Assembly (NCBI GenBank): GCA_963705895.1 | Contig: OY970122.1 | Coordinates: forward strand, 1,634,774 to 1,698,773 | Direction of reading: 5' to 3' | Source of the DNA: Candidatus Aminicenantes bacterium | Lineage (GTDB): Bacteria; Acidobacteriota; Aminicenantia; Aminicenantales; JAFGAV01 | DNA length: 64,000 nucleotides | Made by a program: the position numbers and the translations under genes | Part shown: positions 1-64,000 of the stretch, one piece after another | Numbering within the stretch: the stretch's first letter is position 1 | How the letters are laid out: every line of letters begins with the position of its first letter | The notes under the pieces: model-generated | The model's database searches: none | What the model was told of the DNA's origin: nothing | What the model saw: the letters and a program-made list of their open reading frames with translations, nothing else

Positions 1-36
1 TAAAATAGGCTGGCCTGCGGCAGTCGAGAATCCGGG

Positions 37-1464
37 ATGAAACCAAGACACTCTTTCCTCTCTGAAGCGGAGCTTGAAAAAAGAACCGCGGCTCGCAACT
101 CCGTTTTCGCCGCGCTCTTCCTGGTCGGCCTGAAGCTCGTGGTGGGGATCATCAGCGGAAGCCTGGGCATTCTGGCCGAGGCCGCCCACTCGGGTCTGGA
201 CCTCGTGGCGGCCTTCGTCACCTTCATGGCCGTGCGCATCTCGGACAAGCCGGCCGACCACGAGCACACTTATGGCCACGGCAAGGTCGAGAACTTCTCG
301 GCCCTGATCGAAACCGTCCTGCTCTTCGTGACCTGCGCCTGGATCATTTACGAAGCCGTCAACCGCATGTTCTTCCACACGAGAGAGATCGATCCCAGCT
401 TATGGGCCTTCCTGGTGATGGCGGTATCGATCGGCGTGGACTACAGCCGGTCCCGCATGCTCTACCGCGCAGCCCAAAAGCATTACAGCCAGGCCCTGGA
501 AGCCGACGCTCTCCATTTCTCGACCGATATCTGGAGCTCGTCGGTGGTCATCATCGGCCTGCTCCTGGTCTGGCTCGGAAAGCACATCTTTCCCGGCCTG
601 AACCGGCTCCTGGCGAAGGCCGACGCCGCGGCCGCGCTGGGCGTAGCTTTCATCGTCCTCTTCATCAGCTACAAGCTGGGCAAAAGGACGATAGAAGTCC
701 TTCTCGACCGCGCACCCGAGGGCACTCTCCTCGAATTCAGCCAGGCGGCGGCGCGGGTGGACGGTGTCCTGAACGTGGGCAAGGTGAGGGTTCGGCGTTC
801 GGGAGCGCGGGTCTTCGTGGACATGAACGTCGAGGTCGACCGCAACCTGTCCATCGAGCGGACGCACGCCATCGCCGAGGCGGTCGAAGCCGAGGTCCAG
901 AAACTTTCGCCCGGAGCCGACGTCGTCGTTCACACCGACCCGCGCGAGGCGGAGCGGGAGAGCGTGGCCAACCGCATCCGCGGCATCGCCAACCGCAACC
1001 AGATGGCCGTTCACAACATCGGACTACACGAGGACAAGGGCCAGGTCATCATTGACCTGCATCTCGAGGTCGACGATCACCTCTCCCTCGAGCAGGCCCA
1101 TGAGATGGCCAGCCGTATCGAGAAGGACATCCGGGCCGACATGCCGGAGATCTCCGAGATCAACACCCACATCGAATCCCGGGGCACGAGCCTGGCCGAC
1201 GGGCCGATCGTCACGGGCCGGAAGGGCGGGCTCGTCCGAAAGATCAAGAAGATCGCGGACCAGGAGGTGGGCCGGAACGCCTGCCACGAGGTCATCCTCC
1301 GCCGCCAGGGCCGCAAGTACTCGGTCGCACTCCACTGCACGTTCGGGGAAAAGACGCCCATCATCAAGGTCCATGACATCACCACCCGGATCGAGGAGCG
1401 GTTGAGGAGCGAGATCCCCTCCCTCGACCGGATCATCATCCACGCCGAGCCCGATAGCATGTAA
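37..1464 (+). CDS. Cation diffusion facilitator (CDF) family metal efflux transporter with an extended, triplicated C-terminal cytoplasmic domain
   Basis: N-terminal TM core with a CDF signature (HSGLDLVAAFV...HTYGHGKVE). It is followed by three tandem segments, each resembling the CDF C-terminal dimerisation fold (VGKVRVRRSG..., VHNIGLHEDKGQVIIDLHLEVD..., CHEVILRRQGRKYSVALHCTF...). ATG at 37. Confidence 0.85.
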   Translation: MKPRHSFLSEAELEKRTAARNSVFAALFLVGLKLVVGIISGSLGILAEAAHSGLDLVAAFVTFMAVRISDKPADHEHTYGHGKVENFSALIETVLLFVTCAWIIYEAVNRMFFHTREIDPSLWAFLVMAVSIGVDYSRSRMLYRAAQKHYSQALEADALHFSTDIWSSSVVIIGLLLVWLGKHIFPGLNRLLAKADAAAALGVAFIVLFISYKLGKRTIEVLLDRAPEGTLLEFSQAAARVDGVLNVGKVRVRRSGARVFVDMNVEVDRNLSIERTHAIAEAVEAEVQKLSPGADVVVHTDPREAERESVANRIRGIANRNQMAVHNIGLHEDKGQVIIDLHLEVDDHLSLEQAHEMASRIEKDIRADMPEISEINTHIESRGTSLADGPIVTGRKGGLVRKIKKIADQEVGRNACHEVILRRQGRKYSVALHCTFGEKTPIIKVHDITTRIEERLRSEIPSLDRIIIHAEPDSM

Positions 1465-1719
1465 GCCCCCCGGGGCAAACACTCCTCCTTAACCAAAGGC
1501 CAATTTTCGGTCCCAACGTGTTTATCCCCGGCGACATCCGCCGGCGCAGGATTCCTGGCTTGGGGGCAGTCGTCCCCAAGGTCTCCTTAACCCGCCCAGT
1601 CCATTCCCTAGAGTGGCCGGAGATTCCGGTCGAGGCCGCGGCCCGGGCCGGGAATTTGAAGGAAAAGCTCTTCGGAGTGGGCTGGATTTCGCAATTGGAA
1701 GATCTATATAATAGCCGTA

Positions 1720-2721
1720 GTGAATTTTTCCATCGAGGGCCGGTCGAATCGTGTCCCCGATTTTCTGCTCGCCGGCGCGCCTCGCTGCGGGACCTCGACG
1801 CTCTATAGTTATTTGAGCCGCGCTGCCGGCATCTTCATGTCCAGGGAAAAAGAGCCCGAGTTCTTCCTAGCCTGGGACGAACAGCCCTATTATATAGATG
1901 ATAGGCGGCGCTATGCGGCAGACTACATATCCTACACTCGCGAAGATTATCTCAGGCTTTTCAAACCCGCCCGCCAGACCGACGTAATCGGAGAAGCTTC
2001 GTCTTGGTACCTTTATGGAGGGGAGAAGACGATCGCCAACATTCGCCGGCTCTATGGGCAACAAGCACGCCGGGTGAAGATCATCTTCATTCTGCGGAGC
2101 CCCGTAGAGCGGGCCTGGTCCCATTACTGGCTGAAAAGAAACCAGGGGGAAGAGCATCTGCCGTTCGCCGAGGCCATTCGACCCAAGGTCGTGCAGGATC
2201 GTATGGCCCGGCGCTGCTCCCTCGGGTTCGATTATCTGGGTCAGAGCCTCTACAGCCGCAATGTCGAAACATTTCTGGAGAGCTTCGACGCGGTCAAAGT
2301 CCTCCTGTTCGATGATTTTCGCCGGGACGCCGTCGAGACCTTGACCGGCCTGTTTGAATTTCTCGGGCTCAAGCCCCCTGTCCTATCTCCGAAAACGAAG
2401 CGCTTGAACACCAGCGGCGTCTCCCGCAGCCGAGCGGCCGAGGGCCTGTCGCGTCTGACCTTTCAACCTAATGCCCTAAAATCCCTGATCAAACATCTTA
2501 TCCCGCGCGCCCTCCGTTATAACCTGAAAAACCGTGTGGGCGCCCGCCTCTTCCAACAACCAATCCTTGTCGACTCACTGCGCCGCGAGCTTGCCGGTTT
2601 CTTCCGCGAGGATATCGTCCGCCTGGAGAGAGTTATCGGCCGTGACCTGGGCGTCTGGCTCAGCGAACCCTCTTCCCAGAACTGTCGTCTGCCGAGTCAG
2701 GCCGGGGAAGGCCAGTCATGA
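1720..2721 (+). CDS. Sulfotransferase family protein (PAPS-dependent)
   Basis: 5'-PSB-like P-loop (LLAGAPRCGTSTL) and 3'-PB-like motif (ILRSPVERAWSHYW). GTG start. Its stop overlaps the next gene's start (ATGA). Confidence 0.7.
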   Translation: MNFSIEGRSNRVPDFLLAGAPRCGTSTLYSYLSRAAGIFMSREKEPEFFLAWDEQPYYIDDRRRYAADYISYTREDYLRLFKPARQTDVIGEASSWYLYGGEKTIANIRRLYGQQARRVKIIFILRSPVERAWSHYWLKRNQGEEHLPFAEAIRPKVVQDRMARRCSLGFDYLGQSLYSRNVETFLESFDAVKVLLFDDFRRDAVETLTGLFEFLGLKPPVLSPKTKRLNTSGVSRSRAAEGLSRLTFQPNALKSLIKHLIPRALRYNLKNRVGARLFQQPILVDSLRRELAGFFREDIVRLERVIGRDLGVWLSEPSSQNCRLPSQAGEGQS

Positions 2722-3860
2722 ACGACTCGCGAACCCCGCCCGCCGCTGGGGTTCTTTCCTGGCATTTCGTGCTCCGAAACGCCTACAACATGCTGATCCG
2801 ACGCCAGTTCGACTTCACCTTTGACCGCATGCCGCTCCGGGCCGAACACCTTTCGCTCCGGAAAATCCTCAACCTCCTCAGGATCGGCTTCAACCGCATC
2901 TTTGATGTGGCGCCGGCGCTGGGCCATCCCTACATGGCCCATATCTCGCCCTCGGGACTCTGCGACTTGCGATGTGTCTTGTGTCCCGCGAACGATAAAA
3001 GGAACCGCGGCCGGAGCCTTCTTCCGCTGTCCACGTTCAAGAGGTTCATCGACGAGGCTGGAGACGATCTGCTCTACATCATTCTCTGGGGGTGGGGTGA
3101 GCCGCTCCTGAACCGCGATTTCGTCCGGATGTGCGCCTACGCCCGCGACCGAAACATTCTCACTGTAGCGAGCACGAACCTGAATCGGCTCACGCGCCAA
3201 ACGGCGGCCGACCTCGTCCGCTCCGGGCCCGACGCCCTGATCATTGCCCTGGACGGCCTGACCGACAAGACCTACAGCCGGCTTCGCCCCGGCGGGAGCG
3301 CTTCGCGGGTCATCGCTAATACCCGCCTCTTTGTCGAGGAAAGGGTCCGGGCGGACGCACGCCGGCCTTTCCTCAATCTGCGCATGGTCGTTTCGCGCGA
3401 GAACGAGGACGAAGTCGAGGCCTTCCGCCGTCTGGCTCGTGACCTGGGCGTCGACATGGTCAGCTTCAAGTCCTTCTCGACGCGCCAGCCGGGCTACGCC
3501 AACCCCGCCCATGATCGGGCATTCGCCTCCCGGGATGAACATTTCCGTTGGTACGATTATGGTCCCGGGTACGTGGCCGACCCACGGGCCGGCCGCTATG
3601 CCTGCAAGTTTCCCTGGACGAAGCCGACGCTTTTCCCCGACGGGGAGGTCCTCATCTGCGAGTTCGACCTCCGCTACGAACGCCCACTCGGCAACATCAA
3701 TCGGCAGAGCTTCGGAGATATCTGGTTCGGACCCGAGGCGAGGGCGGTGCGAAGGCGGTTCCACCGGGACCGGGCCGGGCTGGGCTTTTGCCGTGACTGT
3801 GTCTACGATTATAAAAAGATCCCCGGCTGTGTCGTCGATTGGGAAGTTTTTCGCCGATGA
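2718..3860 (+). CDS. Radical SAM enzyme with C-terminal SPASM/twitch-like Cys-rich domain
   Basis: CxxxCxxC motif (CDLRCVLCP) and a glycine-rich SAM motif (ILWGWGEPLL). C-terminal cysteine cluster (CKFPW...CEFD...CRDCVYDY). ATGA overlaps with both neighbours. Confidence 0.8.
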   Translation: MNDSRTPPAAGVLSWHFVLRNAYNMLIRRQFDFTFDRMPLRAEHLSLRKILNLLRIGFNRIFDVAPALGHPYMAHISPSGLCDLRCVLCPANDKRNRGRSLLPLSTFKRFIDEAGDDLLYIILWGWGEPLLNRDFVRMCAYARDRNILTVASTNLNRLTRQTAADLVRSGPDALIIALDGLTDKTYSRLRPGGSASRVIANTRLFVEERVRADARRPFLNLRMVVSRENEDEVEAFRRLARDLGVDMVSFKSFSTRQPGYANPAHDRAFASRDEHFRWYDYGPGYVADPRAGRYACKFPWTKPTLFPDGEVLICEFDLRYERPLGNINRQSFGDIWFGPEARAVRRRFHRDRAGLGFCRDCVYDYKKIPGCVVDWEVFRR

Positions 3861-4891
3861 AACAGGCAGTTCGTCAGGTCCAGCCCATCTCGGTCATCGT
3901 CATCACCTGCGATGAGCAACACAACATCCGAGGCTGCCTGGAATCACTCCTGGCCCAGGACTTTCCCAGGGACCGTTTTGAAGTCCTCGTCGTGGACTCC
4001 TCCTCGGACGCCACTCCGGAGATCGCCGCCTCCATCGATGGGGTTCGGGTCCTTCATTCGGCCAAGGGCATCAGCACGCAGAAGAACTTGGGGGTCGCCG
4101 AAGCCCGCTTCGACATTCTGGCCTTCACTGACGCCGATTGCATCATCCCCCCGGACTGGCTCCGTATTATCGAGCGGTCTTTCCGCCGCCCGGCACTGGC
4201 CGCGGCCGGCGGAAACGCCTACCCACCCCCGGGGACATCGAAGTTCGGGCTCTGGTCGTCCTGCGTCGGACACCCGGGCGGCGGGGCCATCGGCCTCGAC
4301 GCCAACGTGACGGAGGGAAAGGGTGGCATCGAGTTCGCCCCCGGCTGCAACGCCGTCTATCGCCGGATGGCGATTAAGGCCGTCCAAGGATTCAGCCCTG
4401 ATTTTCAGGACGGCGGTGAGGACGTTGACATCTCACGTCGGTTGAGGGCCAAGGGCTTTCTGATCGATTATATCCCCGACCTCACTATCTATCATAAGCC
4501 GCGGGCGACGCTGGGGTCCTACTTCCGTTGGAACATCGGCGTAGGAGTCACCAAATGGAACCTGTGGAGGCCAGGACCGGTCCGGATCGTCCTCAACCCC
4601 TTTTTCCCCGTCTGGTCCATTGTGCTCCTGGCGGGACTTTTCGCTTTGCCCCTGTTTCCCTGGCTGATGATTGGAGCACTGGCCGGACTGTGGGCAGTTT
4701 TTCTCTTCGGATTGGCCCTGGCGACCAAACCCTACCCGTTGCTCTGGAAGCGGCGCCGCAAGATCGGCGTTTCAATTCCAGCCGCCCTGACAATCGTTCC
4801 GGCGCTGATCTACGTCCGGCAGGTCGGCATCAGCCTGGGGGAATGGAAAAAATGGCGCGTCAGCCGCCTTTCGCGGCCAGCTCGGCAATAA
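3857..4891 (+). CDS. Family 2 glycosyltransferase with C-terminal transmembrane segments
   Basis: GT2 N-terminal signature (ISVIVITCDEQHNIRGCLESLLAQDF...FTDADC). Hydrophobic C-terminal helices. ATG at 3857 overlaps the rSAM stop. Confidence 0.75.
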   Translation: MKQAVRQVQPISVIVITCDEQHNIRGCLESLLAQDFPRDRFEVLVVDSSSDATPEIAASIDGVRVLHSAKGISTQKNLGVAEARFDILAFTDADCIIPPDWLRIIERSFRRPALAAAGGNAYPPPGTSKFGLWSSCVGHPGGGAIGLDANVTEGKGGIEFAPGCNAVYRRMAIKAVQGFSPDFQDGGEDVDISRRLRAKGFLIDYIPDLTIYHKPRATLGSYFRWNIGVGVTKWNLWRPGPVRIVLNPFFPVWSIVLLAGLFALPLFPWLMIGALAGLWAVFLFGLALATKPYPLLWKRRRKIGVSIPAALTIVPALIYVRQVGISLGEWKKWRVSRLSRPARQ

Positions 4892-5366
4892 TTGAACTCA
4901 AGTATTGAACCAGAGTCGAGGAGCCCGCAGTCCGGTCGTTCCGGGAGGGGCGAGGGATTCGTCCCGGAGGGGTTTGGAAGATCTTGTACAGGTCCTGGGC
5001 GTCATGGGCGACCCTGGCCCGTCCAATCTCTTCCAGCCGGGCGGCCAGCTCGACCTGATGATCGTCGACCTGCTCCTTGAACGCTGAGCGCCTCGGGACG
5101 ATAATAGGGATTTTCCGGGCGTTCAGGCTCATGAGAATCGAGCCCACGCCCGCGTGGCTGATGATCCTGTCAGATTCCCGGACGATCGTTTCCAGGCGTT
5201 CGGGCGGGAAGAAGGGCTGGCCGTCCATGTACCTCGATACATAGCGAGACGATCCTGTTTGGGCGAGTACGGGGCCGTGGATGATCCCCCGTCTGATCCC
5301 CTCGTCCACCATGGCCAGGAGCCGGTCGAAAGGGAAACGTTCTTGTCCGGTGAGAACGAGGATCAT
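4860..5366 (-). CDS. Alg13-like glycosyltransferase subunit (GT28 C-terminal domain; Cps14G/EpsF-like)
   Basis: MILVLTGQERFPFDRLL...ISHAGVGSI is typical of the Alg13/PssE family. Its start overlaps the Alg14-like stop (ATGA). Its 3' end is convergent with, and overlaps, the GT2 3' end. Confidence 0.7.
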   Translation of the reverse strand: MILVLTGQERFPFDRLLAMVDEGIRRGIIHGPVLAQTGSSRYVSRYMDGQPFFPPERLETIVRESDRIISHAGVGSILMSLNARKIPIIVPRRSAFKEQVDDHQVELAARLEEIGRARVAHDAQDLYKIFQTPPGRIPRPSRNDRTAGSSTLVQYLSSIIAELAAKGG

Positions 5367-5830
5367 CCGATACTCCCCCTAAACTCCGCCTTTCCATATT
5401 TTTTGGCCAAGTCGGGCCATTGGACCAAGAAACGCTTGACGAACGGATAGACGAGCTTCCCTGAAAGAGAGAGGTCGCGGATCCGGGTCAATGATTCGAT
5501 ATAGATCGAAGGGATGCCCAGAAGACATCCCGCATAGATGAACGAGACCGAGACGCCTGCCCCGGCGGAAACGATGAGACCGGGCCTCTCGCGGCGGAGG
5601 ACCTTAAAGGCCAGGACGAGGTTGCGCAGGAAGTTAGGGATGTTTCTGTTCGTCGGAGAGAAGGCCCAGACGACCGTTTCACCCTTCAGTGCAAACTCCG
5701 TATCCGGCGACCGGAAAGTGGCCCAGGTCCGGGTAAATTTCCTCCAAAGGGGGAAGAGCGCCATCATCTCAAAGAAATGCCCGCCGCTTGAGCAGACGAG
5801 GAGGAGTCTGAACTCAGGATTAGATTCCAT
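5363..5830 (-). CDS. Alg14-like oligosaccharide biosynthesis protein (Cps14F/PssD-like membrane anchor subunit)
   Basis: RLLLVCSSGGHFFEMMAL... matches the Alg14 family. The start was chosen at MESNPEF (ATG at 5830) rather than the upstream ORF start. Confidence 0.7.
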   Translation of the reverse strand: MESNPEFRLLLVCSSGGHFFEMMALFPLWRKFTRTWATFRSPDTEFALKGETVVWAFSPTNRNIPNFLRNLVLAFKVLRRERPGLIVSAGAGVSVSFIYAGCLLGIPSIYIESLTRIRDLSLSGKLVYPFVKRFLVQWPDLAKKYGKAEFRGSIG

Positions 5831-6150
5831 AACCCTATGGCGAGGCATACCCACCCTTTGAAAGCGGCGCCCTCCAAATCGTATGTGAAAAAATATAGCG
5901 CCGAGCTCTCAGTCTGTCAACAGGATTAGTTTAGGAAAGCGGGAGCCTGAGCGCAAATCGGAGGGCTCCCCGGCCCCCCCCCGGGCCAAAAACCGGCGAA
6001 AGTGAACGACGGTCAACAAGCTTTGGCCGGCTCAGCCTTGTATTTTTCGAGAACCATCGTCGGGCCAGCGCCCTCATGCTTCCTGCTCAGAGCTTGCCGA
6101 AATTTCGCTCCTTCCCAAATCTTGTTTTTTTCTGATTCGCCTTATTTTTA

Positions 6151-6180
6151 TTGACAAGGGCGCGGGCGGTGCGCTAAGCA
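6151..6180 (+). promoter_or_regulatory. Candidate sigma70-like promoter upstream of the aminotransferase gene
   Basis: TTGACA at 6151-6156, followed at ~17-18 nt by a weak -10 (TAAGCA). AGGAGAG RBS at 6215-6222. Confidence 0.25.
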
Positions 6181-6229
6181 TAGAGAGTGTATGCCTTCAT
6201 AAATTCCGCAATCATCAAGGAGAGACACC

Positions 6230-7318
6230 ATGGCCGGTTTTGAGGGAATCCAGTGGGCCCCGCGCCAGATGCGCTACACGCTCGTGGACAAACAGTTCGA
6301 GCTCACGGGGGTCGAGGACAAGGTCTTCGCCGTGTCGCGATCGATCCACTACGGAGCCTTCCTCGCCTTCGAGGGCATTCGCTTCTTCTGTAAAAAAACC
6401 GCCGACGGCCGGCCCGAGGTCATCTTCCTCAATTGGGACAAGAACCTGGAGCGGTTCCGGCGAGGGATCTCGTTTAACCTCGGGCGGAATCAGCAGGACC
6501 TCGTCCCCGAAGCCGAGGAGCTCGAGAACCTTTTCATCCGCCTCTACTTCGAGGACCCGGCCCTGAAGGCCTTCCTCCTGGAGATGGCCGGGCTGGAGGC
6601 CCAGGGCTACCTGCGCCCCTTTACCGTGGACGAGGAGCAATCGATCGGGGTCACATTCCCTGCCCAGCCCTCGATCCGGGCCGTCGTCTGCCGCTACGAC
6701 CGCTACCTGGGCGAGCCGTTTTGCGGAGTCGTCATCCCCCATGTCGTGCGGGCCCTGGGTGTCAACAAGACGGGTTGCTTGAAGCTCGGGGTCAATTACC
6801 TGATGAGCGTCAAGGCCGTGGACGAGGCCAAGAGGATCTCTCCCGATGCGGCTTCGGCCCTGTTCCTCGACGACAACACCTCGGCCCGGCTCGAGGACCG
6901 GCTCATCACCGAATGGGACTCCTCCTGCTGTCTGTTCGGCTTCCGCGACGGGACGGTGGTCAAGATCCCGGAGAGCAATCTGATCCTGCCCTCGGTCACG
7001 ATCCGGGGCATCGTGACCATTCTCAACAGCATGGGGGTCAAGACCGAGGAGCGGCATCTGTCCTACGGCGAGCTCGTGAAGCGGGCCACGGCCGGCGAGC
7101 TGGTGGCCGCCTGCAGTGTGGGCACGGCCGGCATCCTCAACCGCTGTGCCAAGCTCGTCCTGGTGAATGAGTCCGGCGGGGCGGCCTTCACCCATCATCC
7201 CGACAAAAGCCATGAGCTTTATCGCCTTCTCGGACAAGCCCGCGCCCGGTACTGGGACATTTACAAGGAAAAGGTTCTGGCCCCGGCAGGACTGAGGCTT
7301 TTCAAATACGGGCTGTAA
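6230..7318 (+). CDS. Branched-chain amino acid aminotransferase-like (PLP fold type IV)
   Basis: Motifs align with IlvE-type BCAT (SRSIHYGAFLAFEGIRFF vs HALHYGTSVFEGIR; KLGVNYLMSVKA; SVGTAGIL). Good RBS. Confidence 0.7.
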   Translation: MAGFEGIQWAPRQMRYTLVDKQFELTGVEDKVFAVSRSIHYGAFLAFEGIRFFCKKTADGRPEVIFLNWDKNLERFRRGISFNLGRNQQDLVPEAEELENLFIRLYFEDPALKAFLLEMAGLEAQGYLRPFTVDEEQSIGVTFPAQPSIRAVVCRYDRYLGEPFCGVVIPHVVRALGVNKTGCLKLGVNYLMSVKAVDEAKRISPDAASALFLDDNTSARLEDRLITEWDSSCCLFGFRDGTVVKIPESNLILPSVTIRGIVTILNSMGVKTEERHLSYGELVKRATAGELVAACSVGTAGILNRCAKLVLVNESGGAAFTHHPDKSHELYRLLGQARARYWDIYKEKVLAPAGLRLFKYGL

Positions 7319-7433
7319 CGCGCGGCCCGTTGAAAGCGGGTCGCCGCATTCACCGTGACCTGACGGGACAGGCCTTCGTCCCTTGCCTCGAGCCAAAACT
7401 CATATGATAATAAGAACAAAAGGAGGGAAAGGC

Positions 7434-7916
7434 ATGGACATCACGACCGTCAAGATCGATAAGCCCGAGGACATGAACTTCATCCTGGGTCAATCGCACT
7501 TCATCAAGACCGTCGAGGACATCCACGAGGCCATCATCGCCACGGCGCCTCAGATGAAGTTCGGGCTGGCCTTCTGCGAATCGTCGGGGCCCGCGCTCGT
7601 CCGCCATTCGGGAAACGACCCGAAGCTCATCGAGCTGGCCGCGAGAAACGCGCTCGCGATCGGGGCCGGCCACTCGTTCATCATCTTCATGGAGAACGGC
7701 TACCCCATCAACATCCTGAACACGATCAAGGCCGTGCCCGAAGTCTGCCGGGTCTTTTGCGCGACGGCCAACCCGGTCGAGGTAGTGATCGCCGAGACCG
7801 AGGGAGGCCGGGGGATCCTGGGCGTCGTTGACGGGACGAAGACGAAGGGCGTCGAGACCGAGTCCGATATCAAGTGGCGCAAGGACTTTCTGCGCAAGAT
7901 CGGCTATAAGCTCTGA
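7434..7916 (+). CDS. Small conserved protein, possibly adenosine-specific kinase family
   Basis: 161 aa. Strong RBS AAAGGAGGG 6 nt upstream of ATG 7434. The family assignment is from memory and uncertain. Confidence 0.45.
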   Translation: MDITTVKIDKPEDMNFILGQSHFIKTVEDIHEAIIATAPQMKFGLAFCESSGPALVRHSGNDPKLIELAARNALAIGAGHSFIIFMENGYPINILNTIKAVPEVCRVFCATANPVEVVIAETEGGRGILGVVDGTKTKGVETESDIKWRKDFLRKIGYKL

Positions 7917-7982
7917 CGGGAAGCGTTGACAGCGCGGCCCGGCCAAGGCCTGGCCGGCCAGCTGTGACGACAAGACCCGTAG

Positions 7983-8375
7983 TCAGGTGCCGGCTTTCTT
8001 TTCCTTGATCTCAAAGAGGTTGTTGTCGGCGTCCCGGACGAAGATCAGAAAAGAATCCCCTCGCGGAATCCGGCTGACGGCCATGCCTTCAAGGCGGCAA
8101 CGCTCGAGGAAGGCCGGCAGGTCATCGACCTCCAAACAGACATGCTCGACCAGCCGCGTTTTGCCGGGATGATTGCCGTCGATGAAGGCTTCGACCTGAA
8201 GCGAGTCGCTCGTGTAGTTGATCATCAGAAGCTCTCGGTTCAGAGCAAAAATAGCCTGGGAAAGTTCCCGGGAAAGCGTTTTAGGCTCTGATTTCTTGAG
8301 TTCAAGAACGCCGCCGAGAAATCTGTCGGCGTTTCGCTCGGCACTGTACACAAGGGCCACGTGACGCAAATTCAT
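7983..8375 (-). CDS. VOC/glyoxalase-bleomycin resistance family protein
   Basis: ~130 aa. LRHVALVY...HVCLEVDD pattern of the glyoxalase fold. GGAGGG RBS before MNLRH. Confidence 0.55.
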   Translation of the reverse strand: MNLRHVALVYSAERNADRFLGGVLELKKSEPKTLSRELSQAIFALNRELLMINYTSDSLQVEAFIDGNHPGKTRLVEHVCLEVDDLPAFLERCRLEGMAVSRIPRGDSFLIFVRDADNNLFEIKEKKAGT

Positions 8376-8491
8376 CGAACCCTCCGCGGGCATGGAAATG
8401 ATCCTCTAATCAAGAGTAACCCCCTGGGCAAAGAGGAGATTGCCGCACGCCCTTGGGTCGCTCGGCATAGCAGTCCATCGAACTCTCAGAG

Positions 8492-9505
8492 TCATTCTTG
8501 AGGCTTGATGATGACCTTGATCGATTCCCGGCCGTCGATTACGAGCTGGAAACCCCGGGCGATTTCCGAAAGGGGCAGGCGATGGGTGATCATGTCCTCG
8601 ATTTCGATCGTTTTCGTCTCGAGAAGCTTCATGGCTTCGACAATGTCCGGCGGGCCGCAATAATAAGACGTGAGTATCCTCATCTCCTGCGTCCAAAACT
8701 CATTAAGCGGCACGGTGACCTGCTTGTCGGGGCCGGGGACGGCAAAGAAAACGACGGCCCCGCCCCTGTCGACGCTTCTCCAGGCCTGGGCGATCGCGGA
8801 CAGAGCCGAGGTGCAAAGGACGACGACGTCCGCCTTTCGGCCCAGTTCAGCCGCCATCCGTTCCGAAACGTCCCCGGCGGCGTCGAGGACGAGGTCGGCC
8901 CCGTTCTTTTTGGCCAAGGCCAGCCGCGCCGGGTTCACATCCGTCGCCGCGACACGGCAGTCCTTGGCCTTGGCCAGCTTCACCTGCAAGAGTCCGGACA
9001 TCCCGCAGCCCATGACCAGGACCGTTTGGCCTTTCTTGATCCCGGCCAGGTTCTGGGCGCGGACGACACAGGCCAGGGGTTCGATAAACGTGCTCTGGTC
9101 ATAGCTAATGGCCTCGGGCAGGTGATACATCCCTTTGTCAACAAGGGCTTCCGGTACAAGAATGTATTCGGCGAAGCCGCCCGGAAGACGGACTTTGACG
9201 TTCGGACAGACGGGGTAGTGCCCCTCTCGGCAGTAGTGACAATCGAGGCACGGAACCTTGGGAGCGACCATGACCCTGTCTCCGGGTTTGCAGGCCGCTA
9301 CGGCCCGGCCCGCCTCGACGACCTCCGCGCCGATTTCATGCCCTTGGACAAGAGGCGCCCTGGGAAGCCTGTACCATTCCACAATATCACTGCCGCAAAT
9401 GCCGCAGGATATGACTTTGATCAGGATTTCCTTCGGCCCGGGTTTTGGGGTGGGCACATCTTCGAGGCGGATATCCCGGTTGTTATACCAAAGGGCGACT
9501 CTCAT
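8492..9505 (-). CDS. Zinc-dependent medium-chain alcohol/polyol dehydrogenase (threonine/sorbitol DH-like)
   Basis: GICGSD, GHEIGAEVVEAG, structural-zinc Cys cluster and a GxGxxG Rossmann motif (VLVMGCGMSGL). Confidence 0.85.
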   Translation of the reverse strand: MRVALWYNNRDIRLEDVPTPKPGPKEILIKVISCGICGSDIVEWYRLPRAPLVQGHEIGAEVVEAGRAVAACKPGDRVMVAPKVPCLDCHYCREGHYPVCPNVKVRLPGGFAEYILVPEALVDKGMYHLPEAISYDQSTFIEPLACVVRAQNLAGIKKGQTVLVMGCGMSGLLQVKLAKAKDCRVAATDVNPARLALAKKNGADLVLDAAGDVSERMAAELGRKADVVVLCTSALSAIAQAWRSVDRGGAVVFFAVPGPDKQVTVPLNEFWTQEMRILTSYYCGPPDIVEAMKLLETKTIEIEDMITHRLPLSEIARGFQLVIDGRESIKVIIKPQE

Positions 9506-9563
9506 CCTGAAACCCGCTTCAAAATCGAAAAGCGATGTCCGGAGAACGGTCGCTTCGGCTGTC

Positions 9564-10454
9564 TCAAGGTTTCCCCTGCCGTTTCAGGGTTTGATAGAGT
9601 TCATAGGCTTTGGCCGGAGTCTCATTCTTATGGACCACGGCCCGGACCGCCTGGATCATGGCCGTGGGCGCGTCGGATTGGAAGATGTTCCGGCCCATGT
9701 CCACGCCGGCGGCGCCCTCTTGGACCGCTTTATGGGCCATGGTCAGGGCGTCGAGTTCCGGGATCTTCTTCCCGCCGGCCATGACGATGGGCACCGGGCA
9801 GGCGGCGCAGACCGTATCAAAGTCGCGCTCGACATAATATGTCTTGATGTAGTGGGCCCCCAGCTCGGCGCAGATCCGGGTGGCCAGCCTGAAGTAGCGC
9901 GCGTCGCGGGCCATGTCCTTGCCCACGGCGGTCACGGCCAGTGTCGGGAGGCCGTAGCGCGTACCGAGGTTGACCATGTTGGTCATATTGATGATCGACT
10001 GCCGTTCGAATTCGCCGCCGATGAAGACCTGGACGGCCACGGCGCAGACGTTCAGGCGGAGGCTGTCCTCGATATCGACCGCGATCTCTTCGTTGGACAG
10101 CTCCTTGAGGATGCTCGCCCCGCCCGAGACCCGCAGGACGATGGATTTGAGAGTGGATGAGGGAATGATCGTCCGGAGGATCCCCCGGGTGAGCATGAGG
10201 GTGTCGGCAAAGGGCACCAGGGGAAGGATGGTCAGGTCGACACGCTCCAGGCCCGTGGTCGGGCCCTGAAAATACCCGTGGTCGATGGCCAGCATGACCG
10301 TCCGGCCCGATTCCGGGTTGAAGATCCGGGCTAGCCTGTTCTGCAGGCCCCAATCAAGTGAGCCGCAGCCTTTCAGGAAAAAGGCCGGCGACTTCTGGGG
10401 AATATCCGAGCGGTAGTTCTTGGCTTCCTTGAGGTCATCGACATCGGGCATCAT
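9564..10454 (-). CDS. DhnA-type class I aldolase (fructose-bisphosphate aldolase / ADH synthase / LsrF family)
   Basis: LAIDHG motif with a TIM-barrel aldolase-like pattern. It lies adjacent to the MDR dehydrogenase. Confidence 0.6.
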
Positions 10455-10598
10455 TTTTCTCCTTTTTGACGTTGACCGTCAGGTATTTTATACGAAATCA
10501 GCGGTCGATGCACTCCCGTAAATGGCTGGAAGGCCCGGTTCTAAATCCGGATATCCTAACGGAAGAATTCAGGGTTTGGCTGAACGGGGTTATTTAGG

Positions 10599-10648
10599 TG
10601 GTGGAGCTGACCAGGATCGAACTGGCGACCTCTTGAATGCTAATCAAG
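10599..10648 (-). repeat. Partial 3' copy of tRNA-Ala (anticodon stem to CCA, 2 mismatches); att-like direct repeat
   Basis: tggtggagctgaccaggatcgaactggcgacctcttgaatgc... is identical to the 3' portion of the intact tRNA-Ala at 29297-29372. It diverges 5' of the anticodon stem. Confidence 0.8.
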
Positions 10649-11021
10649 CAGGCCCAGCAGAAAAGGAATTTCTGGCGACCTCCTCTTTCTCGAAGCCTTC
10701 GGGAACGTCTGCCGGCTTGAAGCGAAGCGTGAGGGTCGCCGGCCTTAGGAATTTCAGGCCGTCAGGCCTCAGCTTGTAGGTCGGCCCGATGACCGGACCT
10801 TCGCCAGAAGCCAACTCCTCGATGGTGATGCTGGTGTCCTTTTCCAAAGCGCCGGGTAGGATGGTGAGGGTCATGGCTCCGGAAGGCGATGTAACCGTGC
10901 CGCCTTGAGCGGCGGAAACCCGCTTAGTGATCATATTCACGCCGGGCGCGGCGCCGACCGCCGCCAGCTGGAAGCACATAAGTCCGACGAGAATTCCCAG
11001 GGAAGTGCGGTGGAGCATCAA
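10644..11021 (-). CDS. Truncated paralog of the secreted protein at 11142-12371 (signal peptide plus shared N-domain only)
   Basis: Signal peptide, then ~100 aa at ~65% identity to the N-domain of the neighbouring 409-aa protein. The ORF stops exactly at the tRNA-fragment repeat. Confidence 0.5.
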   Translation of the reverse strand: MMLHRTSLGILVGLMCFQLAAVGAAPGVNMITKRVSAAQGGTVTSPSGAMTLTILPGALEKDTSITIEELASGEGPVIGPTYKLRPDGLKFLRPATLTLRFKPADVPEGFEKEEVARNSFSAGPA

Positions 11022-11141
11022 GGAAGCAGGATGCAGCCTTATTGTTCCTCCTTATGGCCTGGGCGGTTGTTCGAGAGGGAATCGGGTCATAACTTTCCCC
11101 CCTTCGTTGATACACAAAATATAGCTCCGGCTGCGCGGCCG

Positions 11142-12371
11142 TTACCCTTCGATCCGGAACGCCTTAGCCATGCAGTGTCCCGGCTCGGTCGCTCCAGTCC
11201 AGCGCACTTCGCCTCCGCTGGGAGGGCAATGGCCATACTCACTCTTGGGTAGGCCACACACTACGGTATCCAGAAAGATGAAGACAGCATAAAACCGGCC
11301 TGCTTGCCACTCGCCCTGGTCGAACCATACCGTAAAAGTGCCCGGTTTATAAGGGAAGCCGGCCATCTCTTTCATCGCCTTAGGGTTGGGAAATGGGTCA
11401 TCATGGAAGTACAGGCTGGCGTGTCCGGGCAAGACGATCAATCTGGAGTTAGGATCCTGTACGGGTAAGTAAGCTCTTCCGCCAGGCTGGCCGCTGAAAT
11501 CTATGAAGGATACACCCATGACGATTGAATAGTTGTTGGCGGATAGCACAGCGTCATGGTCGATACCGATAATGAGCTGGCCGCGACTGGTGGACCGCTC
11601 TCCTTTTTTGCCGGCTTTCACTCGGAAAAATTTCCCAAAACAAATGGTGGCGACTCCACTGCCTGAGACACCCATCTTAGCCCCGACCTTCTCGTAAAAC
11701 TGGCCGCCCGTTTTGACCGAGGCCTGCACTTCCGCGTAACCGGAGCCATTCGACTTCGCGGCTTTTATCAAGTAGTCGTAGGCGCGGATAATTTCAGCCT
11801 TCCCGCTGCCCAGGGTGTAGGAGGAGTAGGCGCGGGCCGAGTAGCGGGAAAAATGCTCGATCCGGGCTGAGACAGTGCCGGCGGCAAGGTTCACCTCGCT
11901 ATCAAGGAAATTGAGGCCGGTGGTCGCGAGCGGGTTGATCCCGGGGGCGCCAGTGGCGGTCTGAGGGCCCCTCGCGGCGCCCTGGGACCGTGTGGCCAGG
12001 TCTTGAGGCTTCTCTTCGGTGATGGCGATGTCTTCTCTCTCGAAGCCTTGAGGAATGTCCGCCGGCTTGAAGCGCAGAGTGAGCGTCGCCGGCTTTTTGA
12101 ATTTCAGGCCGTTCGGCCCGAGCTCGTAAGCCGGCCCGACGACCGAACCTTCGCCCGGGGCAAGCTCATCGATGGTGATGACGGTGTCCTTTTCCAGCCC
12201 GCCAGGCGGAATGGAAAGAGTCAAGCTGCCGGACGGAGAGGTGATCGTGCCGCCTTTCGCAGCGGAAACCTGCGCCGTACTAGTTTTCGCACCGGCCTCT
12301 ACGCCGATCGCCACAATATTAAGGCACAACACTCCGATGAGCGCTCTCCAAGAAAAGCGGTGAAGCCTCAT
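11142..12371 (-). CDS. Secreted hypothetical protein (N-terminal beta-rich domain plus ~280-aa C-terminal domain of unknown function)
   Basis: Signal peptide MRLHRFSWRALIGVLCLNIVAIGVEA. Not repetitive. No family recognised. Confidence 0.55.
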   Translation of the reverse strand: MRLHRFSWRALIGVLCLNIVAIGVEAGAKTSTAQVSAAKGGTITSPSGSLTLSIPPGGLEKDTVITIDELAPGEGSVVGPAYELGPNGLKFKKPATLTLRFKPADIPQGFEREDIAITEEKPQDLATRSQGAARGPQTATGAPGINPLATTGLNFLDSEVNLAAGTVSARIEHFSRYSARAYSSYTLGSGKAEIIRAYDYLIKAAKSNGSGYAEVQASVKTGGQFYEKVGAKMGVSGSGVATICFGKFFRVKAGKKGERSTSRGQLIIGIDHDAVLSANNYSIVMGVSFIDFSGQPGGRAYLPVQDPNSRLIVLPGHASLYFHDDPFPNPKAMKEMAGFPYKPGTFTVWFDQGEWQAGRFYAVFIFLDTVVCGLPKSEYGHCPPSGGEVRWTGATEPGHCMAKAFRIEG

Positions 12372-12592
12372 GATACCTCCTTATGGCCTAGGGCGGCTGC
12401 CGAAAGGGAATCGAGCCATAACCTTCCCTCGCGATAATGAAATAGATTTAACTCCGGCTGCGCGGCACTGTCAAGGCGGTGATCCCGTTCACTACATCCG
12501 AGACGTCGGCTGAGACCATGAGGTCCTTTCGAGGTCGCAAATTATAAAATAGATCGAGTTGCGTTAGTTTAACCTTTGTTGATTTTTTGACT

Positions 12593-13111
12593 TCACCGGA
12601 AGCGCTCGACCACCCTCCGCTCGGCCGCGATCTCGGGCTTGATGAGCTTGAGAGCGACTTCCTCGTTCAGCTTCTTGTCCAGGGCCCGCAGCTGCTCTTC
12701 GGTGTAGACGATGCCCTCCTTAGCCGCCTTTTCTTCCAGGACCCTAAGCCTCTTCTTCACTGTCTCGAGGTTGTGCCGCATCCAGATCGATCTCACCCCG
12801 CCCCCCGAGACCACGATCCCCTTCCTCTTCAGCTCGTTGGCGGCTCGCACCTGGCCATAGGCTGGATATTCGATGGCCATCTGGACCACGGCCTCTTCGA
12901 CCTCGGGTGCCACTCGGTTCTTCAGGCAGGGGTTCCGCCGGCTCTTCTCCTTTAGCCCTTCCATGCCATGCTCTTCATAGGCCTGCTTAACATCGTAGAA
13001 GTGCTGGCGGGAGCAGCCGTTGATCCGGCAGGCTTGGGAGACGTTGGTCAGGAACTCAGCCAGCTCTAGTAGCGAGAGCTTCCTTCTGATAAGCTTCTCT
13101 TGGGTGGTCAT
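12593..13111 (-). pseudogene. Chimeric remnant: IS481/IS3-like transposase N-terminal HTH fused to a fragment of a Ser/Thr kinase gene
   Basis: The N-terminal ~140 aa resemble a transposase HTH/homeodomain-like region (CRINGCSRQHFYDVKQAYEEHG...). The last ~25 codons (ALDKKLNEEVALKLIKPEIA) share a ~60-nt near-identical stretch with the kinase at 16020-16090. There is no DDE domain. Confidence 0.6.
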
Positions 13112-13243
13112 TTGATCCTCCTCTTTCTGATTTACCTGATTCTTTCGGAGGTAATTTGACCACCTGTCTTCTCATAGTGTCAACTCAAGTCAATCCTTGA
13201 GCAGCTAAGCCCTTGTTAGCGGTTCGTGCTTTCAATAATTTAA

Positions 13244-13576
13244 TCAAGTCCAAGTAAAGCTTTCATATTTTATATTATTTGCTTTCATAAAGTCGCCAAA
13301 TAATGAATAAGCTTCATTAACACTGAAACGCTCTTTCAATGATTGTAATAGAGCAGATTTATCTCCAGTTTTTAAATTAAAAATTTGATAGAACTTATTG
13401 ACTTCCTCTGGTTCTATAGTATAAGTATATTCATAATCAGAGTCCCCCCAAGCTTCTTCAACAGATTTACCAATATCATATCCGTCAAAGAATAACTGGT
13501 CTTTATCATTAAAATAAATCTCCATTGATATTTTAATATCAGGTCTTTCTAAATAAAATAGTGTTACCTTATCCAT
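13244..13576 (-). CDS. Low-GC orphan hypothetical protein (110 aa, acidic)
   Basis: Clean ORF in a markedly AT-rich ~380-nt patch that contrasts with the high-GC flanks. No signal peptide. D/E/Y-rich. Confidence 0.5.
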   Translation of the reverse strand: MDKVTLFYLERPDIKISMEIYFNDKDQLFFDGYDIGKSVEEAWGDSDYEYTYTIEPEEVNKFYQIFNLKTGDKSALLQSLKERFSVNEAYSLFGDFMKANNIKYESFTWT

Positions 13577-13723
13577 TTTGTTTTTTAGATTATTTGGGTA
13601 TCTTATAGCATGATTGCTAACTCGTTCCTAATTGCACCTTTGTCACAGCTCCCAAGAGAAAACAGCACCCGAACAAAGACATCCGGTTCGAGTAATGCTG
13701 CAGGCAGACCCGGCATTGGTCGT

Positions 13724-14308
13724 CTACTTAGGGGGAGGGTACGGCGCGAGCCAGCCATCCCCGTGAAAGCGCAATAGCTCCGAGACCGCCTCTTCGAGCG
13801 GTTTGCGGCCGTCGACAACCCCGACGCGAGGCGAAATCGGTACCTGCTCAGGCAGACCAAGCCAGAGGAGCCTCACCTTCAGGTCTCCATCCGGCTCATA
13901 CGAGAGACCGAATGCTGCATCAAGTGGTTTCCGAGCAGCTGGAGCTTTCCAGTAGAATTGAAAGGTCAGGGATGGCTTGTGCTTGTGGGCTTTCTCCAGG
14001 AGCCCCGCCAGCGACAGGCCGCCCGGCTCCCCTAAGATCCCGGCGTTGGAGCGAGCAGCAAGGCTTTCGTCCATGGCCTCCATGGAGAAGTTGCTTGGCG
14101 TCACACCGAGTTTTGCCACGTCCCGGTTGGTCTTCAGCAGCGCATAGCGCACGAGATTGCGAAAGGTGTCAACCAGCACCTGCTTATTGCCAGCATCCAG
14201 GTCATCATCAGATTGGGTTCCCTTGCCCTCGGCGTCCGAGATACCCATACCGCAGGCTCCAAACAAGATAAACCCGCAGGTCGCAAACAAAAAGAAACTT
14301 AAATTCAT
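13724..14308 (-). CDS. Putative lipoprotein, hypothetical
   Basis: N-terminus MNLSFFLFATCGFILFGACG has a lipobox-like LFGAC. No family recognised. Confidence 0.5.
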   Translation of the reverse strand: MNLSFFLFATCGFILFGACGMGISDAEGKGTQSDDDLDAGNKQVLVDTFRNLVRYALLKTNRDVAKLGVTPSNFSMEAMDESLAARSNAGILGEPGGLSLAGLLEKAHKHKPSLTFQFYWKAPAARKPLDAAFGLSYEPDGDLKVRLLWLGLPEQVPISPRVGVVDGRKPLEEAVSELLRFHGDGWLAPYPPPK

Positions 14309-14362
14309 AAACTCACCATCTTTTCACTCATAATCAAGGCATTTAAACTTTTTACGGCTCCA

Positions 14363-14770
14363 TCACCTATGCTTTGCTCTATATTGTTCAACGGGGCCGG
14401 AGGAGAACTTAATTACTTTCCTGATCAATAGGCGCTTCTCGTATTGATTTAAATGGCCAAAGGAGCCTCCTGATTCCATTTCTCCCTCGATCTGAACCCA
14501 TACTGCAAGGGTCACCTTGTTTAGCTTGATCATCTTTTTATTAATCGCCTCCTCATTTATGTCCGGTCCATAGTCGACCCAGCAAAACTCCTTCTTGTCC
14601 AAATCGCTTTTGAAGACCCTGCTCTCAAGTCCTGGCTGAATGAGGATAAATCCCTCATATTGCTGATTTCTCTGCTGACTGACCTGCCCCATCGCACTGC
14701 CTCCGACCCAAAACGTACCAACCGTTGCCAACAGGCATCCTGCAATCCTTAGTCTCGACCAATTTGTCAC
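14363..14770 (-). CDS. Small secreted hypothetical protein (GTG start) hidden inside the long kinase ORF
   Basis: RBS GAGGGAG 6 nt upstream of GTG at 14770. The product begins (M)TNWSRLRIAGCLLATVGTFWVGGSAMGQ, a signal peptide. The region is lower in GC than the kinase body and its codon usage differs. Confidence 0.45.
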   Translation of the reverse strand: MTNWSRLRIAGCLLATVGTFWVGGSAMGQVSQQRNQQYEGFILIQPGLESRVFKSDLDKKEFCWVDYGPDINEEAINKKMIKLNKVTLAVWVQIEGEMESGGSFGHLNQYEKRLLIRKVIKFSSGPVEQYRAKHR

Positions 14771-16312
14771 CAATTGCTCCCTCTCTGCTGATCTACTTAC
14801 AAAGCATCTGGGCTTGCCGCCCAGCAGCGCAGTCGCGACTCCCGACGATTCGAACCCACGTCCCTCCTGACAACAACCTTTGACATGTCCGTCACGAGCG
14901 CCGTTCGCGCCACTCCCAAAGATCCGCGGGCGAGCATGGGCAAATGATCCAGAGATATTGCGCGGGAGGGCTCGGACTCGATGGCAACGGCTCGACGGCA
15001 TAAGCCAGAACATCGCCACTGCGACCAATGGCCGCCCCGGCGGGACTGTCACGACTTCAACCAGTCCTGTTTTGGACAGTCCCTCGGTAATCCAGTCAGA
15101 GGCAATTCGGCCGATGGGGTCAAGGGATTTGTCCCCCGTCTGGTTCTCAAAAGAGGAAACGATGATCCGTTTTGGGTCGTAGCGAGGGCCGTGGCTCTTG
15201 AGGAGAAAGAACAAGCCTGAGGCGACGGCCAATAATGCGACCGCGGCAGGAACAAAGAGTTTTTTCAGTCGAAATTTTGCCGTAATTTCTCGCGAGGTAA
15301 GGGGCTTTCTCTCAGGAACGACGCGCTCCGTGGTGGGAAGGCCTTTTTCGATGCGGTCGAGGTCGGCGATAAGCGCTTCGGCGCTCTGGTATCTCTTGGC
15401 CTTGTCTTTTTCTAGACATTTTAAAATCAACCGGTCGAGGTCGAACGGGATCTGAGCATTAGTCGCTCTGGGATCTTTCGGCGTCTCGCTCTTGTGCTTG
15501 ACGCCGACCGTGAAGGGTGTATCCCCCTCGAACGGAACACGGCCTGTCACCATCTCGTAGAGAATGACGCCCAGCGAATAGATATCCGACCGCTGGTCGA
15601 CGTCTTTCCCTTCGACCTGCTCTGGGCTCATATACTCGGGGGTACCGATCATTACCCCGGCGCCGGTGATTCCTTTGGCCTTGATGGAACGGGCGATGCC
15701 GAAATCCATTATCCGGGCGTTCCCGTCCTTGTCGATAATGATGTTGGACGGCTTCAAGTCCCGATGAACGACTCCCAGGCGATGGGCTTCCGCCAGCCCC
15801 GCGCAGGCTTCCTTGGCGATGGCCACGGCCGTGCCCACAGTCAGCTGCTTGGTCCGGTGGAGAAAGCTCCTCAGGTCCTCACCCGGGACGTATTCCATGG
15901 TGATGAAGTGGAGGCCCTGGTCCTCCATCAGCTCATACATTCGGCCGACGTTCCGGTGGCCAATCTTGCGAGCGACTTTCAGCTCGTTCTGGAAGCGCTC
16001 CAGGGTGCCTTTGTCCAGGGCAATCTCGGGCTTGATGAGCTTGAGGGCGACTTCCTCGTTGAGCTTCTTGTCCAAGGCCCGATAAACCTTGCCCATGCCC
16101 CCGTGGCCCAGCTCCTCGATGATTTGGTAGCGGCCGGCGAAGGTCGTGCCGCGGGTAAGCTCATCCGTGCCGGTCTCGAGCGTCCGGGTAAGGGATGCCC
16201 GGTCTTCAGGGCCTAGGGGATGGCCAGGGGCTGAAGCGTCCAGCTTGGTCCCGCACTTGCCGCAGAAGAACGTGTCGGATGGATTCTCAAAGCGGCATTG
16301 AGGGCATTTCAT
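14771..16312 (-). CDS. Ser/Thr protein kinase with N-terminal zinc ribbon and one TM; C-terminal sensor region degenerate (possible pseudogene)
   Basis: CPQCRFEN...CGKCG zinc ribbon. Hanks kinase motifs (VALK, HRDLKPSN, DFG, GTPEYMSPE). A TM helix. After ~40 aa of TolB-like sequence the translation becomes R/G/S/C-rich low-complexity, unlike paralog 16423-18936. Confidence 0.65.
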
Positions 16313-16422
16313 AGATCAAAGTTCCTAAAGACCGGCCAGTCTCCGCTTAGCATCCGCGACTTCGGGCAGGCCGGGGTCGGTGTCCTTAATAGGAGCGAGA
16401 AGTCCCGCGTGGTCTCTAATTC

Positions 16423-18936
16423 TCATTTCTCCAGGCCGACCCTGCGCAGCAGCGCAGCGAAACGCGGGTCGGAGCGTACCGGGTCAAAGGCGTGTGAAGG
16501 TTTCACGAACATCAAGAAAAATGGGTCGCGCTCGCGGACGGCTTTCTCCAGCCAGGCAAAAGTCCGGTCCTTCTCTCCAAGAGCCGAATAGATCCATGCG
16601 ATCCCCACCGGGGGCACATAATTCCCTTTGGAATACTCGATGAGATCGTCCAGTATCTTCTGCGCCTCTTCTCGTTTGCCCATAAACGCGTAGCAGCCCG
16701 CGAGAAAGGCACTTGGGCGCATGGGAATGGCTGTCAACTCCATGCTTCGATGATAATTCCTGACGGCTTCCTCATATTTGCCCATCGCTTCATAGGCCCA
16801 TCCCAGATACATGTAAGTCATCGCGTGAGTAGGGTCCACCTCGAGCGCCCTTTTCAGCTGCTCAACGGCCTCCCCATATCGACGCTCAAAATAAAGGAAA
16901 AGTCCCACATTGGCGCTGATCCGCGGCGACAGAGGGTCAAGGTCCCTGGCGATCTTGATCTCCCTCATAGCCTCCTCGAATCGGCCTTGCATGACCAAAT
17001 GGTACGCATAAAAGTGGCGGCCCGTCGCGTAGCTGGGATTGAGTTCAAGAGCTAGCTTTAATTCTTTCTCGGCACCGGCGAAATCCCATTCATAATCACC
17101 GATGACGCTCCCCAAACAGGCGTGAGCCTCAGCGAGGTTGCTGTCGATCTCCAATGCCCTCAATACTGCCGCCTTAGCTTGAGGAAACGCCTTTTCAGCT
17201 GGCCAGAAGCCGTTATTCCCGAGAATGTAATAGGCATCCCCTAGGCCTGCATAGGCCAGCGCATAATTCGGATCAACTTCAATCGCCTTCTTGTAGTATT
17301 CGACGGATCTTATAAGGTCTGCCTCCTCCCTCCTATTCCAAGCACTGAGGCCCTGCAAATAGAGTCTGTAAGCCTCGAGATTCTCGGTATAATTCTTGAC
17401 GAGAGGGGCGCCCTTCTCCCCAAGCAGCTTGATCTTTAGTTCAGTTACGATAGCTTTGGCGATGTCGTCTTGGATGGAGAACAAATCGGCCATTTTTCGG
17501 TTGTAGATCTCCGACCAGACTTGGCGGCCGTCTTGAACGTTGCTGATCCGTGCCGTGACCCGGAGATTATCCCCGGCGACCTGGACGCTGCCTTCAAGAA
17601 CGTTGTCCACGCCAAGCTTCCGGCCGATTTCATGGATGTCCTGGGTTTTCCCCTTGAAGAAAAAGGCCGATGTCCTGGCCGGAACCCAAAGTCCCTCGAT
17701 GTGGGTCAGGGCATCAATCAGCGTTTCCGACAGGCCATCGCAAAGGTATTCGTACTGCTTGGCCTGGCTCAAGTCCGCAAAGGGGAGAACGGCGATCGAA
17801 CGTCTCTGCGTCGGAGCGAGCGGAGCGTGTTTCTTCGGGATAAACAGCCAATATGCCACGGCGGCAAGGACGATGACGGCGACAATCAGGACCGGCGCCA
17901 TGAGCTTCTTTAGGCTGAATTTGACCGTAATCTCTCTCGAAGTTATCGGCTTCTGCTCAGGGATTACCCGCTCCGTTGTCGGGATGCCTTTTTCGATTTT
18001 CTCCAACTCGGAACGGACTTCGGCGGCGCTCTGGTATCGTTTGGTTTTGTCCTTTTCCAGGCACTTCAAAATAACGCCGCTGAGATCGTCTGGGATAAGA
18101 TGGTTCAGCTGCTTTGGATTTTTGGGGACTTCCCCCTTGTGCTTCATCGCGATGCTTAGGGCGGTCTCCCCTGTGAAGGGCACGTGGCTTGTCGCCATCT
18201 CATAAAGAATGACGCCCAGGGAATAGATATCAGAGAGATGGTCGACATCTTTGGCTTCGGCCTGCTCCGGGCTCATGTTCTCGGGCGTCCCGATCAACAC
18301 CCCCGCGCCCGTTAACCCCTTATCTTTGACCGACCGGGCAATCCCAAAATCCATGATCTTGGCATTCCCGTGCTTGTCGATCATGATGTTCTGGGGTTTC
18401 AGGTCGCGGTGGACGACGCCAAGACTGTGGGCTTCGGCCAGCCCATCACAGACCTGCTTCCCGACGCTCAGCAACATCCCTAGGCTCAGGCTCCCGGTCA
18501 TCTCGATCATGCTTTTCAGGTCTTCGCCATGGACGTATTCCATAGTGATGAAATGGGTCCCCTCCGCCTCGCCGATATCGAACATCTTGCAGACGTTCCG
18601 GTGTCCGATTCGGCGCGACAGCCGAATCTCATTGCTGAAACGTTCGATCGTCTCTTTATCGAAGGCGACCTCAGGCTTGATGAGCTTCAGGGCGACCTTC
18701 TCCTTGATCTTCGTGTCATAGACTTTGTATACCCGGCCCATGCCGCCATGTCCCAGCTCCTCGATGATTTGGTAGCGCCCAGCGAAGGTCGTGCCAGTGG
18801 TGAGTTCTTTGAGTGGCGTGTTTACAGTTTCGGTTCTGGAGTCAGGAATATCCCTGGAAGGAGGAAGGGGCGTGGCGCACCTGCCGCAATAATAGGTATC
18901 GGCAGGATTGTCAAAGTGGCACTTGGGGCATTCCAT
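16423..18936 (-). CDS. Ser/Thr protein kinase: zinc ribbon, kinase, TM, TolB-N-like periplasmic domain and TPR repeats
   Basis: CPKCHFDN...CGRC ribbon. Full Hanks motifs. A TM helix. A TolB/LpoB-like segment (IAVLPFADLS...). Multiple TPR-like repeats (AYAGLGDAYY, AEAHACLG...). Confidence 0.85.
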   Translation of the reverse strand: MECPKCHFDNPADTYYCGRCATPLPPSRDIPDSRTETVNTPLKELTTGTTFAGRYQIIEELGHGGMGRVYKVYDTKIKEKVALKLIKPEVAFDKETIERFSNEIRLSRRIGHRNVCKMFDIGEAEGTHFITMEYVHGEDLKSMIEMTGSLSLGMLLSVGKQVCDGLAEAHSLGVVHRDLKPQNIMIDKHGNAKIMDFGIARSVKDKGLTGAGVLIGTPENMSPEQAEAKDVDHLSDIYSLGVILYEMATSHVPFTGETALSIAMKHKGEVPKNPKQLNHLIPDDLSGVILKCLEKDKTKRYQSAAEVRSELEKIEKGIPTTERVIPEQKPITSREITVKFSLKKLMAPVLIVAVIVLAAVAYWLFIPKKHAPLAPTQRRSIAVLPFADLSQAKQYEYLCDGLSETLIDALTHIEGLWVPARTSAFFFKGKTQDIHEIGRKLGVDNVLEGSVQVAGDNLRVTARISNVQDGRQVWSEIYNRKMADLFSIQDDIAKAIVTELKIKLLGEKGAPLVKNYTENLEAYRLYLQGLSAWNRREEADLIRSVEYYKKAIEVDPNYALAYAGLGDAYYILGNNGFWPAEKAFPQAKAAVLRALEIDSNLAEAHACLGSVIGDYEWDFAGAEKELKLALELNPSYATGRHFYAYHLVMQGRFEEAMREIKIARDLDPLSPRISANVGLFLYFERRYGEAVEQLKRALEVDPTHAMTYMYLGWAYEAMGKYEEAVRNYHRSMELTAIPMRPSAFLAGCYAFMGKREEAQKILDDLIEYSKGNYVPPVGIAWIYSALGEKDRTFAWLEKAVRERDPFFLMFVKPSHAFDPVRSDPRFAALLRRVGLEK

Positions 18937-19249
18937 CTGCGAACCCCTTGAAGGTTTGATTAATTGATATCAACAAATAGGAAAAGAGTCAATCATCCGT
19001 TGTGCTCAATATAGAGGACTTACCTTTTTCCGCGACGTGGTGAATGGCTATTCCGTAAGCCTTTGAATAGGATCGGTCTCTTTGTCCCTCGAGAAAGACA
19101 GAATCGGAAACTGTGACCAAATTGTGACTATCCCAGGCATACTTCGGCATACTTTCGCATACCTACAGATACCTCGGACTAAATTGTAAACCCCTGATAA
19201 ATCAGGCTATTACTTCAGAATGTGGAGGTTAGGAAACTCGGTATCTTGC

Positions 19250-19288
19250 ATCCGGAGTCCGCCGCTCTATCCACTGAGCTACAGGCGC
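19250..19288 (-). pseudogene. tRNA-Arg-like 5' fragment (acceptor, D-arm and anticodon loop only)
   Basis: The reverse complement reads GCGCCTGTAGCTCAGTGGATAGAGCGGCGGACTCCGGA (loop CTCCGGA, anticodon CCG). No matching 3' half was found within 300 nt. Confidence 0.4.
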
Positions 19289-19388
19289 ATTCGTCCTCGG
19301 TCGGGAAGACGGGCCAGGCGGTAGGGATTCCGCTTTTCGGGGGCGACCCTAGGCCCGAATTTTATTTTCAAGCATAGGATCCAATTTA

Positions 19389-20600
19389 TTAATTTGCTCC
19401 ATGCTTTTTGAGCAACTCGGCCATTTCTTTGTGGCCGTTCATCAGAGCAATGCCCAGTGGACTTGTACCTCGTGGATCTACACCATCATAGCGCCTAGCG
19501 TTTATATCGGCTCCCATGCCGATTAGCAACTCGACCATCCCTATGCGGTTATTTGCAGCTGCGCCGTATAATGGAGTCGTGCCATACTTGTCTTTGTCGT
19601 TAATATTCGCGCCCCTGGCAGTTAATAGCGCAATCACATCTATGCTGCCGCCAGAGGCGGCCCAGTGCATGGCTGTATTGCCGGCAAAGCCCCTACAGTT
19701 AATATCTGCACCCTTCGCGATCAGCAGTTCGGCTATATCTTTTTGATTACGAAAGGCCGCTTCATGCAGAGGCGTCATCTCATTGTTATCCTTGGCGTTC
19801 ACATCTGCTCCCTTGCCGATAAGGAACTGCGCCACATCGTTGCGGCCTCCCACAATCGCCAAATGCAGCGGCGTGCACCTGGACTTATTTTTGGCGTCCA
19901 GTTCCGCCCCATTGGCAATTAGTAGCTCGGCACCTTTCCTGCTTCGACTGTGCAGAGGTGTCCAGTCATTGTTATCCTTGGCATTCACATCTGCACCCTT
20001 TCTTATTAGAAGCCCTACCACTTCATCGCTCGCAAAAACCGTCGCCCAATGCAGTGGCGTCCAACCCCAGTTATCCGCGCCGTTAATATCGGCTCCCCGG
20101 CGTATTAATACTTGGGCTATTTCCTTTGCCGCTTCTTGTGTGCTGTCGTTCGAGGGCTTAAAGCCTGACGTATTTCCTCGGGCCATTATTGACAAAACTT
20201 TGTCCCCGCTCCTATCATGAAGGAGTGTCCTCCCCTCCTTATCTTTGGCATTTAAATCCGCGCCCTTTTCAATCAATAACTCGACGATTTTTTCCTTGGC
20301 TTCCCTCGCTGCCTCGATGAGCGGCGTCCTGCCCCAACCGTCCTTTGCATTAATATCAGCCCCGGCGGCAATAAGTAGCTTTGCCATATCTAGATTGTTT
20401 TTCCGGGTGGCCAATTGCAGCGGCGTTTGCCCAACAGAATCTTTTGCGTTTACGTCCGCGCCTTTGGCGAGCAACATCTTGACCGCTTCTTCGTTCTCCT
20501 GGTGGATGGCCTCATGAAGTGGAGTAGGCCGAAGAATGTCTTCAAACGAAATCCTTTTGCGTCCTTTAAAGAAAGCCAGGAATCTTTTTAAGCCCATCAT
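19389..20600 (-). CDS. Ankyrin repeat protein (~11 ANK repeats)
   Basis: Repeated TPLHxAxxxxxxxxxxLLxxGADxNAKD units throughout. No signal peptide. Confidence 0.85.
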   Translation of the reverse strand: MMGLKRFLAFFKGRKRISFEDILRPTPLHEAIHQENEEAVKMLLAKGADVNAKDSVGQTPLQLATRKNNLDMAKLLIAAGADINAKDGWGRTPLIEAAREAKEKIVELLIEKGADLNAKDKEGRTLLHDRSGDKVLSIMARGNTSGFKPSNDSTQEAAKEIAQVLIRRGADINGADNWGWTPLHWATVFASDEVVGLLIRKGADVNAKDNNDWTPLHSRSRKGAELLIANGAELDAKNKSRCTPLHLAIVGGRNDVAQFLIGKGADVNAKDNNEMTPLHEAAFRNQKDIAELLIAKGADINCRGFAGNTAMHWAASGGSIDVIALLTARGANINDKDKYGTTPLYGAAANNRIGMVELLIGMGADINARRYDGVDPRGTSPLGIALMNGHKEMAELLKKHGAN

Positions 20601-20829
20601 ACTTTCCTAATCAAAGCGAACGTTTCATTCTTCGGATCTTTTATCATAATCAGTAATTTTATTTGATACTCCGATGACGGAGTTGTCAATGACCCGTGGA
20701 GGCCAATTCTAGTTTCTTGCCTAAACCTAGACCGAAATGAGGTGAAAATGAGCGAAGGTAGAGGATTGGTTAGAAATTGGGACCGAAGCGCATTTGCTTG
20801 GTCTATCGGGGTTTTCTTAGTAATTGAAT

Positions 20830-20877
20830 TGGTGGAGCTGACCAGGATCGAACTGGCGACCTCTTGAATGCCATTCA
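20830..20877 (-). repeat. Partial 3' copy of tRNA-Ala (48 nt, exact); att-like direct repeat adjacent to the integrase
   Basis: Identical to tRNA-Ala positions ~29-76. It diverges 5' of the anticodon loop. Confidence 0.85.
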
Positions 20878-20892
20878 CCTTGTTCATTTCGG

Positions 20893-21969
20893 TTAATTGT
20901 ATGCGGACGAGCGAGTTGCGGGAGTTTCCGCTTTCGGTTTATCGACCCGAATGACGGGATTTATGCCAGCATAGAGCGCCTCGAACTTCTCCATCCCGGC
21001 TTGCATATCCTCGAAGGTCTCATGGACATAGCGCATCGTCATCTCGGTCTTGGAGTGACCGAGGATCTTCTGGAGGGCCACGACGTCGTGCGTCGCCCGG
21101 TAGTACCAGGTGGCGAAGGTATGTCTCAGGTCATGGAAGCGCAGCCCTTTGATCTCCGCCCGCCGGCAAGCCGTATGGAATGAGGTCTTGACGTCCTTCA
21201 CGCCGAACACAAACGCATCCCGGCGAGGGATCGCCTTCAGGATCTCGACCACCACAGAATCCATCGGGACCTCTCTCGGTTTTTTACTCTTCGCCTCCGC
21301 GGCTAGGATGGTGATGAACCTTTCTCTAAACCTCACGTTCTCCCACCTCAGCCCCAGGACCTCGCCCTTCCTCATCCCGGTGTGCAGGGCGACAAGCAGG
21401 ATGGGTTTCAGGCTGGCGCTGGCGCACTCCACTAATCGTCCCCGCTCCCCGCTGGTAAGGATGCGCTCCGGTTTCGGTTCATCATCCTTCTCTATATCCG
21501 CGGTGGGGTCGTCGGTGATCTTCTTCCAGCGGAGAGCCTTCTGGCAGATCGCCCGCAAACAACTAAGCTCCCGGTTGACCGAGCATGGAGAGGCTTTTGT
21601 TGCTTTCCTAGCAGCCTGATACCTTTCCACAAACTCGGGCGTAATATCCTGAAGCGACTTCCCCTTGAGTGCCGGGACCAAGTGAACGCGGATCGAGTTC
21701 TCATAGCTCGCCATCGTGTTGGGGCGGATCTTTCCCTTCTCTGCGAGGAGTTTGAGGTAGTCCTCGGCGAAGTCCTCAAACAGGACCGGCTTCATGGCCG
21801 GCGCAGGGTTCTCAAAAATGCCGTGCTTTTCTTTTTTAAGATGTTCGAGCTTCTCATACATCGCCCGCTCTGTGTCCGCCCTGGAAAGCCCGGTGATGAC
21901 CCGATAGCGACGATAATCGAAGGTTAAGTCATAGAACCATTGGCCTTTATCGTTTTTGCTGACTTTCAT
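20893..21969 (-). CDS. Tyrosine recombinase / phage integrase
   Basis: C-terminal catalytic motifs (HDLRHTFAT...LGHSKTEMTMRYVH) and an N-terminal SAM-like domain. ATG at 21969 overlaps the stop of the upstream small ORF. Confidence 0.85.
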   Translation of the reverse strand: MKVSKNDKGQWFYDLTFDYRRYRVITGLSRADTERAMYEKLEHLKKEKHGIFENPAPAMKPVLFEDFAEDYLKLLAEKGKIRPNTMASYENSIRVHLVPALKGKSLQDITPEFVERYQAARKATKASPCSVNRELSCLRAICQKALRWKKITDDPTADIEKDDEPKPERILTSGERGRLVECASASLKPILLVALHTGMRKGEVLGLRWENVRFRERFITILAAEAKSKKPREVPMDSVVVEILKAIPRRDAFVFGVKDVKTSFHTACRRAEIKGLRFHDLRHTFATWYYRATHDVVALQKILGHSKTEMTMRYVHETFEDMQAGMEKFEALYAGINPVIRVDKPKAETPATRSSAYN

Positions 21970-22175
21970 TCTTCCCTCCAATCATCTGTGAAGAACCTCA
22001 GCTTATTCAATATCGAGCGCCATCTGCGCTGGATCTTTTTAAAATCTGCCTCTGATAAATTCTTGGGCGGTTCGGCCGGGATTTCACGAAGAGCATCTTC
22101 CAGTTTAAAATAATAGAGGAGCGCTCGACCCCGCATTATGAAGTTCTCCAGATTATCGTTCTTGCTGACCTTCAT
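21966..22175 (-). CDS. Small hypothetical protein, translationally coupled to int
   Basis: 69 aa. ATGA overlaps at both ends. The N-terminus MKVSKND duplicates the integrase N-terminus through a ~20-nt direct repeat. Confidence 0.35.
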   Translation of the reverse strand: MKVSKNDNLENFIMRGRALLYYFKLEDALREIPAEPPKNLSEADFKKIQRRWRSILNKLRFFTDDWREE

Positions 22176-22441
22176 CGTTTCCTCACCTCACCGCATTTGA
22201 ACCACGGCAGACTCGGCCCATCCTCTTCGCCCCCGCGCAAATAATCTTCGACAACCTCAATCGTGAACTCGGGAAGCAGTTGCCCCCAAATCCATTTAGA
22301 GAGGGTTTCAAGCTCAGCCCTGGACGGGGCATAGAGGATATGTTCGGTATCTCCCAGCGCCCTGAGCAGACGCATGGCCTCGCTTGCCGAGAACGTGCGC
22401 AGCCTGGTCATGTGTCGCCTCCTGCGTCCACTAGTAGCCAT
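22172..22441 (-). CDS. Small hypothetical protein
   Basis: 89 aa. Overlaps the downstream ORF start. Sits in the integrase module. Confidence 0.3.
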   Translation of the reverse strand: MATSGRRRRHMTRLRTFSASEAMRLLRALGDTEHILYAPSRAELETLSKWIWGQLLPEFTIEVVEDYLRGGEEDGPSLPWFKCGEVRKR

Positions 22442-22524
22442 AGGATACTAATATATTCTTTTATAGGCTGATGTCAAGGAAATTCTTTTCTTTTCTTGCT
22501 ATCCCTGGGCGATAGTGGTAGGCT

Positions 22525-22746
22525 TTGGATGTGGACGAATATCTGACCAAGAAGCAGCTAGAGGTCTATCTACATATCAGCCATGGGACCGTCCAGGCGT
22601 TGATGAAGCAAATCCCCTACGTGAAGCTCGGGAAACGGGTCTTATTTCGCCGGCAGGACGTGGACGCCTTCATGGAGGGGAAATTGGTCAGGAAACCCCT
22701 GCGCAAATCCCGGAGCAGGGCTAAACAGGCCCCTAGGATGCTCTAG
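22525..22746 (+). CDS. AlpA/excisionase-like HTH DNA-binding protein
   Basis: LTKKQLEVYLHISHGTVQALMKQIPYVKLGKRVLFRRQDVDAFM resembles a MerR/AlpA-type winged HTH. Transcribed divergently from the int side. Confidence 0.6.
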   Translation: MDVDEYLTKKQLEVYLHISHGTVQALMKQIPYVKLGKRVLFRRQDVDAFMEGKLVRKPLRKSRSRAKQAPRML

Positions 22747-22790
22747 GACGGGCTTTCAGGCGCAGCCGGGGCCGATGGGACGCGGGTTTT

Positions 22791-22979
22791 CTAGTCGGCC
22801 TTTCCCGAGGCCGTCGTTTTCCTTAGTCTGGCCCTGAGCCGTTTCCAGAAGTCGCGCTTCTGCACCTTGTCCATGCCGTCCGTCGCCATGTCAAGAAGGG
22901 CCGTGATGACGCCCTGAACCTCAAATTGATCGAAGCTAATGACGTGGTCCTTCTTCCCCAGGTTCTTGATGGTCGCCAT
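22791..22979 (-). CDS. Hypothetical small protein
   Basis: 62 aa. Tightly packed with the next gene. Confidence 0.3.
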   Translation of the reverse strand: MATIKNLGKKDHVISFDQFEVQGVITALLDMATDGMDKVQKRDFWKRLRARLRKTTASGKAD

Positions 22980-22981
22980 TT

Positions 22982-23383
22982 TTAGTCCTCGAAAGCCTTG
23001 TCCAGGGACGCAAGGTGCGACTTGACCCGCTCCAAAAATGCGCGTCCTTCATGGCTTAGAATGTGCCCTTGATACTTCAGGATAACCTCATTCCTCACAG
23101 GAAAATATTTCGCACCAAGATCCTTGATGGTTTTTTTATTCTTTTCGCCCCGGCCGAATTCATGCCAACAGGCTGCATTGTTCCCCGCCTTGTAGGTCAT
23201 CGCCTTCGCCGCGATTTGGGACAGGCCGTCCACCTCTGCCGTAAGGTCCGCAACCGCCTTGTCCTCGTTCGCCTTGAACCCGGCATTGATCTTCTCCTCC
23301 GGGGTGAGCTCGGGTTCTCCCGCCGCCTTCCTCGCACTTTCCGCGAGTTCCGCGTGGATCGCGTCTAGTTGTCGATTACTCAT
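22982..23383 (-). CDS. Hypothetical protein (element core)
   Basis: 133 aa. No recognised family. Confidence 0.4.
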   Translation of the reverse strand: MSNRQLDAIHAELAESARKAAGEPELTPEEKINAGFKANEDKAVADLTAEVDGLSQIAAKAMTYKAGNNAACWHEFGRGEKNKKTIKDLGAKYFPVRNEVILKYQGHILSHEGRAFLERVKSHLASLDKAFED

Positions 23384-23388
23384 TGTTT

Positions 23389-23551
23389 TCCTCCATAATT
23401 TTCTTTAGGTCGTCCGCTGAAAGTAGCGGCTCATGTTTCGCCTTTTCGTTAGCCGCAAGTCCGGCCTGGATCTTCTCTATCGTCTTTTCCTCGGGCTTGA
23501 GCTGCCGTTTATAGACCGGCTTGTCTTTCGGTTCTTCTGTCATTGTTTCCT
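23389..23551 (-). CDS. Inferred small ORF (~53 aa) not in the ORF track
   Basis: The reverse strand reads ATG ACA GAA GAA CCG AAA... through to a TGA that overlaps the next start at 23383. It fills an otherwise empty gap with ATGA coupling. Confidence 0.3.
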
Positions 23552-23926
23552 CACTTTTATCTGTCTCGCCTTCCGTTCTCGCCGTCCGATATAAGTTCCG
23601 TGGCCGTGGAATTCCTGCGCGTCTTTGACCTTCTTGGCCTGACGCGCCGCCTCTCGGTCGGGTGTGAATGGATTTCCCGGATTCCGATTGATTGCATCCT
23701 CCGCCCTGTGCATCGCTTCAACCTCCTCCCGACTCTTTGCCCTCGCAAGAATATGGCCCTTGACGATCGCCCGCGCGGCCTCATCCTCAATCGTGCAGCC
23801 TTTTAACAAAAGTTTCCCCGCGTCCTCAACGTTCGACGTCGAACCTTTGCCCTGATAAAAGTCCACGGCCCCAAAATAGCCCGTGAAGTCCGCCCTCCAA
23901 TGTTGGATGATAAAAATATTGCTCAT
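23540..23926 (-). CDS. Hypothetical protein
   Basis: 128 aa. Overlaps both neighbours. Confidence 0.4.
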   Translation of the reverse strand: MSNIFIIQHWRADFTGYFGAVDFYQGKGSTSNVEDAGKLLLKGCTIEDEAARAIVKGHILARAKSREEVEAMHRAEDAINRNPGNPFTPDREAARQAKKVKDAQEFHGHGTYIGRRERKARQIKVRKQ

Positions 23927-24195
23927 CGCTTCGGCACCCCCAAGGTTTCAAAATCGACGGGCGGGTTTCGATATCCGCACCCGAGATTCGACATAATGAG
24001 CGCGTCCTTTACGGCCCGGTCCAGCAATTCCGTGATGAACGTGAAGGCCGCCTGTTCGCCGAGAGTCTTGATGAGCTGCACCCGCTTCAGGTTCATCTCG
24101 TACTCACGGCCCTGAAAGTCTGTCAAGATCGCTTCGCCTCCCTCTAAGCTGACGCCCATCGTCGCCTGATACTTGGTCGGCTTTTCTTTTTCCAT
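23923..24195 (-). CDS. Hypothetical protein
   Basis: 90 aa. Lies upstream of terL. Confidence 0.4.
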   Translation of the reverse strand: MEKEKPTKYQATMGVSLEGGEAILTDFQGREYEMNLKRVQLIKTLGEQAAFTFITELLDRAVKDALIMSNLGCGYRNPPVDFETLGVPKR

Positions 24196-24304
24196 CTTTC
24201 CTCCTATCGAAGTTAGTGGGGGCGAGCTCAGGCCCCGCCCCCTTCTTCCTTAAAAGATTTCCAAGAGCCATAGGACGTCATGGAAACCGCCCCGGCCCTT
24301 TTTA

Positions 24305-25747
24305 TCAGTACCATTTGCCCGTCACCGCGTTAAACTTGCCTTGGTACGCTGTCCAAGTAACCCCCTGCGGCTTCCCGGCCAGGGTGAGGGCTCCGGCAAC
24401 CGCGTTGCCTACATCGTCATGTTTCCCGGAAAGGTGGACCACCATGTCATGCCCGCCGCTGCGGACCCGCCGGTCAAGATTGGCCAACTGACCGATGAGT
24501 GTCTTATTGTCGAGAAGTTCACACGAGCGCGACGTGATGATGGGGAGCAAATCGAGATAGAGTTCGTTCGCCGAGCGCTCGGAAAACCTAACCCGAATCC
24601 CCCGAAGTTCAAATGCGTTTTTTATCCATTCCCGACTGAACCTGTCGGACGTGACCTCCAGGCAACCATAGCCCATGAGGATGGCAGCGTATTCGGCAAC
24701 CACCTGGGCAGGATCAAAACCCGGTTTCCGTTCCTTCACCAAGTCCAGGATCTTGAACCGCCCCTCCGTTTCTGCATGAGCGATAGCCAAGGTAAAACTA
24801 TCCTGCCCGCCCATGCTCGGGTCGATAAAGGCCGTGTACTTCAAGCCGCGAAGGGCAGGCAACTCGAAGCGGTCAGGCACCACACACGCCTGGAGCGCCT
24901 CGAAGGACAGGAATGATTCGATATCGGCCCGCCATTGGCTGAGCCATTCGGCGCTCGCCTGCTGAGGGTCATCCACCAGCGCCTCCTTGATGATCTCCGC
25001 GTCAAGCGTCGGGTTCATGGTCATGCTCGGCGCAAGCCACACAAACGCCCGGCCCTCATGCCCGAAGTTCTTTTTGTAGCTTTGCCATAAAATTCCCCTC
25101 CGCGCATAGGCCGTCGAAATACTCAAAAGCAGGCTCTCGGGAATTGTCGCCAACGCCGGCCTGATAGCCCCCAGGACTTCCTCATCCGGGTTCGCACTGT
25201 CCTCTGCTCGCCAGAAAGAAACTTCTTCCAAAATCGCCCCGATCAACGTATAGCCCCGGACACTCCTGAAGCTCGCCGTCTTAACCGATATCGTAATGCC
25301 GTTCTTCAGGTCAATGCTCTCGACGGTCTCCTTGTCGATCATCTTTCGCAAAATGGGCGAACCGCGCAATAACCCGCCGATATAGCGACGAATTATTTTC
25401 GCCTGGTCCTTATCGCAGGCCAGGATGAAGAAGTAACCTCGTTCACCGGGACTCAGGAAGGGAGTCCAGTCCTTAAAACAGCTTAGATAAACAGCGATGA
25501 CCGAGCTGATATAGCTCTTGCCCGATCTACGGCCAGCTATCGCCGAACACTCCCGGATCTTCTCTTTGGGGGGCATGGCAAGGTCAGTACAGTCCCGGAG
25601 CAACTTCAAGTCATCGGAGTCCTGAATCTCCAGCCCAAAGAGCGCTTTCAAAAACACCATCCAGGGACGCCATGTCGAAAGGTCCTTGAACGCGCCGCCC
25701 AAAAGGTTCTTGTCCTCTATGGCCTGGATGATATTGAGATCGTTCAT
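24305..25747 (-). CDS. Terminase large subunit-like protein
   Basis: Walker A AGRRSGKSY, Walker B-like LIGAILEEVSFW and a C-terminal RNaseH-like nuclease pattern (FIDPSMGGQDSFTLAIAH). Confidence 0.7.
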   Translation of the reverse strand: MNDLNIIQAIEDKNLLGGAFKDLSTWRPWMVFLKALFGLEIQDSDDLKLLRDCTDLAMPPKEKIRECSAIAGRRSGKSYISSVIAVYLSCFKDWTPFLSPGERGYFFILACDKDQAKIIRRYIGGLLRGSPILRKMIDKETVESIDLKNGITISVKTASFRSVRGYTLIGAILEEVSFWRAEDSANPDEEVLGAIRPALATIPESLLLSISTAYARRGILWQSYKKNFGHEGRAFVWLAPSMTMNPTLDAEIIKEALVDDPQQASAEWLSQWRADIESFLSFEALQACVVPDRFELPALRGLKYTAFIDPSMGGQDSFTLAIAHAETEGRFKILDLVKERKPGFDPAQVVAEYAAILMGYGCLEVTSDRFSREWIKNAFELRGIRVRFSERSANELYLDLLPIITSRSCELLDNKTLIGQLANLDRRVRSGGHDMVVHLSGKHDDVGNAVAGALTLAGKPQGVTWTAYQGKFNAVTGKWY

Positions 25748-26262
25748 TCCTTGCCGTCCTTATCGCTCACATTTGCCCCAGGTTGAACGATCTCCGAGCC
25801 GCCCTTGTCCGAGGACGCGGGTTTTGCCTTGCCGTACTTCGTCTCAACATACCGGCCAAGGTCAAGTGTCTCATCCGCCCGCTTCCTATCTATGCCTAGA
25901 GTCTGAAGGTCACGACGCAGGGCCTCGGCATAAGTGACGTATGATCGGGCAAGGACCGGGCTTAATTCATGGCCTCGAAATACGCCTTCCTCTCTGACCT
26001 GTTCCTCTATGCAGCGAAGGACTGAGAGTTTCCCGATGAGGGAATTGATGATGATTCTCTGTGCAGTCGTGAGGTCCGCCTCTGTCGGCCCCAGGTCCCG
26101 GATGAGGCCGTCCCGGACCTCAGTTAAATAAGCCCTGAGATACGTCCGGCGCTTTGGCAATTCGCCTGCCCTAATCATGAGCGAATAGGCACCATGTCGG
26201 GGCGGCCGGCCTATCCTCACTTTCGGCTTTTGCAGATTGTCTTTAATCATCGTTATTTTCAC
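25744..26262 (-). CDS. Putative terminase small subunit
   Basis: 172-aa basic protein immediately upstream of terL and overlapping it. Assignment rests on position and composition. Confidence 0.4.
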   Translation of the reverse strand: MKITMIKDNLQKPKVRIGRPPRHGAYSLMIRAGELPKRRTYLRAYLTEVRDGLIRDLGPTEADLTTAQRIIINSLIGKLSVLRCIEEQVREEGVFRGHELSPVLARSYVTYAEALRRDLQTLGIDRKRADETLDLGRYVETKYGKAKPASSDKGGSEIVQPGANVSDKDGKE

Positions 26263-26605
26263 TTTAAGCCATATTTCAAATAGGTTTCAAAATGGCAGCG
26301 GACCCGGCAACGACCACTTCCACCGCTTCCCGATGTTTCCCGATTTCCTCTATTGACAAGACAATATGACTTGCCGAGAGCATGACAGGCAATCAGAAGG
26401 CCGGGCAGCTCTCTCAGGCTTTCTATAAGCACAGAACGGGCAAAAGGGTGCCTGTCTCCGGCGATGTTTTTCGGCGATGGGCTGGATTGCCCTAGGCTCT
26501 CTAGGCTGTACTCATTGGTATTCTTTGGACTTTTTCCAATGAATACACACAACCCCCATATTTCCCAAAGAATACTAAAGAATACATAAAAAGAGTCTAA
26601 GGGTT
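26263..26605. promoter_or_regulatory. Putative replication origin of the element (iterons plus inverted repeat)
   Basis: Lower-GC stretch directly downstream of the primase-helicase gene. Direct repeats CTAGGCT x2 at 26492-26507 and AAAGAATAC x2. A 12-nt inverted repeat GGTATTCTTTGG / CCAAAGAATACC spans 26515-26575. Confidence 0.35.
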
Positions 26606-27889
26606 TCATGGCTTTCCCTTGGGCAGATACCAGAACCAGCGGCCTTGATACTTGGGCTCCTTATCGGCTATAAGGCCGAGCTTGACCCGTGCCCTTTTGA
26701 TCGTCCATTCGGCGAGACCTTCCTCCCTTGCCTCGGCGATAACGTCGTCGCTGAAGATAACGCCTCCCTCTTTGACTACTTTGAGCTTGGGCTTGATGAA
26801 TTCGACGGCTCGGGTGACCTCGATATTTTCGAGCGGGGGGCAGATCAGGACGTTGGGATCCACGTCGATCAGGTTTGAATATTCGATTTTGGCCGTTTCG
26901 ATGTCGTCTCCGTTTGGGGCTTTGAACGTGATGGGCTGAATGATAAAGGATAGGCTTTTAGTGCCGCCCGTGATATTGCTTTTTTGTGGGACAAGCAGGC
27001 GGACATTCCGGGGATCCTCGGGCCGTCTTATGACGGACCAAGACATTTTAACGCCGGCCATGAATTGAGCGCTGCCCGAGGTTCGGTTGATTGCCTTCGG
27101 GTCTTGGGCCTTGGCGAAGTGCATCACGGCAACTACTGCAACCCCGACCCGATAGGCAAGGGTGCTGAGTAGGTCCATCGCTCGCCGTACCTGGTTTTGC
27201 TGATTCGTATTAATTCGCTCCGGGAGAAAAGAGGCTATGGGGTCAATGACGATGAGTTTGAGTTCTGGGCAGGTCCGAGCGTCATTTTCAAGTTTCGGAA
27301 GGTGCTGCGTAATGTCGAAAATATCGAACTCGCCCTCTTTGTTATAAACGCCTTCGATGAGGTCCACCTTGCTAAGATCGGCGCCGGCCGCGATAAGCCG
27401 AGGGACCAGAATCATCTCCGGGACACCTTCGCTGCTGACATAGAACACCCGGCCTTGGACAACTTCGCCGGGTTTGTCATAGAGGGGGAACGCAACGCCT
27501 TTCGAGACGCGGGCGGTTGCGTCCAGGGTGACTAAGGTTTTCCCCTCCCCGGCGTCGCCCGTGATTGCCGTTGCCATATAAGACGGGATCACGCCGCGCC
27601 ATAGATAGGGAATTTTTCTGATTCCGACGTTCTTCGTATTTCGCCGGGCGATGATGACCTCGTCGTCAGCCTTTTTTGCGGCCGGCTTATAAAACCTTAT
27701 TGCTTCAGGGCCGGGTTTTGTATCTCTTGGAAGCGGAGTCGAGCCCGGATTATTCTTTTGATGAACGAGTTCGGCTGCATCGTCGAGTTCTTGGCGCTCT
27801 ATTTCATTTTCGGATTCATGTTTTATCATCGCCGTTCCCTGTATAAGAAGCGCAAGGGCCGGCGGCCAGGGAACCAACCAACCGGACAC
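26606..27889 (-). CDS. AAA_25/RecA-like ATPase, primase-helicase/RepA-like replication protein
   Basis: Walker A GDAGEGKT in a RecA-like context (YVSSEGVPEM...). The architecture is typical of satellite/PICI pri-rep proteins. Confidence 0.6.
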   Translation of the reverse strand: MSGWLVPWPPALALLIQGTAMIKHESENEIERQELDDAAELVHQKNNPGSTPLPRDTKPGPEAIRFYKPAAKKADDEVIIARRNTKNVGIRKIPYLWRGVIPSYMATAITGDAGEGKTLVTLDATARVSKGVAFPLYDKPGEVVQGRVFYVSSEGVPEMILVPRLIAAGADLSKVDLIEGVYNKEGEFDIFDITQHLPKLENDARTCPELKLIVIDPIASFLPERINTNQQNQVRRAMDLLSTLAYRVGVAVVAVMHFAKAQDPKAINRTSGSAQFMAGVKMSWSVIRRPEDPRNVRLLVPQKSNITGGTKSLSFIIQPITFKAPNGDDIETAKIEYSNLIDVDPNVLICPPLENIEVTRAVEFIKPKLKVVKEGGVIFSDDVIAEAREEGLAEWTIKRARVKLGLIADKEPKYQGRWFWYLPKGKP

Positions 27890-27910
27890 CTTGCGCCTTG
27901 ATTTTCTTCG

Positions 27911-28219
27911 TCACCGCTTCCCGCTGCGTCCGCGCTTGGGCTTCGCGGGTTCCAGGTGTTTCAACTCTGGGATTGGCGCTGTGCCTTCGAGGAGCGCGTC
28001 GAGTTTCAGTTTATCGACCCGGCAACCAATTCCCTTGATCTTGGTGCCCGGCACGCGGCCACATCTCAAGGACCGATACAGAGATTTTTCCGATAGATGG
28101 TAAAGCTGACATGTTTCCCGAATTGTCAACCACCGGCGCTTTTCCAGGTTTTCCAGATTTTTTAATGCCATTTTATACCTCACGCGGAAAAATATGCGCT
28201 TCTTCTCTTCCCTTGTCAA
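27911..28219 (-). CDS. HTH transcriptional regulator (AlpA/excisionase-like)
   Basis: LTIRETCQLYHLSEKSLYRSLRCGRVPGTKIKG. Confidence 0.5.
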   Translation of the reverse strand: MTREEKKRIFFRVRYKMALKNLENLEKRRWLTIRETCQLYHLSEKSLYRSLRCGRVPGTKIKGIGCRVDKLKLDALLEGTAPIPELKHLEPAKPKRGRSGKR

Positions 28220-28306
28220 GGCTAAGTAATTGATTCTAAAAGAATTAATGAGACATTAAGGGTAGTGCTTAATGTCTCTTTTTGGGGGCTTTTCGGGGGC
28301 CGGATA

Positions 28307-29056
28307 TCAGCGGCCGAGTGCTTTGATGCTGGCCGCGATGCGCTCGCGGGCTTTCGTGATTGTCTTTAGCGGGACTTTCTCGCCGGTGTAATGCTCCCAA
28401 GCGCTTGCAATTCTACGATCATTCAGCTTGCCGTATCGCTTCTCCTTGTGGAGATCGTAAAAGCACAGGTCCCGCTCGAAGGTCCGCTTCTCGCGCCCGG
28501 TGAGGGCAAAGCCGAAGGTCTTTTTCTGTTCATACTTGAGCGCAAGCCAAATGTATTTTAGTTCCTGAAGCGCAGTCCAGGGAAAAATCTTCACGAAGAT
28601 TTCGCCGCCGGGATAGGGTTTGTTTTTGCGGTCAAACATAGTGCTTTGGAGATCATTGAGCACAGGATTCACACAGCGCAAGAAATCGCCGCTTTTGAGT
28701 TTGCCGGTTCCGATCCCCATAGCGTAGCCATAGGCTTTTAGCTGCGGACCTTGCCTCTTATTCTTCTTGGCTGTCTCTATTACCCTATCATCCCTGTTGA
28801 CGTAGATCCAGGGCAGAGATGAAGCGTGATCGGCGAGTGCTTCTAAATCCCCGTTCCATTGTTCCGCGATTCCCCATTGTCGGCAGAATTCGAGCCAGCG
28901 GTCATCCGTGCTAGCGAACCTTATAACCTGATTCAAGTGCCTCTTGAATTTAGGATTCCTTTTTAAAAGCTCGCCTCGTATCTCGCCCGACCTATATTTT
29001 CTTTTCCCTTCCTCGATCCGCTCTTTAATGTTTTTGAGAATGTCGTGCGTTAACAT
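28307..29056 (-). CDS. Hypothetical cargo protein (249 aa) in the att-proximal accessory slot
   Basis: Clean ORF with no recognisable domain. It lies between the HTH/rep module and the tRNA. Confidence 0.5.
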   Translation of the reverse strand: MLTHDILKNIKERIEEGKRKYRSGEIRGELLKRNPKFKRHLNQVIRFASTDDRWLEFCRQWGIAEQWNGDLEALADHASSLPWIYVNRDDRVIETAKKNKRQGPQLKAYGYAMGIGTGKLKSGDFLRCVNPVLNDLQSTMFDRKNKPYPGGEIFVKIFPWTALQELKYIWLALKYEQKKTFGFALTGREKRTFERDLCFYDLHKEKRYGKLNDRRIASAWEHYTGEKVPLKTITKARERIAASIKALGR

Positions 29057-29296
29057 ATCTGCCTCCCTTCGCAGTCCTAAAAGAAAGGCCGGGGCAAGCG
29101 GCTAGGGAGGACCGCCTTTCGCTGATCAAGCTAGCCCCGGATTTAATTTGACGCTCGCATGCCGGCGTTGTCAATGACGGGATTTTTGCCATAAATTGGA
29201 AATTGAGCGGAAAACAGGCGAAATTGATAGAGTGTTGATAGGCAGGGGTCGAGGTCGTTATTACTCGATACGACGTGGTTTTCTTAGCAAAGTGGT

Positions 29297-29372
<76 letters not shown>

Positions 29373-29505
29373 ACAGAGGTGGGGTTATATTACAAGAAGG
29401 CGCGATTTCCGTCAAGGAGACGGGAGAGATGGCCGCGTCGCCTCCTCCACCAAGGGGAAGCAGTGAGGACGCCGCCAAGGCCAGGCCCCTCGGGACGCAT
29501 TAAAA

Positions 29506-30156
29506 CTATCTAACGGCCTCGAGCGAAGCGACTTTCTGCTGAGCCTCGTAGCCAAAATATGTCTGGGCGTAGTCGACCTGGAGCTTCCTGTAAAGGGCCA
29601 GGGCCTCAGCCTTCTGGCCTTTCTTCTCGAGCGCCTCGGCCTGGTGATAGATCACGCCGTCGAGAGGATAATCCTTGGGGTTCTCCGCTACGATCCCTTT
29701 ATAGATCTCGATCGCCTTGTCATAGTTCTTGCGCCAGAAGTAAATCCGGGCCAGCAGGTCCTGGGCCTGAAAATAAGCGTTGTCCTTGGGGCTTTCCTTG
29801 ACCTTGGTCACGGAAGCCTCGGCCTTATCGAGGTCGCCCTGCTCGACCCAGTAAGTGCCGACGAGCACGTCGGCCAGACGGCCGGCGTTGCCCTTGTAGC
29901 CCTCTAGCTTTGACAGATTGCCCGGATTCTTGGGCAGGTCGGCGCGGAGCTGGAGGATTTCGGCGATGGCCCGACTTTCCTTCTGCCGGCTCTGGCCCCG
30001 CAGAACTTGAAGGCCAAGATAAACCAGGACCAGGGCGACGAGAACGATACCCAGCACGGCCAACTGACGGCCAAACGTCCGGCCAAAATTCACCAGCTTG
30101 TGGATTCCGAAAGCAAAATCGTCCTGTTTCAGACGGTGTCGTTCTTGCTGTTTCAT
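29506..30156 (-). CDS. Membrane-anchored TPR protein (YfgM-like)
   Basis: Short cytoplasmic N-terminus, one TM (LAVLGIVLVALVLVYLGL), then TPR-like repeats. Confidence 0.6.
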   Translation of the reverse strand: MKQQERHRLKQDDFAFGIHKLVNFGRTFGRQLAVLGIVLVALVLVYLGLQVLRGQSRQKESRAIAEILQLRADLPKNPGNLSKLEGYKGNAGRLADVLVGTYWVEQGDLDKAEASVTKVKESPKDNAYFQAQDLLARIYFWRKNYDKAIEIYKGIVAENPKDYPLDGVIYHQAEALEKKGQKAEALALYRKLQVDYAQTYFGYEAQQKVASLEAVR

Positions 30157-30624
30157 TCTTCTCTCCTGGCTTTTGGATATCCCTCAAAGCCCAAGGAATG
30201 TCAGCCCCCTTATTTACCACATAAACAGAAAAAATCCAAGACCGCCAGCGGACCGGATCGATGCCCGACCCGTGGAACACCACGGCCGAGGCGATGGGGC
30301 TCAGGATTTCCGCCCGCGATCCGCCTGAAACTCGATACCGGAGAGCCGGGGATTTGACATCGTCTGGCGCATGGCTTATAATTTCCGCCATGTTAGGCCT
30401 TGAACACATCGCGCTTCTCACAGTGAACCGCGCGTCGTTCTCCGCCTCTGCTCCCCTTTTCTGGTGGGCGGCTCCCCCCGCCCGATAAGCCTACCCGTCT
30501 ACCTGTATTTTCCCAAGGGTAACCCCTGAGGGATCGCCGTGCGCGTTCGGGCGCCTTCGATGACGGCCTCCTCCCGGCGACCCCGCGAATTCAGCGACTT
30601 TAAAACCAGAAAAGGAGAATTCCC

Positions 30625-31935
30625 ATGGATGCTTATGCACGATTCAGTTCGAGGGACCAGGACCTTCTGCCGGAGAATATCTATAACATCAAGGCGGACC
30701 TGCCCGTGCTGCCCCGGCCGCCTCTCCATCCCGGGACGAAACAGCCGCTCCGGCCCGAAGACCTGGAGCCTGTCTTCCCCAAGAGCTTCATCGCCCAGAA
30801 CGGTTTCTCAAACGCCCTCGTTCCCATCCCGGCCGAGGTCCGAAACGTCTATCGCCTCTATCGGCCCACACCGCTCATTTATGCCGCGGGCCTGAAGAAG
30901 GCGCTGGATACACCTGCCCACATTTTCTACAAGTACGAAGGCGTGGGCCCGGCCGGGAGTCATAAAAGCAACACGGCCCTGATGCAGGCCTATCTCGCGG
31001 CCAAGGACGGCGTCACGACGCTGTGCACGGAAACGGGCGCGGGTCAATGGGGCAGCGCCCTGGCCCATGCCGGAGCGCTGTTCGGCGTGGGCGTCCGCGT
31101 CTTCATGGTCAGGGTCAGCTACCGCCAGAAGCCCGGCCGACGCATCCTGATGGAGCTGTGCGGGGCCAAGGTCGAGGAGAGCCCGAGCCCTTCGACCGAA
31201 TCCGGACGCCGCTACCTGGCCGCCGACCCGGAGCATCCCGGCAGTCTCGGCATCGCCATCTCCGAGGCGATGGAAACTGCCGTCACCGGCAAGGGAACCA
31301 AGTATTCGCTCGGGTCGGTCCTGGACGCGGTGCTCATGCACCAGACGGTCATCGGCCTGGAGGCCGACAAGCAGATGCGGGCCGCCGGCGCCCGGCCGGA
31401 CACGGTCATCGGCTGTGTGGGCGGCGGTTCCAATTTCGGAGGAGTCGCCTTCCCCTTCGTCCGCCAGAATCTCAAGGACAAGGCCGCGATCCGCTTCATC
31501 GCCTGCGAGCCGGATTCCTGTCCCAGCCTGACCGCGGGCGAACTGCGCTATGACCACGGCGACTCGGCCGGCTTGACTCCCCTGCTCTTCATGCACACCC
31601 TGGGCAAGGACTTCATTCCCGCGCCCATTCATGCCGGAGGCCTGCGCTACCACGGCATGGCCCCGCTCGTCAGCCACCTGGTCAAGATGGGCATGGTCGA
31701 ACCGCGAGCCTTCAGTCAGGAGAGAGTCTTCGACGCCGGCCGGGTCTTCTTCCAGACCGAGGGCATCCTCCCCGCGCCCGAGTCCGCCCACGCCATCGCG
31801 GCGGTGATTGACGAGGCCCTCGAAGCCCGGAGACAGAAAAAAGAGCGGACGATCCTGTTTAACCTGTCAGGGCACGGCTTCCTGGATATCAACGCCTATG
31901 CCTTGAACGGAAGCGGAAAGGGGAAAAAAGCCTAA
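30625..31935 (+). CDS. TrpB2-type tryptophan synthase beta-like PLP enzyme
   Basis: 436 aa. PLP lysine context HKSNTAL plus GAGQWGSALA and GCVGGGSNFGG motifs. AGGAG RBS. Confidence 0.8.
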   Translation: MDAYARFSSRDQDLLPENIYNIKADLPVLPRPPLHPGTKQPLRPEDLEPVFPKSFIAQNGFSNALVPIPAEVRNVYRLYRPTPLIYAAGLKKALDTPAHIFYKYEGVGPAGSHKSNTALMQAYLAAKDGVTTLCTETGAGQWGSALAHAGALFGVGVRVFMVRVSYRQKPGRRILMELCGAKVEESPSPSTESGRRYLAADPEHPGSLGIAISEAMETAVTGKGTKYSLGSVLDAVLMHQTVIGLEADKQMRAAGARPDTVIGCVGGGSNFGGVAFPFVRQNLKDKAAIRFIACEPDSCPSLTAGELRYDHGDSAGLTPLLFMHTLGKDFIPAPIHAGGLRYHGMAPLVSHLVKMGMVEPRAFSQERVFDAGRVFFQTEGILPAPESAHAIAAVIDEALEARRQKKERTILFNLSGHGFLDINAYALNGSGKGKKA

Positions 31936-31938
31936 GGA

Positions 31939-32421
31939 TCAGGTGACGGGAAAGAGCTTCTTGACCAGCCCGGCCAGACGCTCGCCGTAGCGCTCGCACG
32001 ATTTGAGCGAGCGCTGGTCGGGCCGGCCTACGGCCGCCGGTCCGTAGTGGTCCCCGTGCTCGCTCCCCTGGACGATCATGCCGTGGATCATGAGCGCCTT
32101 GAGGATGTCGAGCACGGTGGTCTCGTTGCCCCCGGCGATGTTCCCGGACGAGGTGAAGGCCCCGCCCACCCGGCCGCGGAGCTTGCCGTGGAACTTGACG
32201 CTCTCGTCCAGGAGCTTCTTGACTTCCCAAGACATGGTCCCGTAATAGGTCGGCGAGCCGATGACGACGGCTTCGTATCCGAGCAGATCGGATGCGGCCA
32301 CCGTTTCAACCTTGCGCAGGTCGGTTTCGAGACCGTGCTTCTCCAGGGCCTCGGCGATCTTTTCGGCCATCCTTTTGGTGTTGCCGGTCCGGGAGTAATA
32401 GATCACGAGCGCTTTAGCCAT
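31939..32421 (-). CDS. Flavodoxin family protein
   Basis: MAKALVIYYSRTGNTKRMAE... FMN-binding flavodoxin fold. Strong AAGGAGG RBS. Confidence 0.75.
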   Translation of the reverse strand: MAKALVIYYSRTGNTKRMAEKIAEALEKHGLETDLRKVETVAASDLLGYEAVVIGSPTYYGTMSWEVKKLLDESVKFHGKLRGRVGGAFTSSGNIAGGNETTVLDILKALMIHGMIVQGSEHGDHYGPAAVGRPDQRSLKSCERYGERLAGLVKKLFPVT

Positions 32422-32605
32422 GGGTCGTCCTCCTTGAATTCACGCCCGGCTTGGCCAGCATTCGCCGTCGAGGAAGGCTAGGGGCGGGAATTCGTATCGG
32501 TTCATTCTTTTTATCATAGAACGCCGGTACGGAAAAGAAAATCCCCGGCCCCTTTCGTCTTGACAAGGCTCATCCGTTTCGAAGAAGATGGGCCGGGAGG
32601 ACAGG

Positions 32606-33082
32606 ATGACCCAAACCCACGGATTGCTCTATTTTATAGTTCCCGCCCCGATTCTCTACATTTCCTCGGTCGTGGTGGCCGGCACGATCCTGTGGCGGAT
32701 CCTCAAGGGGGAAAAATCGAGGAAGCCCTCTCTCCTCGCCGCCTGGCTGGGGGCTACTCTGGCGGCCCTTGTTCCCCAGGTCCTGGCGGCATTCGTGTTC
32801 ATGCTTCAGCCCGAGGATTACGGGTTCTACTATCCGAGCCTGGCGATCATTCCGGGCGCGGCGCTCGTCGTGATCTGCCTCAGACGCATCTTCGACACCC
32901 GAACGCGCAAGGCGGTCCTCATCTACGGCGTCTGTCTTTCCCTCCAGGCCCTGGCCGCCGTTCCCCTATTCATCGCCTACGGCCGCCGCTTCTTCATGCC
33001 GTCCTTCTATATCTACTGCTTGATGCTGATCGTCTCCCTGCCGATCTTCATGGCCTTCCGCAACTTTAAGATCCCCGATTAG
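32606..33082 (+). CDS. Hypothetical integral membrane protein
   Basis: Four predicted hydrophobic helices. No family recognised. Confidence 0.4.
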   Translation: MTQTHGLLYFIVPAPILYISSVVVAGTILWRILKGEKSRKPSLLAAWLGATLAALVPQVLAAFVFMLQPEDYGFYYPSLAIIPGAALVVICLRRIFDTRTRKAVLIYGVCLSLQALAAVPLFIAYGRRFFMPSFYIYCLMLIVSLPIFMAFRNFKIPD

Positions 33083-33111
33083 GACCGCGGGGAGCGCCTT
33101 CCCCGACCGGG

Positions 33112-33546
33112 CTATTTCATCAAGCTGCCGCTGTCGGCCACGGTCCAGGCGCCCTCGACATAGACATACAGGACGGTGCGCAGGACTTCCTGCTTCTTTT
33201 CGTTCTTGTATTTCAGGTCCACGAGCTTCCAGTCGCTAAGGCCTTTGAAGAACATCTCGAGAACGGCAGCGTTTGGGCCGGCAAAGCGAGATCCCTTGAA
33301 CCGGCGGAGGATGGACGCGTCGTGGCCGTAGTTCTTGATCGACACGGGCAGGAGCCCCCTCATCGCTGAGTCGTTCTTGATAAAGGTCTCGACGCTGTCG
33401 GCCGGCTGGTAGTTCGCGTCGACGGTCATCCAGGGGTAGCTCCCTGCGCCGCCCGTTCCCTTAGAGCTCTTGCAGGCAGTGGAGCCGGCTGACACGGCGA
33501 TGCTGAAAACAAGAAACAGAACACCGAGGCGAATGGTCTTGGTCAT
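33112..33546 (-). CDS. Secreted/lipoprotein hypothetical
   Basis: Signal peptide MTKTIRLGVLFLVFSIAVSAGSTAC. Confidence 0.45.
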   Translation of the reverse strand: MTKTIRLGVLFLVFSIAVSAGSTACKSSKGTGGAGSYPWMTVDANYQPADSVETFIKNDSAMRGLLPVSIKNYGHDASILRRFKGSRFAGPNAAVLEMFFKGLSDWKLVDLKYKNEKKQEVLRTVLYVYVEGAWTVADSGSLMK

Positions 33547-33644
33547 GAAGCTTTCTCCTTTCCTGTCCCGGCCAAGCGGAAATGATCGCGGCCCGGCGCC
33601 GGCATTGAGATTGTAGCCGGTTCATACCGGGGACACAATATCAT

Positions 33645-34985
33645 TCACTTTTCTTTACAGAGTTGCGGGTCATCCTCGTACATCGAGTTGACCAGCGAGC
33701 GCCGCACCCAGAATTTCCCACCCGGCGTCAGCTCGATCTCGGGCACGATCTCGATCGCGAGTTCAACGCGCTCGCCCAGCATCGGGCGGATCAGTCCCCT
33801 GAGCCGTTCGAGCTCTTCGTCTGACGGCAGGGCGGCGGCTTCGGCCTGCATGACGACGCGATCCACTCTCTCCTGGACCAGCTGGAACTGCAGGATCCAG
33901 GGCGCCTCGTCGATCAGCAGGAGGCAGATGGCCCAGGGATAGAACTCCCGGCCGCCGGGCAGACGAAAATAGTCCTGCTTCTTGGCCTCGATGAACTTGA
34001 ACGTGCGAAAGGGCTCTCCGCAAGGGCACTGGGTGGGCCCGACCGTGACAAGATCATCGAGCCGGTAGCGGATGAAGGGCATGGCCCGCAAGTGAAGGCT
34101 CGTCACAACGAGTTCGCCCTGTTCGCCCTCCGCCGCCGGCCGGCCATCCTTAAGGACCTCGATGATCACATTGTCGTCGCAAACATGATAGAGCCCGCTT
34201 TCACGGCATTCCCAGGCCAGGAGACCGACTTCCTGACATTCATAGGTGTCATAGATTCTGGTTTGGAATGCTTCCTGAATTTGCTTGCGCATCAGGGGAG
34301 TCAGCATATCCGCGCCGCCCACGACGATCCGGAGGGGGAGGGTTGTTCCGAGATCGGCCGTGATGATTCGGGCGAGCCGAGCCAGGGTGCTGTTGTAGCC
34401 GGCCAAAACATGAGGTCGCAGCGCGAGGAGGTCGGCAGCGTTCTTTTGAGGAGTGTCCGTTGTGTTGAGGATCGACTGGCGGAAAAGCCCCAAGGCCTGG
34501 ACCAGTCGCCAGGACAACGGGCGATAATCGAGGTTGCCGCTCCGTGTGCGAACGACATGATCCAGGCTCCGAAGGCCGTAAGAACGGATCGCTCTCATCC
34601 GGAGAAGATGGAAAAGAAAATCCTCGGCCGCGGAGCGTTTGAGGATCAGCGGGACACCCGTCGAGCCGGTCGTCTTGAAGGTCTTCAACCGGGAGCCGTC
34701 CGCATCCTCGTCGAGGTAGAAGGCGAGCACTTCCCTCTTGAGGTCCTTCTTCGAGGTCAGCGGAATCCGGGTGATATCGGCGACGCCGCGGATATCGCCG
34801 GGCTTTAATCCGGCCTGGGTCAAAAGCTGGCGATAGTAGGGGACGTGAAGAAAGGCATGCTCGATGATCTGCCGCAGTTTTTTATTTTGATAGCGGAGAA
34901 TATCGCCTTGGGAAAGGCTTACGCGCCGCATGATGCGCGAAAAATCCATGGCGCGGTTGAGATATTCCAACACGCTTGACACCAT
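33645..34985 (-). CDS. Phenylacetate-CoA ligase-like adenylate-forming enzyme (PaaK/CapK/F390 synthetase family)
   Basis: N-terminal region typical of the PaaK family (QNKKLRQIIEHAFLHVPYYRQLL...DIRGVADITRIPLTSKKDL). Start is uncertain (MVSSV at 34985 vs MDFSR at 34946). The upstream TTG start is not preferred. Confidence 0.6.
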   Translation of the reverse strand: MVSSVLEYLNRAMDFSRIMRRVSLSQGDILRYQNKKLRQIIEHAFLHVPYYRQLLTQAGLKPGDIRGVADITRIPLTSKKDLKREVLAFYLDEDADGSRLKTFKTTGSTGVPLILKRSAAEDFLFHLLRMRAIRSYGLRSLDHVVRTRSGNLDYRPLSWRLVQALGLFRQSILNTTDTPQKNAADLLALRPHVLAGYNSTLARLARIITADLGTTLPLRIVVGGADMLTPLMRKQIQEAFQTRIYDTYECQEVGLLAWECRESGLYHVCDDNVIIEVLKDGRPAAEGEQGELVVTSLHLRAMPFIRYRLDDLVTVGPTQCPCGEPFRTFKFIEAKKQDYFRLPGGREFYPWAICLLLIDEAPWILQFQLVQERVDRVVMQAEAAALPSDEELERLRGLIRPMLGERVELAIEIVPEIELTPGGKFWVRRSLVNSMYEDDPQLCKEK

Positions 34986-35136
34986 CCCTGGACGTGCCGA
35001 GGCCTTGATTATAGGCAAAACCGTTGCGGGCGGCAATGATTTTGAAACAGGCCCGGCAGGTATCAAGTGCAGGCCGGAAGGACGATAAACGACTTGGGCG
35101 GCCGAGGTTAATTCCTTAGATTGGCAAAGCCGGGAA

Positions 35137-35168
35137 GAACGCGGTGGTGGGCCTGGCCAGACTCGAAC
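35137..35168 (-). repeat. Partial 3' copy of tRNA-Arg(CCU) (T-arm plus acceptor, 32 nt, with CCA)
   Basis: gggcctggccagactcgaactggcgacctcc is identical to the 3' end of the tRNA at 63054-63128. Confidence 0.7.
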
Positions 35169-35337
35169 TGGCGACCTCCAGCTAAAACGAGATTAGTGAC
35201 TGTTCCTGTCCCAGAGCCGGAGCCGGATTTGATGACCGACCTCGAATGAGTGGCGCTCGCGGGCTAAGATCAGGCTCCATACCCAGAGGGCGATTCGTGC
35301 CTCATTTGGGGATATTTAAGAATTTTCTTTCGTCCTG

Positions 35338-36492
35338 TTATTTCAAGTTGTAGGAGAAGATAGCGCCTAAGTCTGAAGCACCTCCAAAAATCGTCATTCC
35401 ATACAATGTAGAGCCTTTTATTATTAGTGAACCCAATGGATAGGCTCCATCCGATGGATAGCCGGCAAACCAGTGAAGCAGCGCGAATCCCGTGCCGTTC
35501 GTATTGGTTTTGAATATCGTGCCATAACCGCTGGTGCCGCCCTGATACGTCATTCCGTACAACGTGGAGCCTTTGAGTATCAGTGAAGCCCATGGAAACG
35601 CTCCATCTATTGTGCCGCCGGCAAACGAATGAAGCAGCGCGAACCCGGTGCCTTTCGTATTGATCTTGAATATCGTGCCATCATCACTGGTGCCGCCATA
35701 AGCAGTCATTCCGTACAACGTGGAGCCTTTTAATATCACAGAGACATCTGGATAGGCTCCATCCGATGGATAGCCGGCAAATGAGTGAAGCAGCGCGAAC
35801 CCCGAGCCGTTCGTATTAATCTTGAATATCGTGCCTGCATCACTAGTGCCGCCGTTATGAGTCAATCCGTACAGCGTGGAGCCTTTTAATATCAGCGACC
35901 CATTTGGCGCCAGCCCATCCGATGGATAGCCGGCAAATGAGTGAAGCAGCGCGAACCCCGTGCCGTTCGTATTAATCTTGAATATCGTGCCTGCATCACT
36001 AGTGCCGCCGTTATGAGTCAATCCATACAACGTGGAGCCTTTGACTATCAGCGACCCACGTGGATATCCCCCATCCGATGGGCCGCCGGCAAACGAGTGA
36101 AGCAGCTCGAATTCCGTCCCGTTCGTATTGATTTTAAATATCGTGCCTTCGCCGTAAGCGCCGCCCTCATTCGTCATTCCATATAGCGTGGAGCCTTTGA
36201 GTATCAGTGAACCCCATGGATACGCTCCATCCGTTGTGCCGCCGGCAAAGAAGTGAAGGACAGCGAATCCCGTGCCGTTCGTATTAATCTTGAATATCGT
36301 GCCGTTGTTGCTGGCGCCGCCGAATTCGGTCATTCCATACAACTTGGAGCCTTTTAAGGTCAGTGAGCCTATTGGATCTTCTCCATCCGTTGTGTCGCCG
36401 GCAAACGAGTGAAGCAAGTTGAATTGTGCTTGAAGAGATGTAGCCAGGAAAAACATGAAAAGAAATACCCAACCAAATCGCTTTTTCGACAT
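35338..36492 (-). CDS. Secreted tandem-repeat protein, 7 x ~52-aa repeats (Gloeo_Verruco/'GloVer'-like beta-propeller), paralog A
   Basis: Signal peptide MSKKRFGWVFLFMFFLATSLQAQ, then 7 repeats of LLHSFAGGxSDGxxPxGSLILKGSTLYGMTxxGGTSDxGTIFKINTNGTGF. Confidence 0.8.
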   Translation of the reverse strand: MSKKRFGWVFLFMFFLATSLQAQFNLLHSFAGDTTDGEDPIGSLTLKGSKLYGMTEFGGASNNGTIFKINTNGTGFAVLHFFAGGTTDGAYPWGSLILKGSTLYGMTNEGGAYGEGTIFKINTNGTEFELLHSFAGGPSDGGYPRGSLIVKGSTLYGLTHNGGTSDAGTIFKINTNGTGFALLHSFAGYPSDGLAPNGSLILKGSTLYGLTHNGGTSDAGTIFKINTNGSGFALLHSFAGYPSDGAYPDVSVILKGSTLYGMTAYGGTSDDGTIFKINTKGTGFALLHSFAGGTIDGAFPWASLILKGSTLYGMTYQGGTSGYGTIFKTNTNGTGFALLHWFAGYPSDGAYPLGSLIIKGSTLYGMTIFGGASDLGAIFSYNLK

Positions 36493-36744
36493 TTTTTGTC
36501 CCTCCCTTATGCCCGAACCAGAGGATTTGCTGACCTATTGAAAATAATAATATAGCGGACCGCAAAATAATGTCAAGGCCGGTGGGATTGCAGATTTCAG
36601 AATTTGCAGACGTTTCCCGAACTCAAAATCAGCATGCGAATTCGCAACTTGTTTGTGAACCCGCGAACTCCATCTGCGGACTTCAGCCCCTAAAGTGAAT
36701 CCGTCACAATATGATCTTCTTATGGAATCCTATTGCGGAGGCCT

Positions 36745-37902
36745 TTATTTCAGGCTGTAGGCGAAGATAGCGCCTAAGTCTGAAGCACCTCCATGGATCG
36801 TCATTCCGTACAATGTGGAGCCCTTGAGAATCAGTGACTCATATGGATATTCCCCATCCGATGGGCCGCCGGTAAAGGAGTGAAGCAGCGCGTATCCCGT
36901 GCTGTTCGTATTGATCTTGAATATCGTGCCTAAGTCGCTGCTGCCGCCCCCAAAAGTTATTCCGTAAAACACGGAGCCCTTGAGAATCAGTGACCCCCTT
37001 GGCCCTTCCCCATCCAATGGGCCGCCAGCAAACGAATAAAGCAGCACGAACCCGCTGGCGTTCGTTTTTATCTTGAATAGCGTACCACCGCCGTAGGCGC
37101 CGCTTGAGTAAGTCATTCCGTACAACGCGGAGCCTTTTAATATCAGTGATCCATATGGGATTGCTCCATCCGTAACGCCGCCGGCAAACGAATGAAGCAA
37201 CACGAACCCGCTGCCGTTCGTATTGATCTTGAATATCGTGCCCCAGTTGCTGGTGCCGCCCCCAGAAGTCATTCCGTACAACACAGAGCCCTTGAGAATC
37301 AGTGACTCAAAATATGGATATTTCCCATCTGATGCGCCGCCGGCAAACGAATGAAGCACCGCGAACCCGCTGCCGTTCGTATTGATCTTGAATATCGTAC
37401 CGTTACCAAGAGTGCCGCCGAATTCGGTCATTCCATACAGCGCGGAGCCTTTTAATATCAGTGAGCCTTCTGGACTTGCTCCATCCGACGCGCCGCCGGC
37501 AAACGAATGAAGCAACACGAACCCGCTGCCGTTCGTATTGACCTTGAATATCGTACCACCGCCGTAGGCGCCGCCTGAGTAAGTCATTCCGTACAATGTG
37601 GAGCCCTTGAGAATAAGTGACCCATATGGCTCGCTCCCATCCGATGCGCCCCCGGCAAACGAATGAAGCAGCACGAACCCGGTGCCGTTCGTATTGACCT
37701 TGAATATCGTACCACCGCCGTAGGTGCCGCCATGATATGTCATTCCGTACATTGTGGAGCCCTTAAGAATCAGTGACCCGAACGGATATTGCCCATCCGC
37801 TGTGGCGCCGGCAAACGAGTGAAGCAAGTTGATTTGTGCCTGAAGAGATGCAGCCAGGAAAAACAGGAAAAGAAATACCCAGCCAAATTGCTTTTTCAAC
37901 AT
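36745..37902 (-). CDS. Secreted 7-repeat GloVer-like protein, paralog B
   Basis: Same architecture (MLKKQFGWVFLFLFFLAASLQAQ plus 7 repeats). Confidence 0.8.
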   Translation of the reverse strand: MLKKQFGWVFLFLFFLAASLQAQINLLHSFAGATADGQYPFGSLILKGSTMYGMTYHGGTYGGGTIFKVNTNGTGFVLLHSFAGGASDGSEPYGSLILKGSTLYGMTYSGGAYGGGTIFKVNTNGSGFVLLHSFAGGASDGASPEGSLILKGSALYGMTEFGGTLGNGTIFKINTNGSGFAVLHSFAGGASDGKYPYFESLILKGSVLYGMTSGGGTSNWGTIFKINTNGSGFVLLHSFAGGVTDGAIPYGSLILKGSALYGMTYSSGAYGGGTLFKIKTNASGFVLLYSFAGGPLDGEGPRGSLILKGSVFYGITFGGGSSDLGTIFKINTNSTGYALLHSFTGGPSDGEYPYESLILKGSTLYGMTIHGGASDLGAIFAYSLK

Positions 37903-38272
37903 TTTTTGTCCCTCCCTTATGCCCGAATTATGGGCTTTGCCATTAGTAATACAGCCGACCGCAAAACAATGTCAAGGCCGGGGGAAGGCCCGGGACGTGC
38001 CAGGTTCAGACTCCTCCCTCAGTTGAGCGGGCCGGGTTACCCTTGAAAAGTTGGCTTCATTTAAGAGGACCTTAGGCCTCCTGACCTTTTCTCATGGAAG
38101 GCGCCACGATAAGAGAATTGAATTTCCTACCATTCCGATAGACCGCTCAAAAAACGCTTTCCGCTTTCTTTCGGCTTTCATGCTGAAAACGACCTAAAAC
38201 GGCTTAATGCCATTTTGGAGGGGAAAGTCTCCAAGCTATTGATATCAGAAGGAATTAAAGGGAAAAGCGGAT

Positions 38273-38315
38273 TGGGCCTGGCCAGACTCGAACTGGCGAC
38301 CTCCGGATTAGGAAT
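38273..38315 (-). repeat. Partial 3' copy of tRNA-Arg(CCU) (from anticodon loop to 3' end, 43 nt)
   Basis: tgggcctggccagactcgaactggcgacctccggattaggaat is identical to the 3' portion of tRNA-Arg(CCU). Confidence 0.75.
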
Positions 38316-38535
38316 GCACTGCATCAATTCCCTGAAAATACGCTAACTATTTATTTATCATTGAGTTATTCTATTGGACCGTAAGCCTATTTTGGTTCAG
38401 GTGTCAACTTTTTGTCGTGTTGGATCCGGGATTTCTTGCGTTTTTCATTGGAAGCCAAACAGCCAAGAAACTCACATTATGCCTGGACCATTATTTAGGG
38501 ATGAAGTCCTGCTTGGGGCAAACGGTGGTGTCTGT

Positions 38536-40236
38536 TCAGACAATGGCCGGCTTTTGTTCTTTGAGGAGAGGGTTCATGGCATTGGCCAGAACAACAAGAA
38601 TGACACAGCCGATGACGTTAAACCATAAGTAGGGAATTTTCGTGAAAAAATAGCAGGTCAGCACAGCTAGTTCGGCAATGATCGCGGCGATAAATGTTGC
38701 GTTTCCGCCGATCTTCTTAAAATAAAACGCGATGAGAAATATCCCGAGAATCGTCCCGTAGAATAGGGACCCCATGATGTTCACGGCTTCGATCAATGAG
38801 CCGAGGTGGTTCGCGAATTGGGCGAAACCGATGGCGTACAGCCCCCAAAAAATCGTGGCGGCTTTTGACACATGAACATAGTGCCGGTCCGGCGCGTTTC
38901 GCCGGACAAGGCGCTTGTAAATATCGATGACGGTGACGGAGGCCAGGGCATTGAGCTCGGCGGAGGACGCCGACATCGACGCCGAGAGAATCGCGGCCAG
39001 GATCAATCCGACCAGCCCGACTGGCAGATAGCGGGTCACGAAACTCAGGAAGATATAATTCGTGTCGTTCGTCTCAGCCAGGGGATTGTTCTTCTTGATC
39101 AGGCCGATGGCCTCCTGCCGGATACCGGCTTCCGATGCCTTGGTGAGCCGGAGCTTTTCCATGGTGTCGGCCACGTCCTGGTCATTGCGGTTTTCGATGG
39201 CCCCCAGCATCTGCCTCAGTTGGCCCTGCTTCTCCCCGTTCAGCCGCTGGTAGTCCGTCTCGAGTTTGGTGTACGCTCCCGCATAGGCGCCGTTCTTGAC
39301 GTGGGACGTTTCGATCGGGTTGAAGAACAGCGGCGGCGTCACGAACTGATAAAAGACGAAGATCATGGCGCCGATGAAAAGGATGATGAACTGCATGGGG
39401 ACCTTGAACACGCCGTTGGCCAGGAGTCCCAGCCGGCTTTGGGCGACGGACCGCCCTGAAATGTAGCGCTGGACCTGCGACTGGTCCGTCCCGAAGTAGG
39501 ACAGGGCCAGGAAGCCCCCTCCGATGAGGCCCGACCAAAAATTGTAACGGTCGGTCCAGTTGAACGCGAAATTGACGACATTGAGCTTGCCCAGTTTTCC
39601 GGCTAGATGGACGGCGCTCGAAAAGGAAATGTCGGGCGGCAGCCGGCGGAAGATCATGACAAACGCGGCGCCCATTCCCACGGTCACGATGGCCATCTGC
39701 AGGAGATGCGTTTTGCTGACGGCCTCCGTGCCGCCAGAGGCCGTGTAGAGGATAACTAGGCCGCCGATTATGAAAATCGTCAGGCGGAAATCCCAGCCGA
39801 GGATGACGGAGATGATCAGGGCCGGGGCCAAAATCGTGAACCCGGCGGCCAGCCCTCGTTGGATGAGGAAGAGGAGGCTCCCCAGGGCCCGGTTCTTCAG
39901 GTCGAACCGCTGTTCCAGAAGCTCGTAAGCCGTGTAGACCTTGAGTTTATGGAACAAGGGAACGGCCGTGATCGAGAGGATGACCATGGCGATGGGCAAG
40001 CCGAAGTAGAACTGGACAAACCGCATGCCGTCGACGTAGGCCTGGCCGGGCATGGAGAGGAAGGTGATGCCGCTGGCCTGAGTGGCCATGATTGAGATCG
40101 CGACGCCGTACCAGGGGGTCGATTTATTGGCCAGGAAATAGCCGTGCATGTCCTTTTTGCCCCGGGTCTTCCAAACGCCGTAGACGGCCACGAACAGGAG
40201 GAACGAACTCAGGACGACCCAGTCCAGGGGATGCAT
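38536..40236 (-). CDS. Sodium:solute symporter (SSS family)
   Basis: Thirteen-plus hydrophobic segments with SSS-family N-terminal motifs (GYFLANKSTPWYGVAISIMATQASGITFLSMPGQAY). Confidence 0.85.
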   Translation of the reverse strand: MHPLDWVVLSSFLLFVAVYGVWKTRGKKDMHGYFLANKSTPWYGVAISIMATQASGITFLSMPGQAYVDGMRFVQFYFGLPIAMVILSITAVPLFHKLKVYTAYELLEQRFDLKNRALGSLLFLIQRGLAAGFTILAPALIISVILGWDFRLTIFIIGGLVILYTASGGTEAVSKTHLLQMAIVTVGMGAAFVMIFRRLPPDISFSSAVHLAGKLGKLNVVNFAFNWTDRYNFWSGLIGGGFLALSYFGTDQSQVQRYISGRSVAQSRLGLLANGVFKVPMQFIILFIGAMIFVFYQFVTPPLFFNPIETSHVKNGAYAGAYTKLETDYQRLNGEKQGQLRQMLGAIENRNDQDVADTMEKLRLTKASEAGIRQEAIGLIKKNNPLAETNDTNYIFLSFVTRYLPVGLVGLILAAILSASMSASSAELNALASVTVIDIYKRLVRRNAPDRHYVHVSKAATIFWGLYAIGFAQFANHLGSLIEAVNIMGSLFYGTILGIFLIAFYFKKIGGNATFIAAIIAELAVLTCYFFTKIPYLWFNVIGCVILVVLANAMNPLLKEQKPAIV

Positions 40237-40239
40237 GGG

Positions 40240-41361
40240 CTATGATTTCAGGATTTCTTCATAAAAGGATTCATACAGCGGAATGATCTGGTCGGCGTCG
40301 AAGAATTCCTCGGCGCGTTTCCGGGCCTGCGCCCTAAAAAGGGCGTGCCGGGCCGGGTCGCCGAGCAGGGCCACGGCGCTGGCCGCCATGTCCGCGACGT
40401 CGCCGACGGGAAACAGATACCCCGTCTCCCCGTGCGTGATGACCTCGGGCAGGCCGCCGATCGCGGTGGCGATCACCGGGACGCCGCAGTTCATGGCCTC
40501 GAGGGCAGTCAGTCCGAAGCTCTCCTGCTCGCTCGGCAGGAGAAACAGGTCGGCGCAGAGAAAGAGCGGCTCGAGCTGGTCCTGTTCTCCCATGAACTGG
40601 ACGTCGGCGTTGAGCTTCAGTTCACGGACGAGCTGCTGGATGAACAGCCGCTCCGGCCCGTCGCCGATCAGAATGAGCTTGGCCGGGAGGCGTTCGCGGA
40701 CCTGGGCGAAAATGCGCACGACATCGGCGATCCGTTTCACCGGGCGGAAATTGGAGGCGTGCATCAGGATCTTCTCGCCCCGCGGCGCCAGCGCCTCCCT
40801 CGAGCACAGGTCGTGATTCTGCGTGGGCCGAGCGATTTCGACAAAGTTGGGGATGACCCGGATCTCGCGCCGGATGTCGAATTCCTCGACGGTGCGTTGC
40901 ATGAGGTAGCGGGAGACGGCCGTCACGCCGTCGGACTGCTCGATGGCGAACTTGACGACCCGTTGGAAGGACGGGTCGGCGCCGACCAGGGTGATATCCG
41001 TGCCGTGAAGGGTCGTGATCGTTTTCAGACGCTCGGAATTGAGGATCTGCTTGGCCAGGTAGGCGCTCGCGGCGTGGGGCACAGCGTAATGGGCATGGAT
41101 GATGTCCAGGCCGCGGGTCTCCGCGAGCTCGACGAGTTTGGTGACCAGGCTCAACTCGTACGGCGGGTACTTAAACAGCGGATACGTGGAAACCTCGATC
41201 TCGTGGATGAAAATGTTCTGGTAAAACGTGCGCAGGCGAAACGGGGGGGCATAACTGATGATATGGAGCTCGTGACCCTTTTTCGCGAGACCGATGGCCA
41301 ATTCCGAGGCCACGACCCCACTGCCGCCGTGGGTCGGATAGCAGACGATGCCGATTTTCAT
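40240..41361 (-). CDS. bshA: GT4 glycosyltransferase, N-acetyl-alpha-D-glucosaminyl L-malate synthase (BshA)-like
   Basis: The N-terminus MKIGIVCYPTHGGSGVVASELAIGLAKKGHELHIIS closely matches the BshA start. GT4 EX7E region. GAGG RBS before MKIGI. Confidence 0.7.
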   Translation of the reverse strand: MKIGIVCYPTHGGSGVVASELAIGLAKKGHELHIISYAPPFRLRTFYQNIFIHEIEVSTYPLFKYPPYELSLVTKLVELAETRGLDIIHAHYAVPHAASAYLAKQILNSERLKTITTLHGTDITLVGADPSFQRVVKFAIEQSDGVTAVSRYLMQRTVEEFDIRREIRVIPNFVEIARPTQNHDLCSREALAPRGEKILMHASNFRPVKRIADVVRIFAQVRERLPAKLILIGDGPERLFIQQLVRELKLNADVQFMGEQDQLEPLFLCADLFLLPSEQESFGLTALEAMNCGVPVIATAIGGLPEVITHGETGYLFPVGDVADMAASAVALLGDPARHALFRAQARKRAEEFFDADQIIPLYESFYEEILKS

Positions 41362-41369
41362 GCCGGACC

Positions 41370-42107
41370 TCATGGGATTGTCCACAGGTATTCGGGCCCG
41401 AAAAATCCGACGGGGTCCTCCACCCGGATGGCCTCCCGAACCAGGAAGGGCTCGCCGAACTTCGCGCCGATATGGGCGCCGTAGTGCCTGGCCCGGGTCT
41501 CGACGGTGTCGAGAAATTCGGGCCGGCCGATGAGCGTTTCCTCTCCCCCGGATTCGCCCCGGCCCGGGCGGTGGAATTGGGATTCATAGGCCCTGACCGC
41601 CTTCATTTTTTGTTCGTGCGCGTTGGAGATGTCCACGATAAAGGAGGGCGTGAACTCGAACCGGGTCTGGTAATAAATGACCTTGCGGGGCCGGAAGGGA
41701 GGCTCGCCCGTCTCGAGCTTCTTCAGCCCGGCCAGGTAGGCCGCCTGGCGCACGAGATGGGATGTTTGCTCATGGTCCGGGTGACGGTCGACCCAGTAAG
41801 GCGCAAAAACGATTTTCGGCCTGAGGGCGCGCAGGACACCGATGATCTTGAGCTTGTTCTCCCAGGTCCCCTCGACCCGCCCGTCGGGGATGTCCAGCAT
41901 CTCGTGGGCCGTCAAACCCAGGACCTTCGAGGCGTTCGTGAATTCCCGGGCCCGAATCGCGGCGCTGCCCCGAGTCGCCATCTCCCCCTGGGTCAGCACG
42001 ACGACCCCTGTTTTATAGCCCAACCCCGCCAGTTTGACCAACGTGCCGCCGCAGCCGAGCTCGACGTCGTCGGCGTGAGCCCCAAACGCTAAGGCATCCA
42101 AGTCCAT
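41370..42107 (-). CDS. bshB1: LmbE/PIG-L family deacetylase (BshB1-like)
   Basis: LAFGAHADDVELGCGGTL signature of the LmbE deacetylase family. Positioned between bshC and bshA. Confidence 0.65.
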   Translation of the reverse strand: MDLDALAFGAHADDVELGCGGTLVKLAGLGYKTGVVVLTQGEMATRGSAAIRAREFTNASKVLGLTAHEMLDIPDGRVEGTWENKLKIIGVLRALRPKIVFAPYWVDRHPDHEQTSHLVRQAAYLAGLKKLETGEPPFRPRKVIYYQTRFEFTPSFIVDISNAHEQKMKAVRAYESQFHRPGRGESGGEETLIGRPEFLDTVETRARHYGAHIGAKFGEPFLVREAIRVEDPVGFFGPEYLWTIP

Positions 42108-42134
42108 GGCAGTCTCCTTGTCGTGCAATATCCC

Positions 42135-43751
42135 TCACAGGACCAGATACTGATGATCGACGACATCGATCGCGATGGCCTGGTCGAGCTGATCGATGAA
42201 AGCGGCGCCGTACTTTATCAAATACGGCACGATATTGAAAACCCTTTCCTGGAGGTGCCGGTTCGGGAAGAGGTTGTCGACGGCCTTGTGGAGCTGCTGG
42301 ACCGCGATGTCGTTCCGCTTCGTGGCCGCCTGCCCCACTTTTTTTTCCAGAAAGTTCAACTGCAGGTTCATCTTCCCCTTGGCCAGGTCGACGGATTCTG
42401 CGAGCCCGGGATCGAAGGTCAGGATTTCCGACTTCAGGGCGGCGTAGTCCCTCTCGAGTTGATCGCGGACACGGGATAGGGCCCGGCCTACGGAGTCGGG
42501 GATGTCTTCCTTGGTGATGTTCCCGATCGCCCCGCCCGCGTTGCGCCAGAGGTCCGGGACGCTCAGATGATATTTCTTCAGGATGTGGTCGACCTTCCTT
42601 TCGACGATGGTCAGGCTCTTGCGCGGATAGATCACGGGCATCGGCAGTCCGAACGCTTCGTAGACGCCTTTCAGCTGGGCAAAATACGCGATTTCGGAAG
42701 GACCGCCGACATAGGCGACAGTGGGCAAAACGGCATCCTGATAGAGCGGGCGCAGAAGAACATTTGGACTGAACAGGAAGGGCTTTTCTTTGGCCAGCCT
42801 GAGAAGGTCCTCTTTCGTGGCCAAGGACGGAAGGCCTTTGATGTCGAAGGCACCATCTTTCCATTGGATGGCGTGGCGTTCCCGCTCCACGTAGAACTGG
42901 TTGAGGATTCCCGCGTGGAGGGGAATCTGCGCCTCGTATCCGGTCTGGCGCAGCCGCTCCGACGCGGCCAAGGCCTGCCGGGTCGATGGGGAATCTTCGG
43001 CAATCTCGCGATAGAAGACGTCGCGCCCCATCTCTTTCAGGCGAGGATGGCCGGCGTCGATCAGGATCAACCCGCGAGACCTGAACAGCCGCGTCATCCA
43101 GCGGCCGAACGCTTCGACATAGGAGCGGCCGGGCGCGTAGGCCTCGCTCAGGGAGCCCATGATGTCCGCTTTGAATTCCGTGTCCAGGGTCATGCCTTTG
43201 AGTTGCTCGAGGCAATCGGCGACGTCCGGGGGCAACGCGATATTCGAGACGGGGACCTTCGATTCGCGCGGCGGCGACGGACACTGGATTTCCCGGAGCT
43301 GATTGTCCTTGTCCATGAGGGCGATGTGATCGATCTCGGCCAGGTCGTGATCGTCCGAAGCCAGCCAGAATACCGGCACGAAACTTCCGAAACCGCGACG
43401 GTTGAGCACGTCCGCAAGTTTGGTCGCAGTCAGCGCTTTATAGATTGTGTAGAGCGGGCCGGAAAAAAGCCCGGTCTGCTGCCCGGTGACCACGGCGCAG
43501 GCCTCTTCCCGGACGATTCTTTCGATCGCGCCCAGAGTCTCGGGCCCGCAGCCGTAACTTCTATTTTGTTCGGTCAGGACCTCGGCCAGATCTTCCCGGG
43601 CGATTTGGCGCGACCGGACTCTTTCGGCTTGGCGCTCATAGGCGCCGGGGTCCCGAAAGTCGCCGTTATAGAACTCGCGCACCTTGCCGTGGTCATAGAC
43701 ATAGTCATCAGCCAGAGGCGGCAGAGGCGGATGCCGGATCGTCTCCGTCAT
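42135..43751 (-). CDS. bshC: Bacillithiol biosynthesis cysteine-adding enzyme BshC-like
   Basis: 538-aa protein of the BshC/YllA family, judged from length and N-terminal pattern (AREDLAEVLTEQNRSYGCG). Cotranscribed with the bshB1/bshA-like genes. Confidence 0.65.
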   Translation of the reverse strand: MTETIRHPPLPPLADDYVYDHGKVREFYNGDFRDPGAYERQAERVRSRQIAREDLAEVLTEQNRSYGCGPETLGAIERIVREEACAVVTGQQTGLFSGPLYTIYKALTATKLADVLNRRGFGSFVPVFWLASDDHDLAEIDHIALMDKDNQLREIQCPSPPRESKVPVSNIALPPDVADCLEQLKGMTLDTEFKADIMGSLSEAYAPGRSYVEAFGRWMTRLFRSRGLILIDAGHPRLKEMGRDVFYREIAEDSPSTRQALAASERLRQTGYEAQIPLHAGILNQFYVERERHAIQWKDGAFDIKGLPSLATKEDLLRLAKEKPFLFSPNVLLRPLYQDAVLPTVAYVGGPSEIAYFAQLKGVYEAFGLPMPVIYPRKSLTIVERKVDHILKKYHLSVPDLWRNAGGAIGNITKEDIPDSVGRALSRVRDQLERDYAALKSEILTFDPGLAESVDLAKGKMNLQLNFLEKKVGQAATKRNDIAVQQLHKAVDNLFPNRHLQERVFNIVPYLIKYGAAFIDQLDQAIAIDVVDHQYLVL

Positions 43752-43868
43752 TTGCTAAAAACCTTGGTGAAAATGTAGAAGAGCAGGATCTGGAACGCCA
43801 GATTCAGCAGGACAGCGGCGTACAAGCCGCGCCATGACGAGAACAAGGGAGGCCGCCCCCGCTCGTCC

Positions 43869-46388
43869 TCACCTTTTTCCGTTGGGTGCTTTTCCAGTGG
43901 TTTTCCCCGCCGAGATGATATTGGCAAAAAGCCGAAACGCGCCCGGGACACCGGCCGGCAGCTCCCGGAACCAGGAATAGGCGGTGTAGATGAAAACTCC
44001 CTTCCCATAGCGGGCGTAAAGCAGTCCGCCCTTTCGATCCGGCTCGCCGGGGTCATGGCAGGCCAGGACCGTCTCGTACTTCTCGTCCCATTGGGAAGCG
44101 AAATTCAGGCCCCGCTCCTGGATCCAGCCCTCGAAATCCTGGGGCGTGATCTTGTTGGGAACGTTCAGGAGCGGGTGGCCGGGAGCCAGAAAGGCGACCG
44201 GCGCGTTCTCGACGCTGACCCTGTCCCTTCCGATGGTGAAGGGATAGGGCCCGATGCGGTCGGCCAAAGACGCCGAGGCTGCATTATACTGGACGACGAG
44301 CGTCCCGCCCCGCTCGACGTACTGGAGGAGCCTCTCCTTCACGAGCTTGAGGACATCCCGCGTATCATAAGCCCGGACCCCGGTGATGATCGCGTCGAAG
44401 CCGGAGAGGTCCGCGTTTTCGAGCATCTCGTCACCGAGCTCGACGACGTCGTAGCCGAGGTTTTGGAGGGCTTCGGGGACTTCATCCCCCGCGCCCATGA
44501 TGTAGCCGATCCTTTTCCCGTTTGTTTTGATGTCGAGCTTCACGACCTTGAACCGGCTCTCCGGGAAATAGACCTGGCGGCGAATGTGGGGGTAGGAGAT
44601 TTCGACCAGTTCCCGGCTGAATCTTTCGCCCCCGATGTCGGCTTCTGCGGTCAGGTCGGTTTCGCCGGCGGCTTTCGGCGGAGCCACGTCAAAAGTGACC
44701 TCGACCTTTTCATACTTGCCTGCCAGGGAAAAAGGCCGGCTGGCCGGGCTGACCTTCCAGGCCTCCGGCCCTTTGAGCCGGACCTCGCCGGCGACATTCG
44801 GGGAGTGGCTCTTCAGCTGGAGCTTGATCTTTTTGGAATTTGCGTCCGCGAAGATTTGGACCTTGTCTTCAACCTGGATGGTCAGGCGAGGCCGGACCTC
44901 GAAGGGACGCAGGAGTTCGCCGTTCACCTGGTCCGTCCAGCGGAAGGCCACGGGGATGGAGTATTCCAGGAGACGTCCGCCGGCGTTCAGTCTGATTCTG
45001 GCGCAGATCGCCGGAGGGTTTTCCGCGAGCCCGATGAGGTTCTGGTCCTCGATCGAATAGAAGCCTTCCTGGTGCGCGGTGTCCAGCCAATAGGGCTGGG
45101 ACAGCGGATAATCCTTGGGGATACGAAGGGTCGTTTCGATGACGGCGGGCTCATTGTTATTGAGGGGCCGGTCGAGGACTGCGTCAGGCGCCACTTTCGG
45201 GAAGCCCAGGCTGTGAAGGGTGAACGGCTGGTCGGAGCGGTTGATGATCGTCGTTTTGACCAGAATGTCGTCCCCTGGCGCGGCCGCAAAATCCCCGGCC
45301 ATGGCCTCCATCCAGATCCCGCCGCAGGCCTGGATGACGCGGAGGAGCTCTTGTTTTTTAAGCCGAACCCAGTTTTCATCGGGGAGCTTGGCTAATTCGT
45401 CGTGAACAGCCAGCAGGCCGGGGATGGATTTTGAGGGATTCTCCGGGTCGAACGACCGTAAACTCTCGGCCAAGAGGAGTCCCGTTTTGTGTCTGCCGGG
45501 GACGCGGTCCCAGGTGACGTCGATCCCGTCGAAGAGATCCTCCTTCGCCGGATCGCCGGCCAGAAGGTCGAAGGACTCGTATTGGTTCCCGCGGCGCGCG
45601 GAAGAACCGAATCCCTGGCTCTTGTGCATGGACCGGCCCTCCGCGGCCAGCTCGTTATAGGATTTCCCGAGCAGCGGATTATATTCGCCCGTGTTGAGCC
45701 GCAACATGTTCCCGGTTTCGTCCTTGGCCTGGGGAAAACCGTTCCAGAATAGCCGCCTGGCCTTCCAAGGCGACACAGACTTCAGCTGTTCCGGAAATCT
45801 CGACGAGTCGGCGGCGGCCGTAAAAGCCTCTTGGGCCAATATCGCAGACGCCCCGTGGTGGCCGTGCCCGCCGGCGTTATCAGAGGTGAACCGGGTGATG
45901 ATCACGTCGGGCCGGAATTTCCGGATCACCCAGACGATGTCCGCCAGGACTTTTTCCTTCCCCCAGAACTCGAATGTCTCCTCGGCGGTCTTGGAGTAGC
46001 CGAAATCGACGGCCCGCGTGAAATACTGTTCGGCCCCGTCGATCCGGCGCGCCGAGAGGAGCTCCTGCGTCCGGATGAGGCCGATTTCGGCGCCCTGCTC
46101 CGGGCCGATCAGGTTCTGTCCGCCCTCGCCGCGCGTAAGCGACAAGTAGGCCGCCCGGAATTTTCGTCCCTTCGAGAAATAGGACAGGACGGCCGTGTTT
46201 TCGTCATCCGGATGGGCGCCCACATAGAGGACGCTGCCGAGGACGTTGAGCTTGTGAAGGGCGATATCTAAATCCGCGGAACTCGCAATCCCGGCCGGCT
46301 GGGCGTGGACGTGAATGCTCGGGAACAGGGCCATTCCCACGGCCATCGTTATGAGCTTTTTTAGGATAGTCCCGTTCATCGGCCGCAA
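43869..46388 (-). CDS. Secreted two-domain protein: N-terminal PIG-L/LmbE deacetylase plus C-terminal class I glutamine amidotransferase-like (ThuA/DJ-1-like) domain
   Basis: Signal peptide, then YVGAHPDDENTAVLS (LmbE motif). The C-terminal segment resembles a GATase1-like fold (DAIITGVRAYD...GGTLVVQY). Confidence 0.6.
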   Translation of the reverse strand: MRPMNGTILKKLITMAVGMALFPSIHVHAQPAGIASSADLDIALHKLNVLGSVLYVGAHPDDENTAVLSYFSKGRKFRAAYLSLTRGEGGQNLIGPEQGAEIGLIRTQELLSARRIDGAEQYFTRAVDFGYSKTAEETFEFWGKEKVLADIVWVIRKFRPDVIITRFTSDNAGGHGHHGASAILAQEAFTAAADSSRFPEQLKSVSPWKARRLFWNGFPQAKDETGNMLRLNTGEYNPLLGKSYNELAAEGRSMHKSQGFGSSARRGNQYESFDLLAGDPAKEDLFDGIDVTWDRVPGRHKTGLLLAESLRSFDPENPSKSIPGLLAVHDELAKLPDENWVRLKKQELLRVIQACGGIWMEAMAGDFAAAPGDDILVKTTIINRSDQPFTLHSLGFPKVAPDAVLDRPLNNNEPAVIETTLRIPKDYPLSQPYWLDTAHQEGFYSIEDQNLIGLAENPPAICARIRLNAGGRLLEYSIPVAFRWTDQVNGELLRPFEVRPRLTIQVEDKVQIFADANSKKIKLQLKSHSPNVAGEVRLKGPEAWKVSPASRPFSLAGKYEKVEVTFDVAPPKAAGETDLTAEADIGGERFSRELVEISYPHIRRQVYFPESRFKVVKLDIKTNGKRIGYIMGAGDEVPEALQNLGYDVVELGDEMLENADLSGFDAIITGVRAYDTRDVLKLVKERLLQYVERGGTLVVQYNAASASLADRIGPYPFTIGRDRVSVENAPVAFLAPGHPLLNVPNKITPQDFEGWIQERGLNFASQWDEKYETVLACHDPGEPDRKGGLLYARYGKGVFIYTAYSWFRELPAGVPGAFRLFANIISAGKTTGKAPNGKR

Positions 46389-46434
46389 CGCGTCTGCGCC
46401 TCAGGAACGCCGTCCCGGGAATCCTGCCCGCGGG

Positions 46435-47019
46435 TTATTGCGCCACCTGGATTTTGAAGGGGACTTTCAGCTGTTCCCAGTGGAGGTAGGCGATCGCCGA
46501 TGTCCCGGCCAGGTCATCGAACCCGAACATCAACCACTCCTCGTGGGGGGCCTTCACGGGCATAACCGTGACCCGGAGGGCATCCTCGGCCTCGTTGTAG
46601 GTGAAGCTACCCCAGGCGGCGTTGTTCTTGCTGAAGATGATGACCCAGTCTTTTTCGCCCGGGATCATATGGAGGCCGTACTTTCCGGCCGGCAGGGGCT
46701 TGCCCTCGACGAGGACGTCCTTCTTGAATTCAATGGTCGTGTTCTCGTTGGCGCCAGCCCTCCAAGGATAGGGTTTATTCTTGGAATATTGATTTCCGGG
46801 ATTCATGCCGTACGGTACTAGGCCCCCCCATATTTTCCGTCCCTTAACGCCCGGCCGGCCGTAGTCGATGGTGATATCGCAATCCGTTCCCAATCTTTGC
46901 ATCACACTGGCTCTGAGGCTCGCCGGGACCTTAGCCCCCTGGGCGAGGGACGGGGAAGGGATCGCCAGGACGAACGCCAGGACCAGGACAAGACCGATTG
47001 TCAGGCCAAAACGCTTCAT
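46435..47019 (-). CDS. DUF2911-like secreted protein
   Basis: Signal peptide MKRFGLTIGLVLVLAFVLAIPSPSLA. GGAGG RBS. The family is recalled from memory. Confidence 0.5.
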   Translation of the reverse strand: MKRFGLTIGLVLVLAFVLAIPSPSLAQGAKVPASLRASVMQRLGTDCDITIDYGRPGVKGRKIWGGLVPYGMNPGNQYSKNKPYPWRAGANENTTIEFKKDVLVEGKPLPAGKYGLHMIPGEKDWVIIFSKNNAAWGSFTYNEAEDALRVTVMPVKAPHEEWLMFGFDDLAGTSAIAYLHWEQLKVPFKIQVAQ

Positions 47020-47105
47020 GATTTCCTCCCTTAAATTTTGCGAAGTCTTTTGTCTATTATAACCGAATGGGGGCTCCAAGACAATTCCGTGAGTTTCCAT
47101 GGCGG

Positions 47106-49580
<2,475 letters not shown>

Positions 49581-49685
49581 ATTCCATCCCCTAACCCGGC
49601 TGGTCTAAGCATACTGAAATGAATAAATGAGGTCAAGGTGAGAATTGGACTGTAAGTCCAGAGTGCGGAACATCGTGGACTTCGA

Positions 49686-49958
49686 TTATCGCCTTGACCC
49701 TATTGAGGCTTCGGGCGTCAGTTCAATAACGGCACGTTGGTGAGTGTCAACTTTTTGACGGGACGGGTCCAGAATCTCGCCCAATCTGAGGACAGCGAGC
49801 CTCATGTTCTCGGGTGTCGGGTGAGCATAGCGCATCGTCATTTGGATTGAGGCATGGCCGAGGATCTTCGAGACCGTTACAAGGTCAACCCCGGCTTTCA
49901 ACTCTCCCAGATGTTTCTCATTATACCTGGACCGATTTAAGGGGGGCAAGTCAGACAT
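49686..49958 (-). pseudogene. Tyrosine recombinase C-terminal fragment fused to a repeat-element sequence
   Basis: Contains only the extreme C-terminal integrase motif (ILGHASIQMTMRYAHPTPENM). The 5' ~90 nt of the ORF (49858-49945) is a copy of the tail-repeat 3' end. Confidence 0.6.
49858..49945 (+). repeat. Tail-repeat copy W (3' ~88 nt of the ~370-nt tail element)
   Basis: ccccggctttcaactctcccagatgtttctcattatacctggaccgatttaagggggg aligns with 58975-59045 and 60700-60775. Confidence 0.6.
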
Positions 49959-50072
49959 TCCTATCCCTTAAGCCCTCCCTTTTCCTTTTATTGATATCTC
50001 TCATGTGCCGGTGATATATATTTGCATGATGGGAAGTCAGAATTCCCTTTCCTGAAGAGAGAGGCCGGGTCA

Positions 50073-52049
50073 ATGCCGGAAGAGATACAAAACAAAGTCC
50101 GCCGGAATAACAAATTCCTTTTAGTCGCCCTTGTCGCGATGTTAGGTCTGTCCACGGCATTTTTTAGGCTGGGCTCCAAAGGCTTATGGGGCGATGAAGT
50201 CTGGCAGGTCTATTGGTCTCAACAACAATCTTTTTGGCAGACGCTCGCACGCTTTACGATATTTAACGAAGCGAATAGCCTTCGCCATCTAAGCGATAGC
50301 AAGCTCCCCGTCCTGGTGACGAGCGTCGATAACTATCCGCTGCATTTTCTTTGGACGCATCTCACCACCAAGCTCGGGACAAGTGAATTCTGGGCCCGGT
50401 TCCCTTCGGCGTTTCTCGGCGCAGCCAGCGTTCTAATTATGTTCCTGCTCGGCCGCAAGCTGTTCGGGCAAAGAGCCGGGCTCACGGCGGCCGTGCTTAT
50501 GGCTCTTGCACCTTATCATGTCTGGTATGCCCAAGATGCCCGGCCCTATTCCGCGCTAGTCTTTTATTCGTTGCTATCCCTTTATTTTTTTGCGGAGATT
50601 CTGGAGCGGCCTTCGTGGAAAGCCTGGCTGGGTTTTGTGCTGGCGACAACCCTGAACTTCTATAATCATATGCTGGCATCTTTGCCTTTTATTACGGAAT
50701 TGATGGTCAGCGCAGGGATAGGAATAATCTGGTGGCTACGAGCTCGATCTACAAAGCTGCAGACTGATGTTTCAGAACGCCACAAGATCCGGAGGTCCTT
50801 GTGGATGGCTTGGAGCGGCCTTTTCGTTGCGGCCGTCATCGCTCTTCCCGTCCTCGCAAAAGCGATTATTCTCATCAAACTCCAGGGCCTTGTGCCGGGC
50901 CAAAACACGCGTTTTCAGTTGACATCTCAGTTCCTGGGAAGTCTGTTTAGTTCCTTCGGGGCAGGGAACGGGACACTTTTATGGGCGTTCATTTTGTTGT
51001 CGATTATTGGATTGGGAACGGCGTTGTTCCGCCGTCCTTGGTTTGGGATCTTGACCTTAGTTTGGATAGCATTTCCATTAGTCTCTCTCGGGATAATGCA
51101 GCCGCGCCGCGTCGTTCCCTTGCGCTACCTTCTTTTTATCCAACCGCTTTATCTTCTGACGATTGCTTTGGGATGTCACAGGGTCATAGAAGCATTGGGC
51201 CGTCTCAAGGATATTGTGTTGCCCAAGATGTCCTTGGGGAGCAAGGTCTGGAGTTGGATGCCGACCGGCATTGTCGTGAGCGTTATTTTTTTCACCGTGT
51301 TCCCCCTGACATGGAAAGGTTACAGGGTCGAGAAGATCAACGATTGGAGCGGGCTATGTTCTTACTTGCACTGCCGGGTTGAACAGGGCGACATCATTGT
51401 CGGAGAAGATTATGCATCTTACGTTATGGACTGGAGCTACAGAAAAAGAAACGGCGTCGCCCTTGTTAGACCGGACCGCTATTCTCTGGATGAATTGAGA
51501 GACATGGGCCGGAATGTCTGGTATCTCGCTTTAGATGACCATCCCCCGTATACGCGGGCCGCTTTCTTGCAGAGGAACTTCGAGGAAACTCCTAAGTCCG
51601 CCTATGCCAAATCGGACTTGCTGCCTCCCGATTATAACTGCGGCGGCCGGATATTTTTCCCCAATTTCGAACTACCGGTGAGACTTTACAGTCACAAAGC
51701 GGCATTTGCACCATCACTGATAGAATTCAAGGACTGGCCCGGTTCCAAGAATTGGCCGAATTACGTCCTAATCGAACCCAGGGATCACTATGACGTTGTC
51801 CTTCGTCTGCCGGCAGCCGCTTCCAGAATCCTATTGATCACTATGTGGGATTTTGTGGAAAGAGATCTAGTCCTGTATCTCAATGACAGGCTGATCGGCG
51901 CGATCAAGGCGGGCAAGAGCGGCGGCCGATGGGTTACTTTTCGCTTTCCGCTTTCCCCCTCCGACCCCGATACGTTTCTGCTGAAAATGATGAATCCCGG
52001 TTCGAAGGTTTCCTGCGTCAGCAGGGTCGAAGTCCAATATGCCCAGTGA
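50073..52049 (+). CDS. Polytopic membrane glycosyltransferase of the GT39/GT83 (PMT/ArnT-like) superfamily
   Basis: N-terminal ~400 aa with 10+ TM segments in a PMT_2/ArnT-like pattern (LGSKGLWGDEVWQVYWS...), then a soluble C-terminal domain. Start chosen at ATG 50073 (the upstream start in the track is TTG). Confidence 0.6.
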   Translation: MPEEIQNKVRRNNKFLLVALVAMLGLSTAFFRLGSKGLWGDEVWQVYWSQQQSFWQTLARFTIFNEANSLRHLSDSKLPVLVTSVDNYPLHFLWTHLTTKLGTSEFWARFPSAFLGAASVLIMFLLGRKLFGQRAGLTAAVLMALAPYHVWYAQDARPYSALVFYSLLSLYFFAEILERPSWKAWLGFVLATTLNFYNHMLASLPFITELMVSAGIGIIWWLRARSTKLQTDVSERHKIRRSLWMAWSGLFVAAVIALPVLAKAIILIKLQGLVPGQNTRFQLTSQFLGSLFSSFGAGNGTLLWAFILLSIIGLGTALFRRPWFGILTLVWIAFPLVSLGIMQPRRVVPLRYLLFIQPLYLLTIALGCHRVIEALGRLKDIVLPKMSLGSKVWSWMPTGIVVSVIFFTVFPLTWKGYRVEKINDWSGLCSYLHCRVEQGDIIVGEDYASYVMDWSYRKRNGVALVRPDRYSLDELRDMGRNVWYLALDDHPPYTRAAFLQRNFEETPKSAYAKSDLLPPDYNCGGRIFFPNFELPVRLYSHKAAFAPSLIEFKDWPGSKNWPNYVLIEPRDHYDVVLRLPAAASRILLITMWDFVERDLVLYLNDRLIGAIKAGKSGGRWVTFRFPLSPSDPDTFLLKMMNPGSKVSCVSRVEVQYAQ

Positions 52050-52145
52050 TCGCTCGGCTACCCCCTTATCGTCTCAATTCCCGCCACTCTTGGCCTGCAT
52101 CGAATTATTTACAGGCATGGCCTTTGGACTAGCAATCCGGGGGCC
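52050..52145 (+). repeat. Tail-repeat copy X (internal ~95-nt portion)
   Basis: cgtctcaattcccgccact...ttacaggcatggcctttggact matches 60625-60700. Confidence 0.55.
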
Positions 52146-52227
52146 GCTTGAATTGCTACAAAACGACACCATGGACATGCTATGGTAAAGATATGGTCAA
52201 TTTAGGGAATTCGAGATATGCCAGGTC

Positions 52228-52256
52228 TTGACATTTTCTTGTGGCCCGGCATATTA
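52228..52256 (+). promoter_or_regulatory. Conserved sigma70-like promoter of the repeat-protein cassette (also at ~54679, ~56045, ~57462, ~59170, and on the minus strand upstream of 36492 and 37902)
   Basis: TTGACA, 17 nt, ATATTA/TATTAT. Followed by a ~50-nt conserved 5'UTR (aatcaatagggcgatcaagctt...) and a GGGGAGGG RBS before ATG. Confidence 0.45.
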
Positions 52257-52311
52257 TTTTAATCAATAGGGCGATCAAGCTTATAATTTAAGCAAAGGGG
52301 AGGGAAAATCA

Positions 52312-53484
52312 ATGTCGAAAAAGCGATTTGGGTGGGTATTTCTTTTGCTGTTCTTCCTGGCTGCATCTCTTCAAGCACAAATCAACTTGCTTCATTCGTT
52401 TGCCGGGGCCACATCGGATGGAGCACATCCATGGGGTTCACTGATATTCAAAGGCTCCACGTTGTACGGAATGACTTCGCATGGCGGCACGAGCGACAAC
52501 GGCACGATATTCAAGACCAACACGAACGGCACGAAGTTCGCCGTGCTTCACGCGTTTGCCGGCGGCGCTGCTGATGGAGCAATTCCATGCGACTCATTGA
52601 TTCTCAAAGGCTCCACATTGTACGGGATGACTGAACGTGGCGGCCCCAGCGACCTAGGTACGATATTCAAGGTCAATACAAACGGCGCAGGGTTCGCGCT
52701 GCTTCATTCCTTTGCTGGGGGCGCATCCGATGGATCCCTTCCATCTATGGCGAATCTGATTCTCAAAGGCTCCACATTGTACGGAATGACCCCGTATGGC
52801 GGCACGAACGGCAACGGAACAATATTTAGGATTAATACGAATGGCAAGGGATTTGAGCTGCTTCACTCGTTTGCCGGGGGCGTAACAGACGGACAATTTC
52901 CAGAAGGTTCACTGATATTAAGCCGCTCCACATTGTACGGCACGACTCATAACGGCGGCTCCTCTTACAACGGCACGATATTCAAGGTCAATACGGACGG
53001 CAGTGGGTTCATGCTGCTTCACTCGTTTACCGGGGCCACATCGGATGGAGCGTATCCATGGCGTTCACTGCTACTTAAAGGCTCCACGTTGTATGGAATA
53101 ACAATGGACGGCGGCATCAATGATCTCGGCACGGTATTCAAGGTCAATACGAACGGCACTGGGTTCGTGCTGCTTCATTCGTTTGCTGGCGGCGCATCAG
53201 ATGGGAAATATCCATTAGGATCACTGATTCTTAGAGGCTCGATATTGTACGGAATGACCCCGGACGGCGGTACCAATGATATGGGCACGATATTTATTAT
53301 CAACACGGACGGCACGGGATTCGATTTAATTTATTCCTTCGCCGGCTATCCATCGGATGGAGCCTATCCTTATGGGTCACTGATAGAAAAGGGCGTCAAG
53401 TTCTACGGAATAACTTATGGGGGAGGCGCTTCAGATAATGGCGTCATCTTCTCCTATAGCCTGAAATATGGACCTGCGAAATAG
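52312..53484 (+). CDS. Secreted 7-repeat GloVer-like protein, paralog C
   Basis: MSKKRFGWVFLLLFFLAASLQAQ plus 7 repeats. Ends with a short extension (SYSLKYGPAK). Confidence 0.8.
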   Translation: MSKKRFGWVFLLLFFLAASLQAQINLLHSFAGATSDGAHPWGSLIFKGSTLYGMTSHGGTSDNGTIFKTNTNGTKFAVLHAFAGGAADGAIPCDSLILKGSTLYGMTERGGPSDLGTIFKVNTNGAGFALLHSFAGGASDGSLPSMANLILKGSTLYGMTPYGGTNGNGTIFRINTNGKGFELLHSFAGGVTDGQFPEGSLILSRSTLYGTTHNGGSSYNGTIFKVNTDGSGFMLLHSFTGATSDGAYPWRSLLLKGSTLYGITMDGGINDLGTVFKVNTNGTGFVLLHSFAGGASDGKYPLGSLILRGSILYGMTPDGGTNDMGTIFIINTDGTGFDLIYSFAGYPSDGAYPYGSLIEKGVKFYGITYGGGASDNGVIFSYSLKYGPAK

Positions 53485-53639
53485 GATTTCCTAAGAGAAT
53501 CCTATCGTGACGAACTCGGCCCCAGGGGTATAGCCCGCAGAGGCAGTTCGTAGATAGAACGAATTTACAGACCGAATTAGAGTTTGGCAAGTGTCCGCAA
53601 ATTCAGAATTCTGAAATTTCACCACCAACCCCTCTCTTC

Positions 53640-54672
53640 TAAAACTGACAGACATGGTTTACACGTTGGGCTTTCTTTTATAGGCTTATTTCGATTAGCA
53701 AAGGAGAAGCCCCATGGTCAGCTACGATCCCGTCAAAAATCAAAGATGGCGTCTGGGTATCATGCGTCATTATGAGGAGCTGGGTCATAATGCTTCGAAG
53801 ACATGTCGATACTTTGGGATCAGTCGATGCGCTTTTTATAGATGGCGGAGGAGATATCTTGAGCTCGGAGAGCAGGGTCTCTTGGACCGTTCTCGTAGAC
53901 CTATCCGTAGCCCCAGGGCAACGAGACCCGAGATCATCGGCAAGATTATCTATCTGAGGCAAACCTATCATTTTGGACCATGGAAGATCATGGTTTATCT
54001 TGAACGCTATCACGATATGCATGTCAGCAGCTCCGGGATCTGGAGGATCCTTAAGAAACTTCAGATGAATCGCCTACCTTCAAATCAGCGCTATGCAAGG
54101 CACTCGGAACGCTGGAAGAGATACGAGAAGCCCATGCCCGGGCACAGAGTTCAGGTAGATGTTAAATTTTTGGAGAAGATACCGGGCGCCAGGAAACGGT
54201 ACTACCAATATACAGCGATTGACGATTGCACCAGGCTCCGCGTTTTAAGGATTTATGAAAATAATACCCAGAAATCTGCGATTCAGTTTATTGATTATGC
54301 CCTGTCGCGCTTACCCTTTAGGACCGAAGTGGTCCAAACAGATAATGGCTCCGAGTTTCAAGGGCAGTTCCATTGGCATGTTCTCGATAAGGGGATAAAT
54401 CATGTATATATAAAACCACGTCGACCTAGATTGAATGGGAAGGTTGAACGAAGTCATCGGATTGACGAGGAGGAGTTTTATCGAATGCTGAATGGGGTCG
54501 TCATCGACGATTCGGGTCTATTCAACGAGAAGCTGAGGGAATGGGAAGACTTCTACAACTACGATCGGCCCCATTCGGCACTAGGGGGAAAGACCCCTTA
54601 TGAACGCTTTCGCGAAAGAGTCGGGCTCGAGTGTAACCAATCATGATCAGTCCTACACAACCTTGACATTAT
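53640..54672 (+). mobile_element. IS481-family insertion sequence (approximate ends)
   Basis: Single transposase ORF with imperfect terminal inverted repeats (GACAGACATGGTTTACAC / rc GATCATGATTGGTTACAC). Inserted in the conserved spacer between paralogs C and D. A possible short target duplication (CAACC) lies at both junctions. Confidence 0.55.
53714..54646 (+). CDS. IS481-family transposase (HTH plus DDE integrase core)
   Basis: N-terminal HTH (CRYFGISRCAFYRWRRRY), then the rve core with D...D...E (QVDVKF...QTDNGSEF...RSHRIDEEEF). Confidence 0.85.
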   Translation: MVSYDPVKNQRWRLGIMRHYEELGHNASKTCRYFGISRCAFYRWRRRYLELGEQGLLDRSRRPIRSPRATRPEIIGKIIYLRQTYHFGPWKIMVYLERYHDMHVSSSGIWRILKKLQMNRLPSNQRYARHSERWKRYEKPMPGHRVQVDVKFLEKIPGARKRYYQYTAIDDCTRLRVLRIYENNTQKSAIQFIDYALSRLPFRTEVVQTDNGSEFQGQFHWHVLDKGINHVYIKPRRPRLNGKVERSHRIDEEEFYRMLNGVVIDDSGLFNEKLREWEDFYNYDRPHSALGGKTPYERFRERVGLECNQS

Positions 54673-54745
54673 TATGCGGCCCAACATATTATTTTTATCA
54701 ATAGGGCGATAAAGCTTATTATTTAGGCCTTAAGGAGGGGAATCG

Positions 54746-55891
54746 ATGTCGAAAAAGCGATTTGGCTGGGTTTTTCTTTTCCTGTTTTTCCTGGTTACAT
54801 CTCTTCAGGCACAAATCAACCTACTTCACTCGTTTGCCGGCGGCGCTACGGATGGAGCCTACCCAGCAGGCTCACTGATATTAAAGGGCTCCACGTTATA
54901 CGGAATGACATCTAATGGCGGCACCAGCAACTTTGGCATGATATTCAAGATCAACACGAACGGCACCGGGTTCGCACTGCTTCACTCGTTTGCCGGCGGC
55001 GCTACGGATGGAGACTACCCAGAAGGCTCACTGATATTAAAAGGCTCCACATTGTATGGAATGACCGTAGGAGGCGGTCCCTATGACTACGGTACGATAT
55101 TCAAGATCAATACGAACGGCACCGGGTTCGTGCTGCTTCACTCGTTTGCCGGCGGCGCTACGGATGGAGAGTACCCAAAAGGCTCACTGATATTAAAAGG
55201 CTCCGTGTTGTACGGAATGACGAATGGCGGCGGCAGCAGCGATGTAGGCACGTTATTCAAGATCAATAGGAACGGCAGCGAGTTTGTGCTGCTTCATTCG
55301 TTTGCCGGCGCAGCAGACGGAGCAAGTCCATGTGATTCACTGATATTAAAAGGCTCCGCGTTGTACGGAATGACTGAAATCGGTGGCACCAGCAACTGGG
55401 GCACGATATTCAAGATCAATACGAACGGCAGCGGGTTCGCGCTGCTTCACACGTTTACCGGGACCGCATCCGATGGGCAAATGCCATATGGGTCGCTAAT
55501 TCTCAAAGGCTCTGCGATGTACGGAATCACCCAATACGGCGGCGCCTCTGGGGATGGCGCGATATTCAAGATCAATACAAACGGCACGGGGTTCGTGCTG
55601 CTTCACTCCTTTATCGGCACGGATGGACTGTATCCATTTGGATCACCGATTATCAAAGGCTCCACGTTGTACGGGATGGCATGGAACGGCGGCGCCAGCA
55701 GCTTTGGCACGATATTCAAGATGAACAAAGACGGCACGGGATTCGTGCTGCTTCACTCATTTGCCGGGGCCACATCGGATGGAGCGTATCCCCATGGATC
55801 ACTGATACTCAAGGGTTCCACGTTGTACGGAATGACGAATGTGGGAGGGGCTTCAAATAAAGGCGCTATCCTCTCCTACAACCTGAAATAA
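54746..55891 (+). CDS. Secreted 7-repeat GloVer-like protein, paralog D
   Basis: Same signal peptide and repeat architecture. Confidence 0.8.
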   Translation: MSKKRFGWVFLFLFFLVTSLQAQINLLHSFAGGATDGAYPAGSLILKGSTLYGMTSNGGTSNFGMIFKINTNGTGFALLHSFAGGATDGDYPEGSLILKGSTLYGMTVGGGPYDYGTIFKINTNGTGFVLLHSFAGGATDGEYPKGSLILKGSVLYGMTNGGGSSDVGTLFKINRNGSEFVLLHSFAGAADGASPCDSLILKGSALYGMTEIGGTSNWGTIFKINTNGSGFALLHTFTGTASDGQMPYGSLILKGSAMYGITQYGGASGDGAIFKINTNGTGFVLLHSFIGTDGLYPFGSPIIKGSTLYGMAWNGGASSFGTIFKMNKDGTGFVLLHSFAGATSDGAYPHGSLILKGSTLYGMTNVGGASNKGAILSYNLK

Positions 55892-56134
55892 AGGCGCACG
55901 AAATAGCATTCCATAGAAAATCATATTGTGGCAAATTCGCCCTTGGGGCTATAGTCCGCAGAGGTAGTTAATAGACAGAACGAACTTGCAGACCGAATTC
56001 AAGTCCGGGATGCGTTTGCAAATTCAGCATTCTGCAATTTCCCCACCAGCCTTGACATTATTTTTCGGGCCGACATATTATTTCAATCAATAGGGCGATA
56101 AAGCTTATTATTTAAGCATTAAGGAGGGGAATAG

Positions 56135-57292
56135 ATGTTAAAAAAGCAATTTGGGTGGGTTTTTCTTTTCTTGTTTTCCCTGGCCGTATCTCTTCAAGCA
56201 CAAATGATTGTTCTTCACTCGTTCGCTGGCGCCACAGCGGATGGGGGATATCCAAGTGGATCACTGATTTCAAGCGGCTCCACGTTGTACGGAATGACGG
56301 ATTGGGGCGGCGCCGACAGTGATGGCACGATATTCAAGATCAATAAGGACGGCACGGGATACGCTGTGCTTCATTCGTTTGCCGGCGGCGCATCGGATGG
56401 GAGAGCTCCATATTTGGCGTCACTGATTCTCAAAGGCTCCACATTATACGGAACGACACTTAATGGCGGCACTGGGGATGGCGGCACGATATTCAAGATC
56501 AATAGGAACGGCACGGGATTCGCGGTGCTTCACTCTTTTGTCGGCGGAGCATCGGATGGGGTTCTTCCCATTGGGTCACTGATTATAAAAGGCTCCGCGT
56601 TGTACGGAATGACTCAATACGGCGGCACCGCCAATATGGGCACGATATTCAAGATCAATAAGGACGGCAGCGGGTTCGTGCTGCTTCACTCTTTTGCCGG
56701 AGGTGCCTCGGATGGGGATTACCCATATGGGTCGCTGATTCTCAAAGGCTCCGCGTTTTACGGAATGACTCAATACGGCGGCACCAGCAACTGGGGTACG
56801 ATATTCAAGATCAATACAAACGGCACAGGATTCGCCCTGCTTCACTGGTTTGCCGGCGGCGCATCGGATGGAAGATACCCACAGGGGTCTCTAATAGCCA
56901 AAGGCATGACGTTGTACGGGATGACGAATGGGGGCGGCACCAGCGATATCGGCACGATATTCAAAATCAATAAGGATGGCACAGGATTCGCCCTGCTTCA
57001 CTCGTTTGCCGGCCCCACATTGGATGGGCAATGGCCAGCTGGAGCACTGGTAGTAAAAGGCGCCACGCTGTACGGATTGACTCAAAACGGCGGCAGCACT
57101 GGATTAGGTGTGCTATTCAAGATCAACACGAACGGCACAGGATTCGCCCTGCTTCACTCGTTTGCCGGCCCCACATTGGATGGGTCATGGCCAGATGGGG
57201 CGCTGATTTTGAAAGGCTTCATGTCATACGGGCTGACGTATCGGGGAGGTGCTTCAGACATGGGCACTATCTTCTCTTTCAGCCTGAAATAA
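56135..57292 (+). CDS. Secreted 7-repeat GloVer-like protein, paralog E
   Basis: MLKKQFGWVFLFLFSLAVSLQAQ plus 7 repeats. Confidence 0.8.
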   Translation: MLKKQFGWVFLFLFSLAVSLQAQMIVLHSFAGATADGGYPSGSLISSGSTLYGMTDWGGADSDGTIFKINKDGTGYAVLHSFAGGASDGRAPYLASLILKGSTLYGTTLNGGTGDGGTIFKINRNGTGFAVLHSFVGGASDGVLPIGSLIIKGSALYGMTQYGGTANMGTIFKINKDGSGFVLLHSFAGGASDGDYPYGSLILKGSAFYGMTQYGGTSNWGTIFKINTNGTGFALLHWFAGGASDGRYPQGSLIAKGMTLYGMTNGGGTSDIGTIFKINKDGTGFALLHSFAGPTLDGQWPAGALVVKGATLYGLTQNGGSTGLGVLFKINTNGTGFALLHSFAGPTLDGSWPDGALILKGFMSYGLTYRGGASDMGTIFSFSLK

Positions 57293-57418
57293 AGGCGCAC
57301 GAAATAGCATTCCATTAGAAAATCATATTGTGACAAATTCGCCCCTTGGGCTATAGTCCGCAGAGGCAGTTCGCAGACAGAACGAACTTGCAGACCGAAT
57401 TCGAGTTTGGCAAGTATC

Positions 57419-57436
57419 CGCAAATTCTGAAGTTTG
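57419..57436 (+). promoter_or_regulatory. Palindromic operator-like site GCAAATTCTGAAGTTTGC upstream of the cassette promoter (variants at ~53600 and ~56020, and on the minus strand at ~36570)
   Basis: Imperfect 18-nt inverted repeat ~25 nt upstream of the -35. The 53600 copy carries the perfect palindrome TCAGAATTCTGA. Confidence 0.35.
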
Positions 57437-57535
57437 CAATCTCCCCCGGCCTTGACATTATTTTGCGGCCCGGCATATTATTTTAATCAATAGGGCGATC
57501 AAGCTAATAATTTAAGCAAAGGGGAGGGAAAATCA

Positions 57536-58693
57536 ATGTCGAAAAAGCGATTTGGGTGGGTATTTCTTTTCCTGTTTTTTCTGGCCGTATCTCTTCAGGC
57601 ACAAATCAACTTGCTTCACTCGTTTGCCGGCGGAGCATCGGATGGGGAATGGCCATGCGGGTCGCCGATATTAAAAGGCTACACGTTGTACGGAATGACG
57701 TCTGGGGGCGGCACCAGCGACCTAGGCACGATATTCAAGATCAATAGGGACGGCTCGGGATTCGCGCTGCTTCATTCGTTTGCCGGCGGCGCATCGGATG
57801 GAGCAGGTCCAAGTAGATCACTGATATTAAAAGGCTCCACATTGTACGGGATGACGTATGGGGGCGGCGGCAGCGATCTTGGAACGATATTCAAGATCAA
57901 TAGGGACGGCACGGGATTCGCGCTGCTTCATTCTTTTGGCGGTGGCGCATTGGATGGAGAATATCCCTGGGGGTCCCTGATATTAAAAGGCTCCGCGTTG
58001 TACGGAATGACGAATTATGGCAATTCCAGTGATGGCGGCACGATATTCAAGATCAATACAAACGGCGCGGGATACATGTTGCTACATTCGTTTGCCGGTG
58101 CGCCAACGGATGGGATGCATCCCCGGGGGTCACTGATTCTCAAAAGCACCTCGTTGTACGGAATGACTGTGGGCGGCGGCTCCAGCCTTGGTGGCACGAT
58201 ATTCAAGATCAATACGAACGGGACAGGATTCGCGCTGCTTCATTCGTTTTCCGGCGGCGCGTCGGATGGGGAAGGTCCGTGGGATTCTCTGATAGTAAAA
58301 GGCTCCACGCTATACGGAATGGTATATTGGGGCGGCACTAGCGATAAAGGTACGATATTCAAGATCAATGCGAACGGCACGGGGTTCACGCTGCTTCATT
58401 CATTTTCCGGCGACGCAACAGATGGAGCGTATCCAAATGGCTCACTGATATTAAAAAGCTCCACGTCCTACGGAATGACGTATGGGGGCGGCGCCAGCAA
58501 CTATGGCACGATATTCAAGGTCAACACGAACGGCACGGGATTCGAGCTGCTTCACTCGTTTCAAGGCGGTGCTACGGATGGGGCATATCCATATTTTGGG
58601 TCACTGATAGCCAAAGGCTCCACGTTGTACGGGATGACGAATGGTGGAGGGGCTTCAGACTTAGGCGTTATCTTCTCCTTCAACTTGAAATAA
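57536..58693 (+). CDS. Secreted 7-repeat GloVer-like protein, paralog F
   Basis: Same architecture. Confidence 0.8.
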   Translation: MSKKRFGWVFLFLFFLAVSLQAQINLLHSFAGGASDGEWPCGSPILKGYTLYGMTSGGGTSDLGTIFKINRDGSGFALLHSFAGGASDGAGPSRSLILKGSTLYGMTYGGGGSDLGTIFKINRDGTGFALLHSFGGGALDGEYPWGSLILKGSALYGMTNYGNSSDGGTIFKINTNGAGYMLLHSFAGAPTDGMHPRGSLILKSTSLYGMTVGGGSSLGGTIFKINTNGTGFALLHSFSGGASDGEGPWDSLIVKGSTLYGMVYWGGTSDKGTIFKINANGTGFTLLHSFSGDATDGAYPNGSLILKSSTSYGMTYGGGASNYGTIFKVNTNGTGFELLHSFQGGATDGAYPYFGSLIAKGSTLYGMTNGGGASDLGVIFSFNLK

Positions 58694-59045
58694 AGGCCAT
58701 CGAAATAGGATTCCATAAGAGAATCATATCGTGACGGATTCGCCCCCGGAGTTGTAGTTCGTAACTAGAGCTCGTCCCCTTTTTTAGGGCGATCAAAATT
58801 CTGTGCCCGCTTGATAGATAGAATAGGGCCGTCCCGCCTCACCTGGCGGTCTCCCCCAGGCCTCAAATGATGAGCAGAACGGAACGGCCCCAGATAGGCC
58901 CCGGCCCGTCTCATTTCCCGCCATTTTCGCTATTTACCAGCCTTTTTACAGGCTTGCCCCGCGGACTAGCTATCCGCCGGCCAGCGGAAAATTGCCCCCG
59001 GTCTTTAACTCTTCCTGGTTTTTCTCATAATATCTGGACCGATTT
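58694..59045 (+). repeat. Tail-repeat copy Y (~350 nt, full)
   Basis: Aligns along its length with 60412-60775. Ends ...ctggaccgatttgaagtagggg. Confidence 0.65.
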
Positions 59046-59253
59046 GAAGTAGGGGCAATCACTTGTCAAGGACAGCTCGGGGGCGATTTGATAGAGGCCC
59101 GGCTAAACTTCCGCCCGTTTTGTTGTCTATAGATGGCAAATGATTATCCCGCCCGTCGAGCAAAGCCTGAAGCGCTTGACATCGTCTTCTTTTTGGCATA
59201 TTAATTCAGCCAAAGAGCGGCAAAACTCAACCAAAACAAAGGAGAAAAACGAA

Positions 59254-60411
59254 ATGTCGAAAAAGCGATTTGGGTGGATATTTCTTTTCATGTTTTTCCT
59301 GGCTGCATCTCTTCAAGCACAAATCAACTTGCTTCACTCGTTTGCCGGCGGCGCTACGGATGGGAAGTACCCATATGCGGCGCCAGTATTAAAAGGTTCC
59401 ATGCTGTATGGAGTGACAATTAATGGCGGCACCAGCGACCTAGGCACGATATTTGCGATTAATACGAACGGCACGGGATTCGTTGTGCTTCACTCATTCG
59501 CCGGCGGGGCATCAGATGGCGCAGATCCGTTGGGCTCGTTGATATTAAAAGGCTCCACGTTGTATGGGATGACTTCGGGGGGCGGCACCTACAGCTATGG
59601 CACGATATTCAAGGTCAATACGAACGGCACGGGATTCGCGCTGCTTCACACGTTTACCGGCGGCGCATCGGATGGAGCAGGTCCATATGGCTCGCTGATA
59701 TTAAAAGGCTCCGCGTTGTACGGGATGACTTATATCGGCGGCAGCGCTGCATATGGCACGATATTTAAGATCAATACGAACGGTACGGGATTCGCGCTGC
59801 TTCACACGTTTATCGGCGGCGCATCGGATGGGAAATACCCATTTTTTGCGTCATTGATTCTCAAAGGCTCCGTGTTGTACGGAATGACGCAAAAGGGCGG
59901 CAGCAGTGATGATGGCACGATATTTAAGATCAATACGAACGGCACGGGATTCGCGCTGCTTCACACGTTTATCGGCGGCGCATCGGATGGGAAATACCCG
60001 TACGGGTCACTGAGAGCCAAAGGCTCTGCCTTGTACGGAATGACATTCGGGGGCGGCACCAGCGACTCAGGTACGATATTCAAGGTCAACACGAGCGGGA
60101 CGTTATTCGCGCTGCTCCACTCGTTCGCCGGCGGTGCATCGGATGGGAAATCTCCAATTGGGTCACTGGTCCTTAAAGGCTCCAAAATATACGGAATGAC
60201 CGAAAAAGGCGGCAATAGCGACCTAGGCACGATATTCACGATCACGACGGTCGGCACGGGATTCGAGCTCATTCATTCGTTTGCCGGTGGCGCATCGGAT
60301 GGAGCGGTTCCAAATGGCTCGCTGATATTAAAAGGCTCCGCGTTGTTCGGAACGGCGAATGGGGGAGGGGCTTCAAACTACGGCGTGATATTCTCCCTCA
60401 GCTTGAAATAA
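59254..60411 (+). CDS. Secreted 7-repeat GloVer-like protein, paralog G
   Basis: Start at ATG 59254 (MSKKRFGWIFLF), with an AAGGAG RBS. The upstream in-frame extension in the ORF track is rejected. Confidence 0.8.
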   Translation: MSKKRFGWIFLFMFFLAASLQAQINLLHSFAGGATDGKYPYAAPVLKGSMLYGVTINGGTSDLGTIFAINTNGTGFVVLHSFAGGASDGADPLGSLILKGSTLYGMTSGGGTYSYGTIFKVNTNGTGFALLHTFTGGASDGAGPYGSLILKGSALYGMTYIGGSAAYGTIFKINTNGTGFALLHTFIGGASDGKYPFFASLILKGSVLYGMTQKGGSSDDGTIFKINTNGTGFALLHTFIGGASDGKYPYGSLRAKGSALYGMTFGGGTSDSGTIFKVNTSGTLFALLHSFAGGASDGKSPIGSLVLKGSKIYGMTEKGGNSDLGTIFTITTVGTGFELIHSFAGGASDGAVPNGSLILKGSALFGTANGGGASNYGVIFSLSLK

Positions 60412-60775
60412 AGGCCTGCAAAATAGGATTCCATAAGAGAATTATATCGTGACGAACTCGCCCCGGGGTTGTAGTTCTTAACTAGAGTTCTTCCCCTTTT
60501 TTAGGGCGGTCAAAATTCTGTGCAAGCTTGATAGAATAGGGCCGCCCCACCTCTCCGGGTCGGTCTGGGCCCAGAGCTCAAATTGAGCAGGACGGAGCGG
60601 CCCTAAATAGGCTCCGGCCCGTCTCAATTCCCGCCACTATCGGCCCGCGCCGAGTTTTTTACAGGCATGGCCTTTGGACTCCTCATCCGCCGGCCGGCGG
60701 AAAATAGCCCCGGCCTCTAACTCTCCTAGGTTTTTCCCGATTAGACCTGGACCGATTTAAGGGGGGCTGGTCACG
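60412..60775 (+). repeat. Tail-repeat copy Z (~365 nt, full)
   Basis: Contains the GC palindrome CCGCCGGCCGGCGG. Ends ...ctggaccgatttaagggggg. Confidence 0.65.
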
Positions 60776-61153
60776 CGTCCTCCAGGCCACTTGGAAAGAG
60801 CTAGACGAGCGGCGGCCACCAGTTGAGGGAAAGGACGTGGAGGAAAAACCGAACGGGTTCCGCGAAATGGAATTCCCTGGCCAGCCTCACGGCCTCAGCG
60901 GCGCGTGAGGCCTGGTCGTACGAGATCAGGTCGGCTTCCAGATGGGCAATAAAGCCTGACCGAGGCGCACCGCCACAATCACGGACAGGACGAATGCGGC
61001 CGCATACAACCATCGTCGGAGGGGATTGGGGTCGGGCCGGGTTATTTGTTTTTTTATCAACGGCTAAGTCCGTCCTCCCGTTCTTGCGCTCCGGCCGAAG
61101 GACTGAGCCGACGCATCCCATTGATAAAGAAAACCTGGTTCGACCCCAGACTT

Positions 61154-62560
61154 TCACCCGAGCTTCTTGAGCGTTATCCGATAGGTCAGCCACTTGCCGA
61201 GTCCGCCCGTCCTTACCGCGCCGTCCCTCAACGGGAGCGACTCTCCGCTGACCTGTGTGGTGAATTCCTTGCTGCCCAGCTCCTTTCGATAAACGGCCTT
61301 ACCCGCGGACGACTTGTTGGGTATGCCGAGAATGCAAGCCCGCGCTGGGAGGAAAGGCCATTTGATGTTGATGTTCTCGCCCTGAACGCTTCCCTCTGTG
61401 GGAAGGCCTACGAACTTCTGGGCCTGCTCGTAGGTCAGCTGGCCTCCGCAAGCCACAAAGTCATAGTGAAAAGGATCGCCAGGGCTGAAGATGAGCTTCG
61501 GGGACTGGTCGAATCGGGTGATATCGGCTTCCACCAAGGTCCGGACCCCCTTGCGTTTCCGGGTCGTGATCTTTGCCCCGAGCGACCAGCTGAATTCGAC
61601 CGCGAGCGGGCCGGGCTTGACCGAAGTCCCGACGTCCAGCGGACCCAGGATGCTGCTGGTTTCGTCCTTTTCCTTGCCCTCGACGCTCATCTGCCATTCC
61701 TCTTCCTCTTCCTCGCTGAAATCGACCTCGACCGCGACCGTGCCCCGGAGGGCGTAGAACTCGGACAGGGAGCTGGGGCTCATGGGCCAATCCACCCGCT
61801 CCTCGAAATCGTACTGCTTGCGCCAGACTTCCTGCTTGTCATAGACAGGTTTGAGCTCCTCCCAGGAGGGCGGCTCAACGGGTTTTTCCAGATGATAGTT
61901 GTGATGGTCCATTATCCACGCGGGCCCCCCGAAGGAGTAAGGCTTCGGGACCGCGCCCCGGGCGAGGCCGATGGCTGGTCCGCTCAGCTCGGTCTTCCGT
62001 TCGAGCCCGTCCCGGCGCCATTTGAGAGAAAAGAAGCCGGCCTTGTCGGTCCGGGTGAGGATATCGGCCCCGCCGCTGAACTCGAACATCTTGAACTCCT
62101 GGCTCGAGAACCCCTTCGGCCTCCAGCCGAGGACGGAAGCCTGGAGGCTCGTCGGGTCGACCTGGGCCATGCCCGGACAGCATGGCGCCGGACCGAGGAT
62201 GAGGTAATCGTCCAGCTGGCTGCGTTTCTGCTGGTTATAGTTGAGCTGGATGTAACCCCGGAACGAAACCCGGATCTTGGCCCTGAGACGGTCATCGCCG
62301 AGGTCGCTATGATGATGGAAGGTTTCGTCGATGTCCCAGTCCATGTTGATCCTGAGGGGTTTGCACTTCAGATAATCGGCCGTGACGCCGTAGCTGGCCT
62401 TGATCTGGGCCTTGAACTGCGTGTTCGGCCAGCACGGGTCCCCCGACTTGATCCATGCCTTTTCGCGCTCGTCCTGGGCCGGGCCCCGAAAAGGCAGGAC
62501 GGCCAGGAACACGATCGTCGAGAACGCCCCTAAAAGCGCGATCCTGAGTGCTTTGGTCAT
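61154..62560 (-). CDS. Secreted hypothetical protein (468 aa)
   Basis: Signal peptide MTKALRIALLGAFSTIVFLAVLPF. Balanced composition. The antisense 495-aa ORF is a GC artefact. Confidence 0.6.
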   Translation of the reverse strand: MTKALRIALLGAFSTIVFLAVLPFRGPAQDEREKAWIKSGDPCWPNTQFKAQIKASYGVTADYLKCKPLRINMDWDIDETFHHHSDLGDDRLRAKIRVSFRGYIQLNYNQQKRSQLDDYLILGPAPCCPGMAQVDPTSLQASVLGWRPKGFSSQEFKMFEFSGGADILTRTDKAGFFSLKWRRDGLERKTELSGPAIGLARGAVPKPYSFGGPAWIMDHHNYHLEKPVEPPSWEELKPVYDKQEVWRKQYDFEERVDWPMSPSSLSEFYALRGTVAVEVDFSEEEEEEWQMSVEGKEKDETSSILGPLDVGTSVKPGPLAVEFSWSLGAKITTRKRKGVRTLVEADITRFDQSPKLIFSPGDPFHYDFVACGGQLTYEQAQKFVGLPTEGSVQGENINIKWPFLPARACILGIPNKSSAGKAVYRKELGSKEFTTQVSGESLPLRDGAVRTGGLGKWLTYRITLKKLG

Positions 62561-63053
62561 GATAGCCCCCCTTCCGTCTTAGACTGACCCACTTATAGCA
62601 CAACTCCGAACGCGCTCAAAGAGCGAAGGCCTGATTTCTGGAATCGGGCCTGTCGGGAGAATGCTCGTTCTGACCTGCCCCCCCAAAAATCGGTCCAGGT
62701 ATAATGTTAGGAAAGTACCTGGAAGAAGGGAGTCGATATGGGCTGACCTGCCCTTTTTTATTGTACCAACTGTGAAGTTAGTATTCTAGTCTCCTGACCT
62801 TCTGGGGCGGGCATTTGGGAACCACACCCTCTCCTAATTTCTAAATAGCCAGGCTTTGCAAATTTTTTTCGCACATTTTGCGGAGATTGGGAACTTAAAA
62901 CAGAGCACCTCAGCCACTCTTGTTCCCATACCCCCCTGCCCCTTTTGCTTCCGCCATATTTGTGCCAAAACAAGATAGAAAATTGCGGACTTCTGTGGAA
63001 TAGGATTGAATCTAGCTTTTGCCTATCTGAAGGCAATATAAGGGAATCTTAAA

Positions 63054-63128
63054 TGGGCCTGGCCAGACTCGAACTGGCGACCTCCGGATTAGGAATCCAT
63101 TGCTCTATCCGTACTGAGCTACAGGCCC
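63054..63128 (-). tRNA. tRNA-Arg (anticodon CCU)
   Basis: The reverse complement is GGGCCTGTAGCTCAGTACGGATAGAGCAATGGATTCCTAATCCGGAGGTCGCCAGTTCGAGTCTGGCCAGGCCCA. Canonical anticodon loop TTCCTAA (U33, A37). CCA is not encoded. One A.G mismatch at the top of the anticodon stem. Confidence 0.8.
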
Positions 63129-63318
63129 ACAAGCGAAGCCAATATAGCGCAAAGGCCGGCATTTATCAATTTGGAACGGACCAAGCGCACGCGCGGCTGA
63201 TATGTGGGATAAATTTCGGGTGATCCTGCGCTCCCCTTTCGTGAAGCATTGGATGACTCGATCAGCCGCATTGACAGCACTTCATGCTGGGGACTATATT
63301 GCCTGAAGGGGTCAGAGC

Positions 63319-64000
63319 ATGTCCGCCGAATCAAATCCGCCCAAAAATGTTCGGCTTCCCGAAATCGGAGTCGCCATTCCTCTCAACATCCTCGTCGTGG
63401 ACGACGAGATCAACATCCGCAAAACTCTGGCTGTGTCCCTCGAGACCGAGGGCCATCGGGTCATGGCAGTCAGCAATTTCCAGGACGCCCTGTCCGAGGC
63501 GTCGCGGCGCTCGTTCGAGCTGGCCTTTGTCGACCTCCGCCTGGGCGCCGATGACGGGCTAGACCTCATCCCGGCTCTCCTTGCCGCCGCCCCCTGGCTC
63601 AAGATCGTCGTGATCACGGCTTACGCCTCGATCGACACCGCCGTCGAAGCCATGCGGCGAGGGGCCACGGACTACATTCCCAAGCCCTTCACCCCGGCCC
63701 AGATCCAGCTCGCCGTCCGCAAGGTCTTCGAGATGAGGAGCCTTGAGCAAAAGATCGCCGCCCTCCAGGAAGACCTCGGCCGGATGCATCCCCAAGTCGA
63801 TTTTTCGAGCGTCAGCCCGGCCATGCAGAGGGCCGTGAACCTGGCCCGCCAGGCGGCCGCCGCCGAAGCGACCATCCTTCTCCGGGGCGAGAGCGGCACG
63901 GGCAAGACCGCCCTCGGGCGGGCTATCCATTCCTGGAGCCGGCGCGCGTCGCGGCCTATGGCCATCATGTCCTGCGCGGCTTTTCCGTCCGAGCTCCTGG
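63319..64000 (+). CDS. Sigma-54-dependent response regulator (NtrC/Fis family), 5' partial at window end
   Basis: Receiver domain (ILVVDDE...D...K), then an AAA+ sigma-54 activator domain (Walker A GESGTGKT). Runs off the window. Confidence 0.85.
   Translation, partial: MSAESNPPKNVRLPEIGVAIPLNILVVDDEINIRKTLAVSLETEGHRVMAVSNFQDALSEASRRSFELAFVDLRLGADDGLDLIPALLAAAPWLKIVVITAYASIDTAVEAMRRGATDYIPKPFTPAQIQLAVRKVFEMRSLEQKIAALQEDLGRMHPQVDFSSVSPAMQRAVNLARQAAAAEATILLRGESGTGKTALGRAIHSWSRRASRPMAIMSCAAFPSELL

Follow-up and report, generated by a model that had tools for sequence, protein, structure and literature searches.

Five genes lie together in the 64-kb stretch of DNA that was analysed (the window), three on the plus strand and two facing them on the minus strand. 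The plus-strand genes encode a PAPS-type carbohydrate sulfotransferase (1720..2721; 333 aa from a GTG start), a radical SAM (rSAM) enzyme with one predicted twitch-like auxiliary cluster (2718..3860; 380 aa) and a membrane-anchored GT2 glycosyltransferase (3857..4891; 344 aa from its ATG). The minus-strand genes encode the two halves of a bipartite glycosyltransferase, an Alg14-like (PssD-like) membrane-docking half (5363..5854; 163 aa), for which the database gene call begins at the ATG at 5848, and an Alg13-like (PssE-like) catalytic half (4860..5366; 168 aa). Successive genes of the trio share an ATGA, at 2718-2721, where the sulfotransferase stop overlaps the rSAM start, and at 3857-3860, where the rSAM stop overlaps the GT2 start; TCAT at 5363-5366, which reads ATGA on the minus strand, joins the Alg14 stop to the Alg13 start. 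The five reading frames and the three four-base overlaps, reported in a preliminary description of this DNA, were confirmed in place from the ORF list and the sequence, and Pfam and NCBIfam profiles bear out the identities given to all five products. From the overlaps, stoichiometric co-expression of sulfotransferase, rSAM and GT2 may be inferred. Four-base overlaps by themselves are commonplace in compact bacterial operons. The GT2 and Alg13-like genes converge and overlap by 32 bp at their 3' ends (4860..4891), and a scan for terminator-like sites between them found none. On the minus strand, ahead of the Alg14/Alg13 pair, the sequence at 5892..5920 (TTGACA-17-TATATT, 11/12 matches) is a sigma-70-like promoter match, to consensus only.

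What raises this cassette above chance is that the gene set is kept across many genomes with unrelated flanks. The same five genes occur at about 25 of about 31 informative loci whose rSAM is 46-78% identical to that of the window, the relatives being almost all metagenome-assembled genomes with uncertain taxonomy labels; the arrangement is thus conserved and not unique. In the commonest order the genes run sulfotransferase-Alg14-Alg13-rSAM-GT2 on a single strand, and the Alg14/13 pair is inverted in the window and in one relative (L060). The convergence of trio and pair that had been described is therefore present here, but as a derived state, an inversion that one subclade shares; the ancestral and still usual layout is a five-gene same-strand chain. 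At some orthologous loci either the sulfotransferase or the Alg13/14 pair is missing (L004, L014, L031, L033 and L059), and the order of the pathway is therefore not fixed by the data. A Wzx flippase is the sixth commonest neighbour gene (15 loci), and Wzy_C adjoins the cassette at three loci (L002, L017 and L021); genes of the Wzx or Wzy_C type are adjacent at about half of the related loci. At five loci a flavodoxin gene lies directly 3' of GT2, flavodoxins being the usual reductant class for rSAM clusters. ORF scans of the 64-kb window revealed no gene for a priming phosphoglycosyl transferase, a flippase, a ligase or PAPS synthesis. The cassette, conserved among uncultured bacteria of the Aminicenantes type, most likely makes a sulfated sugar chain of the cell surface with the help of an uncharacterised, oxygen-independent radical enzyme.

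The sulfotransferase matches Sulfotransfer_1 (Pfam; 27.6 bits, cutoff 22) and carries the 5'-phosphosulfate and 3'-phosphate binding motifs of a PAPS-dependent enzyme, xxRxGT(S/T) and LRxPxxRaWShy being conserved in 24 orthologues, with their cores RxGT(S/T) and RxPxxRxWS at 90% or more. Among solved structures its closest relative is 3rnl ('Sulfotransferase', E 2.5e-41); heparan sulfate 3-O-sulfotransferases come next, with weak matches. The Alg14-like half matches Pfam Alg14 at 78.9 bits and PssD/Cps14F at 118.3 bits, above the NCBIfam cutoff of 110, whereas the Alg13-like half (Glyco_tran_28_C in Pfam), in which the HaGvG and E.VDdHQ motifs are conserved, has PssE/Cps14G as its top NCBIfam match at 92.7 bits, below the cutoff of 120. 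A comparable two-gene split into translationally coupled docking and catalytic halves is found in PssD/PssE, Cps14F/Cps14G and eukaryotic Alg14/Alg13. Known members of the PssD/PssE type belong to EPS or capsule clusters of the Wzy type that have a priming transferase close by, and we know of none that is linked to an rSAM enzyme or a sulfotransferase.

The GT2 matches Glycos_transf_2 at 92.4 bits, along with Glyco_tranf_2_3 and Glyco_trans_2_3 (Pfam), and has three C-terminal hydrophobic segments (~244-266, 268-291 and 302-321). The closest fold to its AF2 model (pLDDT 91) is PcManGT (6yv7), a Pyrobaculum membrane GT2 of archaeal N-glycan assembly that is 21% identical to it; BcsA and hyaluronan synthases come next. 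As in PcManGT and minimal cellulose-synthase-like GT2s, a GT-A domain is followed by interface and transmembrane helices. The top NCBIfam match of the GT2 is the mycofactocin glycosyltransferase MftF, yet at 124 bits against a cutoff of 280. A mycofactocin system was rejected on this score and on that of the rSAM with MftC (65 against 265 bits); other mycofactocin genes are absent, a scan of ORFs of the cassette and its surroundings having turned up nothing that resembles MftA, B, D or E.

The rSAM matches Radical_SAM (63.3 bits) and SPASM (PF13186; 46.3 bits, cutoff 21.5) in Pfam; the PF13186 model also takes in twitch-type proteins, and a match to it does not equate to two auxiliary clusters. 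Seven cysteines are invariant in all 71 family members: C82, C86 and C89 of the CxxxCxxC motif that holds the radical SAM cluster (2961..2984), and C296, C314, C358 and C361 of a twitch-like domain (3603..3830) with the pattern C296-x17-C314-x43-C358-x2-C361. The orthologues have five cysteines C-terminal of residue 250, of which only these last four are invariant; the fifth, C371, likewise within 3603..3830, is a feature of the orthologue clade, most close paralogues having Gly at that position. A full two-cluster SPASM enzyme was rejected, the seven-cysteine SPASM motif being absent and the cysteine set that of a single-cluster, twitch-like protein. The label SPASM-type, applied earlier, thus holds as a Pfam match and fails as a description of the clusters: CxxxCxxC with one four-cysteine auxiliary set in a truncated SPASM domain, of beta-hairpin and helix, is the sequence signature of a twitch-type enzyme. 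Consistent with this, residues 295-364 match NCBIfam N_Twi_rSAM (1.8e-08), though short of the cutoff; the top NCBIfam matches are metalloenzyme and heme-pathway rSAMs, every one far below its own cutoff. By its cysteine pattern, the rSAM is classed as a BtrN-like enzyme with a single predicted auxiliary cluster and not as a two-cluster SPASM maturase.

BtrN, the butirosin 2-deoxy-scyllo-inosamine dehydrogenase and archetypal twitch-domain rSAM, is the top solved-structure match of the family profile (7.8e-16). Both enzymes have a CxxxCxxC cluster and a single auxiliary set, and the four auxiliary cysteines, at 169, 187, 232 and 235 of the BtrN chain, align one-to-one at near-identical spacing; BtrN and the AF2 model of the rSAM (pLDDT 89) are ~14% identical. 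BtrN oxidises a sugar-like alcohol by two electrons and without oxygen, and its four-Cys auxiliary cluster probably accepts the electrons (PMC9012708); a carbohydrate-like alcohol substrate and oxygen-independent chemistry may, by analogy, be expected of the present enzyme. Unlike it, BtrN has ~250 aa and no N-terminal extension, lacks Cys371, and acts on a free aminocyclitol of an antibiotic pathway, with no glycosyltransferase as partner or fused domain. In rSAM sugar epimerases a cysteine gives the hydrogen atom back, a role that Cys371 could by analogy fill. Such enzymes include NeoN, an rSAM epimerase (PMC10991966), which with HygY and SpeY belongs to the aminoglycoside-pathway epimerases and dehydrogenases; these twitch-type proteins abstract a hydrogen from a sugar carbon, but they serve secondary-metabolite pathways with soluble pseudo-oligosaccharides, and the likeness to the rSAM drawn here is one of type and not of sequence-level membership. 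In fold comparison, SpeY, DesII and BlsE are among the matches, as are anSME, SkfB and PqqE, and the peptide maturases CteB and SuiB rank level with the sugar enzymes in Foldseek, all at TM ~0.5. Any substrate and reaction proposed for the rSAM thus come from analogy at 14-20% identity, and no literature on its reaction was found.

An N-terminal extension of about 70 residues had been reported for the rSAM. It is real, the first motif cysteine being residue 82, and the extension of ~70-80 aa is kept throughout the family. In the AF2 model the extension (residues 1-75; 2718..2942) consists of a helix (15-28), a beta-hairpin (31-42) and a second helix (47-62), with both helices amphipathic and basic; F17, N21, F33, F35, D36, P39, K49, N52, N59, R60, G69 and P71 are invariant or nearly so. 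As read from the model of the whole enzyme, it appears shorter than a winged-helix RRE, with its elements in another order. In proteins in which rSAM and GT2 are fused, the GT2 domain abuts the extension, which marks the exact fusion junction.

Such fusions bear on the closest partnership within the cassette. The rSAM and GT2 genes overlap or adjoin at every locus with enough sequence, and they do so also in paralogues just 29-36% identical, where arrays of several rSAM-GT2 pairs occur with Wzx. One locus has a single-ORF GT2::rSAM fusion (L037:5154-7193), and eight of ten long relatives tested, drawn from a search of 1.84 billion proteins, are single chains in which this rSAM module is joined to between one and three GT2 domains. 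One of these sits in an O-antigen-like cluster whose other genes include GT4, GT9, an ABC exporter of the Wzm/Wzt type and a priming phosphoglycosyl transferase. Because rSAM and GT2 stay together in distant paralogues and are also found fused, the tightest predicted functional link is that between rSAM and GT2 and not that between sulfotransferase and rSAM; the pair is, as judged from gene order, the ancient core of the cassette.

Roles in protein or peptide maturation must be weighed against this partnership. The rSAM could be an anaerobic sulfatase-maturating enzyme (anSME-like), a maturase of the GT2 itself, which would suit the strict 1:1 pairing, or a RiPP enzyme for a glycosylated, sulfated peptide; the Pfam SPASM match and the folds of CteB, SuiB, anSME, SkfB and PqqE are compatible with any of these. 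An anSME resembles the rSAM in its C-terminal Fe-S domain and a thematic link to sulfate esters, and its two-electron oxidation is related to that of BtrN, but it has two auxiliary clusters, a seven-to-eight-Cys motif and a sulfatase protein as substrate. The rSAM has four invariant auxiliary cysteines, enough with the fifth C-terminal one to bind a single auxiliary cluster only, and the anSME class was rejected. Profile classification placed the enzyme outside it: anSMEcpe is not matched by the family profile at E<=0.01, in contrast to BtrN, and no anSME model is among the best 25 NCBIfam matches. A sulfatase nearby, which together with an anSME assignment would have spoken against a novel reaction, was sought among the 38 ORFs of the window with Pfam and not found. 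At orthologous loci sulfatases lie near the cassette in only two or three of ~35, with a partial, weak match in L013. In L059 a Cys-type sulfatase immediately precedes the sulfotransferase gene and in L003 (the same as L009) one lies ~6 kb away, which would suit an anSME. The peptide option, raised earlier together with a search of the flanks for a precursor, fared no better: clustering of ORFs of 15-110 aa within 800 bp on each side of the cassette at 28 loci yielded no conserved small ORF, those that are shared belonging to one closely related subclade through similarity of the flanking DNA, and the ~50-residue helix-hairpin-helix of the extension does not, in the model, look like a typical or recognisable peptide-recognition domain. 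With glycan genes as neighbours throughout, a RiPP enzyme is disfavoured, and maturation of any kind is very unlikely.

As first suggested, the best reading remains that a sugar of a sulfated glycoconjugate undergoes radical modification. On balance, it is somewhat probable that the five genes form a self-contained module which assembles a short sulfated glycan for the cell envelope, on a membrane lipid that serves as carrier and on the cytoplasmic side of the inner membrane, and that in this module a BtrN-like rSAM oxidises the sugar that GT2 handles or converts it to an epimer. From the behaviour of its family, the Alg14/Alg13-type (PssD/PssE-like) glycosyltransferase would extend a lipid-linked primer whose synthesis is encoded elsewhere in the genome, and the membrane-anchored, cellulose-synthase-like GT2 would, from its fold, add a further sugar. 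The rSAM, whose conserved adjacency and gene fusions mark it as the dedicated partner of GT2, probably docks to it via the conserved N-terminal extension and, by analogy, would abstract a hydrogen atom from the sugar that GT2 handles. Two outcomes can be envisaged from known chemistry: if an electron passes to the single auxiliary [4Fe-4S] cluster a keto-sugar would result, as in the oxygen-independent dehydrogenation of BtrN, whereas if a hydrogen atom is returned from the clade-specific Cys371 the product would be an epimer. The sulfotransferase, with its conserved PAPS-binding motifs, would then sulfate the product, and a Wzx flippase would export the unit, which in some genomes a Wzy_C-type ligase or polymerase would attach; both of the latter functions are absent from the window.

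Two other pathways would retain a sugar or glycolipid as substrate. In one, rather unlikely, the rSAM modifies a nucleotide-sugar donor in solution, ahead of transfer, and provides an unusual donor, keto, deoxy or epimerised, that is accepted by its partner GT2 alone, with the rest of the cassette working as above. DesII and BlsE, sugar-acting rSAMs whose substrates are nucleotide-linked, are among the nine solved-structure profile matches and the top fold matches; one rSAM per GT2 in the paralogue arrays fits a donor equally well, and many fused GT2 domains apparently have no membrane segments, because the rSAM module begins right after the ~220-residue GT-A domain. The 1:1 fusion, the basic amphipathic N-terminal element and the membrane anchor of the GT2 are nevertheless easier to reconcile with an rSAM that works on a membrane-bound product. 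In the other, which seems improbable, the cassette makes a membrane glycolipid in place of an exported glycan, and the rSAM remodels either its head group, by a ring contraction such as that proposed for the calditol synthase Cds and the hopanoid enzyme HpnJ, or its lipid, by the kind of C-C coupling carried out by GDGT-MAS, the tetraether synthase of archaea. For action of an rSAM on a lipid-linked sugar there is precedent in Cds and HpnJ (PMC13459092). GT2 has weak matches to Glyco_transf_21 (the ceramide glucosyltransferase family) and the hopanoid glycosyltransferase HpnI, and half of the orthologous loci are without an adjacent flippase. GDGT-MAS is the second solved-structure match of the rSAM (1e-08), but the match covers the generic SAM-binding core and not the extra domains. 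Moreover, enzymes of the Alg14/13 type are known for polyprenyl-diphosphate-linked acceptors, and the Wzx, Wzy_C, Bac_transf and Wzm/Wzt neighbours at related loci point to exported glycans.

To our knowledge, the characterised sugar-acting rSAM enzymes all come from antibiotic or nucleoside natural-product pathways, and we know of no rSAM that is a routine part of cell-envelope glycan assembly. In a broad profile search the family has thousands of representatives, with members beside or fused to GT2 in polysaccharide clusters of anaerobes, among them Aminicenantes, anammox Brocadia, Chloroflexota, Omnitrophota and Desulfobacterota-type metagenome-assembled genomes. A bolder proposal, offered tentatively and at low confidence, is that a large uncharacterised clade of single-auxiliary-cluster rSAMs are obligate partners of GT2s, often fused to them, and carry out oxygen-independent radical epimerisation or oxidation in growing cell-surface glycans; the Cys371 enzyme and the sulfotransferase might then give a sulfated, epimerised (glycosaminoglycan-like) repeat, and the Gly paralogues might be dehydrogenases. 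The small size of the five-gene cassette suits it to heterologous reconstruction and makes the proposed pathway directly testable. If true, the pathway would be a new route to bacterial surface-glycan diversity without oxygen or NAD-dependent epimerases, would add one more to the rare bacterial systems of glycan sulfation, and would give access to the surface chemistry of a major uncultured lineage of sediments.

The five genes that the preliminary description had named are present in the window, and their names match the Pfam and NCBIfam assignments. A six-frame ORF list and the sequence itself place on the plus strand a sulfotransferase (1720-2721, 333 aa), a radical SAM (rSAM) protein (2718-3860, 380 aa) and a GT2 glycosyltransferase (3857-4891, 344 aa), and on the minus strand an Alg14-like protein (5363-5854, 163 aa) and an Alg13-like protein (4860-5366, 168 aa). 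The ATGA overlaps reported for the trio were read in the sequence (2718-2721, 3857-3860), as was their minus-strand counterpart at 5363-5366. The GT2 and Alg13-like genes converge with a 32-bp overlap of their 3' ends (4860-4891), and no terminator-like site was found between them in the scan. Upstream of the Alg14-like gene, positions 5920-5892 give a strong consensus match (11/12) to a sigma-70-like promoter, and Rfam detected no RNA element inside or adjoining the cassette. The neighbours are a CDF metal transporter on one side and unrelated metabolic genes on the other, and the source annotations checked for four proteins name neither the rSAM, the GT2, the sulfotransferase nor this transporter.

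Homologues of the rSAM number about 187 in a 5.8-billion-protein collection and come mostly from Aminicenantes or Acidobacteriota-type metagenome-assembled genomes. Gene neighbourhoods, taken from precomputed gene calls and 50 species-representative genome loci, were compared by tblastn and all-against-all clustering. Of about 31 orthologous loci with sufficient flanks (rSAM 46-78% identical), about 25 hold the complete set of five, and the arrangement is not unique to the window. Whereas the gene set is kept, the convergent layout of trio and pair is derived: the usual order, nearly always on a single strand, is sulfotransferase-Alg14-Alg13-rSAM-GT2, with stops and starts that overlap or abut. 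The inversion of the Alg14/13 pair, which leaves the sulfotransferase coupled to the rSAM via a new ATGA overlap, is found again in locus L060 (rSAM 66% identical), marking it as the arrangement of one subclade. Because the flanking genes differ between genomes, the cassette is a mobile, self-contained five-gene module. The next commonest neighbour is a Wzx-type flippase (Polysacc_synt; 15 loci), beside which a Wzy_C-domain protein is encoded in L002, L017 and L021. The sulfotransferase is missing in L004, L014 and L033, the Alg13/14 pair in L059 and both in L031; the rSAM and GT2 genes were never separated in the loci compared. Five loci of one subclade carry a flavodoxin gene immediately after the GT2 (L011:10482-10988, with equivalents in L014, L024, L025 and L030), plausibly a dedicated reductant for the rSAM.

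Key evidence on the rSAM comes from its cysteines. Besides the CxxxCxxC motif (C82, C86, C89), exactly four are invariant, both among 22 family members and among 71 members from all loci: C296-x17-C314-x43-C358-x2-C361. A fifth, C371, belongs to the orthologue clade; most of the closest paralogues have Gly in its place. With five cysteines in all in the C-terminal third of the orthologous proteins, the two auxiliary clusters of a true SPASM enzyme are impossible. The SPASM-type assignment made earlier thus gives way to a single auxiliary set, which lines up with cysteines 169, 187, 232 and 235 of the BtrN chain. BtrN is also the first match of the family profile among all PDB sequences (7.8e-16), the others being GDGT-MAS, BlsE, SuiB, DesII and PqqE. 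It is a twitch-domain enzyme that subjects 2-deoxy-scyllo-inosamine to a two-electron oxidation, with its four-Cys auxiliary cluster as presumed electron acceptor (PMC9012708). NCBIfam returned matches to 32 rSAM families, those listed all falling far under cutoff (best 82 vs 380). An AlphaFold2 model (pLDDT 89) gave only generic SPASM/twitch matches in a Foldseek comparison with the PDB (TM ~0.5), which do not discriminate substrate class. The N-terminal extension before CxxxCxxC, noted previously, measures about 75 residues and is conserved in the family alignment; it is modelled as a helix (15-28), a hairpin (31-42) and a second helix (47-62), both helices being amphipathic and basic.

There is a close relationship between the rSAM and the GT2 well beyond the orthologues. 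Distant paralogues (29-36% identical) from Brocadia, Chloroflexota, Omnitrophota and Desulfobacterota-type genomes retain a GT2 gene directly downstream. Such rSAM-GT2 pairs often stand several to an array, accompanied by Wzx, a GT87-like membrane protein, an FAD amine-oxidase-like protein and Gfo/Idh/MocA oxidoreductases. One such array, L043 of Candidatus Brocadia pituitae (AP021856.1, 2634017-2651096), interleaves six rSAM paralogues with six GT2 genes over ~17 kb and also holds a Wzx flippase. Like arrays occur in L048 and L046, and similar ones in Chloroflexota (L040, L041, L047), Omnitrophota (L044) and a deltaproteobacterial MAG (L045). The published work on the Kuenenia S-layer O-glycan makes no mention of radical SAM genes or rSAM/GT2 arrays.

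The two functions are also joined in single polypeptides. When the family profile was run with HMMER against 1.84 billion representative proteins, 3,931 matched at E<=1e-30, and among the top 150 at least 15 far exceed 400 aa in length. Of ten long relatives searched with Pfam, eight join the rSAM/twitch module to between one and three GT2 domains, with either part first, and another joins it to a GT1-type domain. L037:5154-7193 is one unbroken ORF encoding a GT2 and then this rSAM module. The fusion proteins comprise P0259, P0263, P0266, P0269, P0272, P0276, P0290 and P0304 from the profile search, with L037:5154-7193 and L061:10001-12619; the rSAM/twitch-GT2 fusions reach 1,511 aa. Five of the eight GT2-bearing fusions carry one or two cupin domains, whose weak matches, to generic metal cupins only, gave no clue to keto-sugar isomerase chemistry. 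In the fusions the GT2 domain abuts the profile segment equivalent to the N-terminal extension, which suggests that in unfused proteins the extension docks the rSAM onto its partner GT2. The locus around one fusion gene is O-antigen-like, with genes for a Wzm/Wzt-type ABC exporter, a Bac_transf priming transferase, a PMT_2 protein, GT4 and GT9. In light of recurrent fusion, invariant adjacency and glycan-gene context, functional partnership with a glycosyltransferase is the best-supported fact about the rSAM family.

The remaining cassette products are of recognizable kinds. The modelled GT2 (pLDDT 91) most closely resembles PcManGT, which serves archaeal N-glycan assembly as a membrane GT2, and after it the cellulose and hyaluronan synthases. 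Its GT-A domain shows an invariant DAD motif together with GGED and RW-type motifs, and the protein has three C-terminal hydrophobic segments. The Alg14-like half exceeds the curated PssD/Cps14F cutoff (118 vs 110, NCBIfam), and the best match of the Alg13-like half, PssE, is under its cutoff. The sulfotransferase has a homologue of solved structure in the bacterial sulfotransferase 3rnl (2.5e-41), is weakly related to heparan sulfate 3-O-sulfotransferases and retains conserved PAPS-binding motifs.

Several other roles for the rSAM were weighed. Membership of the anSME class, raised in the preliminary description together with a nearby sulfatase, is not supported: there is one auxiliary four-Cys set, anSMEcpe is not among the PDB profile matches at E<=0.01, and a sulfatase lies near the cassette only in L059, L003 and, weakly, L013. 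The 38 window ORFs scanned with Pfam include no sulfatase, nor any PAPS-synthesis gene, priming transferase, flippase or ligase. In L059 a secreted sulfatase with a CAPSR (Cys-type) motif (5185-6705) is directly upstream of the cassette sulfotransferase and may reflect turnover of a sulfated product; in L003 another (17248-18795) lies ~6 kb downstream. The peptide or glycopeptide option entertained earlier is not supported, since the flanks of 28 cassettes hold no conserved small ORF for a precursor peptide and the N-terminal element, as modelled, seems unlike a peptide-recognition domain. A mycofactocin-like system was likewise rejected: the best NCBIfam match of the GT2 is the mycofactocin glycosyltransferase MftF (124 vs 280), the MftC and MftF matches are both far under cutoff, and the ORFs scanned in and around the cassette include no other mft genes. 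The rSAM may instead perform glycolipid head-group or lipid-tail chemistry, for which Cds, HpnJ and GDGT-MAS are precedents (PMC13459092), although this is a poorer fit to the neighbouring genes. If it acts on a sugar, the substrate may be the nucleotide-sugar donor or, alternatively, the lipid-linked product.

Elsewhere in the window, what looks like a prophage remnant or integrated mobile element occupies 19295-29372, a stretch of lower GC (~0.52 vs ~0.60). A tRNA (29300-29372) and two int-alpA RNA matches (19295-19359, 29075-29141) edge it, and encoded within are an AAA_25 ATPase (26606-27889), an ankyrin protein with eight repeats (19389-20600), a tyrosine integrase (20893-21981) and, as a weak match, a large-terminase-like ORF (24305-25747). 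Seven paralogous genes (63-73% identical; minus strand 35338-36492 and 36745-37902, plus strand 52312-53484, 54746-55891, 56135-57292, 57536-58693 and 59140-60411) lie in low-GC regions adjoining an IS481-type transposase (53714-54646). Their ~385-aa products have a signal-like hydrophobic N-terminus and are built of the repeat unit LHSFAGG..DG..P.GSLILKGSTLYGMT..GG..GTIFKINTNGTGF; the five copies scanned had no Pfam match. An apparent bacillithiol biosynthesis operon (40240-43751, minus) comprises a BshA-like GT4 (40240-41385), a BshB-like PIG-L deacetylase (41370-42128) and BshC (42135-43751), followed by a second PIG-L-domain protein of 839 aa (43869-46388). Two adjacent paralogues (10644-11021 and 11142-12371, minus) have hydrophobic, signal-like N-termini and are 60% identical over an N-terminal region of ~116 residues; the longer gave a weak ZU5-domain match. 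Three Ser/Thr protein kinases (14363-16312, 16423-18936 and 47106-49580, minus) have no relation to the cassette; two of them carry TPR repeats at the C-terminus, and two have zinc-ribbons at the N-terminus.

The observed gene set and its conservation, the cluster-binding cysteines and the GT2 partnership frame a model of cassette action. Going by family knowledge, the Alg14/13-type enzyme would elongate a lipid-diphosphate-linked primer, the GT2, working at the membrane interface, would transfer a sugar, the sulfotransferase would use PAPS in the cytoplasm, and the finished unit would be flipped by Wzx. By analogy with BtrN and the aminoglycoside rSAM epimerases, the rSAM would remove hydrogen from a sugar carbon, which might then become a ketone, the auxiliary cluster serving as electron sink, or be inverted through hydrogen return from Cys371. 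This general model, a glycan-assembling cassette with a sugar-acting rSAM, is somewhat favoured; any one particular rSAM reaction would be far less likely.

The rSAM, the GT2 and the rSAM-GT2 fusions all fall outside the curated family models, and literature searches on twitch/BtrN and SPASM enzymes, Aminicenantes and anammox S-layer glycosylation found no description of the cassette or the fusions. Each component is of a known kind, and the novelty is their combination. It is of interest to radical SAM enzymology and microbial glycobiology alike: a twitch-type, probably sugar-acting rSAM is here a standing, often fused, GT2 partner in envelope glycan clusters, to which this cassette adds a sulfotransferase in a compact five-gene module.

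Follow-up and report, generated by a model that had tools for sequence, protein, structure and literature searches.

A phage-satellite-like element with its own large terminase in Candidatus Aminicenantes

An 8,467-bp integrated element from a Candidatus Aminicenantes bacterium is probably an intact, helper-dependent phage satellite that encodes its own large terminase (TerL) together with a TerS-like protein. The element resides within the 64-kb stretch of DNA that was analysed (the window), where it is flanked by perfect 49-nt repeats of the 3' half of a tRNA-Ala(GGC) gene, and all of its ORFs are intact (Table 1). Related elements form a large family, apparently without a name, whose defining trait is a private terminase consisting of the TerS-like protein and TerL. 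The family most likely spreads by stealing the capsids of helper phages.

Table 1. Features of the integrated element and its attachment sites (window coordinates)
Feature	Coordinates	Strand	Evidence
attR, exact copy of tRNA-Ala 3' half	20830..20877	-	direct repeat; alignment
Tyrosine integrase (int)	20893..21981	-	Pfam Phage_integrase 1.5e-30; PHROG_1 2.7e-67
Two small ORFs, 89 and 69 aa, upstream of int	21966..22441	-	ORF calls
Excisionase-family HTH, 73 aa	22525..22746	+	TIGR01764 33.3 bits (cutoff 28.8); HTH_17 2.4e-9
Five small coupled genes, 90, 128, 55, 133 and 62 aa	22791..24195	-	ORFs; variable post-TerL slot
Large terminase (ATPase and RNase H-like nuclease), divergent HK97-like lineage	24305..25747	-	profiles, AF2 model, conserved residues
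o172, small helical protein, 172 aa (168 aa as annotated), candidate small terminase	25744..26262	-	position, weak fold match
Iteron cluster, five GTATTCWTTGG copies (3 on gene strand, 2 inverted)	26508..26585	.	repeat search
AAA_25 (RepA/DnaB-like helicase-type) replication protein	26606..27889	-	Pfam AAA_25 3.3e-24
HTH_17 (excisionase/MerR-like) regulator	27911..28219	-	Pfam HTH_17 9.9e-6, 26.2 bits (cutoff 27); PHROG_66 5e-6
Accessory ('cargo') gene, 249 aa	28307..29056	-	ORF; function unassigned
int-alpA RNA motif, Rfam RF02996, between tRNA and cargo gene	29075..29141	-	40.7 bits vs gathering score 35.8
tRNA-Ala(GGC), intact; attL	29297..29372	-	ARAGORN; Rfam tRNA 61.4 bits; direct repeat; alignment

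The recombination core corresponds to the 3' 48-49 nt of tRNA-Ala (29296/7-29344, tRNA positions ~29-76). An exact copy is present at 20829/30-20877, with a start-to-start spacing of 8467. The element has both the tyrosine integrase and the direct repeat of a tRNA segment, including the anticodon loop or 3' end, by which tRNA-integrating elements are recognized, and profile matches bear out the integrase call of the original prediction. The prediction had regarded the placement of int beside the partial repeat as unusual, but the same layout is found in all 10 relatives that have 3'-half tRNA repeats; four other relatives use a 5'-half mode. The int-alpA RNA motif was absent from the 12 related elements searched, so it is not a core part of the family.

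The element's TerL is a genuine member of the large terminases, for which ATPase, nuclease and profile homology were all found, as had been proposed from its Walker and nuclease motifs. It matches the profiles PHROG_9 (1.6e-20) and PHROG_2 (8.5e-20). Because its score against Pfam TerL_ATPase (20.6 bits) is under the cutoff of 23.7, and because it has no NCBIfam match, we assign it to a divergent lineage. The top 41 PDB matches found by Foldseek for an AF2 model of the protein (pLDDT 87.5) are all large terminases, and both domains are covered. The best of these is HK97 TerL (6Z6D, 8.1e-20), at 16% identity, and identities to solved terminases range from 9 to 21% in the Foldseek alignments. 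Matches include the ATPase domains of T4 gp17 and P74-26, as well as the nuclease domains of G20c and P74-26 (TM 0.69-0.78, normalised to target), and a profile comparison with the 5TGE nuclease domain gave 0.0086. Across 36 homologs there is no variation in the Walker A motif GRRSGKS (72-78) or EE174-175 of the N-terminal ASCE ATPase, for which Walker A, Walker B and a catalytic Glu are expected, nor in the acidic residues D309, D368 and D445 of the C-terminal RNase H-like nuclease. Among 50,697 deposited phages, the closest TerL is only 27.5% identical; two large IMG/VR phage contigs carry relatives with 41-43% identity.

The o172 gene is joined to the TerL gene through an ATGA stop/start overlap, so that the two are translationally coupled, and of 103 loci, 62 have it directly ahead of TerL. 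A small terminase had been predicted here. Gene position and weak fold matches, which would be consistent with a TerS of the P27/HK97 type, hint at this function, but searches at the sequence level gave no support for it.

No capsid, portal, tail or lysis genes were found when the ORFs of the element were searched by using Pfam and PHROG, and no HNH partner is present. The five small genes that follow TerL, among which no capsid or tail gene had been recognized originally, likewise yielded no match in Pfam, PHROG, PADLOC or PDB profiles. A few tblastn queries of the 64-kb window revealed no homologs of capsid, portal, protease, tape-measure or second TerL proteins, and identified no helper phage.

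Related elements offer clues to the role of this variable slot. Separate ORFs corresponding to o128, o55 and o133 are retained in the same order in a close relative (L023), and amino-acid identity between the small ORFs of the two elements is about 50%, with many codons that differ only synonymously. In other relatives, the slot may be empty or may hold a scaffold-like gene that weakly matches Phage_scaffold (7e-6), a gene for a prohead protease (PHROG_80, 2e-15) or one for an HK97 capsid protein (Pfam Phage_capsid, 8.4e-36; PHROG_10, 3e-37). HK97-type major capsid proteins (MCPs) are carried by L005, L006, L015, L084 and L101, and L007 also carries a portal gene (1.5e-40). In several relatives, int immediately follows TerL, with no morphogenesis gene. 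The five small genes lie at the position where relatives hold scaffold-like, protease or capsid genes, and they are the best candidates for functions in capsid-size redirection or helper interference.

Alternatively, the unrecognized small ORFs could encode the capsid, portal and tail of a minimal autonomous virus. The five post-TerL genes and three others lack detectable homology, and circular 8-kb contigs appear in IMG/VR, where membership is a prediction and not a particle measurement. However, the largest protein of the slot has 133 aa, and the five together amount to 468 aa, which falls short of what an HK97-fold shell, portal and tail require. Moreover, members of the family differ in what the slot contains, and in several it contains nothing. 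The MCP-bearing elements L005, L006 and L015 still lack portal and tail genes, and MCP-bearing relatives that are complete elements of 8.2-8.5 kb have no connectors either. To our knowledge, TerL motors work on portals only. We consider an autonomous virus highly improbable.

The family has the recurrent order [tRNA]-HTH-rep-o172-TerL-variable-HTH-int-[tRNA half], which is seen in L001-L003, L103, L105 and dozens of metagenome loci. The window element has this layout as well, with iterons between rep and o172, and it fits the size of about 8-11 kb that most members have between their tRNA att repeats. In total, 15 copies have both att sites on one contig. These range from 8,071 to 15,192 bp (median 9,579), all but one are 8-11.5 kb, and they occupy tRNA genes for Arg, His, Leu and Ala. 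Circular copies are represented by two contigs, of 8,231 and 8,465 bp, whose ends overlap. Searches at E<=1e-30 yielded 2,082 cluster representatives of TerL relatives (50% identity clusters). Sources of relatives include Ca. Aminicenantes and Omnitrophota MAGs and sediment metagenomes; in the last, close copies number in the hundreds, and several can occur per genome. For example, a second paralog (P0076, 54%) is present in the same 3.31-Mb genome, and one 3.18-Mb genome has two paralogs. In a neighbor-joining tree, the window TerL groups with that of L023 (72% identity) inside a crown group.

These comparative data bear on the possibility that the element is a degraded prophage, left after a tailed prophage lost its structural genes by deletion. 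The presence of TerL without portal, capsid or tail genes would be expected of such a remnant, and TerL relatives do occur beside MCP and portal genes (L007) and in phage contigs of 60-84 kb (L008, L009). However, perfect att repeats and intact ORFs argue against decay, as does purifying selection on TerL and the small ORFs. Many different tRNAs harbour this compact arrangement of genes, in att-delimited copies that with one exception are 8-11.5 kb; there are also circular copies and multiple paralogs per genome, and independent decay would not yield one shared architecture. The 15 copies in which a single contig spans both att sites cannot be assembly fragments of larger prophages. The sequence comparison largely refutes the degraded-prophage reading, which is very improbable, and the family is best viewed as a conserved element type, not debris.

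The original prediction of a RepA/primase-helicase-like protein is correct with respect to the AAA_25 domain, but the protein lacks a primase domain, and PHROG primase/helicase families align only by their helicase part. The homolog in L003 is fused to Prim-Pol and PriCT_1. All five matches to GTATTCWTTGG in the window are located inside 78 nt, whereas 1.47 matches are expected across the whole 64 kb. Elements carrying AAA_25 proteins frequently have their own repeated 9-mers in the gap between rep and o172 (12 of 17, comprising 11 of 16 relatives and the window element). The iteron cluster is probably the origin of replication, and a 116-aa ORF that overlaps it (26259-26609) is probably spurious. 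SaPIs and other PICIs carry pri/rep-ori modules, which resemble this arrangement of a rep gene followed by element-specific iterons.

Two HTH proteins were found, as expected from the original prediction. The 73-aa protein, described there as an AlpA-like excisionase, does belong to an excisionase family, but not to the Pfam AlpA family. Its gene is divergent from the int operon and is in the same reversed position in L001, L024, L025 and L074. The predicted HTH regulator matches HTH_17 just under the cutoff, is the first gene of a long operon, and has an HTH gene at its position in L001, L003, L103 and L105. Among promoter-like sites of the element, the best (22477-22450, 11/12 matches) precedes the 89- and 69-aa ORFs upstream of int, for which no homologs were found. 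No sensor or derepression gene was recognized among the element's genes. The 249-aa cargo gene has no match in Pfam, PHROG, PADLOC or NCBIfam and no homolog among 102 related loci. It appears to be its own transcription unit, and a hairpin with an 11-bp stem (28250-28278) is located downstream of it.

An autonomous rep-iteron module and the lack of structural genes might also be expected of a helper-independent integrative element, similar to an integrative plasmid or IME, in which the TerL-like ATPase-nuclease and its partner have a non-packaging role. Such roles could include processing of replication intermediates, loading of vesicles, or interference with phages by a decoy terminase. This explanation would fit the relatives in which int directly follows TerL, a circular element without an integrase (L006), and a TerL that scores under the Pfam cutoff and has no NCBIfam model; known satellites, according to the literature, often double as defence islands. 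However, conservation of the two TerL domains and of their catalytic residues is exactly that of packaging enzymes, and the TerL genes of relatives adjoin MCP, protease, scaffold-like and portal genes. In addition, a Pfam search of the window element turned up no relaxase, T4SS or partition gene, and PADLOC found no defence model. A helper-independent element is unlikely.

The original prediction held that the element resembles a PICI or phage satellite. All of its gene calls that were open to testing proved right, and the satellite-like reading remains the best supported. Comparative data strengthen it: the family is conserved and att-delimited, has circular copies, and in some members fills the slot with capsid, protease or scaffold-like genes. 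Membership among PICIs or cfPICIs does not follow. PICIs are defined by int, a regulator (alpA/merR/stl) and a primase-replicase, together with terS or a gene for capsid morphogenesis, and by the lack of any other structural or packaging genes of phages, notably terL (PMC10085698). The window element has int, HTH regulators and rep, but it also has a full TerL and was not classed as a PICI. cfPICIs are defined by 9-11 core genes, including terL, capsid, portal, head-tail adaptor and connectors, and steal tails alone (Alqurainy et al. 2023; de Sousa et al. 2023, PMC10085698). This class was likewise rejected, in that no capsid or connector match was obtained among the element's ORFs with Pfam and PHROG. 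An ordinary PICI or cfPICI could be mis-scored by current profiles as a consequence of its distant host lineage, and the shared modular order (int, regulators, rep-ori, packaging genes), similar size, tRNA integration and HK97-like packaging genes, as in cfPICIs, are consistent with this idea. Given the full TerL, which PICIs lack by definition, and the missing capsid and connector genes, which cfPICIs require, we regard it as quite unlikely. Resemblance to a PICI is therefore a functional analogy and not family membership.

Several known systems share features with the family. Like cfPICIs, the window element is an integrative satellite with int, regulators, a replication module, its own HK97-like terL and a candidate terS, and the five MCP-bearing relatives extend the likeness. 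However, MCP-bearing relatives that are complete 8.2-8.5-kb elements lack portal and connectors, and cfPICI hosts are Proteobacteria and Firmicutes, in contrast to the sources of this family. Classical PICIs (SaPIs and the EcCICFT073 type) have in common a size of about 8-15 kb, int-xis, divergent regulators, rep with an iteron origin, a variable accessory region, and redirection of packaging by a satellite-encoded terminase component. That component is only TerS (or Rpp/Ppi), which uses the TerL of the helper, whereas a full TerL is the most conserved gene of the present family. PICI-like tycheposons and marine VEIMEs are also small, tRNA-integrating and mainly metagenomic, with a tyrosine recombinase, a primase/helicase and a partial packaging set. 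The papers describe terS or MCP in them along with 'motor-like ATPases,' but no TerS-TerL pair (Hackl et al.; Eppley et al., PMC9618062), and by description are set apart by habitat and recombinase lineage.

P4-like satellites share tRNA integration, a size of about 10 kb, self-replication, and reliance on a helper to supply every virion protein. P4 itself is packaged by the terminase of its P2-like helper, which acts at a cos site common to both, and it alters the capsid through Sid and Psu. Searches with PHROG and Pfam found no homologs of P4 psu, delta, sid or alpha primase in the element, and P4-like membership was rejected on this basis. HK97-type phage packaging modules have in common the TerL fold and the Phage_capsid (PF05065) and Phage_portal (PF04860) genes of relatives, and the o172 model would fit their type of TerS; the window element differs by having no HNH partner, portal or capsid gene.

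If the element is a helper-dependent satellite, its excision would presumably follow infection by, or induction of, a helper phage. The element would then replicate from its own origin by using primase and polymerase of the host or helper. Its terminase would recognize and cut element DNA and pump it into helper procapsids via the helper portal, and transfer would be completed by helper tails and helper lysis. However, 8.5 kb is too little DNA to fill a normal capsid, unless concatemers are packaged or capsid size is altered. TerL sequences are 50-77% identical between elements while rep and post-TerL modules are swapped, which fits a motor constrained by an external partner. Because the searched literature holds no satellite that has TerS and TerL but no capsid genes, the mechanism is without experimental precedent.

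We tentatively suggest that these elements might constitute a distinct, widespread class of satellite, in which a complete private motor (TerS and TerL) on an 8-11-kb integrative replicon docks on the helper portal. The principle of the class would be replacement of the helper's terminase, as opposed to borrowing of TerL (PICI, PLE) or possession of an own head (cfPICI). Members may represent a graded series, from the motor only, to the motor with a scaffold-like protein or protease, to the motor with an own HK97 shell but no portal (L005, L006, L015). If so, the portal alone, or portal-primed procapsids, would be stolen in uncultivated anaerobic phyla of sediments.

We know of phage satellites almost only from Proteobacteria, Firmicutes and marine picoplankton, and every satellite in the searched literature uses the large terminase of its helper or encodes a whole capsid. 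If our interpretation is correct, a motor-only family adds a new mode of phage parasitism and extends satellites to poorly studied anaerobic phyla. Phage counts based on TerL, as well as virus-prediction tools, would miscount such elements as viruses, and thousands of 'hypothetical proteins' and small IMG/VR 'viruses' would be reclassified as belonging to satellites instead of phages. The post-TerL slot would then be a natural library of candidate capsid-remodelling and anti-helper proteins.

The element is bounded by a tRNA repeat. An exact copy of the 3' part of the intact tRNA-Ala(GGC) gene, from the anticodon stem to the CCA end, accompanies that gene as a 48-49-nt repeat, and the two copies are 8,467 nt apart. 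The genes between them are densely packed, and all except one lie on the minus strand. Profile searches agree with four assignments made in the original prediction, namely the integrase, the excisionase (an excisionase-family HTH protein), the AAA_25 protein, and an HTH regulator. The 249-aa gene adjoining the tRNA has no match in Pfam, PHROGs, PADLOC, or NCBIfam, and two further small ORFs precede int. Promoter and terminator predictions within the element are hints at most, because scans gave no enrichment relative to shuffled sequence. The window also contains two copies of the int-alpA RNA motif, which score 40.7 and 48.4 bits (gathering score, 35.8). This RNA was considered as a component of the family and rejected, as it is absent from 12 relatives at the gathering score.

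Features of the element and its surroundings (positions in the window)
Feature	Position	Strand	Basis or remark
tRNA-Ala(GGC), intact	29297-29372	minus	ARAGORN and Rfam
Copy of tRNA-Ala(GGC) 3' part	20829/30-20877		exact repeat
Tyrosine integrase	20893-21981	minus	Pfam 1.5e-30; PHROG_1 2.7e-67
Excisionase-family HTH, 73 aa	22525-22746	plus	HTH_17 2.4e-9; NCBIfam TIGR01764 33.3 bits, above cutoff
Five small genes (90, 128, 55, 133, 62 aa)	22791-24195	minus	unknown ORFs
Large terminase	24305-25747	minus	PHROG and AlphaFold/PDB matches
Candidate small terminase, 172 aa	25744-26262		context
116-aa ORF	26259-26609		probably non-coding origin DNA
GTATTCWTTGG cluster	26508-26585		five matches
AAA_25 protein	26606-27889	minus	profile search, 3.3e-24
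Second HTH_17 protein	27911-28219	minus	profile search
int-alpA RNA, inside element, just upstream of 249-aa cargo gene	29075-29141	minus	Rfam RF02996
int-alpA RNA, outside element, just past ankyrin gene	19295-19359	minus	Rfam RF02996
Orphan 5' half of tRNA-Arg(CCG)-like gene	19245-19285 (approximate)	minus	directly after second int-alpA copy
Ankyrin-repeat protein, 403 aa	19389-20600	minus	just outside attR
Secreted repeat proteins, ~385 aa	35338-37902 and 52312-60411		at least seven paralogs
Transposase-like gene	53714-54646		amid the secreted repeat proteins
Three long Ser/Thr-kinase-like proteins	14363-18936 and 47106-49580	minus	N-terminal zinc ribbon
tRNA-Arg(CCT)	63053-63129	minus	at window edge

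The large terminase (TerL) scores 20.6 bits against Pfam TerL_ATPase, which is under the cutoff. No NCBIfam model matches it, and its homologs are annotated as "hypothetical protein" in public sources. The protein matches PHROG_9 (1.6e-20) and PHROG_2 (8.5e-20), both of which are described as terminase large subunits. An AlphaFold model made with 36 homologs in the alignment has a pLDDT of 87.5, and its best 41 matches in the PDB are large terminases without exception. Matches to the model include HK97 (8.1e-20), T4 gp17, Sf6 gp2, and D6E, as well as the isolated ATPase and nuclease domains of P74-26 and G20c. Residues that are invariant across the same alignment comprise the Walker A sequence GRRSGKS, EE 174-175, D309, D368, and D445. 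The original prediction had made its case depend on terminase homology being found by profile search. Such homology is therefore present, and the TerL call is sustained by the PHROG matches, the predicted structure, and the conserved Walker A and acidic residues. The nearest TerL among 50,697 deposited phage records shares 27.5% identity over half of the protein; judged by sequence, this TerL lineage is far from cultured phages.

The 172-aa ORF is located directly upstream of TerL, and its stop codon overlaps the TerL start codon (ATGA). Of 103 loci, 62 have a homolog in this position upstream of TerL. Searches with this protein gave no sequence-level match to anything, not even when a 49-member profile was used, and its predicted model is helical and of moderate confidence (pLDDT 65). 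Thus, the small terminase put forward originally fits by position and finds no counterpart in sequence; from its context, the protein is a likely but putative TerS.

A probable origin of replication is a feature that the original prediction had missed. The motif GTATTCWTTGG has five matches in the window, three direct and two inverted, and all fall inside 78 nt immediately after the AAA_25 stop codon (1.47 matches are expected by chance per whole 64 kb). This cluster is contained within the 116-aa ORF, for which a homolog was found nowhere, and the ORF is therefore read as probably non-coding origin DNA. Repeated 9-mers that differ from element to element occur in the gap between the replication gene (rep) and the TerS-like gene in 12 of 17 AAA_25-bearing elements (11 of 16 relatives, plus the window element). 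SaPI and PICI replication modules consist of a rep gene and then element-specific iterons, and the element resembles them in that its rep is followed by iterons of its own.

Searches with TerL yield hundreds of proteins with 50-77% identity, nearly all of them metagenomic, and an exhaustive search with a threshold of E<=1e-30 yielded 2,082 representatives of 50%-identity clusters. Sediment samples of the Ga0315xxx, Ga0172xxx, and Ga0180xxx series abound in such elements. A single-protein scan of a genome collection returned one locus, L004. Named homologs belong to Aminicenantes and Omnitrophota, and one relative was found in a Ca. Aminicenantes MAG. A second TerL paralog is on the same 3.31-Mb contig as the window element, and one 3.18-Mb contig carries two paralogs. 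The gene order of the family begins with a tRNA and optional cargo, and continues with an HTH gene, a replication gene, a TerS-like gene, and TerL. These are followed by a variable slot, an HTH gene (reversed or forward), small genes, an integrase, and a tRNA fragment. This order is shared by four loci on long contigs (L001, L003, L103 from a 4.28-Mb genome, and L105) and 80 metagenome loci. Because the element is one of many similar elements and no one-off deletion product, it is highly improbable that it is a decayed prophage.

Where a single contig spans both att sites, att-to-att lengths are 8,071, 8,184, 8,385, 8,467 (window element), 8,726, 9,036, 9,479, 9,579, 9,689, 10,442, 10,728, 10,826, 11,166, 11,489, and 15,192 bp. 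The att-delimited elements target tRNAs for Arg, His, Leu, and Ala, and integration takes two forms. In the window element and 10 relatives, the repeat is the 3' half of the tRNA, and the integrase gene is far from the intact tRNA. In four other relatives, the repeat is the 5' half and the integrase gene is beside the intact tRNA. Thus, the placement of int next to the partial repeat, which had been called unusual, is the norm for the family. Terminal overlaps of 114 and 125 nt show that two IMG/VR contigs (8,231 and 8,465 bp) assemble as circles, although IMG/VR membership and circular assembly are not proof of encapsidation.

Several relatives have additional features. Many, but not the window element, encode a PC4-domain (PF02229) protein of ~80 aa between the TerS-like gene and TerL (for example, L103 9768-10004 and L001 9756-10004). 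The 8,231-bp circular contig, L006, has no integrase, and therefore episomal, non-integrating family members may exist. It encodes a 357-aa protein (6484-7557) in which a ParB/Srx-like "DGHHR" motif was seen by eye, with no Pfam match at E<=0.01. At L103 14552-17014, the element integrase abuts, back-to-back, another integrase gene and HTH genes that lie on the other strand, an arrangement that points to elements inserted in tandem or side by side at one hotspot.

In the window element, five small genes fill the variable slot that follows TerL. None has a match in Pfam, PHROGs, PADLOC, or NCBIfam, in keeping with the earlier statement that no capsid or tail gene was recognised among them. Profile searches of the PDB with the families of the 133- and 128-aa proteins found nothing, a comparison of the 133-aa family with the scaffold-like c12 family gave an hhalign probability of 0.1, and a word-indexed search for homologs of the 133-aa protein found two proteins only. 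In the closest relative, L023 (TerL 72% identical), the 128-, 55-, and 133-aa proteins are encoded by separate ORFs in the same order, with ~50% amino acid identity and with synonymous-only codons as numerous as identical ones. On this sequence evidence, the three are genuine genes rather than pieces of a disrupted capsid gene. The possibility that the five ORFs are remnants of a broken major capsid protein (MCP) or portal gene was rejected, as they have no similarity to the family MCP, protease, or portal; the pseudogene idea is also contradicted by the separate ORFs in L023.

In some relatives, the slot encodes a 114-aa protein weakly similar to scaffolds (Pfam Phage_scaffold 7e-6, under cutoff), a coiled-coil protein of 290 aa that matches nothing, a prohead protease (PHROG_80 2e-15), a tape-measure-like protein, or an HK97-type MCP (Phage_capsid 8.4e-36, PHROG_10 3e-37). 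In others it is empty, and int immediately follows TerL. Portal and tail genes are missing from the complete capsid-bearing elements, namely L005 (8,385 bp att-to-att) and two circular ones, L006 and L015; a portal was seen only in a fragment, L007 (1.5e-40). Remoter TerL relatives (41-43% identity) reside in 60- and 84-kb phage contigs near DNA polymerase, clamp-loader, and SbcCD-like genes. In a neighbor-joining tree based on BLOSUM distances, which is a rough method, most capsid-bearing or phage-borne TerLs branch at the base, and the crown group that includes the window element consists mainly of compact elements with scattered capsid and protease genes.

The surroundings of the element have features of their own. 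The orphan tRNA-Arg(CCG)-like half retains the acceptor stem, D-arm, and anticodon stem and loop before unrelated sequence begins. It resembles an att site left over from integration in the 5'-half mode, as in relatives L030, L036, L037, and L099, and suggests that an earlier element once resided there. The ankyrin-repeat gene lies in a stretch of low GC content (0.45-0.52) and may be cargo left behind by a former element; its match to the PADLOC candidate defense model PDC-M72A (8.2e-63) may be driven by the ankyrin repeats. Similarity between the element ends extends past the 49-nt att core into non-tRNA sequence (20600-20829 versus 29057-29296; for example, a 38-nt block at 82%, 20656-20693 versus 29141-29178). 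This similarity reflects either capture by the element of a copy of the sequence downstream of the tRNA or a chromosomal remnant of the left end of a former tandem element. The secreted proteins have a signal peptide (MSKKRFGWVFLF...) and repeats of the form ...LLHSFAGG..DG..P.GSLILKGSTLYGMT..., and two of the three kinase-like proteins, which were all assigned solely from reading translations, have C-terminal TPR repeats. The tRNA-Arg(CCT), a second tRNA in the window, corresponds to the att site of relatives L005 and L058.

The element is equipped to integrate and excise, to drive its own replication, and to cut DNA and pump it into a procapsid. It has no genes for a procapsid, portal, tail, or cell lysis, and a minimal autonomous virus is a very improbable description of it. 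The parts present, the parts missing, and the many similar elements are all accounted for if the element is a helper-dependent phage satellite with a terminase of its own, and we consider this the probable explanation. By analogy, the element would excise and then be packaged into helper procapsids through the helper portal. No helper phage was found in the 64-kb window by tblastn with family MCP, portal, protease, tape-measure, and TerL queries. It is unlikely, but deserves some weight, that the element is integrative and independent of phages, with a TerL-like enzyme that has another role or acts mainly in anti-phage interference.

Published definitions set the element apart from named satellites. 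PICIs are defined by int, a regulator, a primase-replicase, and terS or a capsid-morphogenesis gene, and by the lack of terL, whereas cfPICIs are distinguished by terL plus capsid, head-tail adaptor, and connector genes, with 9-11 core components (SatelliteFinder paper, PMC10085698). Possession of terL excludes the element from the PICIs, and the lack of any capsid or connector gene excludes it from the cfPICIs. That it is a divergent member of the PICI/cfPICI family is quite unlikely. PICI-like tycheposons carry terS or MCP (Hackl et al.), and marine VEIMEs carry terS and unspecified motor-like ATPases (Eppley et al., PMC9618062). P4 markers are absent from the element in Pfam and PHROG searches of its ORFs. 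The full-text literature searched, the coverage of which is incomplete such that a prior description is possible, holds no description of a satellite with only TerS and TerL, and nothing on "MJ0330," as the precomputed Pfam family PF27249 is called.

The resemblance to a PICI that was originally proposed therefore holds for function and not for definition: the element would work like a PICI-type satellite, yet lies outside the named families. TerL is the best-conserved gene, and rep and post-TerL modules are freely exchanged among elements. Such a pattern is consistent with a motor that has to continue docking onto a foreign portal.

Follow-up and report, generated by a model that had tools for sequence, protein, structure and literature searches.

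Results

ORF249 lies beside the att site of an integrated island

The window analysed here, a stretch of 64,000 nucleotides from Candidatus Aminicenantes bacterium (GCA_963705895.1 OY970122.1:1634774-1698773), contains an integrated island that is bordered by a tRNA gene and by a displaced copy of its 3' end. ORF249, the gene under study, lies at the tRNA side of this island, among the following features.

28307-29056, minus strand: ORF249, 249 aa, ATG at 29056, stop at 28307
29297-29372, minus strand: tRNA-Ala(GGC) (ARAGORN; Rfam tRNA, 61.4 bits)
29297-29344, minus strand: att core repeat on the tRNA side, the 3' 48 nt of tRNA-Ala(GGC)
29274-29344: tRNA-side copy of a 71-nt direct repeat, paired with 20807-20877
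20807-20877: distal att repeat, the displaced tRNA 3' end, 90% identical over 71 nt
20893-21981, minus strand: tyrosine integrase at the far island end (Pfam Phage_integrase, E=1.5e-30)
26606-27889, minus strand: AAA_25 replication-type ATPase, following HTH_17 in one operon (Pfam AAA_25, E=3e-24; PHROG primase/helicase)
27911-28171, minus strand: HTH_17 gene of excisionase/AlpA type, 86 aa, ATG at 28171 (Pfam HTH_17, E=1e-5; PHROG excisionase)
29175-29190, minus strand: motif GGCAAAAATCCCGTCA, possible integrase arm-type site; exact 16-mer also in two related elements, L043 and L044

Between the att repeats the island encodes Int, an Xis-like HTH_17 protein, a large-terminase homologue, the AAA_25 ATPase and a second HTH_17 protein; the 86-aa call for the window HTH_17 gene was taken from locus L003. 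ORF249 is the first gene past the tRNA-side att site, and an excised circle would place it just across attP from int. The 16-nt motif, which belongs to the backbone of these elements, is possibly an arm-type site of the integrase, and its 10-nt core (AATCCCGTCA) is found again close to the other att end (20952-20961, minus strand). With tRNA-Ala(GGC), the 71-nt direct repeat and the integrase at 20893-21981 all in place, the island context assumed in the preliminary description of this locus is real.

ORF249 encodes a strongly basic protein of a rare family

The open reading frame is present as originally described, and it is a real gene rather than a chance ORF because an identical protein is already on record (P0001), a 52%-identical homologue is syntenic, 86 homologues exist and AlphaFold2 returns a confident model. 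A Shine-Dalgarno sequence, GGGAGG, lies 7-8 nt 5' of the ATG, and the GC content of the gene is 50.4% (island, 53.7%). The peptide quoted earlier for this locus, IFVKIFPWTALQELKYIWLALKYEQKKTFGFALTGREKR, corresponds to residues 153-191. Where the preliminary description had called the protein moderately basic, it is strongly so, with a pI of 9.87, 51 K+R against 31 D+E and a net charge of about +20; the family median pI is 9.2.

Homologues were sought by phmmer among 1.84 billion representative sequences, which yielded 86 at E<1e-3 and defines a rare metagenomic family, mostly of 230-350 aa, whose named members are all annotated 'hypothetical'. A word-indexed protein search returned only the identical protein and the 52%-identical homologue with ORF249 as query, and only four proteins with the family profile. 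That homologue is encoded on a 2.6-kb contig which opens within the same tRNA 3' end and runs on into HTH_17 and AAA_25 genes, giving the same synteny. By tblastn no homologue was found in 50,697 phage records, nor was any found in 72,556 plasmids or in IMG/VR.

The claim that ORF249 has no recognisable domain holds for the standard libraries, with zero significant matches in Pfam, NCBIfam, PHROGs and PADLOC. Its top Pfam match is PF20109 (DUF6499), which covers residues 28-63 at 17.4 bits (E=0.006), under the cut-off of 23.8. No defence domain was detected among NCBIfam and Pfam models, and in PADLOC ORF249 and two further members (P0005, P0008) had no match at E<=0.01 apart from one 14.8-bit match at chance level. 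Likewise, PHROGs, the 50,697 phage records, BFVD and the PDB gave no homology to a phage structural or housekeeping protein, a relationship that had been named as speaking against the original proposal.

In the family alignment (87 sequences) a variable middle separates conserved N-terminal and C-terminal parts. The N-terminal consensus reads Q-R-A-E-L-L-x-R-N-x-x-F ... W-x-x-F-C-x-R-W-x-I-x-x-x-W-D-G, and the C-terminal one I-Y-I-K-I-x-P-W-T ... F-G-R-D-L-C-W-Y-D-L, followed later by G-K-L-S-x-x-x-I-A-x-x-W ... I-x-x-A-x-x-R-I. In ORF249 itself, the N-terminal part is helical and bears ELLKRN...F and RQWGI, the C-terminal part is HTH-like with four helices and bears RDLCFYDL, and the stretch between them (residues 96-134) is variable and of low model confidence. 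Conserved positions are aromatic or hydrophobic, the most conserved polar residues being E29, R33, N34 and D201. Across the N-terminal motif, A is found in 60 of the 87 sequences, E in 68, the two L in 75 and 66, R in 78 and N in 71, with W61 in 83 and I63 in 70; R33 (78/87) and D201 (85/87) occur together in 77. The alignment contains no His/Cys/Asp/Glu/Lys constellation of enzyme type, and neither it nor ORF249 shows an enzymatic, pore-forming or NTPase signature.

AlphaFold2, run with the family alignment, gave a model (pLDDT 79.7, pTM 0.62) in which residues 1-95 and 150-249 are confident and mainly helical. A C-terminal-only model comprises four helices. Across the family the 'turn' between the last two falls into two ranges of length: 34 sequences have 7-17 aa there, and 43 have 40-115 aa. 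Foldseek searches of the PDB produced no match at E<2 for the full or the C-terminal model and no entry for QseM or for RovC (6xz5, which the PDB should contain); against BFVD nothing significant was found for ORF249. The C-terminal model did give weak, low-rmsd matches, mostly to HTH DNA-binding domains, which hint at an HTH-like fold for this part of the protein.

Region 4 of ECF sigma factors, which looks similar by eye, was considered as an identity for the C-terminus and rejected: comparison by hhalign with RpoE of E. coli and with an ECF sigma factor from Acidobacteria gave a probability below 2%, despite placing the match at the HTH helix. Hand-made family consensus sequences reached Sigma70_r4_2 only at E=0.045-0.12, and no sigma-like fold was recovered.

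Between the window and locus L001, identity is 52% for ORF249, 48% for HTH_17 and 77% for AAA_25. Such fast divergence of ORF249 and HTH_17 relative to AAA_25 is typical of specificity-determining regulators and may reflect such a role. The divergence of ORF249 parallels that of its elements.

A structured leader RNA precedes ORF249

Three elements separate the att site from the ORF249 start codon.

29146-29174, minus strand: promoter-like TTGACA-17 nt-TCAAAT, read from the sequence; 3' end 4 nt before the int-alpA motif
29075-29141, minus strand: int-alpA RNA (RF02996), ORF249 5' leader (Rfam, 40.7 bits; gathering score 35.8)
29057-29074, minus strand: hairpin CUGC-GAAGGGAG-GCAG, presenting or sequestering the Shine-Dalgarno sequence and abutting the ATG; supported by covariation

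The promoter-like site is kept in L001 and in a remnant copy within the window (20656-20693); the consensus scanner missed it because position 2 of its -10 hexamer is C. The int-alpA motif itself forms a three-way junction with a U-rich tail and a probable loop-tail pseudoknot (CCCU/AGGG). It is also found 5' of homologues in 11 other distinct loci, at 40.7-57.7 bits. Pairing holds in 91% of cells across these leaders, where slid controls give 35-58%, and double-sided changes occur at 9 pairs; none of 500 shuffles came as high. Pairing is possible between the conserved AGGG tail and the CCCU loop of the second hairpin, with 83% of cells paired and little variation.

The hairpin next to the start codon is also supported by covariation, with five of its six pairs changed on both sides over 12 loci and an AGGGAG Shine-Dalgarno sequence in its loop. 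In each of the 12 leaders that bear int-alpA, 18-24 nt separate the end of the motif from the ATG (the ATG of L010, L012 and L026 being read from the printed sequence). The promoter-like site, the Shine-Dalgarno hairpin and this fixed spacing lead us to read the RNA as the 5' leader of ORF249, which, judged from sequence, is its best reading and carries the features expected of translational gating.

The same RNA occurs in E. coli, in loci with the order int, int-alpA RNA, a hypothetical protein of 281-321 aa and AlpA. In four of five such loci Int is 91-98% and AlpA 71-96% identical, and the protein behind the RNA only 17-28%. These proteins were considered as ORF249 homologues and set aside at an hhalign probability of 0.2%.

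Strict adjacency to the RNA in 12 distinct loci, together with the very basic character of ORF249, could suggest that the protein is simply a partner of its own leader, acting in autoregulation or as an RNA chaperone without any DNA target. However, int-alpA is absent even at E<=1 upstream of 13 other family loci, about half of those with upstream sequence, and in E. coli it precedes unrelated proteins. RNA and protein are therefore separable, and we regard a pure RNA-binding role as very improbable.

Homologues occupy a fixed position in small integrative elements

Pattern scans of species-representative genomes and JGI metagenomes identified 31 further loci, about a third of them with enough flank to reveal the layout of the element. 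The family HMM confirmed a homologue in all loci but L010, L014 and L022, in which the contig ends within the gene. Wherever flanking sequence sufficed, the element is a small one with a tyrosine integrase, and the homologue sits at its att end, with int at the opposite one. The homologue has the same orientation as a small HTH gene (either HTH_17 or HTH_3) and a replication gene of AAA_25, primase or HTH_36-like kind, and lies upstream of both. The only other context was seen for P0078, the most divergent member. Neighbourhood conservation, proposed earlier as a check on this gene, shows homologues fixed at the att end of small integrative elements, where HTH and replication genes follow them.

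Two groups of elements were distinguished. In group 1 (the window, L001, L005, L006, L025, L027/L007 and L030) the order is tRNA, RNA motif, homologue, small HTH, AAA_25, TerS-like, TerL ... Xis-like HTH, Int, att repeat; in L005, which comes from an Acidobacteria MAG, perfect repeats of 59 nt are spaced by 9.6 kb. Group 2 consists of mini-elements (L009, L023, L029/L028, L032 and L034/L035) of about 3-4.5 kb, measured from the homologue to the int end, with the order homologue, HTH_3, replication-type protein, Int. The target tRNAs of the elements vary (Ala, Leu, Arg-CCT, Arg-ACG and Thr).

The att-proximal slot is variable among elements with a common backbone

The closest TerL relatives on long contigs, L043, L044 and L045, share with the window a TerL of 63-64%, a TerS-like protein of 46-58% and an Int of 37-41% identity, and have the same backbone order (HTH_17-AAA_25-TerS-like-TerL-Xis-Int). 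None of the three has an ORF249 homologue (hmmsearch, E<=10) or an int-alpA motif. Instead, the slot holds a DUF3800 protein in L043, a 196-aa reverse-strand ORF with an HTH_3 gene in L044 and only a 70-aa HTH_3 gene in L045, so that four different slot contents sit on one common backbone. The window, L043 and L044 have the 16-mer GGCAARAATCCCGTCA in common, and homology ends directly past it. Elements that are farther by TerL (43-48% identity) do carry an ORF249 homologue. As the gene is missing from close relatives and present in distant ones, its distribution is patchy and the slot is exchangeable, which agrees with the original description of an att-proximal accessory slot.

The window also contains a degenerate second copy of the slot.

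19295-20806, minus strand: degenerate, truncated second slot copy with a leader copy, an ankyrin gene and a second int-alpA motif
20601-20806, minus strand: leader copy, behind the distal att repeat
19389-20600, minus strand: ankyrin-repeat gene, inserted exactly between promoter and int-alpA RNA
19295-19359, minus strand: second int-alpA motif of the window (48.4 bits)

The ankyrin insertion is flanked on both sides by AAATAAAATT, and is a cargo event in the second leader of the window. The encoded protein matches the PADLOC candidate PDC-M72A, in a match that is driven by the repeats.

ORF249 is not essential to the element, because relatives with the same backbone do without it. Its constant position beside att and its presence in minimal elements had suggested a conserved core gene, for example a replication initiator or a recombination directionality factor. 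This notion is largely refuted by the full backbones of L043, L044 and L045, which lack the gene; a separate Xis-like HTH_17 gene and replication genes are also already there, leaving such a role scarcely credible.

An exchangeable slot is also where cargo would be expected, and the preliminary description had proposed a single-gene defence or interference factor. ORF249 would then be an accessory protein by which the integrated island blocks a competing or helper phage, perhaps through binding to one of its proteins or to its DNA. Its organisation resembles that of a moron, with its own promoter and hairpin and a GC content below that of the island, and an ankyrin gene with a PADLOC candidate match stands in the sibling slot. 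Furthermore, the E. coli gene behind the same RNA is hypervariable beside a nearly constant Int (17-28% against 91-98% identity), and in P4-like satellites and PICIs defence hotspots adjoin int and att (PMC13586616). The gene itself does not fit this proposal well. No defence model matches ORF249 or the two other members searched, there are no conserved catalytic-type residues or pore-forming or NTPase signatures, and the family was found in none of the phage, plasmid and viral-contig collections searched. Apart from P0078, its members stand in the same place before HTH and replication genes even in mini-elements of 3-4 kb, and their divergence tracks that of the elements. We consequently consider a non-enzymatic defence or interference factor rather unlikely. 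The basic protein, its HTH-like C-terminus, the weak but reproducible resemblance to DUF6499 and the common gene order instead point to a probable regulator.

The N-terminus of ORF249 weakly resembles that of FseA-type activators

FseA has an N-terminal DUF6499 domain (containing a helix, AWEFLRRN, and then WGL), a middle domain of low conservation that includes a beta sheet, and a C-terminal DUF2285 domain, which is an HTH whose turn is extended; Arg37, in the motif, touches Asp210 of the HTH domain (PMC10359603). Dimers of FseA bind an inverted repeat upstream of the promoter of the excisionase gene rdfS, and several layers of control keep its production down because overexpression is harmful (PMC10359603).

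ORF249 has ELLKRN at residues 29-34 and RQWGI at 59-63, which resemble AWEFLRRN...WGL. When the family was aligned by hhalign with three real FseA-like N-termini, both motifs aligned in register with a score of 26.3 (P=5.8e-4) that none of 60 column shuffles reached. The C-terminal half behaved differently: against DUF2285 (PF10074) the hhalign score was 9.7, a value reached by 13 of 60 shuffles, and Pfam gave no PF10074 match in ORF249 or the family. Matches to PF20109 at E<0.05 were limited to 2 of the 87 family members, and a hand-made family consensus had none.

At the level of pattern, ORF249 nevertheless corresponds to FseA/RovC point for point. The likenesses are a size of about 250-270 aa, an N-terminal (A)-E-(F/L)-L-(R/K)-R-N helix with W-G-(L/I) after it, a poorly conserved middle with beta strands (weak in ORF249), and a helical, basic C-terminus in which the 'turn' accommodates large insertions, reminiscent of the extended-turn HTH of DUF2285. 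The Arg of the N-terminal motif and the Asp of the C-terminal helix are, moreover, highly conserved together. Gene order is also alike: FseA-like plasmid genes found with a motif probe encode PF20109 and PF10074, and next to come are HTH_17 and, after it, a replication initiator; ORF249 is followed by HTH_17 and AAA_25.

The two also differ. Pfam scores of ORF249 are below the cut-off, similarity to DUF2285 is undetectable and Foldseek did not recover RovC. ORF249 has no +1 frameshift, its expression would be gated by the int-alpA leader, its elements are phage-satellite-like, with terminase genes, rather than conjugative, and the hosts of the family are Acidobacteriota, Aminicenantales and other uncultured lineages, not Proteobacteria. 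We tentatively propose that ORF249 works like FseA, but do not file it as a member of the FseA family, because the C-terminal comparison, the narrow spread of PF20109 matches and the Foldseek results are against this.

A perfect inverted repeat precedes the promoter of the HTH_17 operon

Downstream of ORF249 two further features precede the HTH_17 gene.

28250-28278: perfect 11-bp inverted repeat GAGACATTAAG-N7-CTTAATGTCTC, candidate operator and/or terminator hairpin
28191-28219, minus strand: sigma-70-type promoter TTGACA-17-CATATT of the HTH_17 operon (10/12 matches)

The repeat lies 28 nt past the ORF249 stop codon and 30 nt before the next -35 box. A scan with stems of at least 7 found element-specific palindromes of differing sequence in L005, L006, L016 and L025, all at the position that the repeat has in the window; L001 has an imperfect one, read from the sequence. 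Most of these downstream palindromes have no U-tail. The repeat at 28250-28278 could be a mere terminator hairpin. We also considered a second operator site within the island, but the half-site of the palindrome has no further copy in the island or the window. FseA acts on an inverted repeat before an excisionase-type promoter, for which the ORF249 repeat is a candidate counterpart, although the FseA box abuts the -35 element and the repeat described here is 30 nt away from it.

Repressors such as SaPI Stl and phage CI are element-specific, fast-evolving DNA-binding proteins that are encoded beside the integration module and gate a replication and packaging operon, with unrelated versions in related islands. 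ORF249 could by analogy be a maintenance repressor, binding the repeat and silencing the HTH_17, replication and packaging operon until a helper-phage protein removes it. The basic protein, the repeat and the promoter would suit this reading equally, as would the fast evolution of the gene, whose variable middle could be a sensor surface. The slot of L044 holds an apparent divergent pair of repressor and Cro type, and therefore suggests that regulators are what is swapped there. ORF249, however, lacks a canonical N-terminal HTH_3 and is co-directional with its presumed target, with a hairpin between them, and no sign of repression was seen. The repeat is upstream of the -35 box and clear of the promoter, as is more usual for the sites of activators; a tight translational gate suits a toxic or potent activator better than a repressor that is needed constitutively; and DUF6499, the sole sequence lead, is to activators. 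We thus see a repressor as distinctly unlikely, and favour activation.

Discussion

Our preferred reading, to which we assign a probability of roughly 0.4, is that ORF249 is a tightly gated activator of the adjacent operon for excision, replication and packaging, and that it functions in the manner of FseA. The gene would form a regulatory cassette, optional and complete in itself, of a small satellite-like element that integrates at a tRNA gene. It would be transcribed from its own promoter, giving an mRNA that starts with the int-alpA leader and the Shine-Dalgarno hairpin, and these probably hold translation low until some signal is received. The predicted product is a basic, non-enzymatic and mainly helical protein, in which a DUF6499-like N-terminal helix (ELLKRN) may pack on the C-terminal HTH-like domain via an Arg-Asp contact. 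We infer that this protein binds DNA as a dimer, with the inverted repeat just downstream of its own gene as the likely target, and that this switches on, or gates in some other way, the promoter of the operon of HTH_17 (excisionase-type), replication and terminase genes. Our choice of activation over repression is a guess.

Several aspects of this system appear to be new, namely the link between int-alpA RNA and a swappable att-side gene in organisms from E. coli to Acidobacteriota, and the extended leader with its Shine-Dalgarno hairpin. A far-flung FseA-like switch in satellite-like islands outside the Proteobacteria is a possible third. To our knowledge, FseA-type excision control is known only from proteobacterial ICEs and plasmids. 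If our reading is true, this form of control reaches the satellite-like islands of uncultured phyla, and the orphan int-alpA RNA gains a role as the leader of a swappable att-side gene. Should the defence reading prove true instead, the family would represent a non-enzymatic defence or interference protein without detectable structural relatives. More generally, the three-part module of leader RNA, basic protein and repeat with promoter offers a handle on how minimal integrative elements decide to exit the chromosome.

A more far-reaching picture, which we hold to be doubtful in its entirety, would make int-alpA a cis-acting translational gate rather than a free-standing sRNA, marking a gene-exchange slot common to phage-satellite-like elements as far apart as those of E. 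coli and Acidobacteriota. ORF249 would in that case be a divergent FseA-like branch, or a new fold, that triggers excision, replication and packaging, perhaps on a cue from a helper phage.

The slot itself resembles the hotspots of P4-like satellites and PICIs, which also adjoin int and att and whose content is swapped among related elements (PMC13586616; PMC11773190). It differs from these in that ORF249 has no match among defence proteins, known or candidate, and looks like a regulator, and in that the slots of its relatives host small HTH regulators. The int-alpA loci of E. coli satellites differ in having att on the other side of int, and encode proteins that are not homologous to ORF249. 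Their likeness to the ORF249 elements becomes clear when the latter are drawn in circular form, with int, the RNA, a fast-evolving protein of 250-320 aa, AlpA/HTH_17 and replication genes in the same succession, and with the same RNA motif ending about 23 nt before the start codon.

Genes behind the int-alpA RNA and the FseA-like comparison

The conserved int-alpA RNA of E. coli satellites, which lie at the yicC locus of E. coli chromosomes (L036-L040; for example, L036 6001-7035), precedes a hypervariable gene. The RNA is found 15 nt after int and approximately 23 nt before the gene for a 281-321-aa hypothetical protein, which is 17-28% identical between the E. coli elements, compared with 91-98% for Int and 71-96% for AlpA. 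An N-terminal HTH-like motif is common to three of the five proteins.

FseA-like activators (DUF6499 plus DUF2285), used here as a comparison for ORF249, are encoded on proteobacterial conjugative plasmids:

L046 1477-3099, FseA-like gene
L047 1104-3102, FseA-like gene
L048 1489-3099, FseA-like gene

At all three loci an HTH_17 gene comes after the FseA-like gene, followed directly in L046 and L047 by a gene for replication initiator protein A. Some of these FseA-like genes are interrupted by a known +1 frameshift, and a short QseM-like gene encoding DUF2285 only is located nearby in L047 and L048.

The most divergent member of the ORF249 family, P0078 (L004 1823-2539), is neighboured by NUDIX, NADAR and ParB-methyltransferase genes, kinds characteristic of anti-defence regions in phages or plasmids. 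L004 is the sole locus at which we saw a family member outside the att-proximal context.

Terminase genes and a second related element

24305-26262 (-), large-terminase (TerL) homologue with a conserved 172-aa protein upstream

The 172-aa protein is possibly TerS, and no capsid genes are encoded in the island beside the terminase genes. TerL belongs to a large family, with more than 665 proteins at E<1e-30. A member of this family, P0166, is 54% identical and is encoded at another site on the 3.3-Mb genome contig that contains the island; the host therefore carries a second related element.

Repeats around att and the region behind the distal att

Short motifs recur on either side of the att core in the window and in L005, a locus with an ORF249 homologue that also has a third copy of its att repeat:

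29175-29190 and 20952-20961, window motifs GGCAAAAATCCCGTCA / AATCCCGTCA
L005 9793-9812 and 19146-19177, motif ACGAAAG..ACACGAAAGA
L005 19633-19691, third, degenerate att repeat copy (73%), 395 nt past the element end

The flanking motifs look like integrase arm-type sites, and that of the window is also kept in relatives lacking ORF249. Like the arrangement in the window, the third att copy in L005 points to more than one round of integration, or to decay, at the same tRNA.

19389-20600 (-), ankyrin-repeat gene, 403 aa (flanks 20601-20806 and 19295-19388)
19263-19289 (-), tRNA-Arg(CCG)-like fragment, 5' half only (acceptor stem, D arm and anticodon loop)

The ankyrin-repeat gene is inserted precisely between a second att-proximal promoter copy and the second int-alpA motif, and has AAATAAAATT on either side; it looks like a cargo cassette in a tandem element copy that has decayed. 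Its product matches the PADLOC candidate PDC-M72A (E=8e-63), a match probably driven by the repeats. The tRNA-like fragment, which received no call from ARAGORN or Rfam, lies immediately 3' of the second int-alpA copy and may have been left behind by a further integration or deletion.

Follow-up and report, generated by a model that had tools for sequence, protein, structure and literature searches.

The window analysed here, a stretch of 64,000 nucleotides from the closed 3.31-Mb chromosome of an uncultivated Aminicenantes bacterium, holds an intact tRNA-Arg(CCU) gene on the minus strand at 63054-63128, called as tRNA-Arg(CCT) by both ARAGORN and Rfam (63053/4-63128/9; RF00005, 64 bits). Exact matches to its 32-nt 3' segment, TGGGCCTGGCCAGACTCGAACTGGCGACCTCC, number three, all in one orientation: within the tRNA itself (63054-63085), at 38273-38304 and at 35148-35179. 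Across 100 dinucleotide-preserving shuffles this segment was recovered 0.00 times on average and 0 times at most, i.e., no copy is expected by chance. The initial annotation had described two partial 3' copies of this tRNA, and their significance on alignment holds. The inner copy, f1 (38273-38315, minus strand), is, as first described, exact over 43 nt (tRNA-Arg positions 31-76); it reaches 38315, which is position 31 beside the anticodon loop, with 48 of 50 nt matching as far as 38322. The outer copy, f2, which comprises the T arm, the acceptor 3' strand and part of the variable region, had been placed 11 nt too low (35137-35168) and lies at 35148-35179, minus strand. Both are without decay (43/43 and 32/32).

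Outward from the tRNA, the first segment is an element arm (P' arm, 62707-63053, minus strand). It shares homology with sequence downstream of tRNA-Arg in L015 (local score 105, against a maximum of 26 in 500 shuffles) and is weakly similar to the DNA after f1 (a score reached in 1 of 500 shuffles); the inner arms of f1 and f2 are unrelated, the sequences immediately inward of the two scars showing no similarity. The tRNA-Arg(CCU) sequence is identical in four related loci (L015, L016, L020 and L021). Its 5' flank, with an NtrC-type regulator, was found to be conserved in no relative and is therefore unusable for synteny. Next to the arm come gene D (61154-62560, minus strand), which codes for a secreted 468-aa protein, and a low-GC island, I2 (49962-60800, plus strand). 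I2 carries a PMT_2 glycosyltransferase (50022-52049), an IS481 transposase (53714-54646) and five GloVer-repeat genes (52312-53484, 54746-55891, 56135-57292, 57536-58693 and 59140-60411), all on the plus strand, together with families of 156-nt repeats. Four GloVer genes, two in I2 and two in the islet I1 beyond f1, were scanned with TIGR03803 and matched at E-values of 1e-77 to 1e-84, the other three of I2 being assigned by their shared 156-nt repeats and translation. I1 itself (35180-38272, minus strand, 3.1 kb) consists of a P'-like arm and its two GloVer genes (36745-37902 and 35338-36492), and the two GloVer arrays flank the DNA between I2 and f1 as inverted repeats of 71-81% identity. 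Past f2 lies the first backbone gene on the 3' side of the array, a PaaK-like acyl-CoA ligase (33645-35066, minus strand, by NCBIfam; 446 aa in the gene call of the public record), and the order ligase, flavodoxin, PALP, TPR and tRNA-Ala is kept in L027 and L028.

Between I2 and f1 lies block C (38536-49580, minus strand, about 11.3 kb), with seven genes by Pfam: an SSS transporter (38536-40236), BshA (40240-41385; PF00534/PF13439), BshB (41370-42128; PF02585), BshC (42135-43751; PF10079, 1.4e-103, and PF24850), a PIG-L-domain protein (43869-46388), a DUF2911 protein (46435-47100) and a Ser/Thr kinase-TPR protein (47106-49580). With BshA, BshB and BshC encoded together, the domain set predicted for bacillithiol biosynthesis is complete, i.e., a GT4 glycosyltransferase, a PIG-L deacetylase and the Rossmann-like and coiled-coil parts of BshC. 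The contents originally listed for this DNA, namely repeat-protein arrays, an IS element, bshABC, the SSS transporter and a kinase, are thus all present. The block was found in every relative sampled, and the gene order from DUF2911 to SSS is identical across all related loci spanning it. The kinase lies upstream of the block only in scar-bearing loci, and the apparent alternation between an upstream and a downstream kinase might be taken for a circular permutation left by a circular intermediate; this was rejected, since the downstream kinase of the scar-free loci is 53-57% identical, as against 69-73% for the upstream kinase, and is thus a paralog.

Codon usage, measured as GC3, alternates along the interval, from 0.55-0.61 in I1 through 0.73-0.84 in block C and 0.52-0.61 in I2 to 0.80 in gene D, with the backbone at 0.74-0.86. 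Block C is therefore host-like, gene D has core-like codon usage, and I1 and I2 lie 20-25 points below the backbone. This codon-usage profile across 35-63 kb, proposed at the outset as a check, counts against a single element and in favour of a mosaic.

The enclosed DNA had been credited with a single integrase stub; at least five stub remnants are present in 35-63 kb, in two orientations and with no full-length integrase among them, and all the integrases of this array are dead. The best preserved is a C-terminal stub of 90 codons with the catalytic-Tyr box (49686-49958; PF00589, E=6e-7, profile positions 142-170 of 172), which together with an anticodon-arm-like hairpin (49645-49661) occupies 49645-49958 on the minus strand and forms a junction with the kinase promoter. 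L006 has the same stub and hairpin upstream of its kinase, and homology to L021 stops exactly at 49649. A tRNA-Tyr- or tRNA-Val-like identity of 49645-49690 was considered and dropped, there being no Rfam support at E<5. At the other end of block C, a decayed integrase 3' stub and tail (38316-38520, minus strand; remnant 38399-38520) is fused to the SSS end and runs into f1; it holds the HDL-box motif and the segment ...CAAAAAGTTGACAC, both common to the stub at 49686-49953. An inverted copy of the HDL-box motif, TGACCTGCCCCCCCAAAAATCGGTCCAGGTATAAT, at 62672-62706 on the plus strand marks the tRNA-side limit of gene D and I2, and L020 and L021 have the motif, likewise oriented, in the DNA separating tRNA-Arg from the kinase gene. 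Its reading as a sigma-70 promoter was set aside, the spacing of the candidate -35/-10 hexamers being wrong by eye. Further remnants lie inside I2 (52070-52146, 58907-59060 and 60620-60774); a search of I1 gave no integrase-stub match.

Gene D and I2 together form a lineage-specific insertion of 13 kb. In L020 and L021 they are missing from between the bsh block and tRNA-Arg, and the kinase end of the block lies about 290 bp from the identical tRNA. Relatives with the bsh genes at this tRNA and without the repeats had been named in advance as grounds for rejecting the initial interpretation; L020 and L021 are such cases as far as the repeat-protein arrays go, in contigs that end inside the block, before the SSS end. 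Gene D has been relocated into the array: the gene order around its homologs (66-67% identity) is a conserved MurJ-C39-PPDK-D-PAP2 and includes no tRNA, and the homolog of L013 is 94.6% identical but has different flanks. I2 and block C are not separated by an Arg core, which excludes standard tRNA integration as the route by which the 13 kb entered.

The related loci also bear on the ends of the block. In 10 of 19 there are integrase stubs or scars of tRNA-Arg, tRNA-Thr or other tRNAs at these ends, and the other 9 are scar-free. L022 matches 8.7 kb of block C at 97% identity, and from 38399 onward both its integrase tail and its tRNA fragment are different ones. Over the SSS end, the stub and f1, L030 reaches 98.8% identity (98.6% across 220 nt of stub and tail), a near-identity that could reflect a short recombination tract given that its contig spans just 412 nt of SSS, whereas its neighbouring ligase backbone is just 76-80% identical, the break falling at the att core. 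Beyond f1, L030 has its own islet, an integrase stub, two more Arg scars and the ligase backbone; these older scars carry 1-5 substitutions, and one degenerate scar lies about 130 nt upstream of its ligase, in a position equivalent to f2. In L003 and L006, scars of tRNA-Thr(CGT) 39-45 nt long follow SSS at a distance of about 110-170 bp (L004 has a weaker match of 23 nt there); L002 and L005 have them upstream of the kinase, the latter with an intact tRNA-Thr there as well. Related contigs have exact or near-exact Arg scars of 43-52 nt beside GloVer, IS481 and integrase genes or remnants. Among the loci examined none has an intact integrase adjoining SSS. L016, with tRNA-Arg, an OMP-like gene and a ligase-like gene, is only suggestive of an ancestral empty site, since its ligase is 50% identical.

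In site-specific integration of this kind the attP of the element recombines with the 3' segment of the tRNA, the tRNA is rebuilt from element DNA and the old 3' end is displaced outward as a scar. That f1 and f2 are real scars of repeated mobile-element integration follows from their being exact, co-oriented and begun at the anticodon loop, from the position of f1 between an integrase 3' end and P'-arm-like sequence, and from the Arg scars that relatives carry beside GloVer, IS481 and integrase genes; on this point the initial annotation, which had suggested serial integration at tRNA-Arg(CCU), was right. The 28 kb is a mosaic of at least four units rather than one element. We take the locus to be a decayed tandem (accretion) array of tyrosine-integrase elements at tRNA-Arg(CCU), with the bsh block as cargo of the unit closed by f1, at a probability of roughly 0.55. 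Their target would have been the part of the tRNA that begins at the anticodon loop and includes the 3' end, the intact tRNA being the target and regenerated attL side, f1 an attR core that doubles as attL of I1, and f2 the outermost attR. The order outward would then be tRNA, P' arm, a later 13-kb insertion ending in an integrase stub, the bsh block, a stub, f1, I1, f2 and the ligase backbone.

The bsh block appears to stand in the cargo position of the f1-closed unit (tRNA, cargo, integrase, core), and would count neither as plain backbone nor as the cargo of a single 28-kb element; judged from comparison of the sequences, it probably arrived or was exchanged within a CIME-like unit whose integrase had decayed and for which mobilisation would be possible only in trans. 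This is supported by the switches at the block end in L022 and L030, by the Thr scars in L002-L006 and by the scars in 10 of the 19 loci. Against it stand the host-like composition of the block and its presence in every relative, as for a vertically inherited housekeeping operon, as well as the 9 scar-free loci, the lack of an intact integrase by SSS, the absence of an Arg core between I2 and block C, the unrelated inner arms of f1 and f2, and I1 without an integrase remnant. More tentatively, the block may be an integrase-less mobile cassette that was exchanged between Aminicenantes species and retargeted (to tRNA-Arg, tRNA-Thr and others) by swapping the integrase 3' tail and att core, with recurrent breakpoints at 38399 and in integrase box II, at its H-D-L codons (TGACCTG).

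The same observations can be read the other way, with block C as backbone that was never mobile and f1, f2 and I1 parted from the tRNA by rearrangement, e.g., by a second tRNA-Arg copy downstream of SSS losing its 5' half, or by inversions and translocations between stubs and GloVer arrays. The host-like, conserved composition and gene order of the block speak for this, as do the many lineages that keep it in stable scar-free contexts across samples, the block of L026 that adjoins the ligase in inverted orientation, the inverted stub copies on both sides of the block in L025, and the GloVer arrays as 71-81% inverted repeats. It would need independent events, however, for each of three tRNAs (Arg, Thr and another), to set an integrase 3' end and tRNA core in correct orientation just downstream of SSS, and it leaves the fall in L030 from 98.8% to 76-80% across the att core unexplained. 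That one inversion between the oppositely oriented GloVer arrays had brought the block to its position was rejected, for it would have flipped f1, yet all three copies are direct. We consider a never-mobile block possible, though doubtful. Misassembly is unlikely, given the closed contig, the SSS-stub-f1 succession repeated in L030 and the kinase-tRNA adjacency in L021.

Two further readings, both raised by the initial annotation, treat the 28 kb as a whole. That it is an ancient island, domesticated and ameliorated and with old fragments, would agree with integrases that are all stubs and with the host-like GC3 of block C and gene D; it fits poorly with f1 and f2 being undecayed next to the 1-5 substitutions of the older L030 scars, with I1 and I2 still 20-25 points under the backbone, with the 13-kb part not being in L020 and L021, and with junctions that vary among contigs 97-99% identical within the block (L022 and L030), and the complete arrangement with both scars was not seen conserved across species of the clade. 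We regard it as quite unlikely. More improbable still is one very large integrated element carrying housekeeping genes, which has in its favour that everything lies between the tRNA and the outermost fragment, and which is already contradicted by sub-units found apart in relatives (e.g., the block without the 13 kb in L020 and L021), by the internal scar f1, by at least five stubs in two orientations and by the alternating composition; in addition, no conjugation, replication or phage genes were found in the interval.

In light of the preferred reading of the locus as a decayed accretion array, mapping of tRNA fragments can mislead, for in a closed genome of an uncultivated phylum the DNA from the tRNA out to its last fragment is layered, with backbone-like genes among its components. 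Should the bsh block travel in CIME-like fashion, these bacteria of sediment and peat would have a core redox-buffer pathway in their mobile gene pool, and a housekeeping composition would be no ground for excluding DNA from islands. The arrays of GloVer-repeat secreted proteins appear to be the usual cargo of elements targeting tRNA-Arg, which suggests that what these elements exchange is variation of the cell surface.

An intact counterpart exists in the same window, where an integrative element of 8.4 kb at tRNA-Ala(GGC) (20877-29296) has the geometry tRNA, cargo, 362-aa integrase (PF00589, 1.5e-30) and 43-nt tRNA-Ala copy, with the integrase stop codon 17 nt before the core. The array shares this geometry, and the C-terminus of its stub is related to that of this integrase (51% identity across 33 aa); unlike the array, the tRNA-Ala unit has a different tRNA target, a full-length integrase, an AAA_25 protein, an int-alpA RNA motif and a weak TerL-like ATPase match below the Pfam cutoff. 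In the SSV1 and Mx8 types the att core lies inside the integrase frame, so that integration splits or alters int; in the intact member of this family the core starts 17 nt past the stop codon, which is a different arrangement. No intI with attI and attC-ended cassettes was found; the layout of a stub followed by plus-strand genes might recall an integron, but the stub scores 15.7 bits against an integron-integrase cut-off of 265, and the intergenic repeats of the array are integrase-gene remnants rather than attC sites. Searches with Pfam and NCBIfam of 30 ORFs in 28-64 kb gave no relaxase, coupling protein, type IV secretion or oriT of an ICE or IME, and 35-63 kb has no capsid, tail, terminase or lysis genes, the only TerL-like match belonging to the separate tRNA-Ala element.

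For Islander, an island is marked by an intact tDNA together with a co-oriented 3' fragment displaced elsewhere on that replicon, and it accepts tandem islands only when every member has its own integrase (PMC4383910). The present array resembles such tandem islands in its intact tDNA, its co-oriented fragments (three exact copies in all) and its anticodon-loop crossover (Islander class 'A'); it differs from them in that the intervals from tDNA to fragment hold C-terminal stubs alone, with no remnant in I1, and in the backbone-like composition of block C and gene D beside the low GC3 of I1 and I2. A parallel may also be drawn with the CIMEs (cis-mobilisable elements) and the accretion-mobilisation of the ICESt1/ICESt3 type in Streptococcus thermophilus. 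As PMC5704250 summarises from Pavlovic 2004 and Bellanger 2011, such elements retain attL and attR after losing their recombination genes, and newcomers integrate at a resident att site and build composite arrays movable as a unit. I1 has the same make-up (f1 with the P'-like arm, f2 and no recombinase), and so does the unit from the tRNA to f1, with both cores and integrase stubs alone. Compared with the systems covered by that summary, which share lost recombination genes, retained att cores and a composite array, the present locus differs in its window being free of ICE/IME machinery, in its tRNA target and Acidobacteriota-related host, in its candidate bacillithiol cargo and in its putative mobilisation. 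The type of structure, a tandem accretion of decayed integrative elements, is already known, and the bsh block as its probable cargo is the unusual part.

An intact tRNA-Arg(CCT) was placed on the minus strand at 63053/4–63128/9 by both ARAGORN and Rfam, and its last 32 nt occur as three exact copies in one orientation in the window (35148–35179, 38273–38304 and 63054–63085), the mean number in 100 dinucleotide-preserving shuffles being 0.00. The longer of the two displaced copies, f1, is an exact 43-nt match up to 38315 (position 31 of the tRNA, next to the anticodon loop) and still matches at 48 of 50 nt if extended to 38322. Integration at the 3' end of this minus-strand tRNA leaves the new DNA at lower coordinates; hence, f1 and the 32-nt copy f2 (35148–35179) sit where displaced 3' ends are expected, and we are confident that both are integration scars. 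This bears out the serial integration at tRNA-Arg proposed in the initial annotation, whose two fragments are real and whose account of the enclosed DNA was right except that it has at least five integrase stubs rather than one; the short copy had been placed 11 nt too low. Upstream of the tRNA, only about 50 nt (63130–63175), the promoter region, are kept among the relatives L015, L016, L020 and L021; the genes beyond are different in every contig, making the 5' flank likewise non-syntenic, and in the window this flank is an NtrC-type regulator extending past its end.

The 28 kb enclosed, previously considered as possibly one very large element, is instead a layered accretion array: when 35–63 kb is partitioned by Pfam, NCBIfam and base composition, GC3 alternates between segments. 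Islet I1 (35180–38272) has two GloVer-repeat (TIGR03803) genes (GC3 0.55–0.61). The bsh block (38536–49580, all minus strand, GC3 0.73–0.84) codes for an SSS transporter, BshA, BshB, BshC, an 839-aa PIG-L protein, a DUF2911 protein and a Ser/Thr kinase-TPR protein. It is followed by a 90-codon integrase C-terminal stub (49686–49958), island I2 (about 49.96–60.8 kb, GC3 0.52–0.61) with a PMT_2 glycosyltransferase, five further GloVer genes on the opposite strand and an IS481 transposase, gene D (61154–62560, GC3 0.80) for a secreted protein without assigned function, and about 490 bp of non-coding DNA adjoining the tRNA. The far-side backbone (ligase, flavodoxin, PALP; GC3 0.74–0.86) is stable, with the order ligase, flavodoxin, PALP, TPR, tRNA-Ala kept in two related contigs (L027 and L028). 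A protein 100% identical to the SSS transporter is encoded on a contig of 3,311,678 bp; the window is therefore part of a closed chromosome, which makes misassembly unlikely. BshC relatives at 78–89% identity all come from Candidatus Aminicenantes MAGs. The seven GloVer paralogs (35338–37902 and 52312–60411) code for secreted proteins with seven 52-aa (156-nt) repeats each, which are thus probably seven-bladed propellers; their two arrays in opposite orientations beside the PMT_2 gene suggest a variable, possibly glycosylated family of surface proteins.

The order of parts in this integrase family can be read at tRNA-Ala(GGC) (29297–29372, minus strand), with 3' copies at 20833–20876 and from 10602 (10602–10633 being an exact 32-nt match): the first of these copies lies 17 nt beyond the end of an intact 362-aa tyrosine integrase (20893–21981; PF00589, 1.5e-30), giving tRNA, P' arm, cargo, integrase, core. 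The interval 20877–29296 appears to be an intact integrative element of 8.4 kb with an int-alpA RNA motif (29075–29141), an AAA_25 protein and the full-length integrase, and a 43-nt tRNA-Ala copy closes it; a TerL-like ATPase match is weak and below the Pfam cutoff. A second int-alpA motif (19295–19359, 48 bits) lies within the outer tRNA-Ala interval, between an eight-repeat ankyrin gene (19389–20600) and Ser/Thr-kinase paralogs (14363–16312 and 16423–18936).

From the SSS stop codon to the scar f1 (38520 down to 38316) runs the decayed 3' end of an integrase gene belonging to the family of the stub at 49686–49953; the two have the HDL-box motif and the segment ...CAAAAAGTTGACAC in common. 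The DNA after f1 resembles that after the intact tRNA-Arg (a score reached by 1 of 500 shuffles), and the latter is clearly homologous to tRNA-proximal DNA of L015. This combination of an integrase end before f1 and a tRNA-like arm after it marks f1 as attR of one unit and attL of I1, the islet that f2 closes; the integrase of the unit ending at f1 would thus have lain just downstream of SSS. Four other contigs (L014, L017, L018 and L019) carry exact 46–52-nt Arg scars without the tRNA, adjoining GloVer, PAP2, IS481 and integrase remnants; one inner arm is common to three of the four. At least seven integrase stubs start at a single nucleotide, with TGACCTG, the H-D-L of box II (21133 in the intact integrase), at window 49953, 59060, 60774, 62672 and 38520, L013:1953 and L021:3616. 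The DNA preceding them is unrelated among stubs, and the start is either a recurrent recombination breakpoint or that of one truncated stub that was propagated.

Scanning metagenomes with the 43-nt scar sequence as query gave eight contigs. In one, L021, PIG-L, DUF2911 and kinase genes match window 46153–49649 at 78–89% nucleotide identity, and an identical intact tRNA-Arg(CCU) lies about 290 bp beyond the kinase region; L020 has the same junction. In both, homology ends at 49649 and restarts at the inverted motif copy (62672–62706) and at the tRNA, which shows that 49650–62671 (stub, I2 and D) was inserted between the bsh block and the tRNA-proximal arm; by these alignments, the 13 kb beside tRNA-Arg is a lineage-specific insertion. 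At L021:3570–3609 the kinase promoter is met by a tRNA 5' half (GCGCCCGTGGCTCAGATGGATAGAGCGATGCACTCTTAA, ending in an anticodon loop), the junction being the one at which the window has its integrase stub and hairpin (49649). Gene D, too, was relocated: homologs at 66–67% identity are found in the conserved gene order MurJ-C39-PPDK-D-PAP2, which includes no tRNA, and in a 94.6%-identical contig, L013, the flanks are different again. There, D lies between a tRNA-Ala-like T-arm fragment and the integrase motif (285–319 and 1953–2023), giving it the look of a shuttled cassette. No Arg core was found between I2 and the bsh block and no integrase remnant in I1; these, together with the entry of the 13 kb, are not explained by standard integration.

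We favor, at a probability of roughly 0.55, a history in which the bsh block would occupy the cargo position of a CIME-like unit whose integrase decayed, with f1 as the closing core; lineages would have exchanged this unit, and I2 and D would be later additions on its tRNA side. That the block is instead plain backbone, with rearrangements in a very plastic region having moved the scars, is the main alternative and is less likely. Its host-like composition fits such backbone, as do the DUF2911-to-SSS order, constant in every related locus spanning the block (the kinase varies in position), and nine scar-free loci, including a lineage with constant neighbors in many samples; further, in L026 the block adjoins ligase, albeit inverted, and L025 has inverted stub copies. 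However, the stretch from tRNA-Arg to f1 includes the block, and an integrase stub stands at the very place expected for that family's integrase; the block in L025 itself is bordered at both ends by stub pieces and a degenerate Arg-like fragment. L022 is 97% identical over 8.7 kb of the block; at 38399, inside the stub, it departs from the window and has another tail and another tRNA 3' fragment. In L030, identity is 98.8% from 412 nt before the end of SSS through stub and scar; next come an islet of its own and, further on, an integrase stub, a second Arg scar, a pair of genes and a third, degenerate Arg scar, and the ligase-to-flavodoxin backbone that follows is only 76–80% identical. A k-mer chimera is unlikely, given three private substitutions in the L030 scar, and the fall from 99% to 78% at the att core is the pattern produced by site-specific insertion of foreign DNA.

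In other genera, the block is associated with tRNA-Thr(CGT), which also argues against plain backbone. In L005, the intact tRNA is followed by a 2-kb islet and then, 90 bp upstream of the kinase, by an exact 45-nt copy; the copy is also upstream of the kinase in L002 and about 110–170 bp downstream of SSS in L003, L004 and L006, preceded by a conserved arm of about 90 nt in L003 and L006 (in L004 by eye only). The L005 islet (1918–4077) codes only for an HI0933-like flavoprotein and a 170-aa protein and lacks an integrase; here too, the genes enclosed by a tRNA and its scar look ordinary. The bacillithiol operon has, as far as these loci indicate, apparently been retargeted between tRNAs.

Pfam and NCBIfam searches of 35–63 kb gave nothing characteristic of an ICE, IME, phage or integron, and a literature search turned up no account of bshABC within a genomic island; this operon as island cargo is probable, though unusual and unproven. 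The tRNA-Arg array is real and belongs to a known kind of structure that had not been described in this phylum: a tDNA with displaced fragments and tandem arrays is the principle of Islander (PMC4383910), whose tandem criterion is one integrase per member, whereas the tRNA-Arg array lacks this correspondence. Among described processes, the nearest is one reviewed in PMC5704250, in which elements decay to CIMEs and accretion then takes place at resident att sites.
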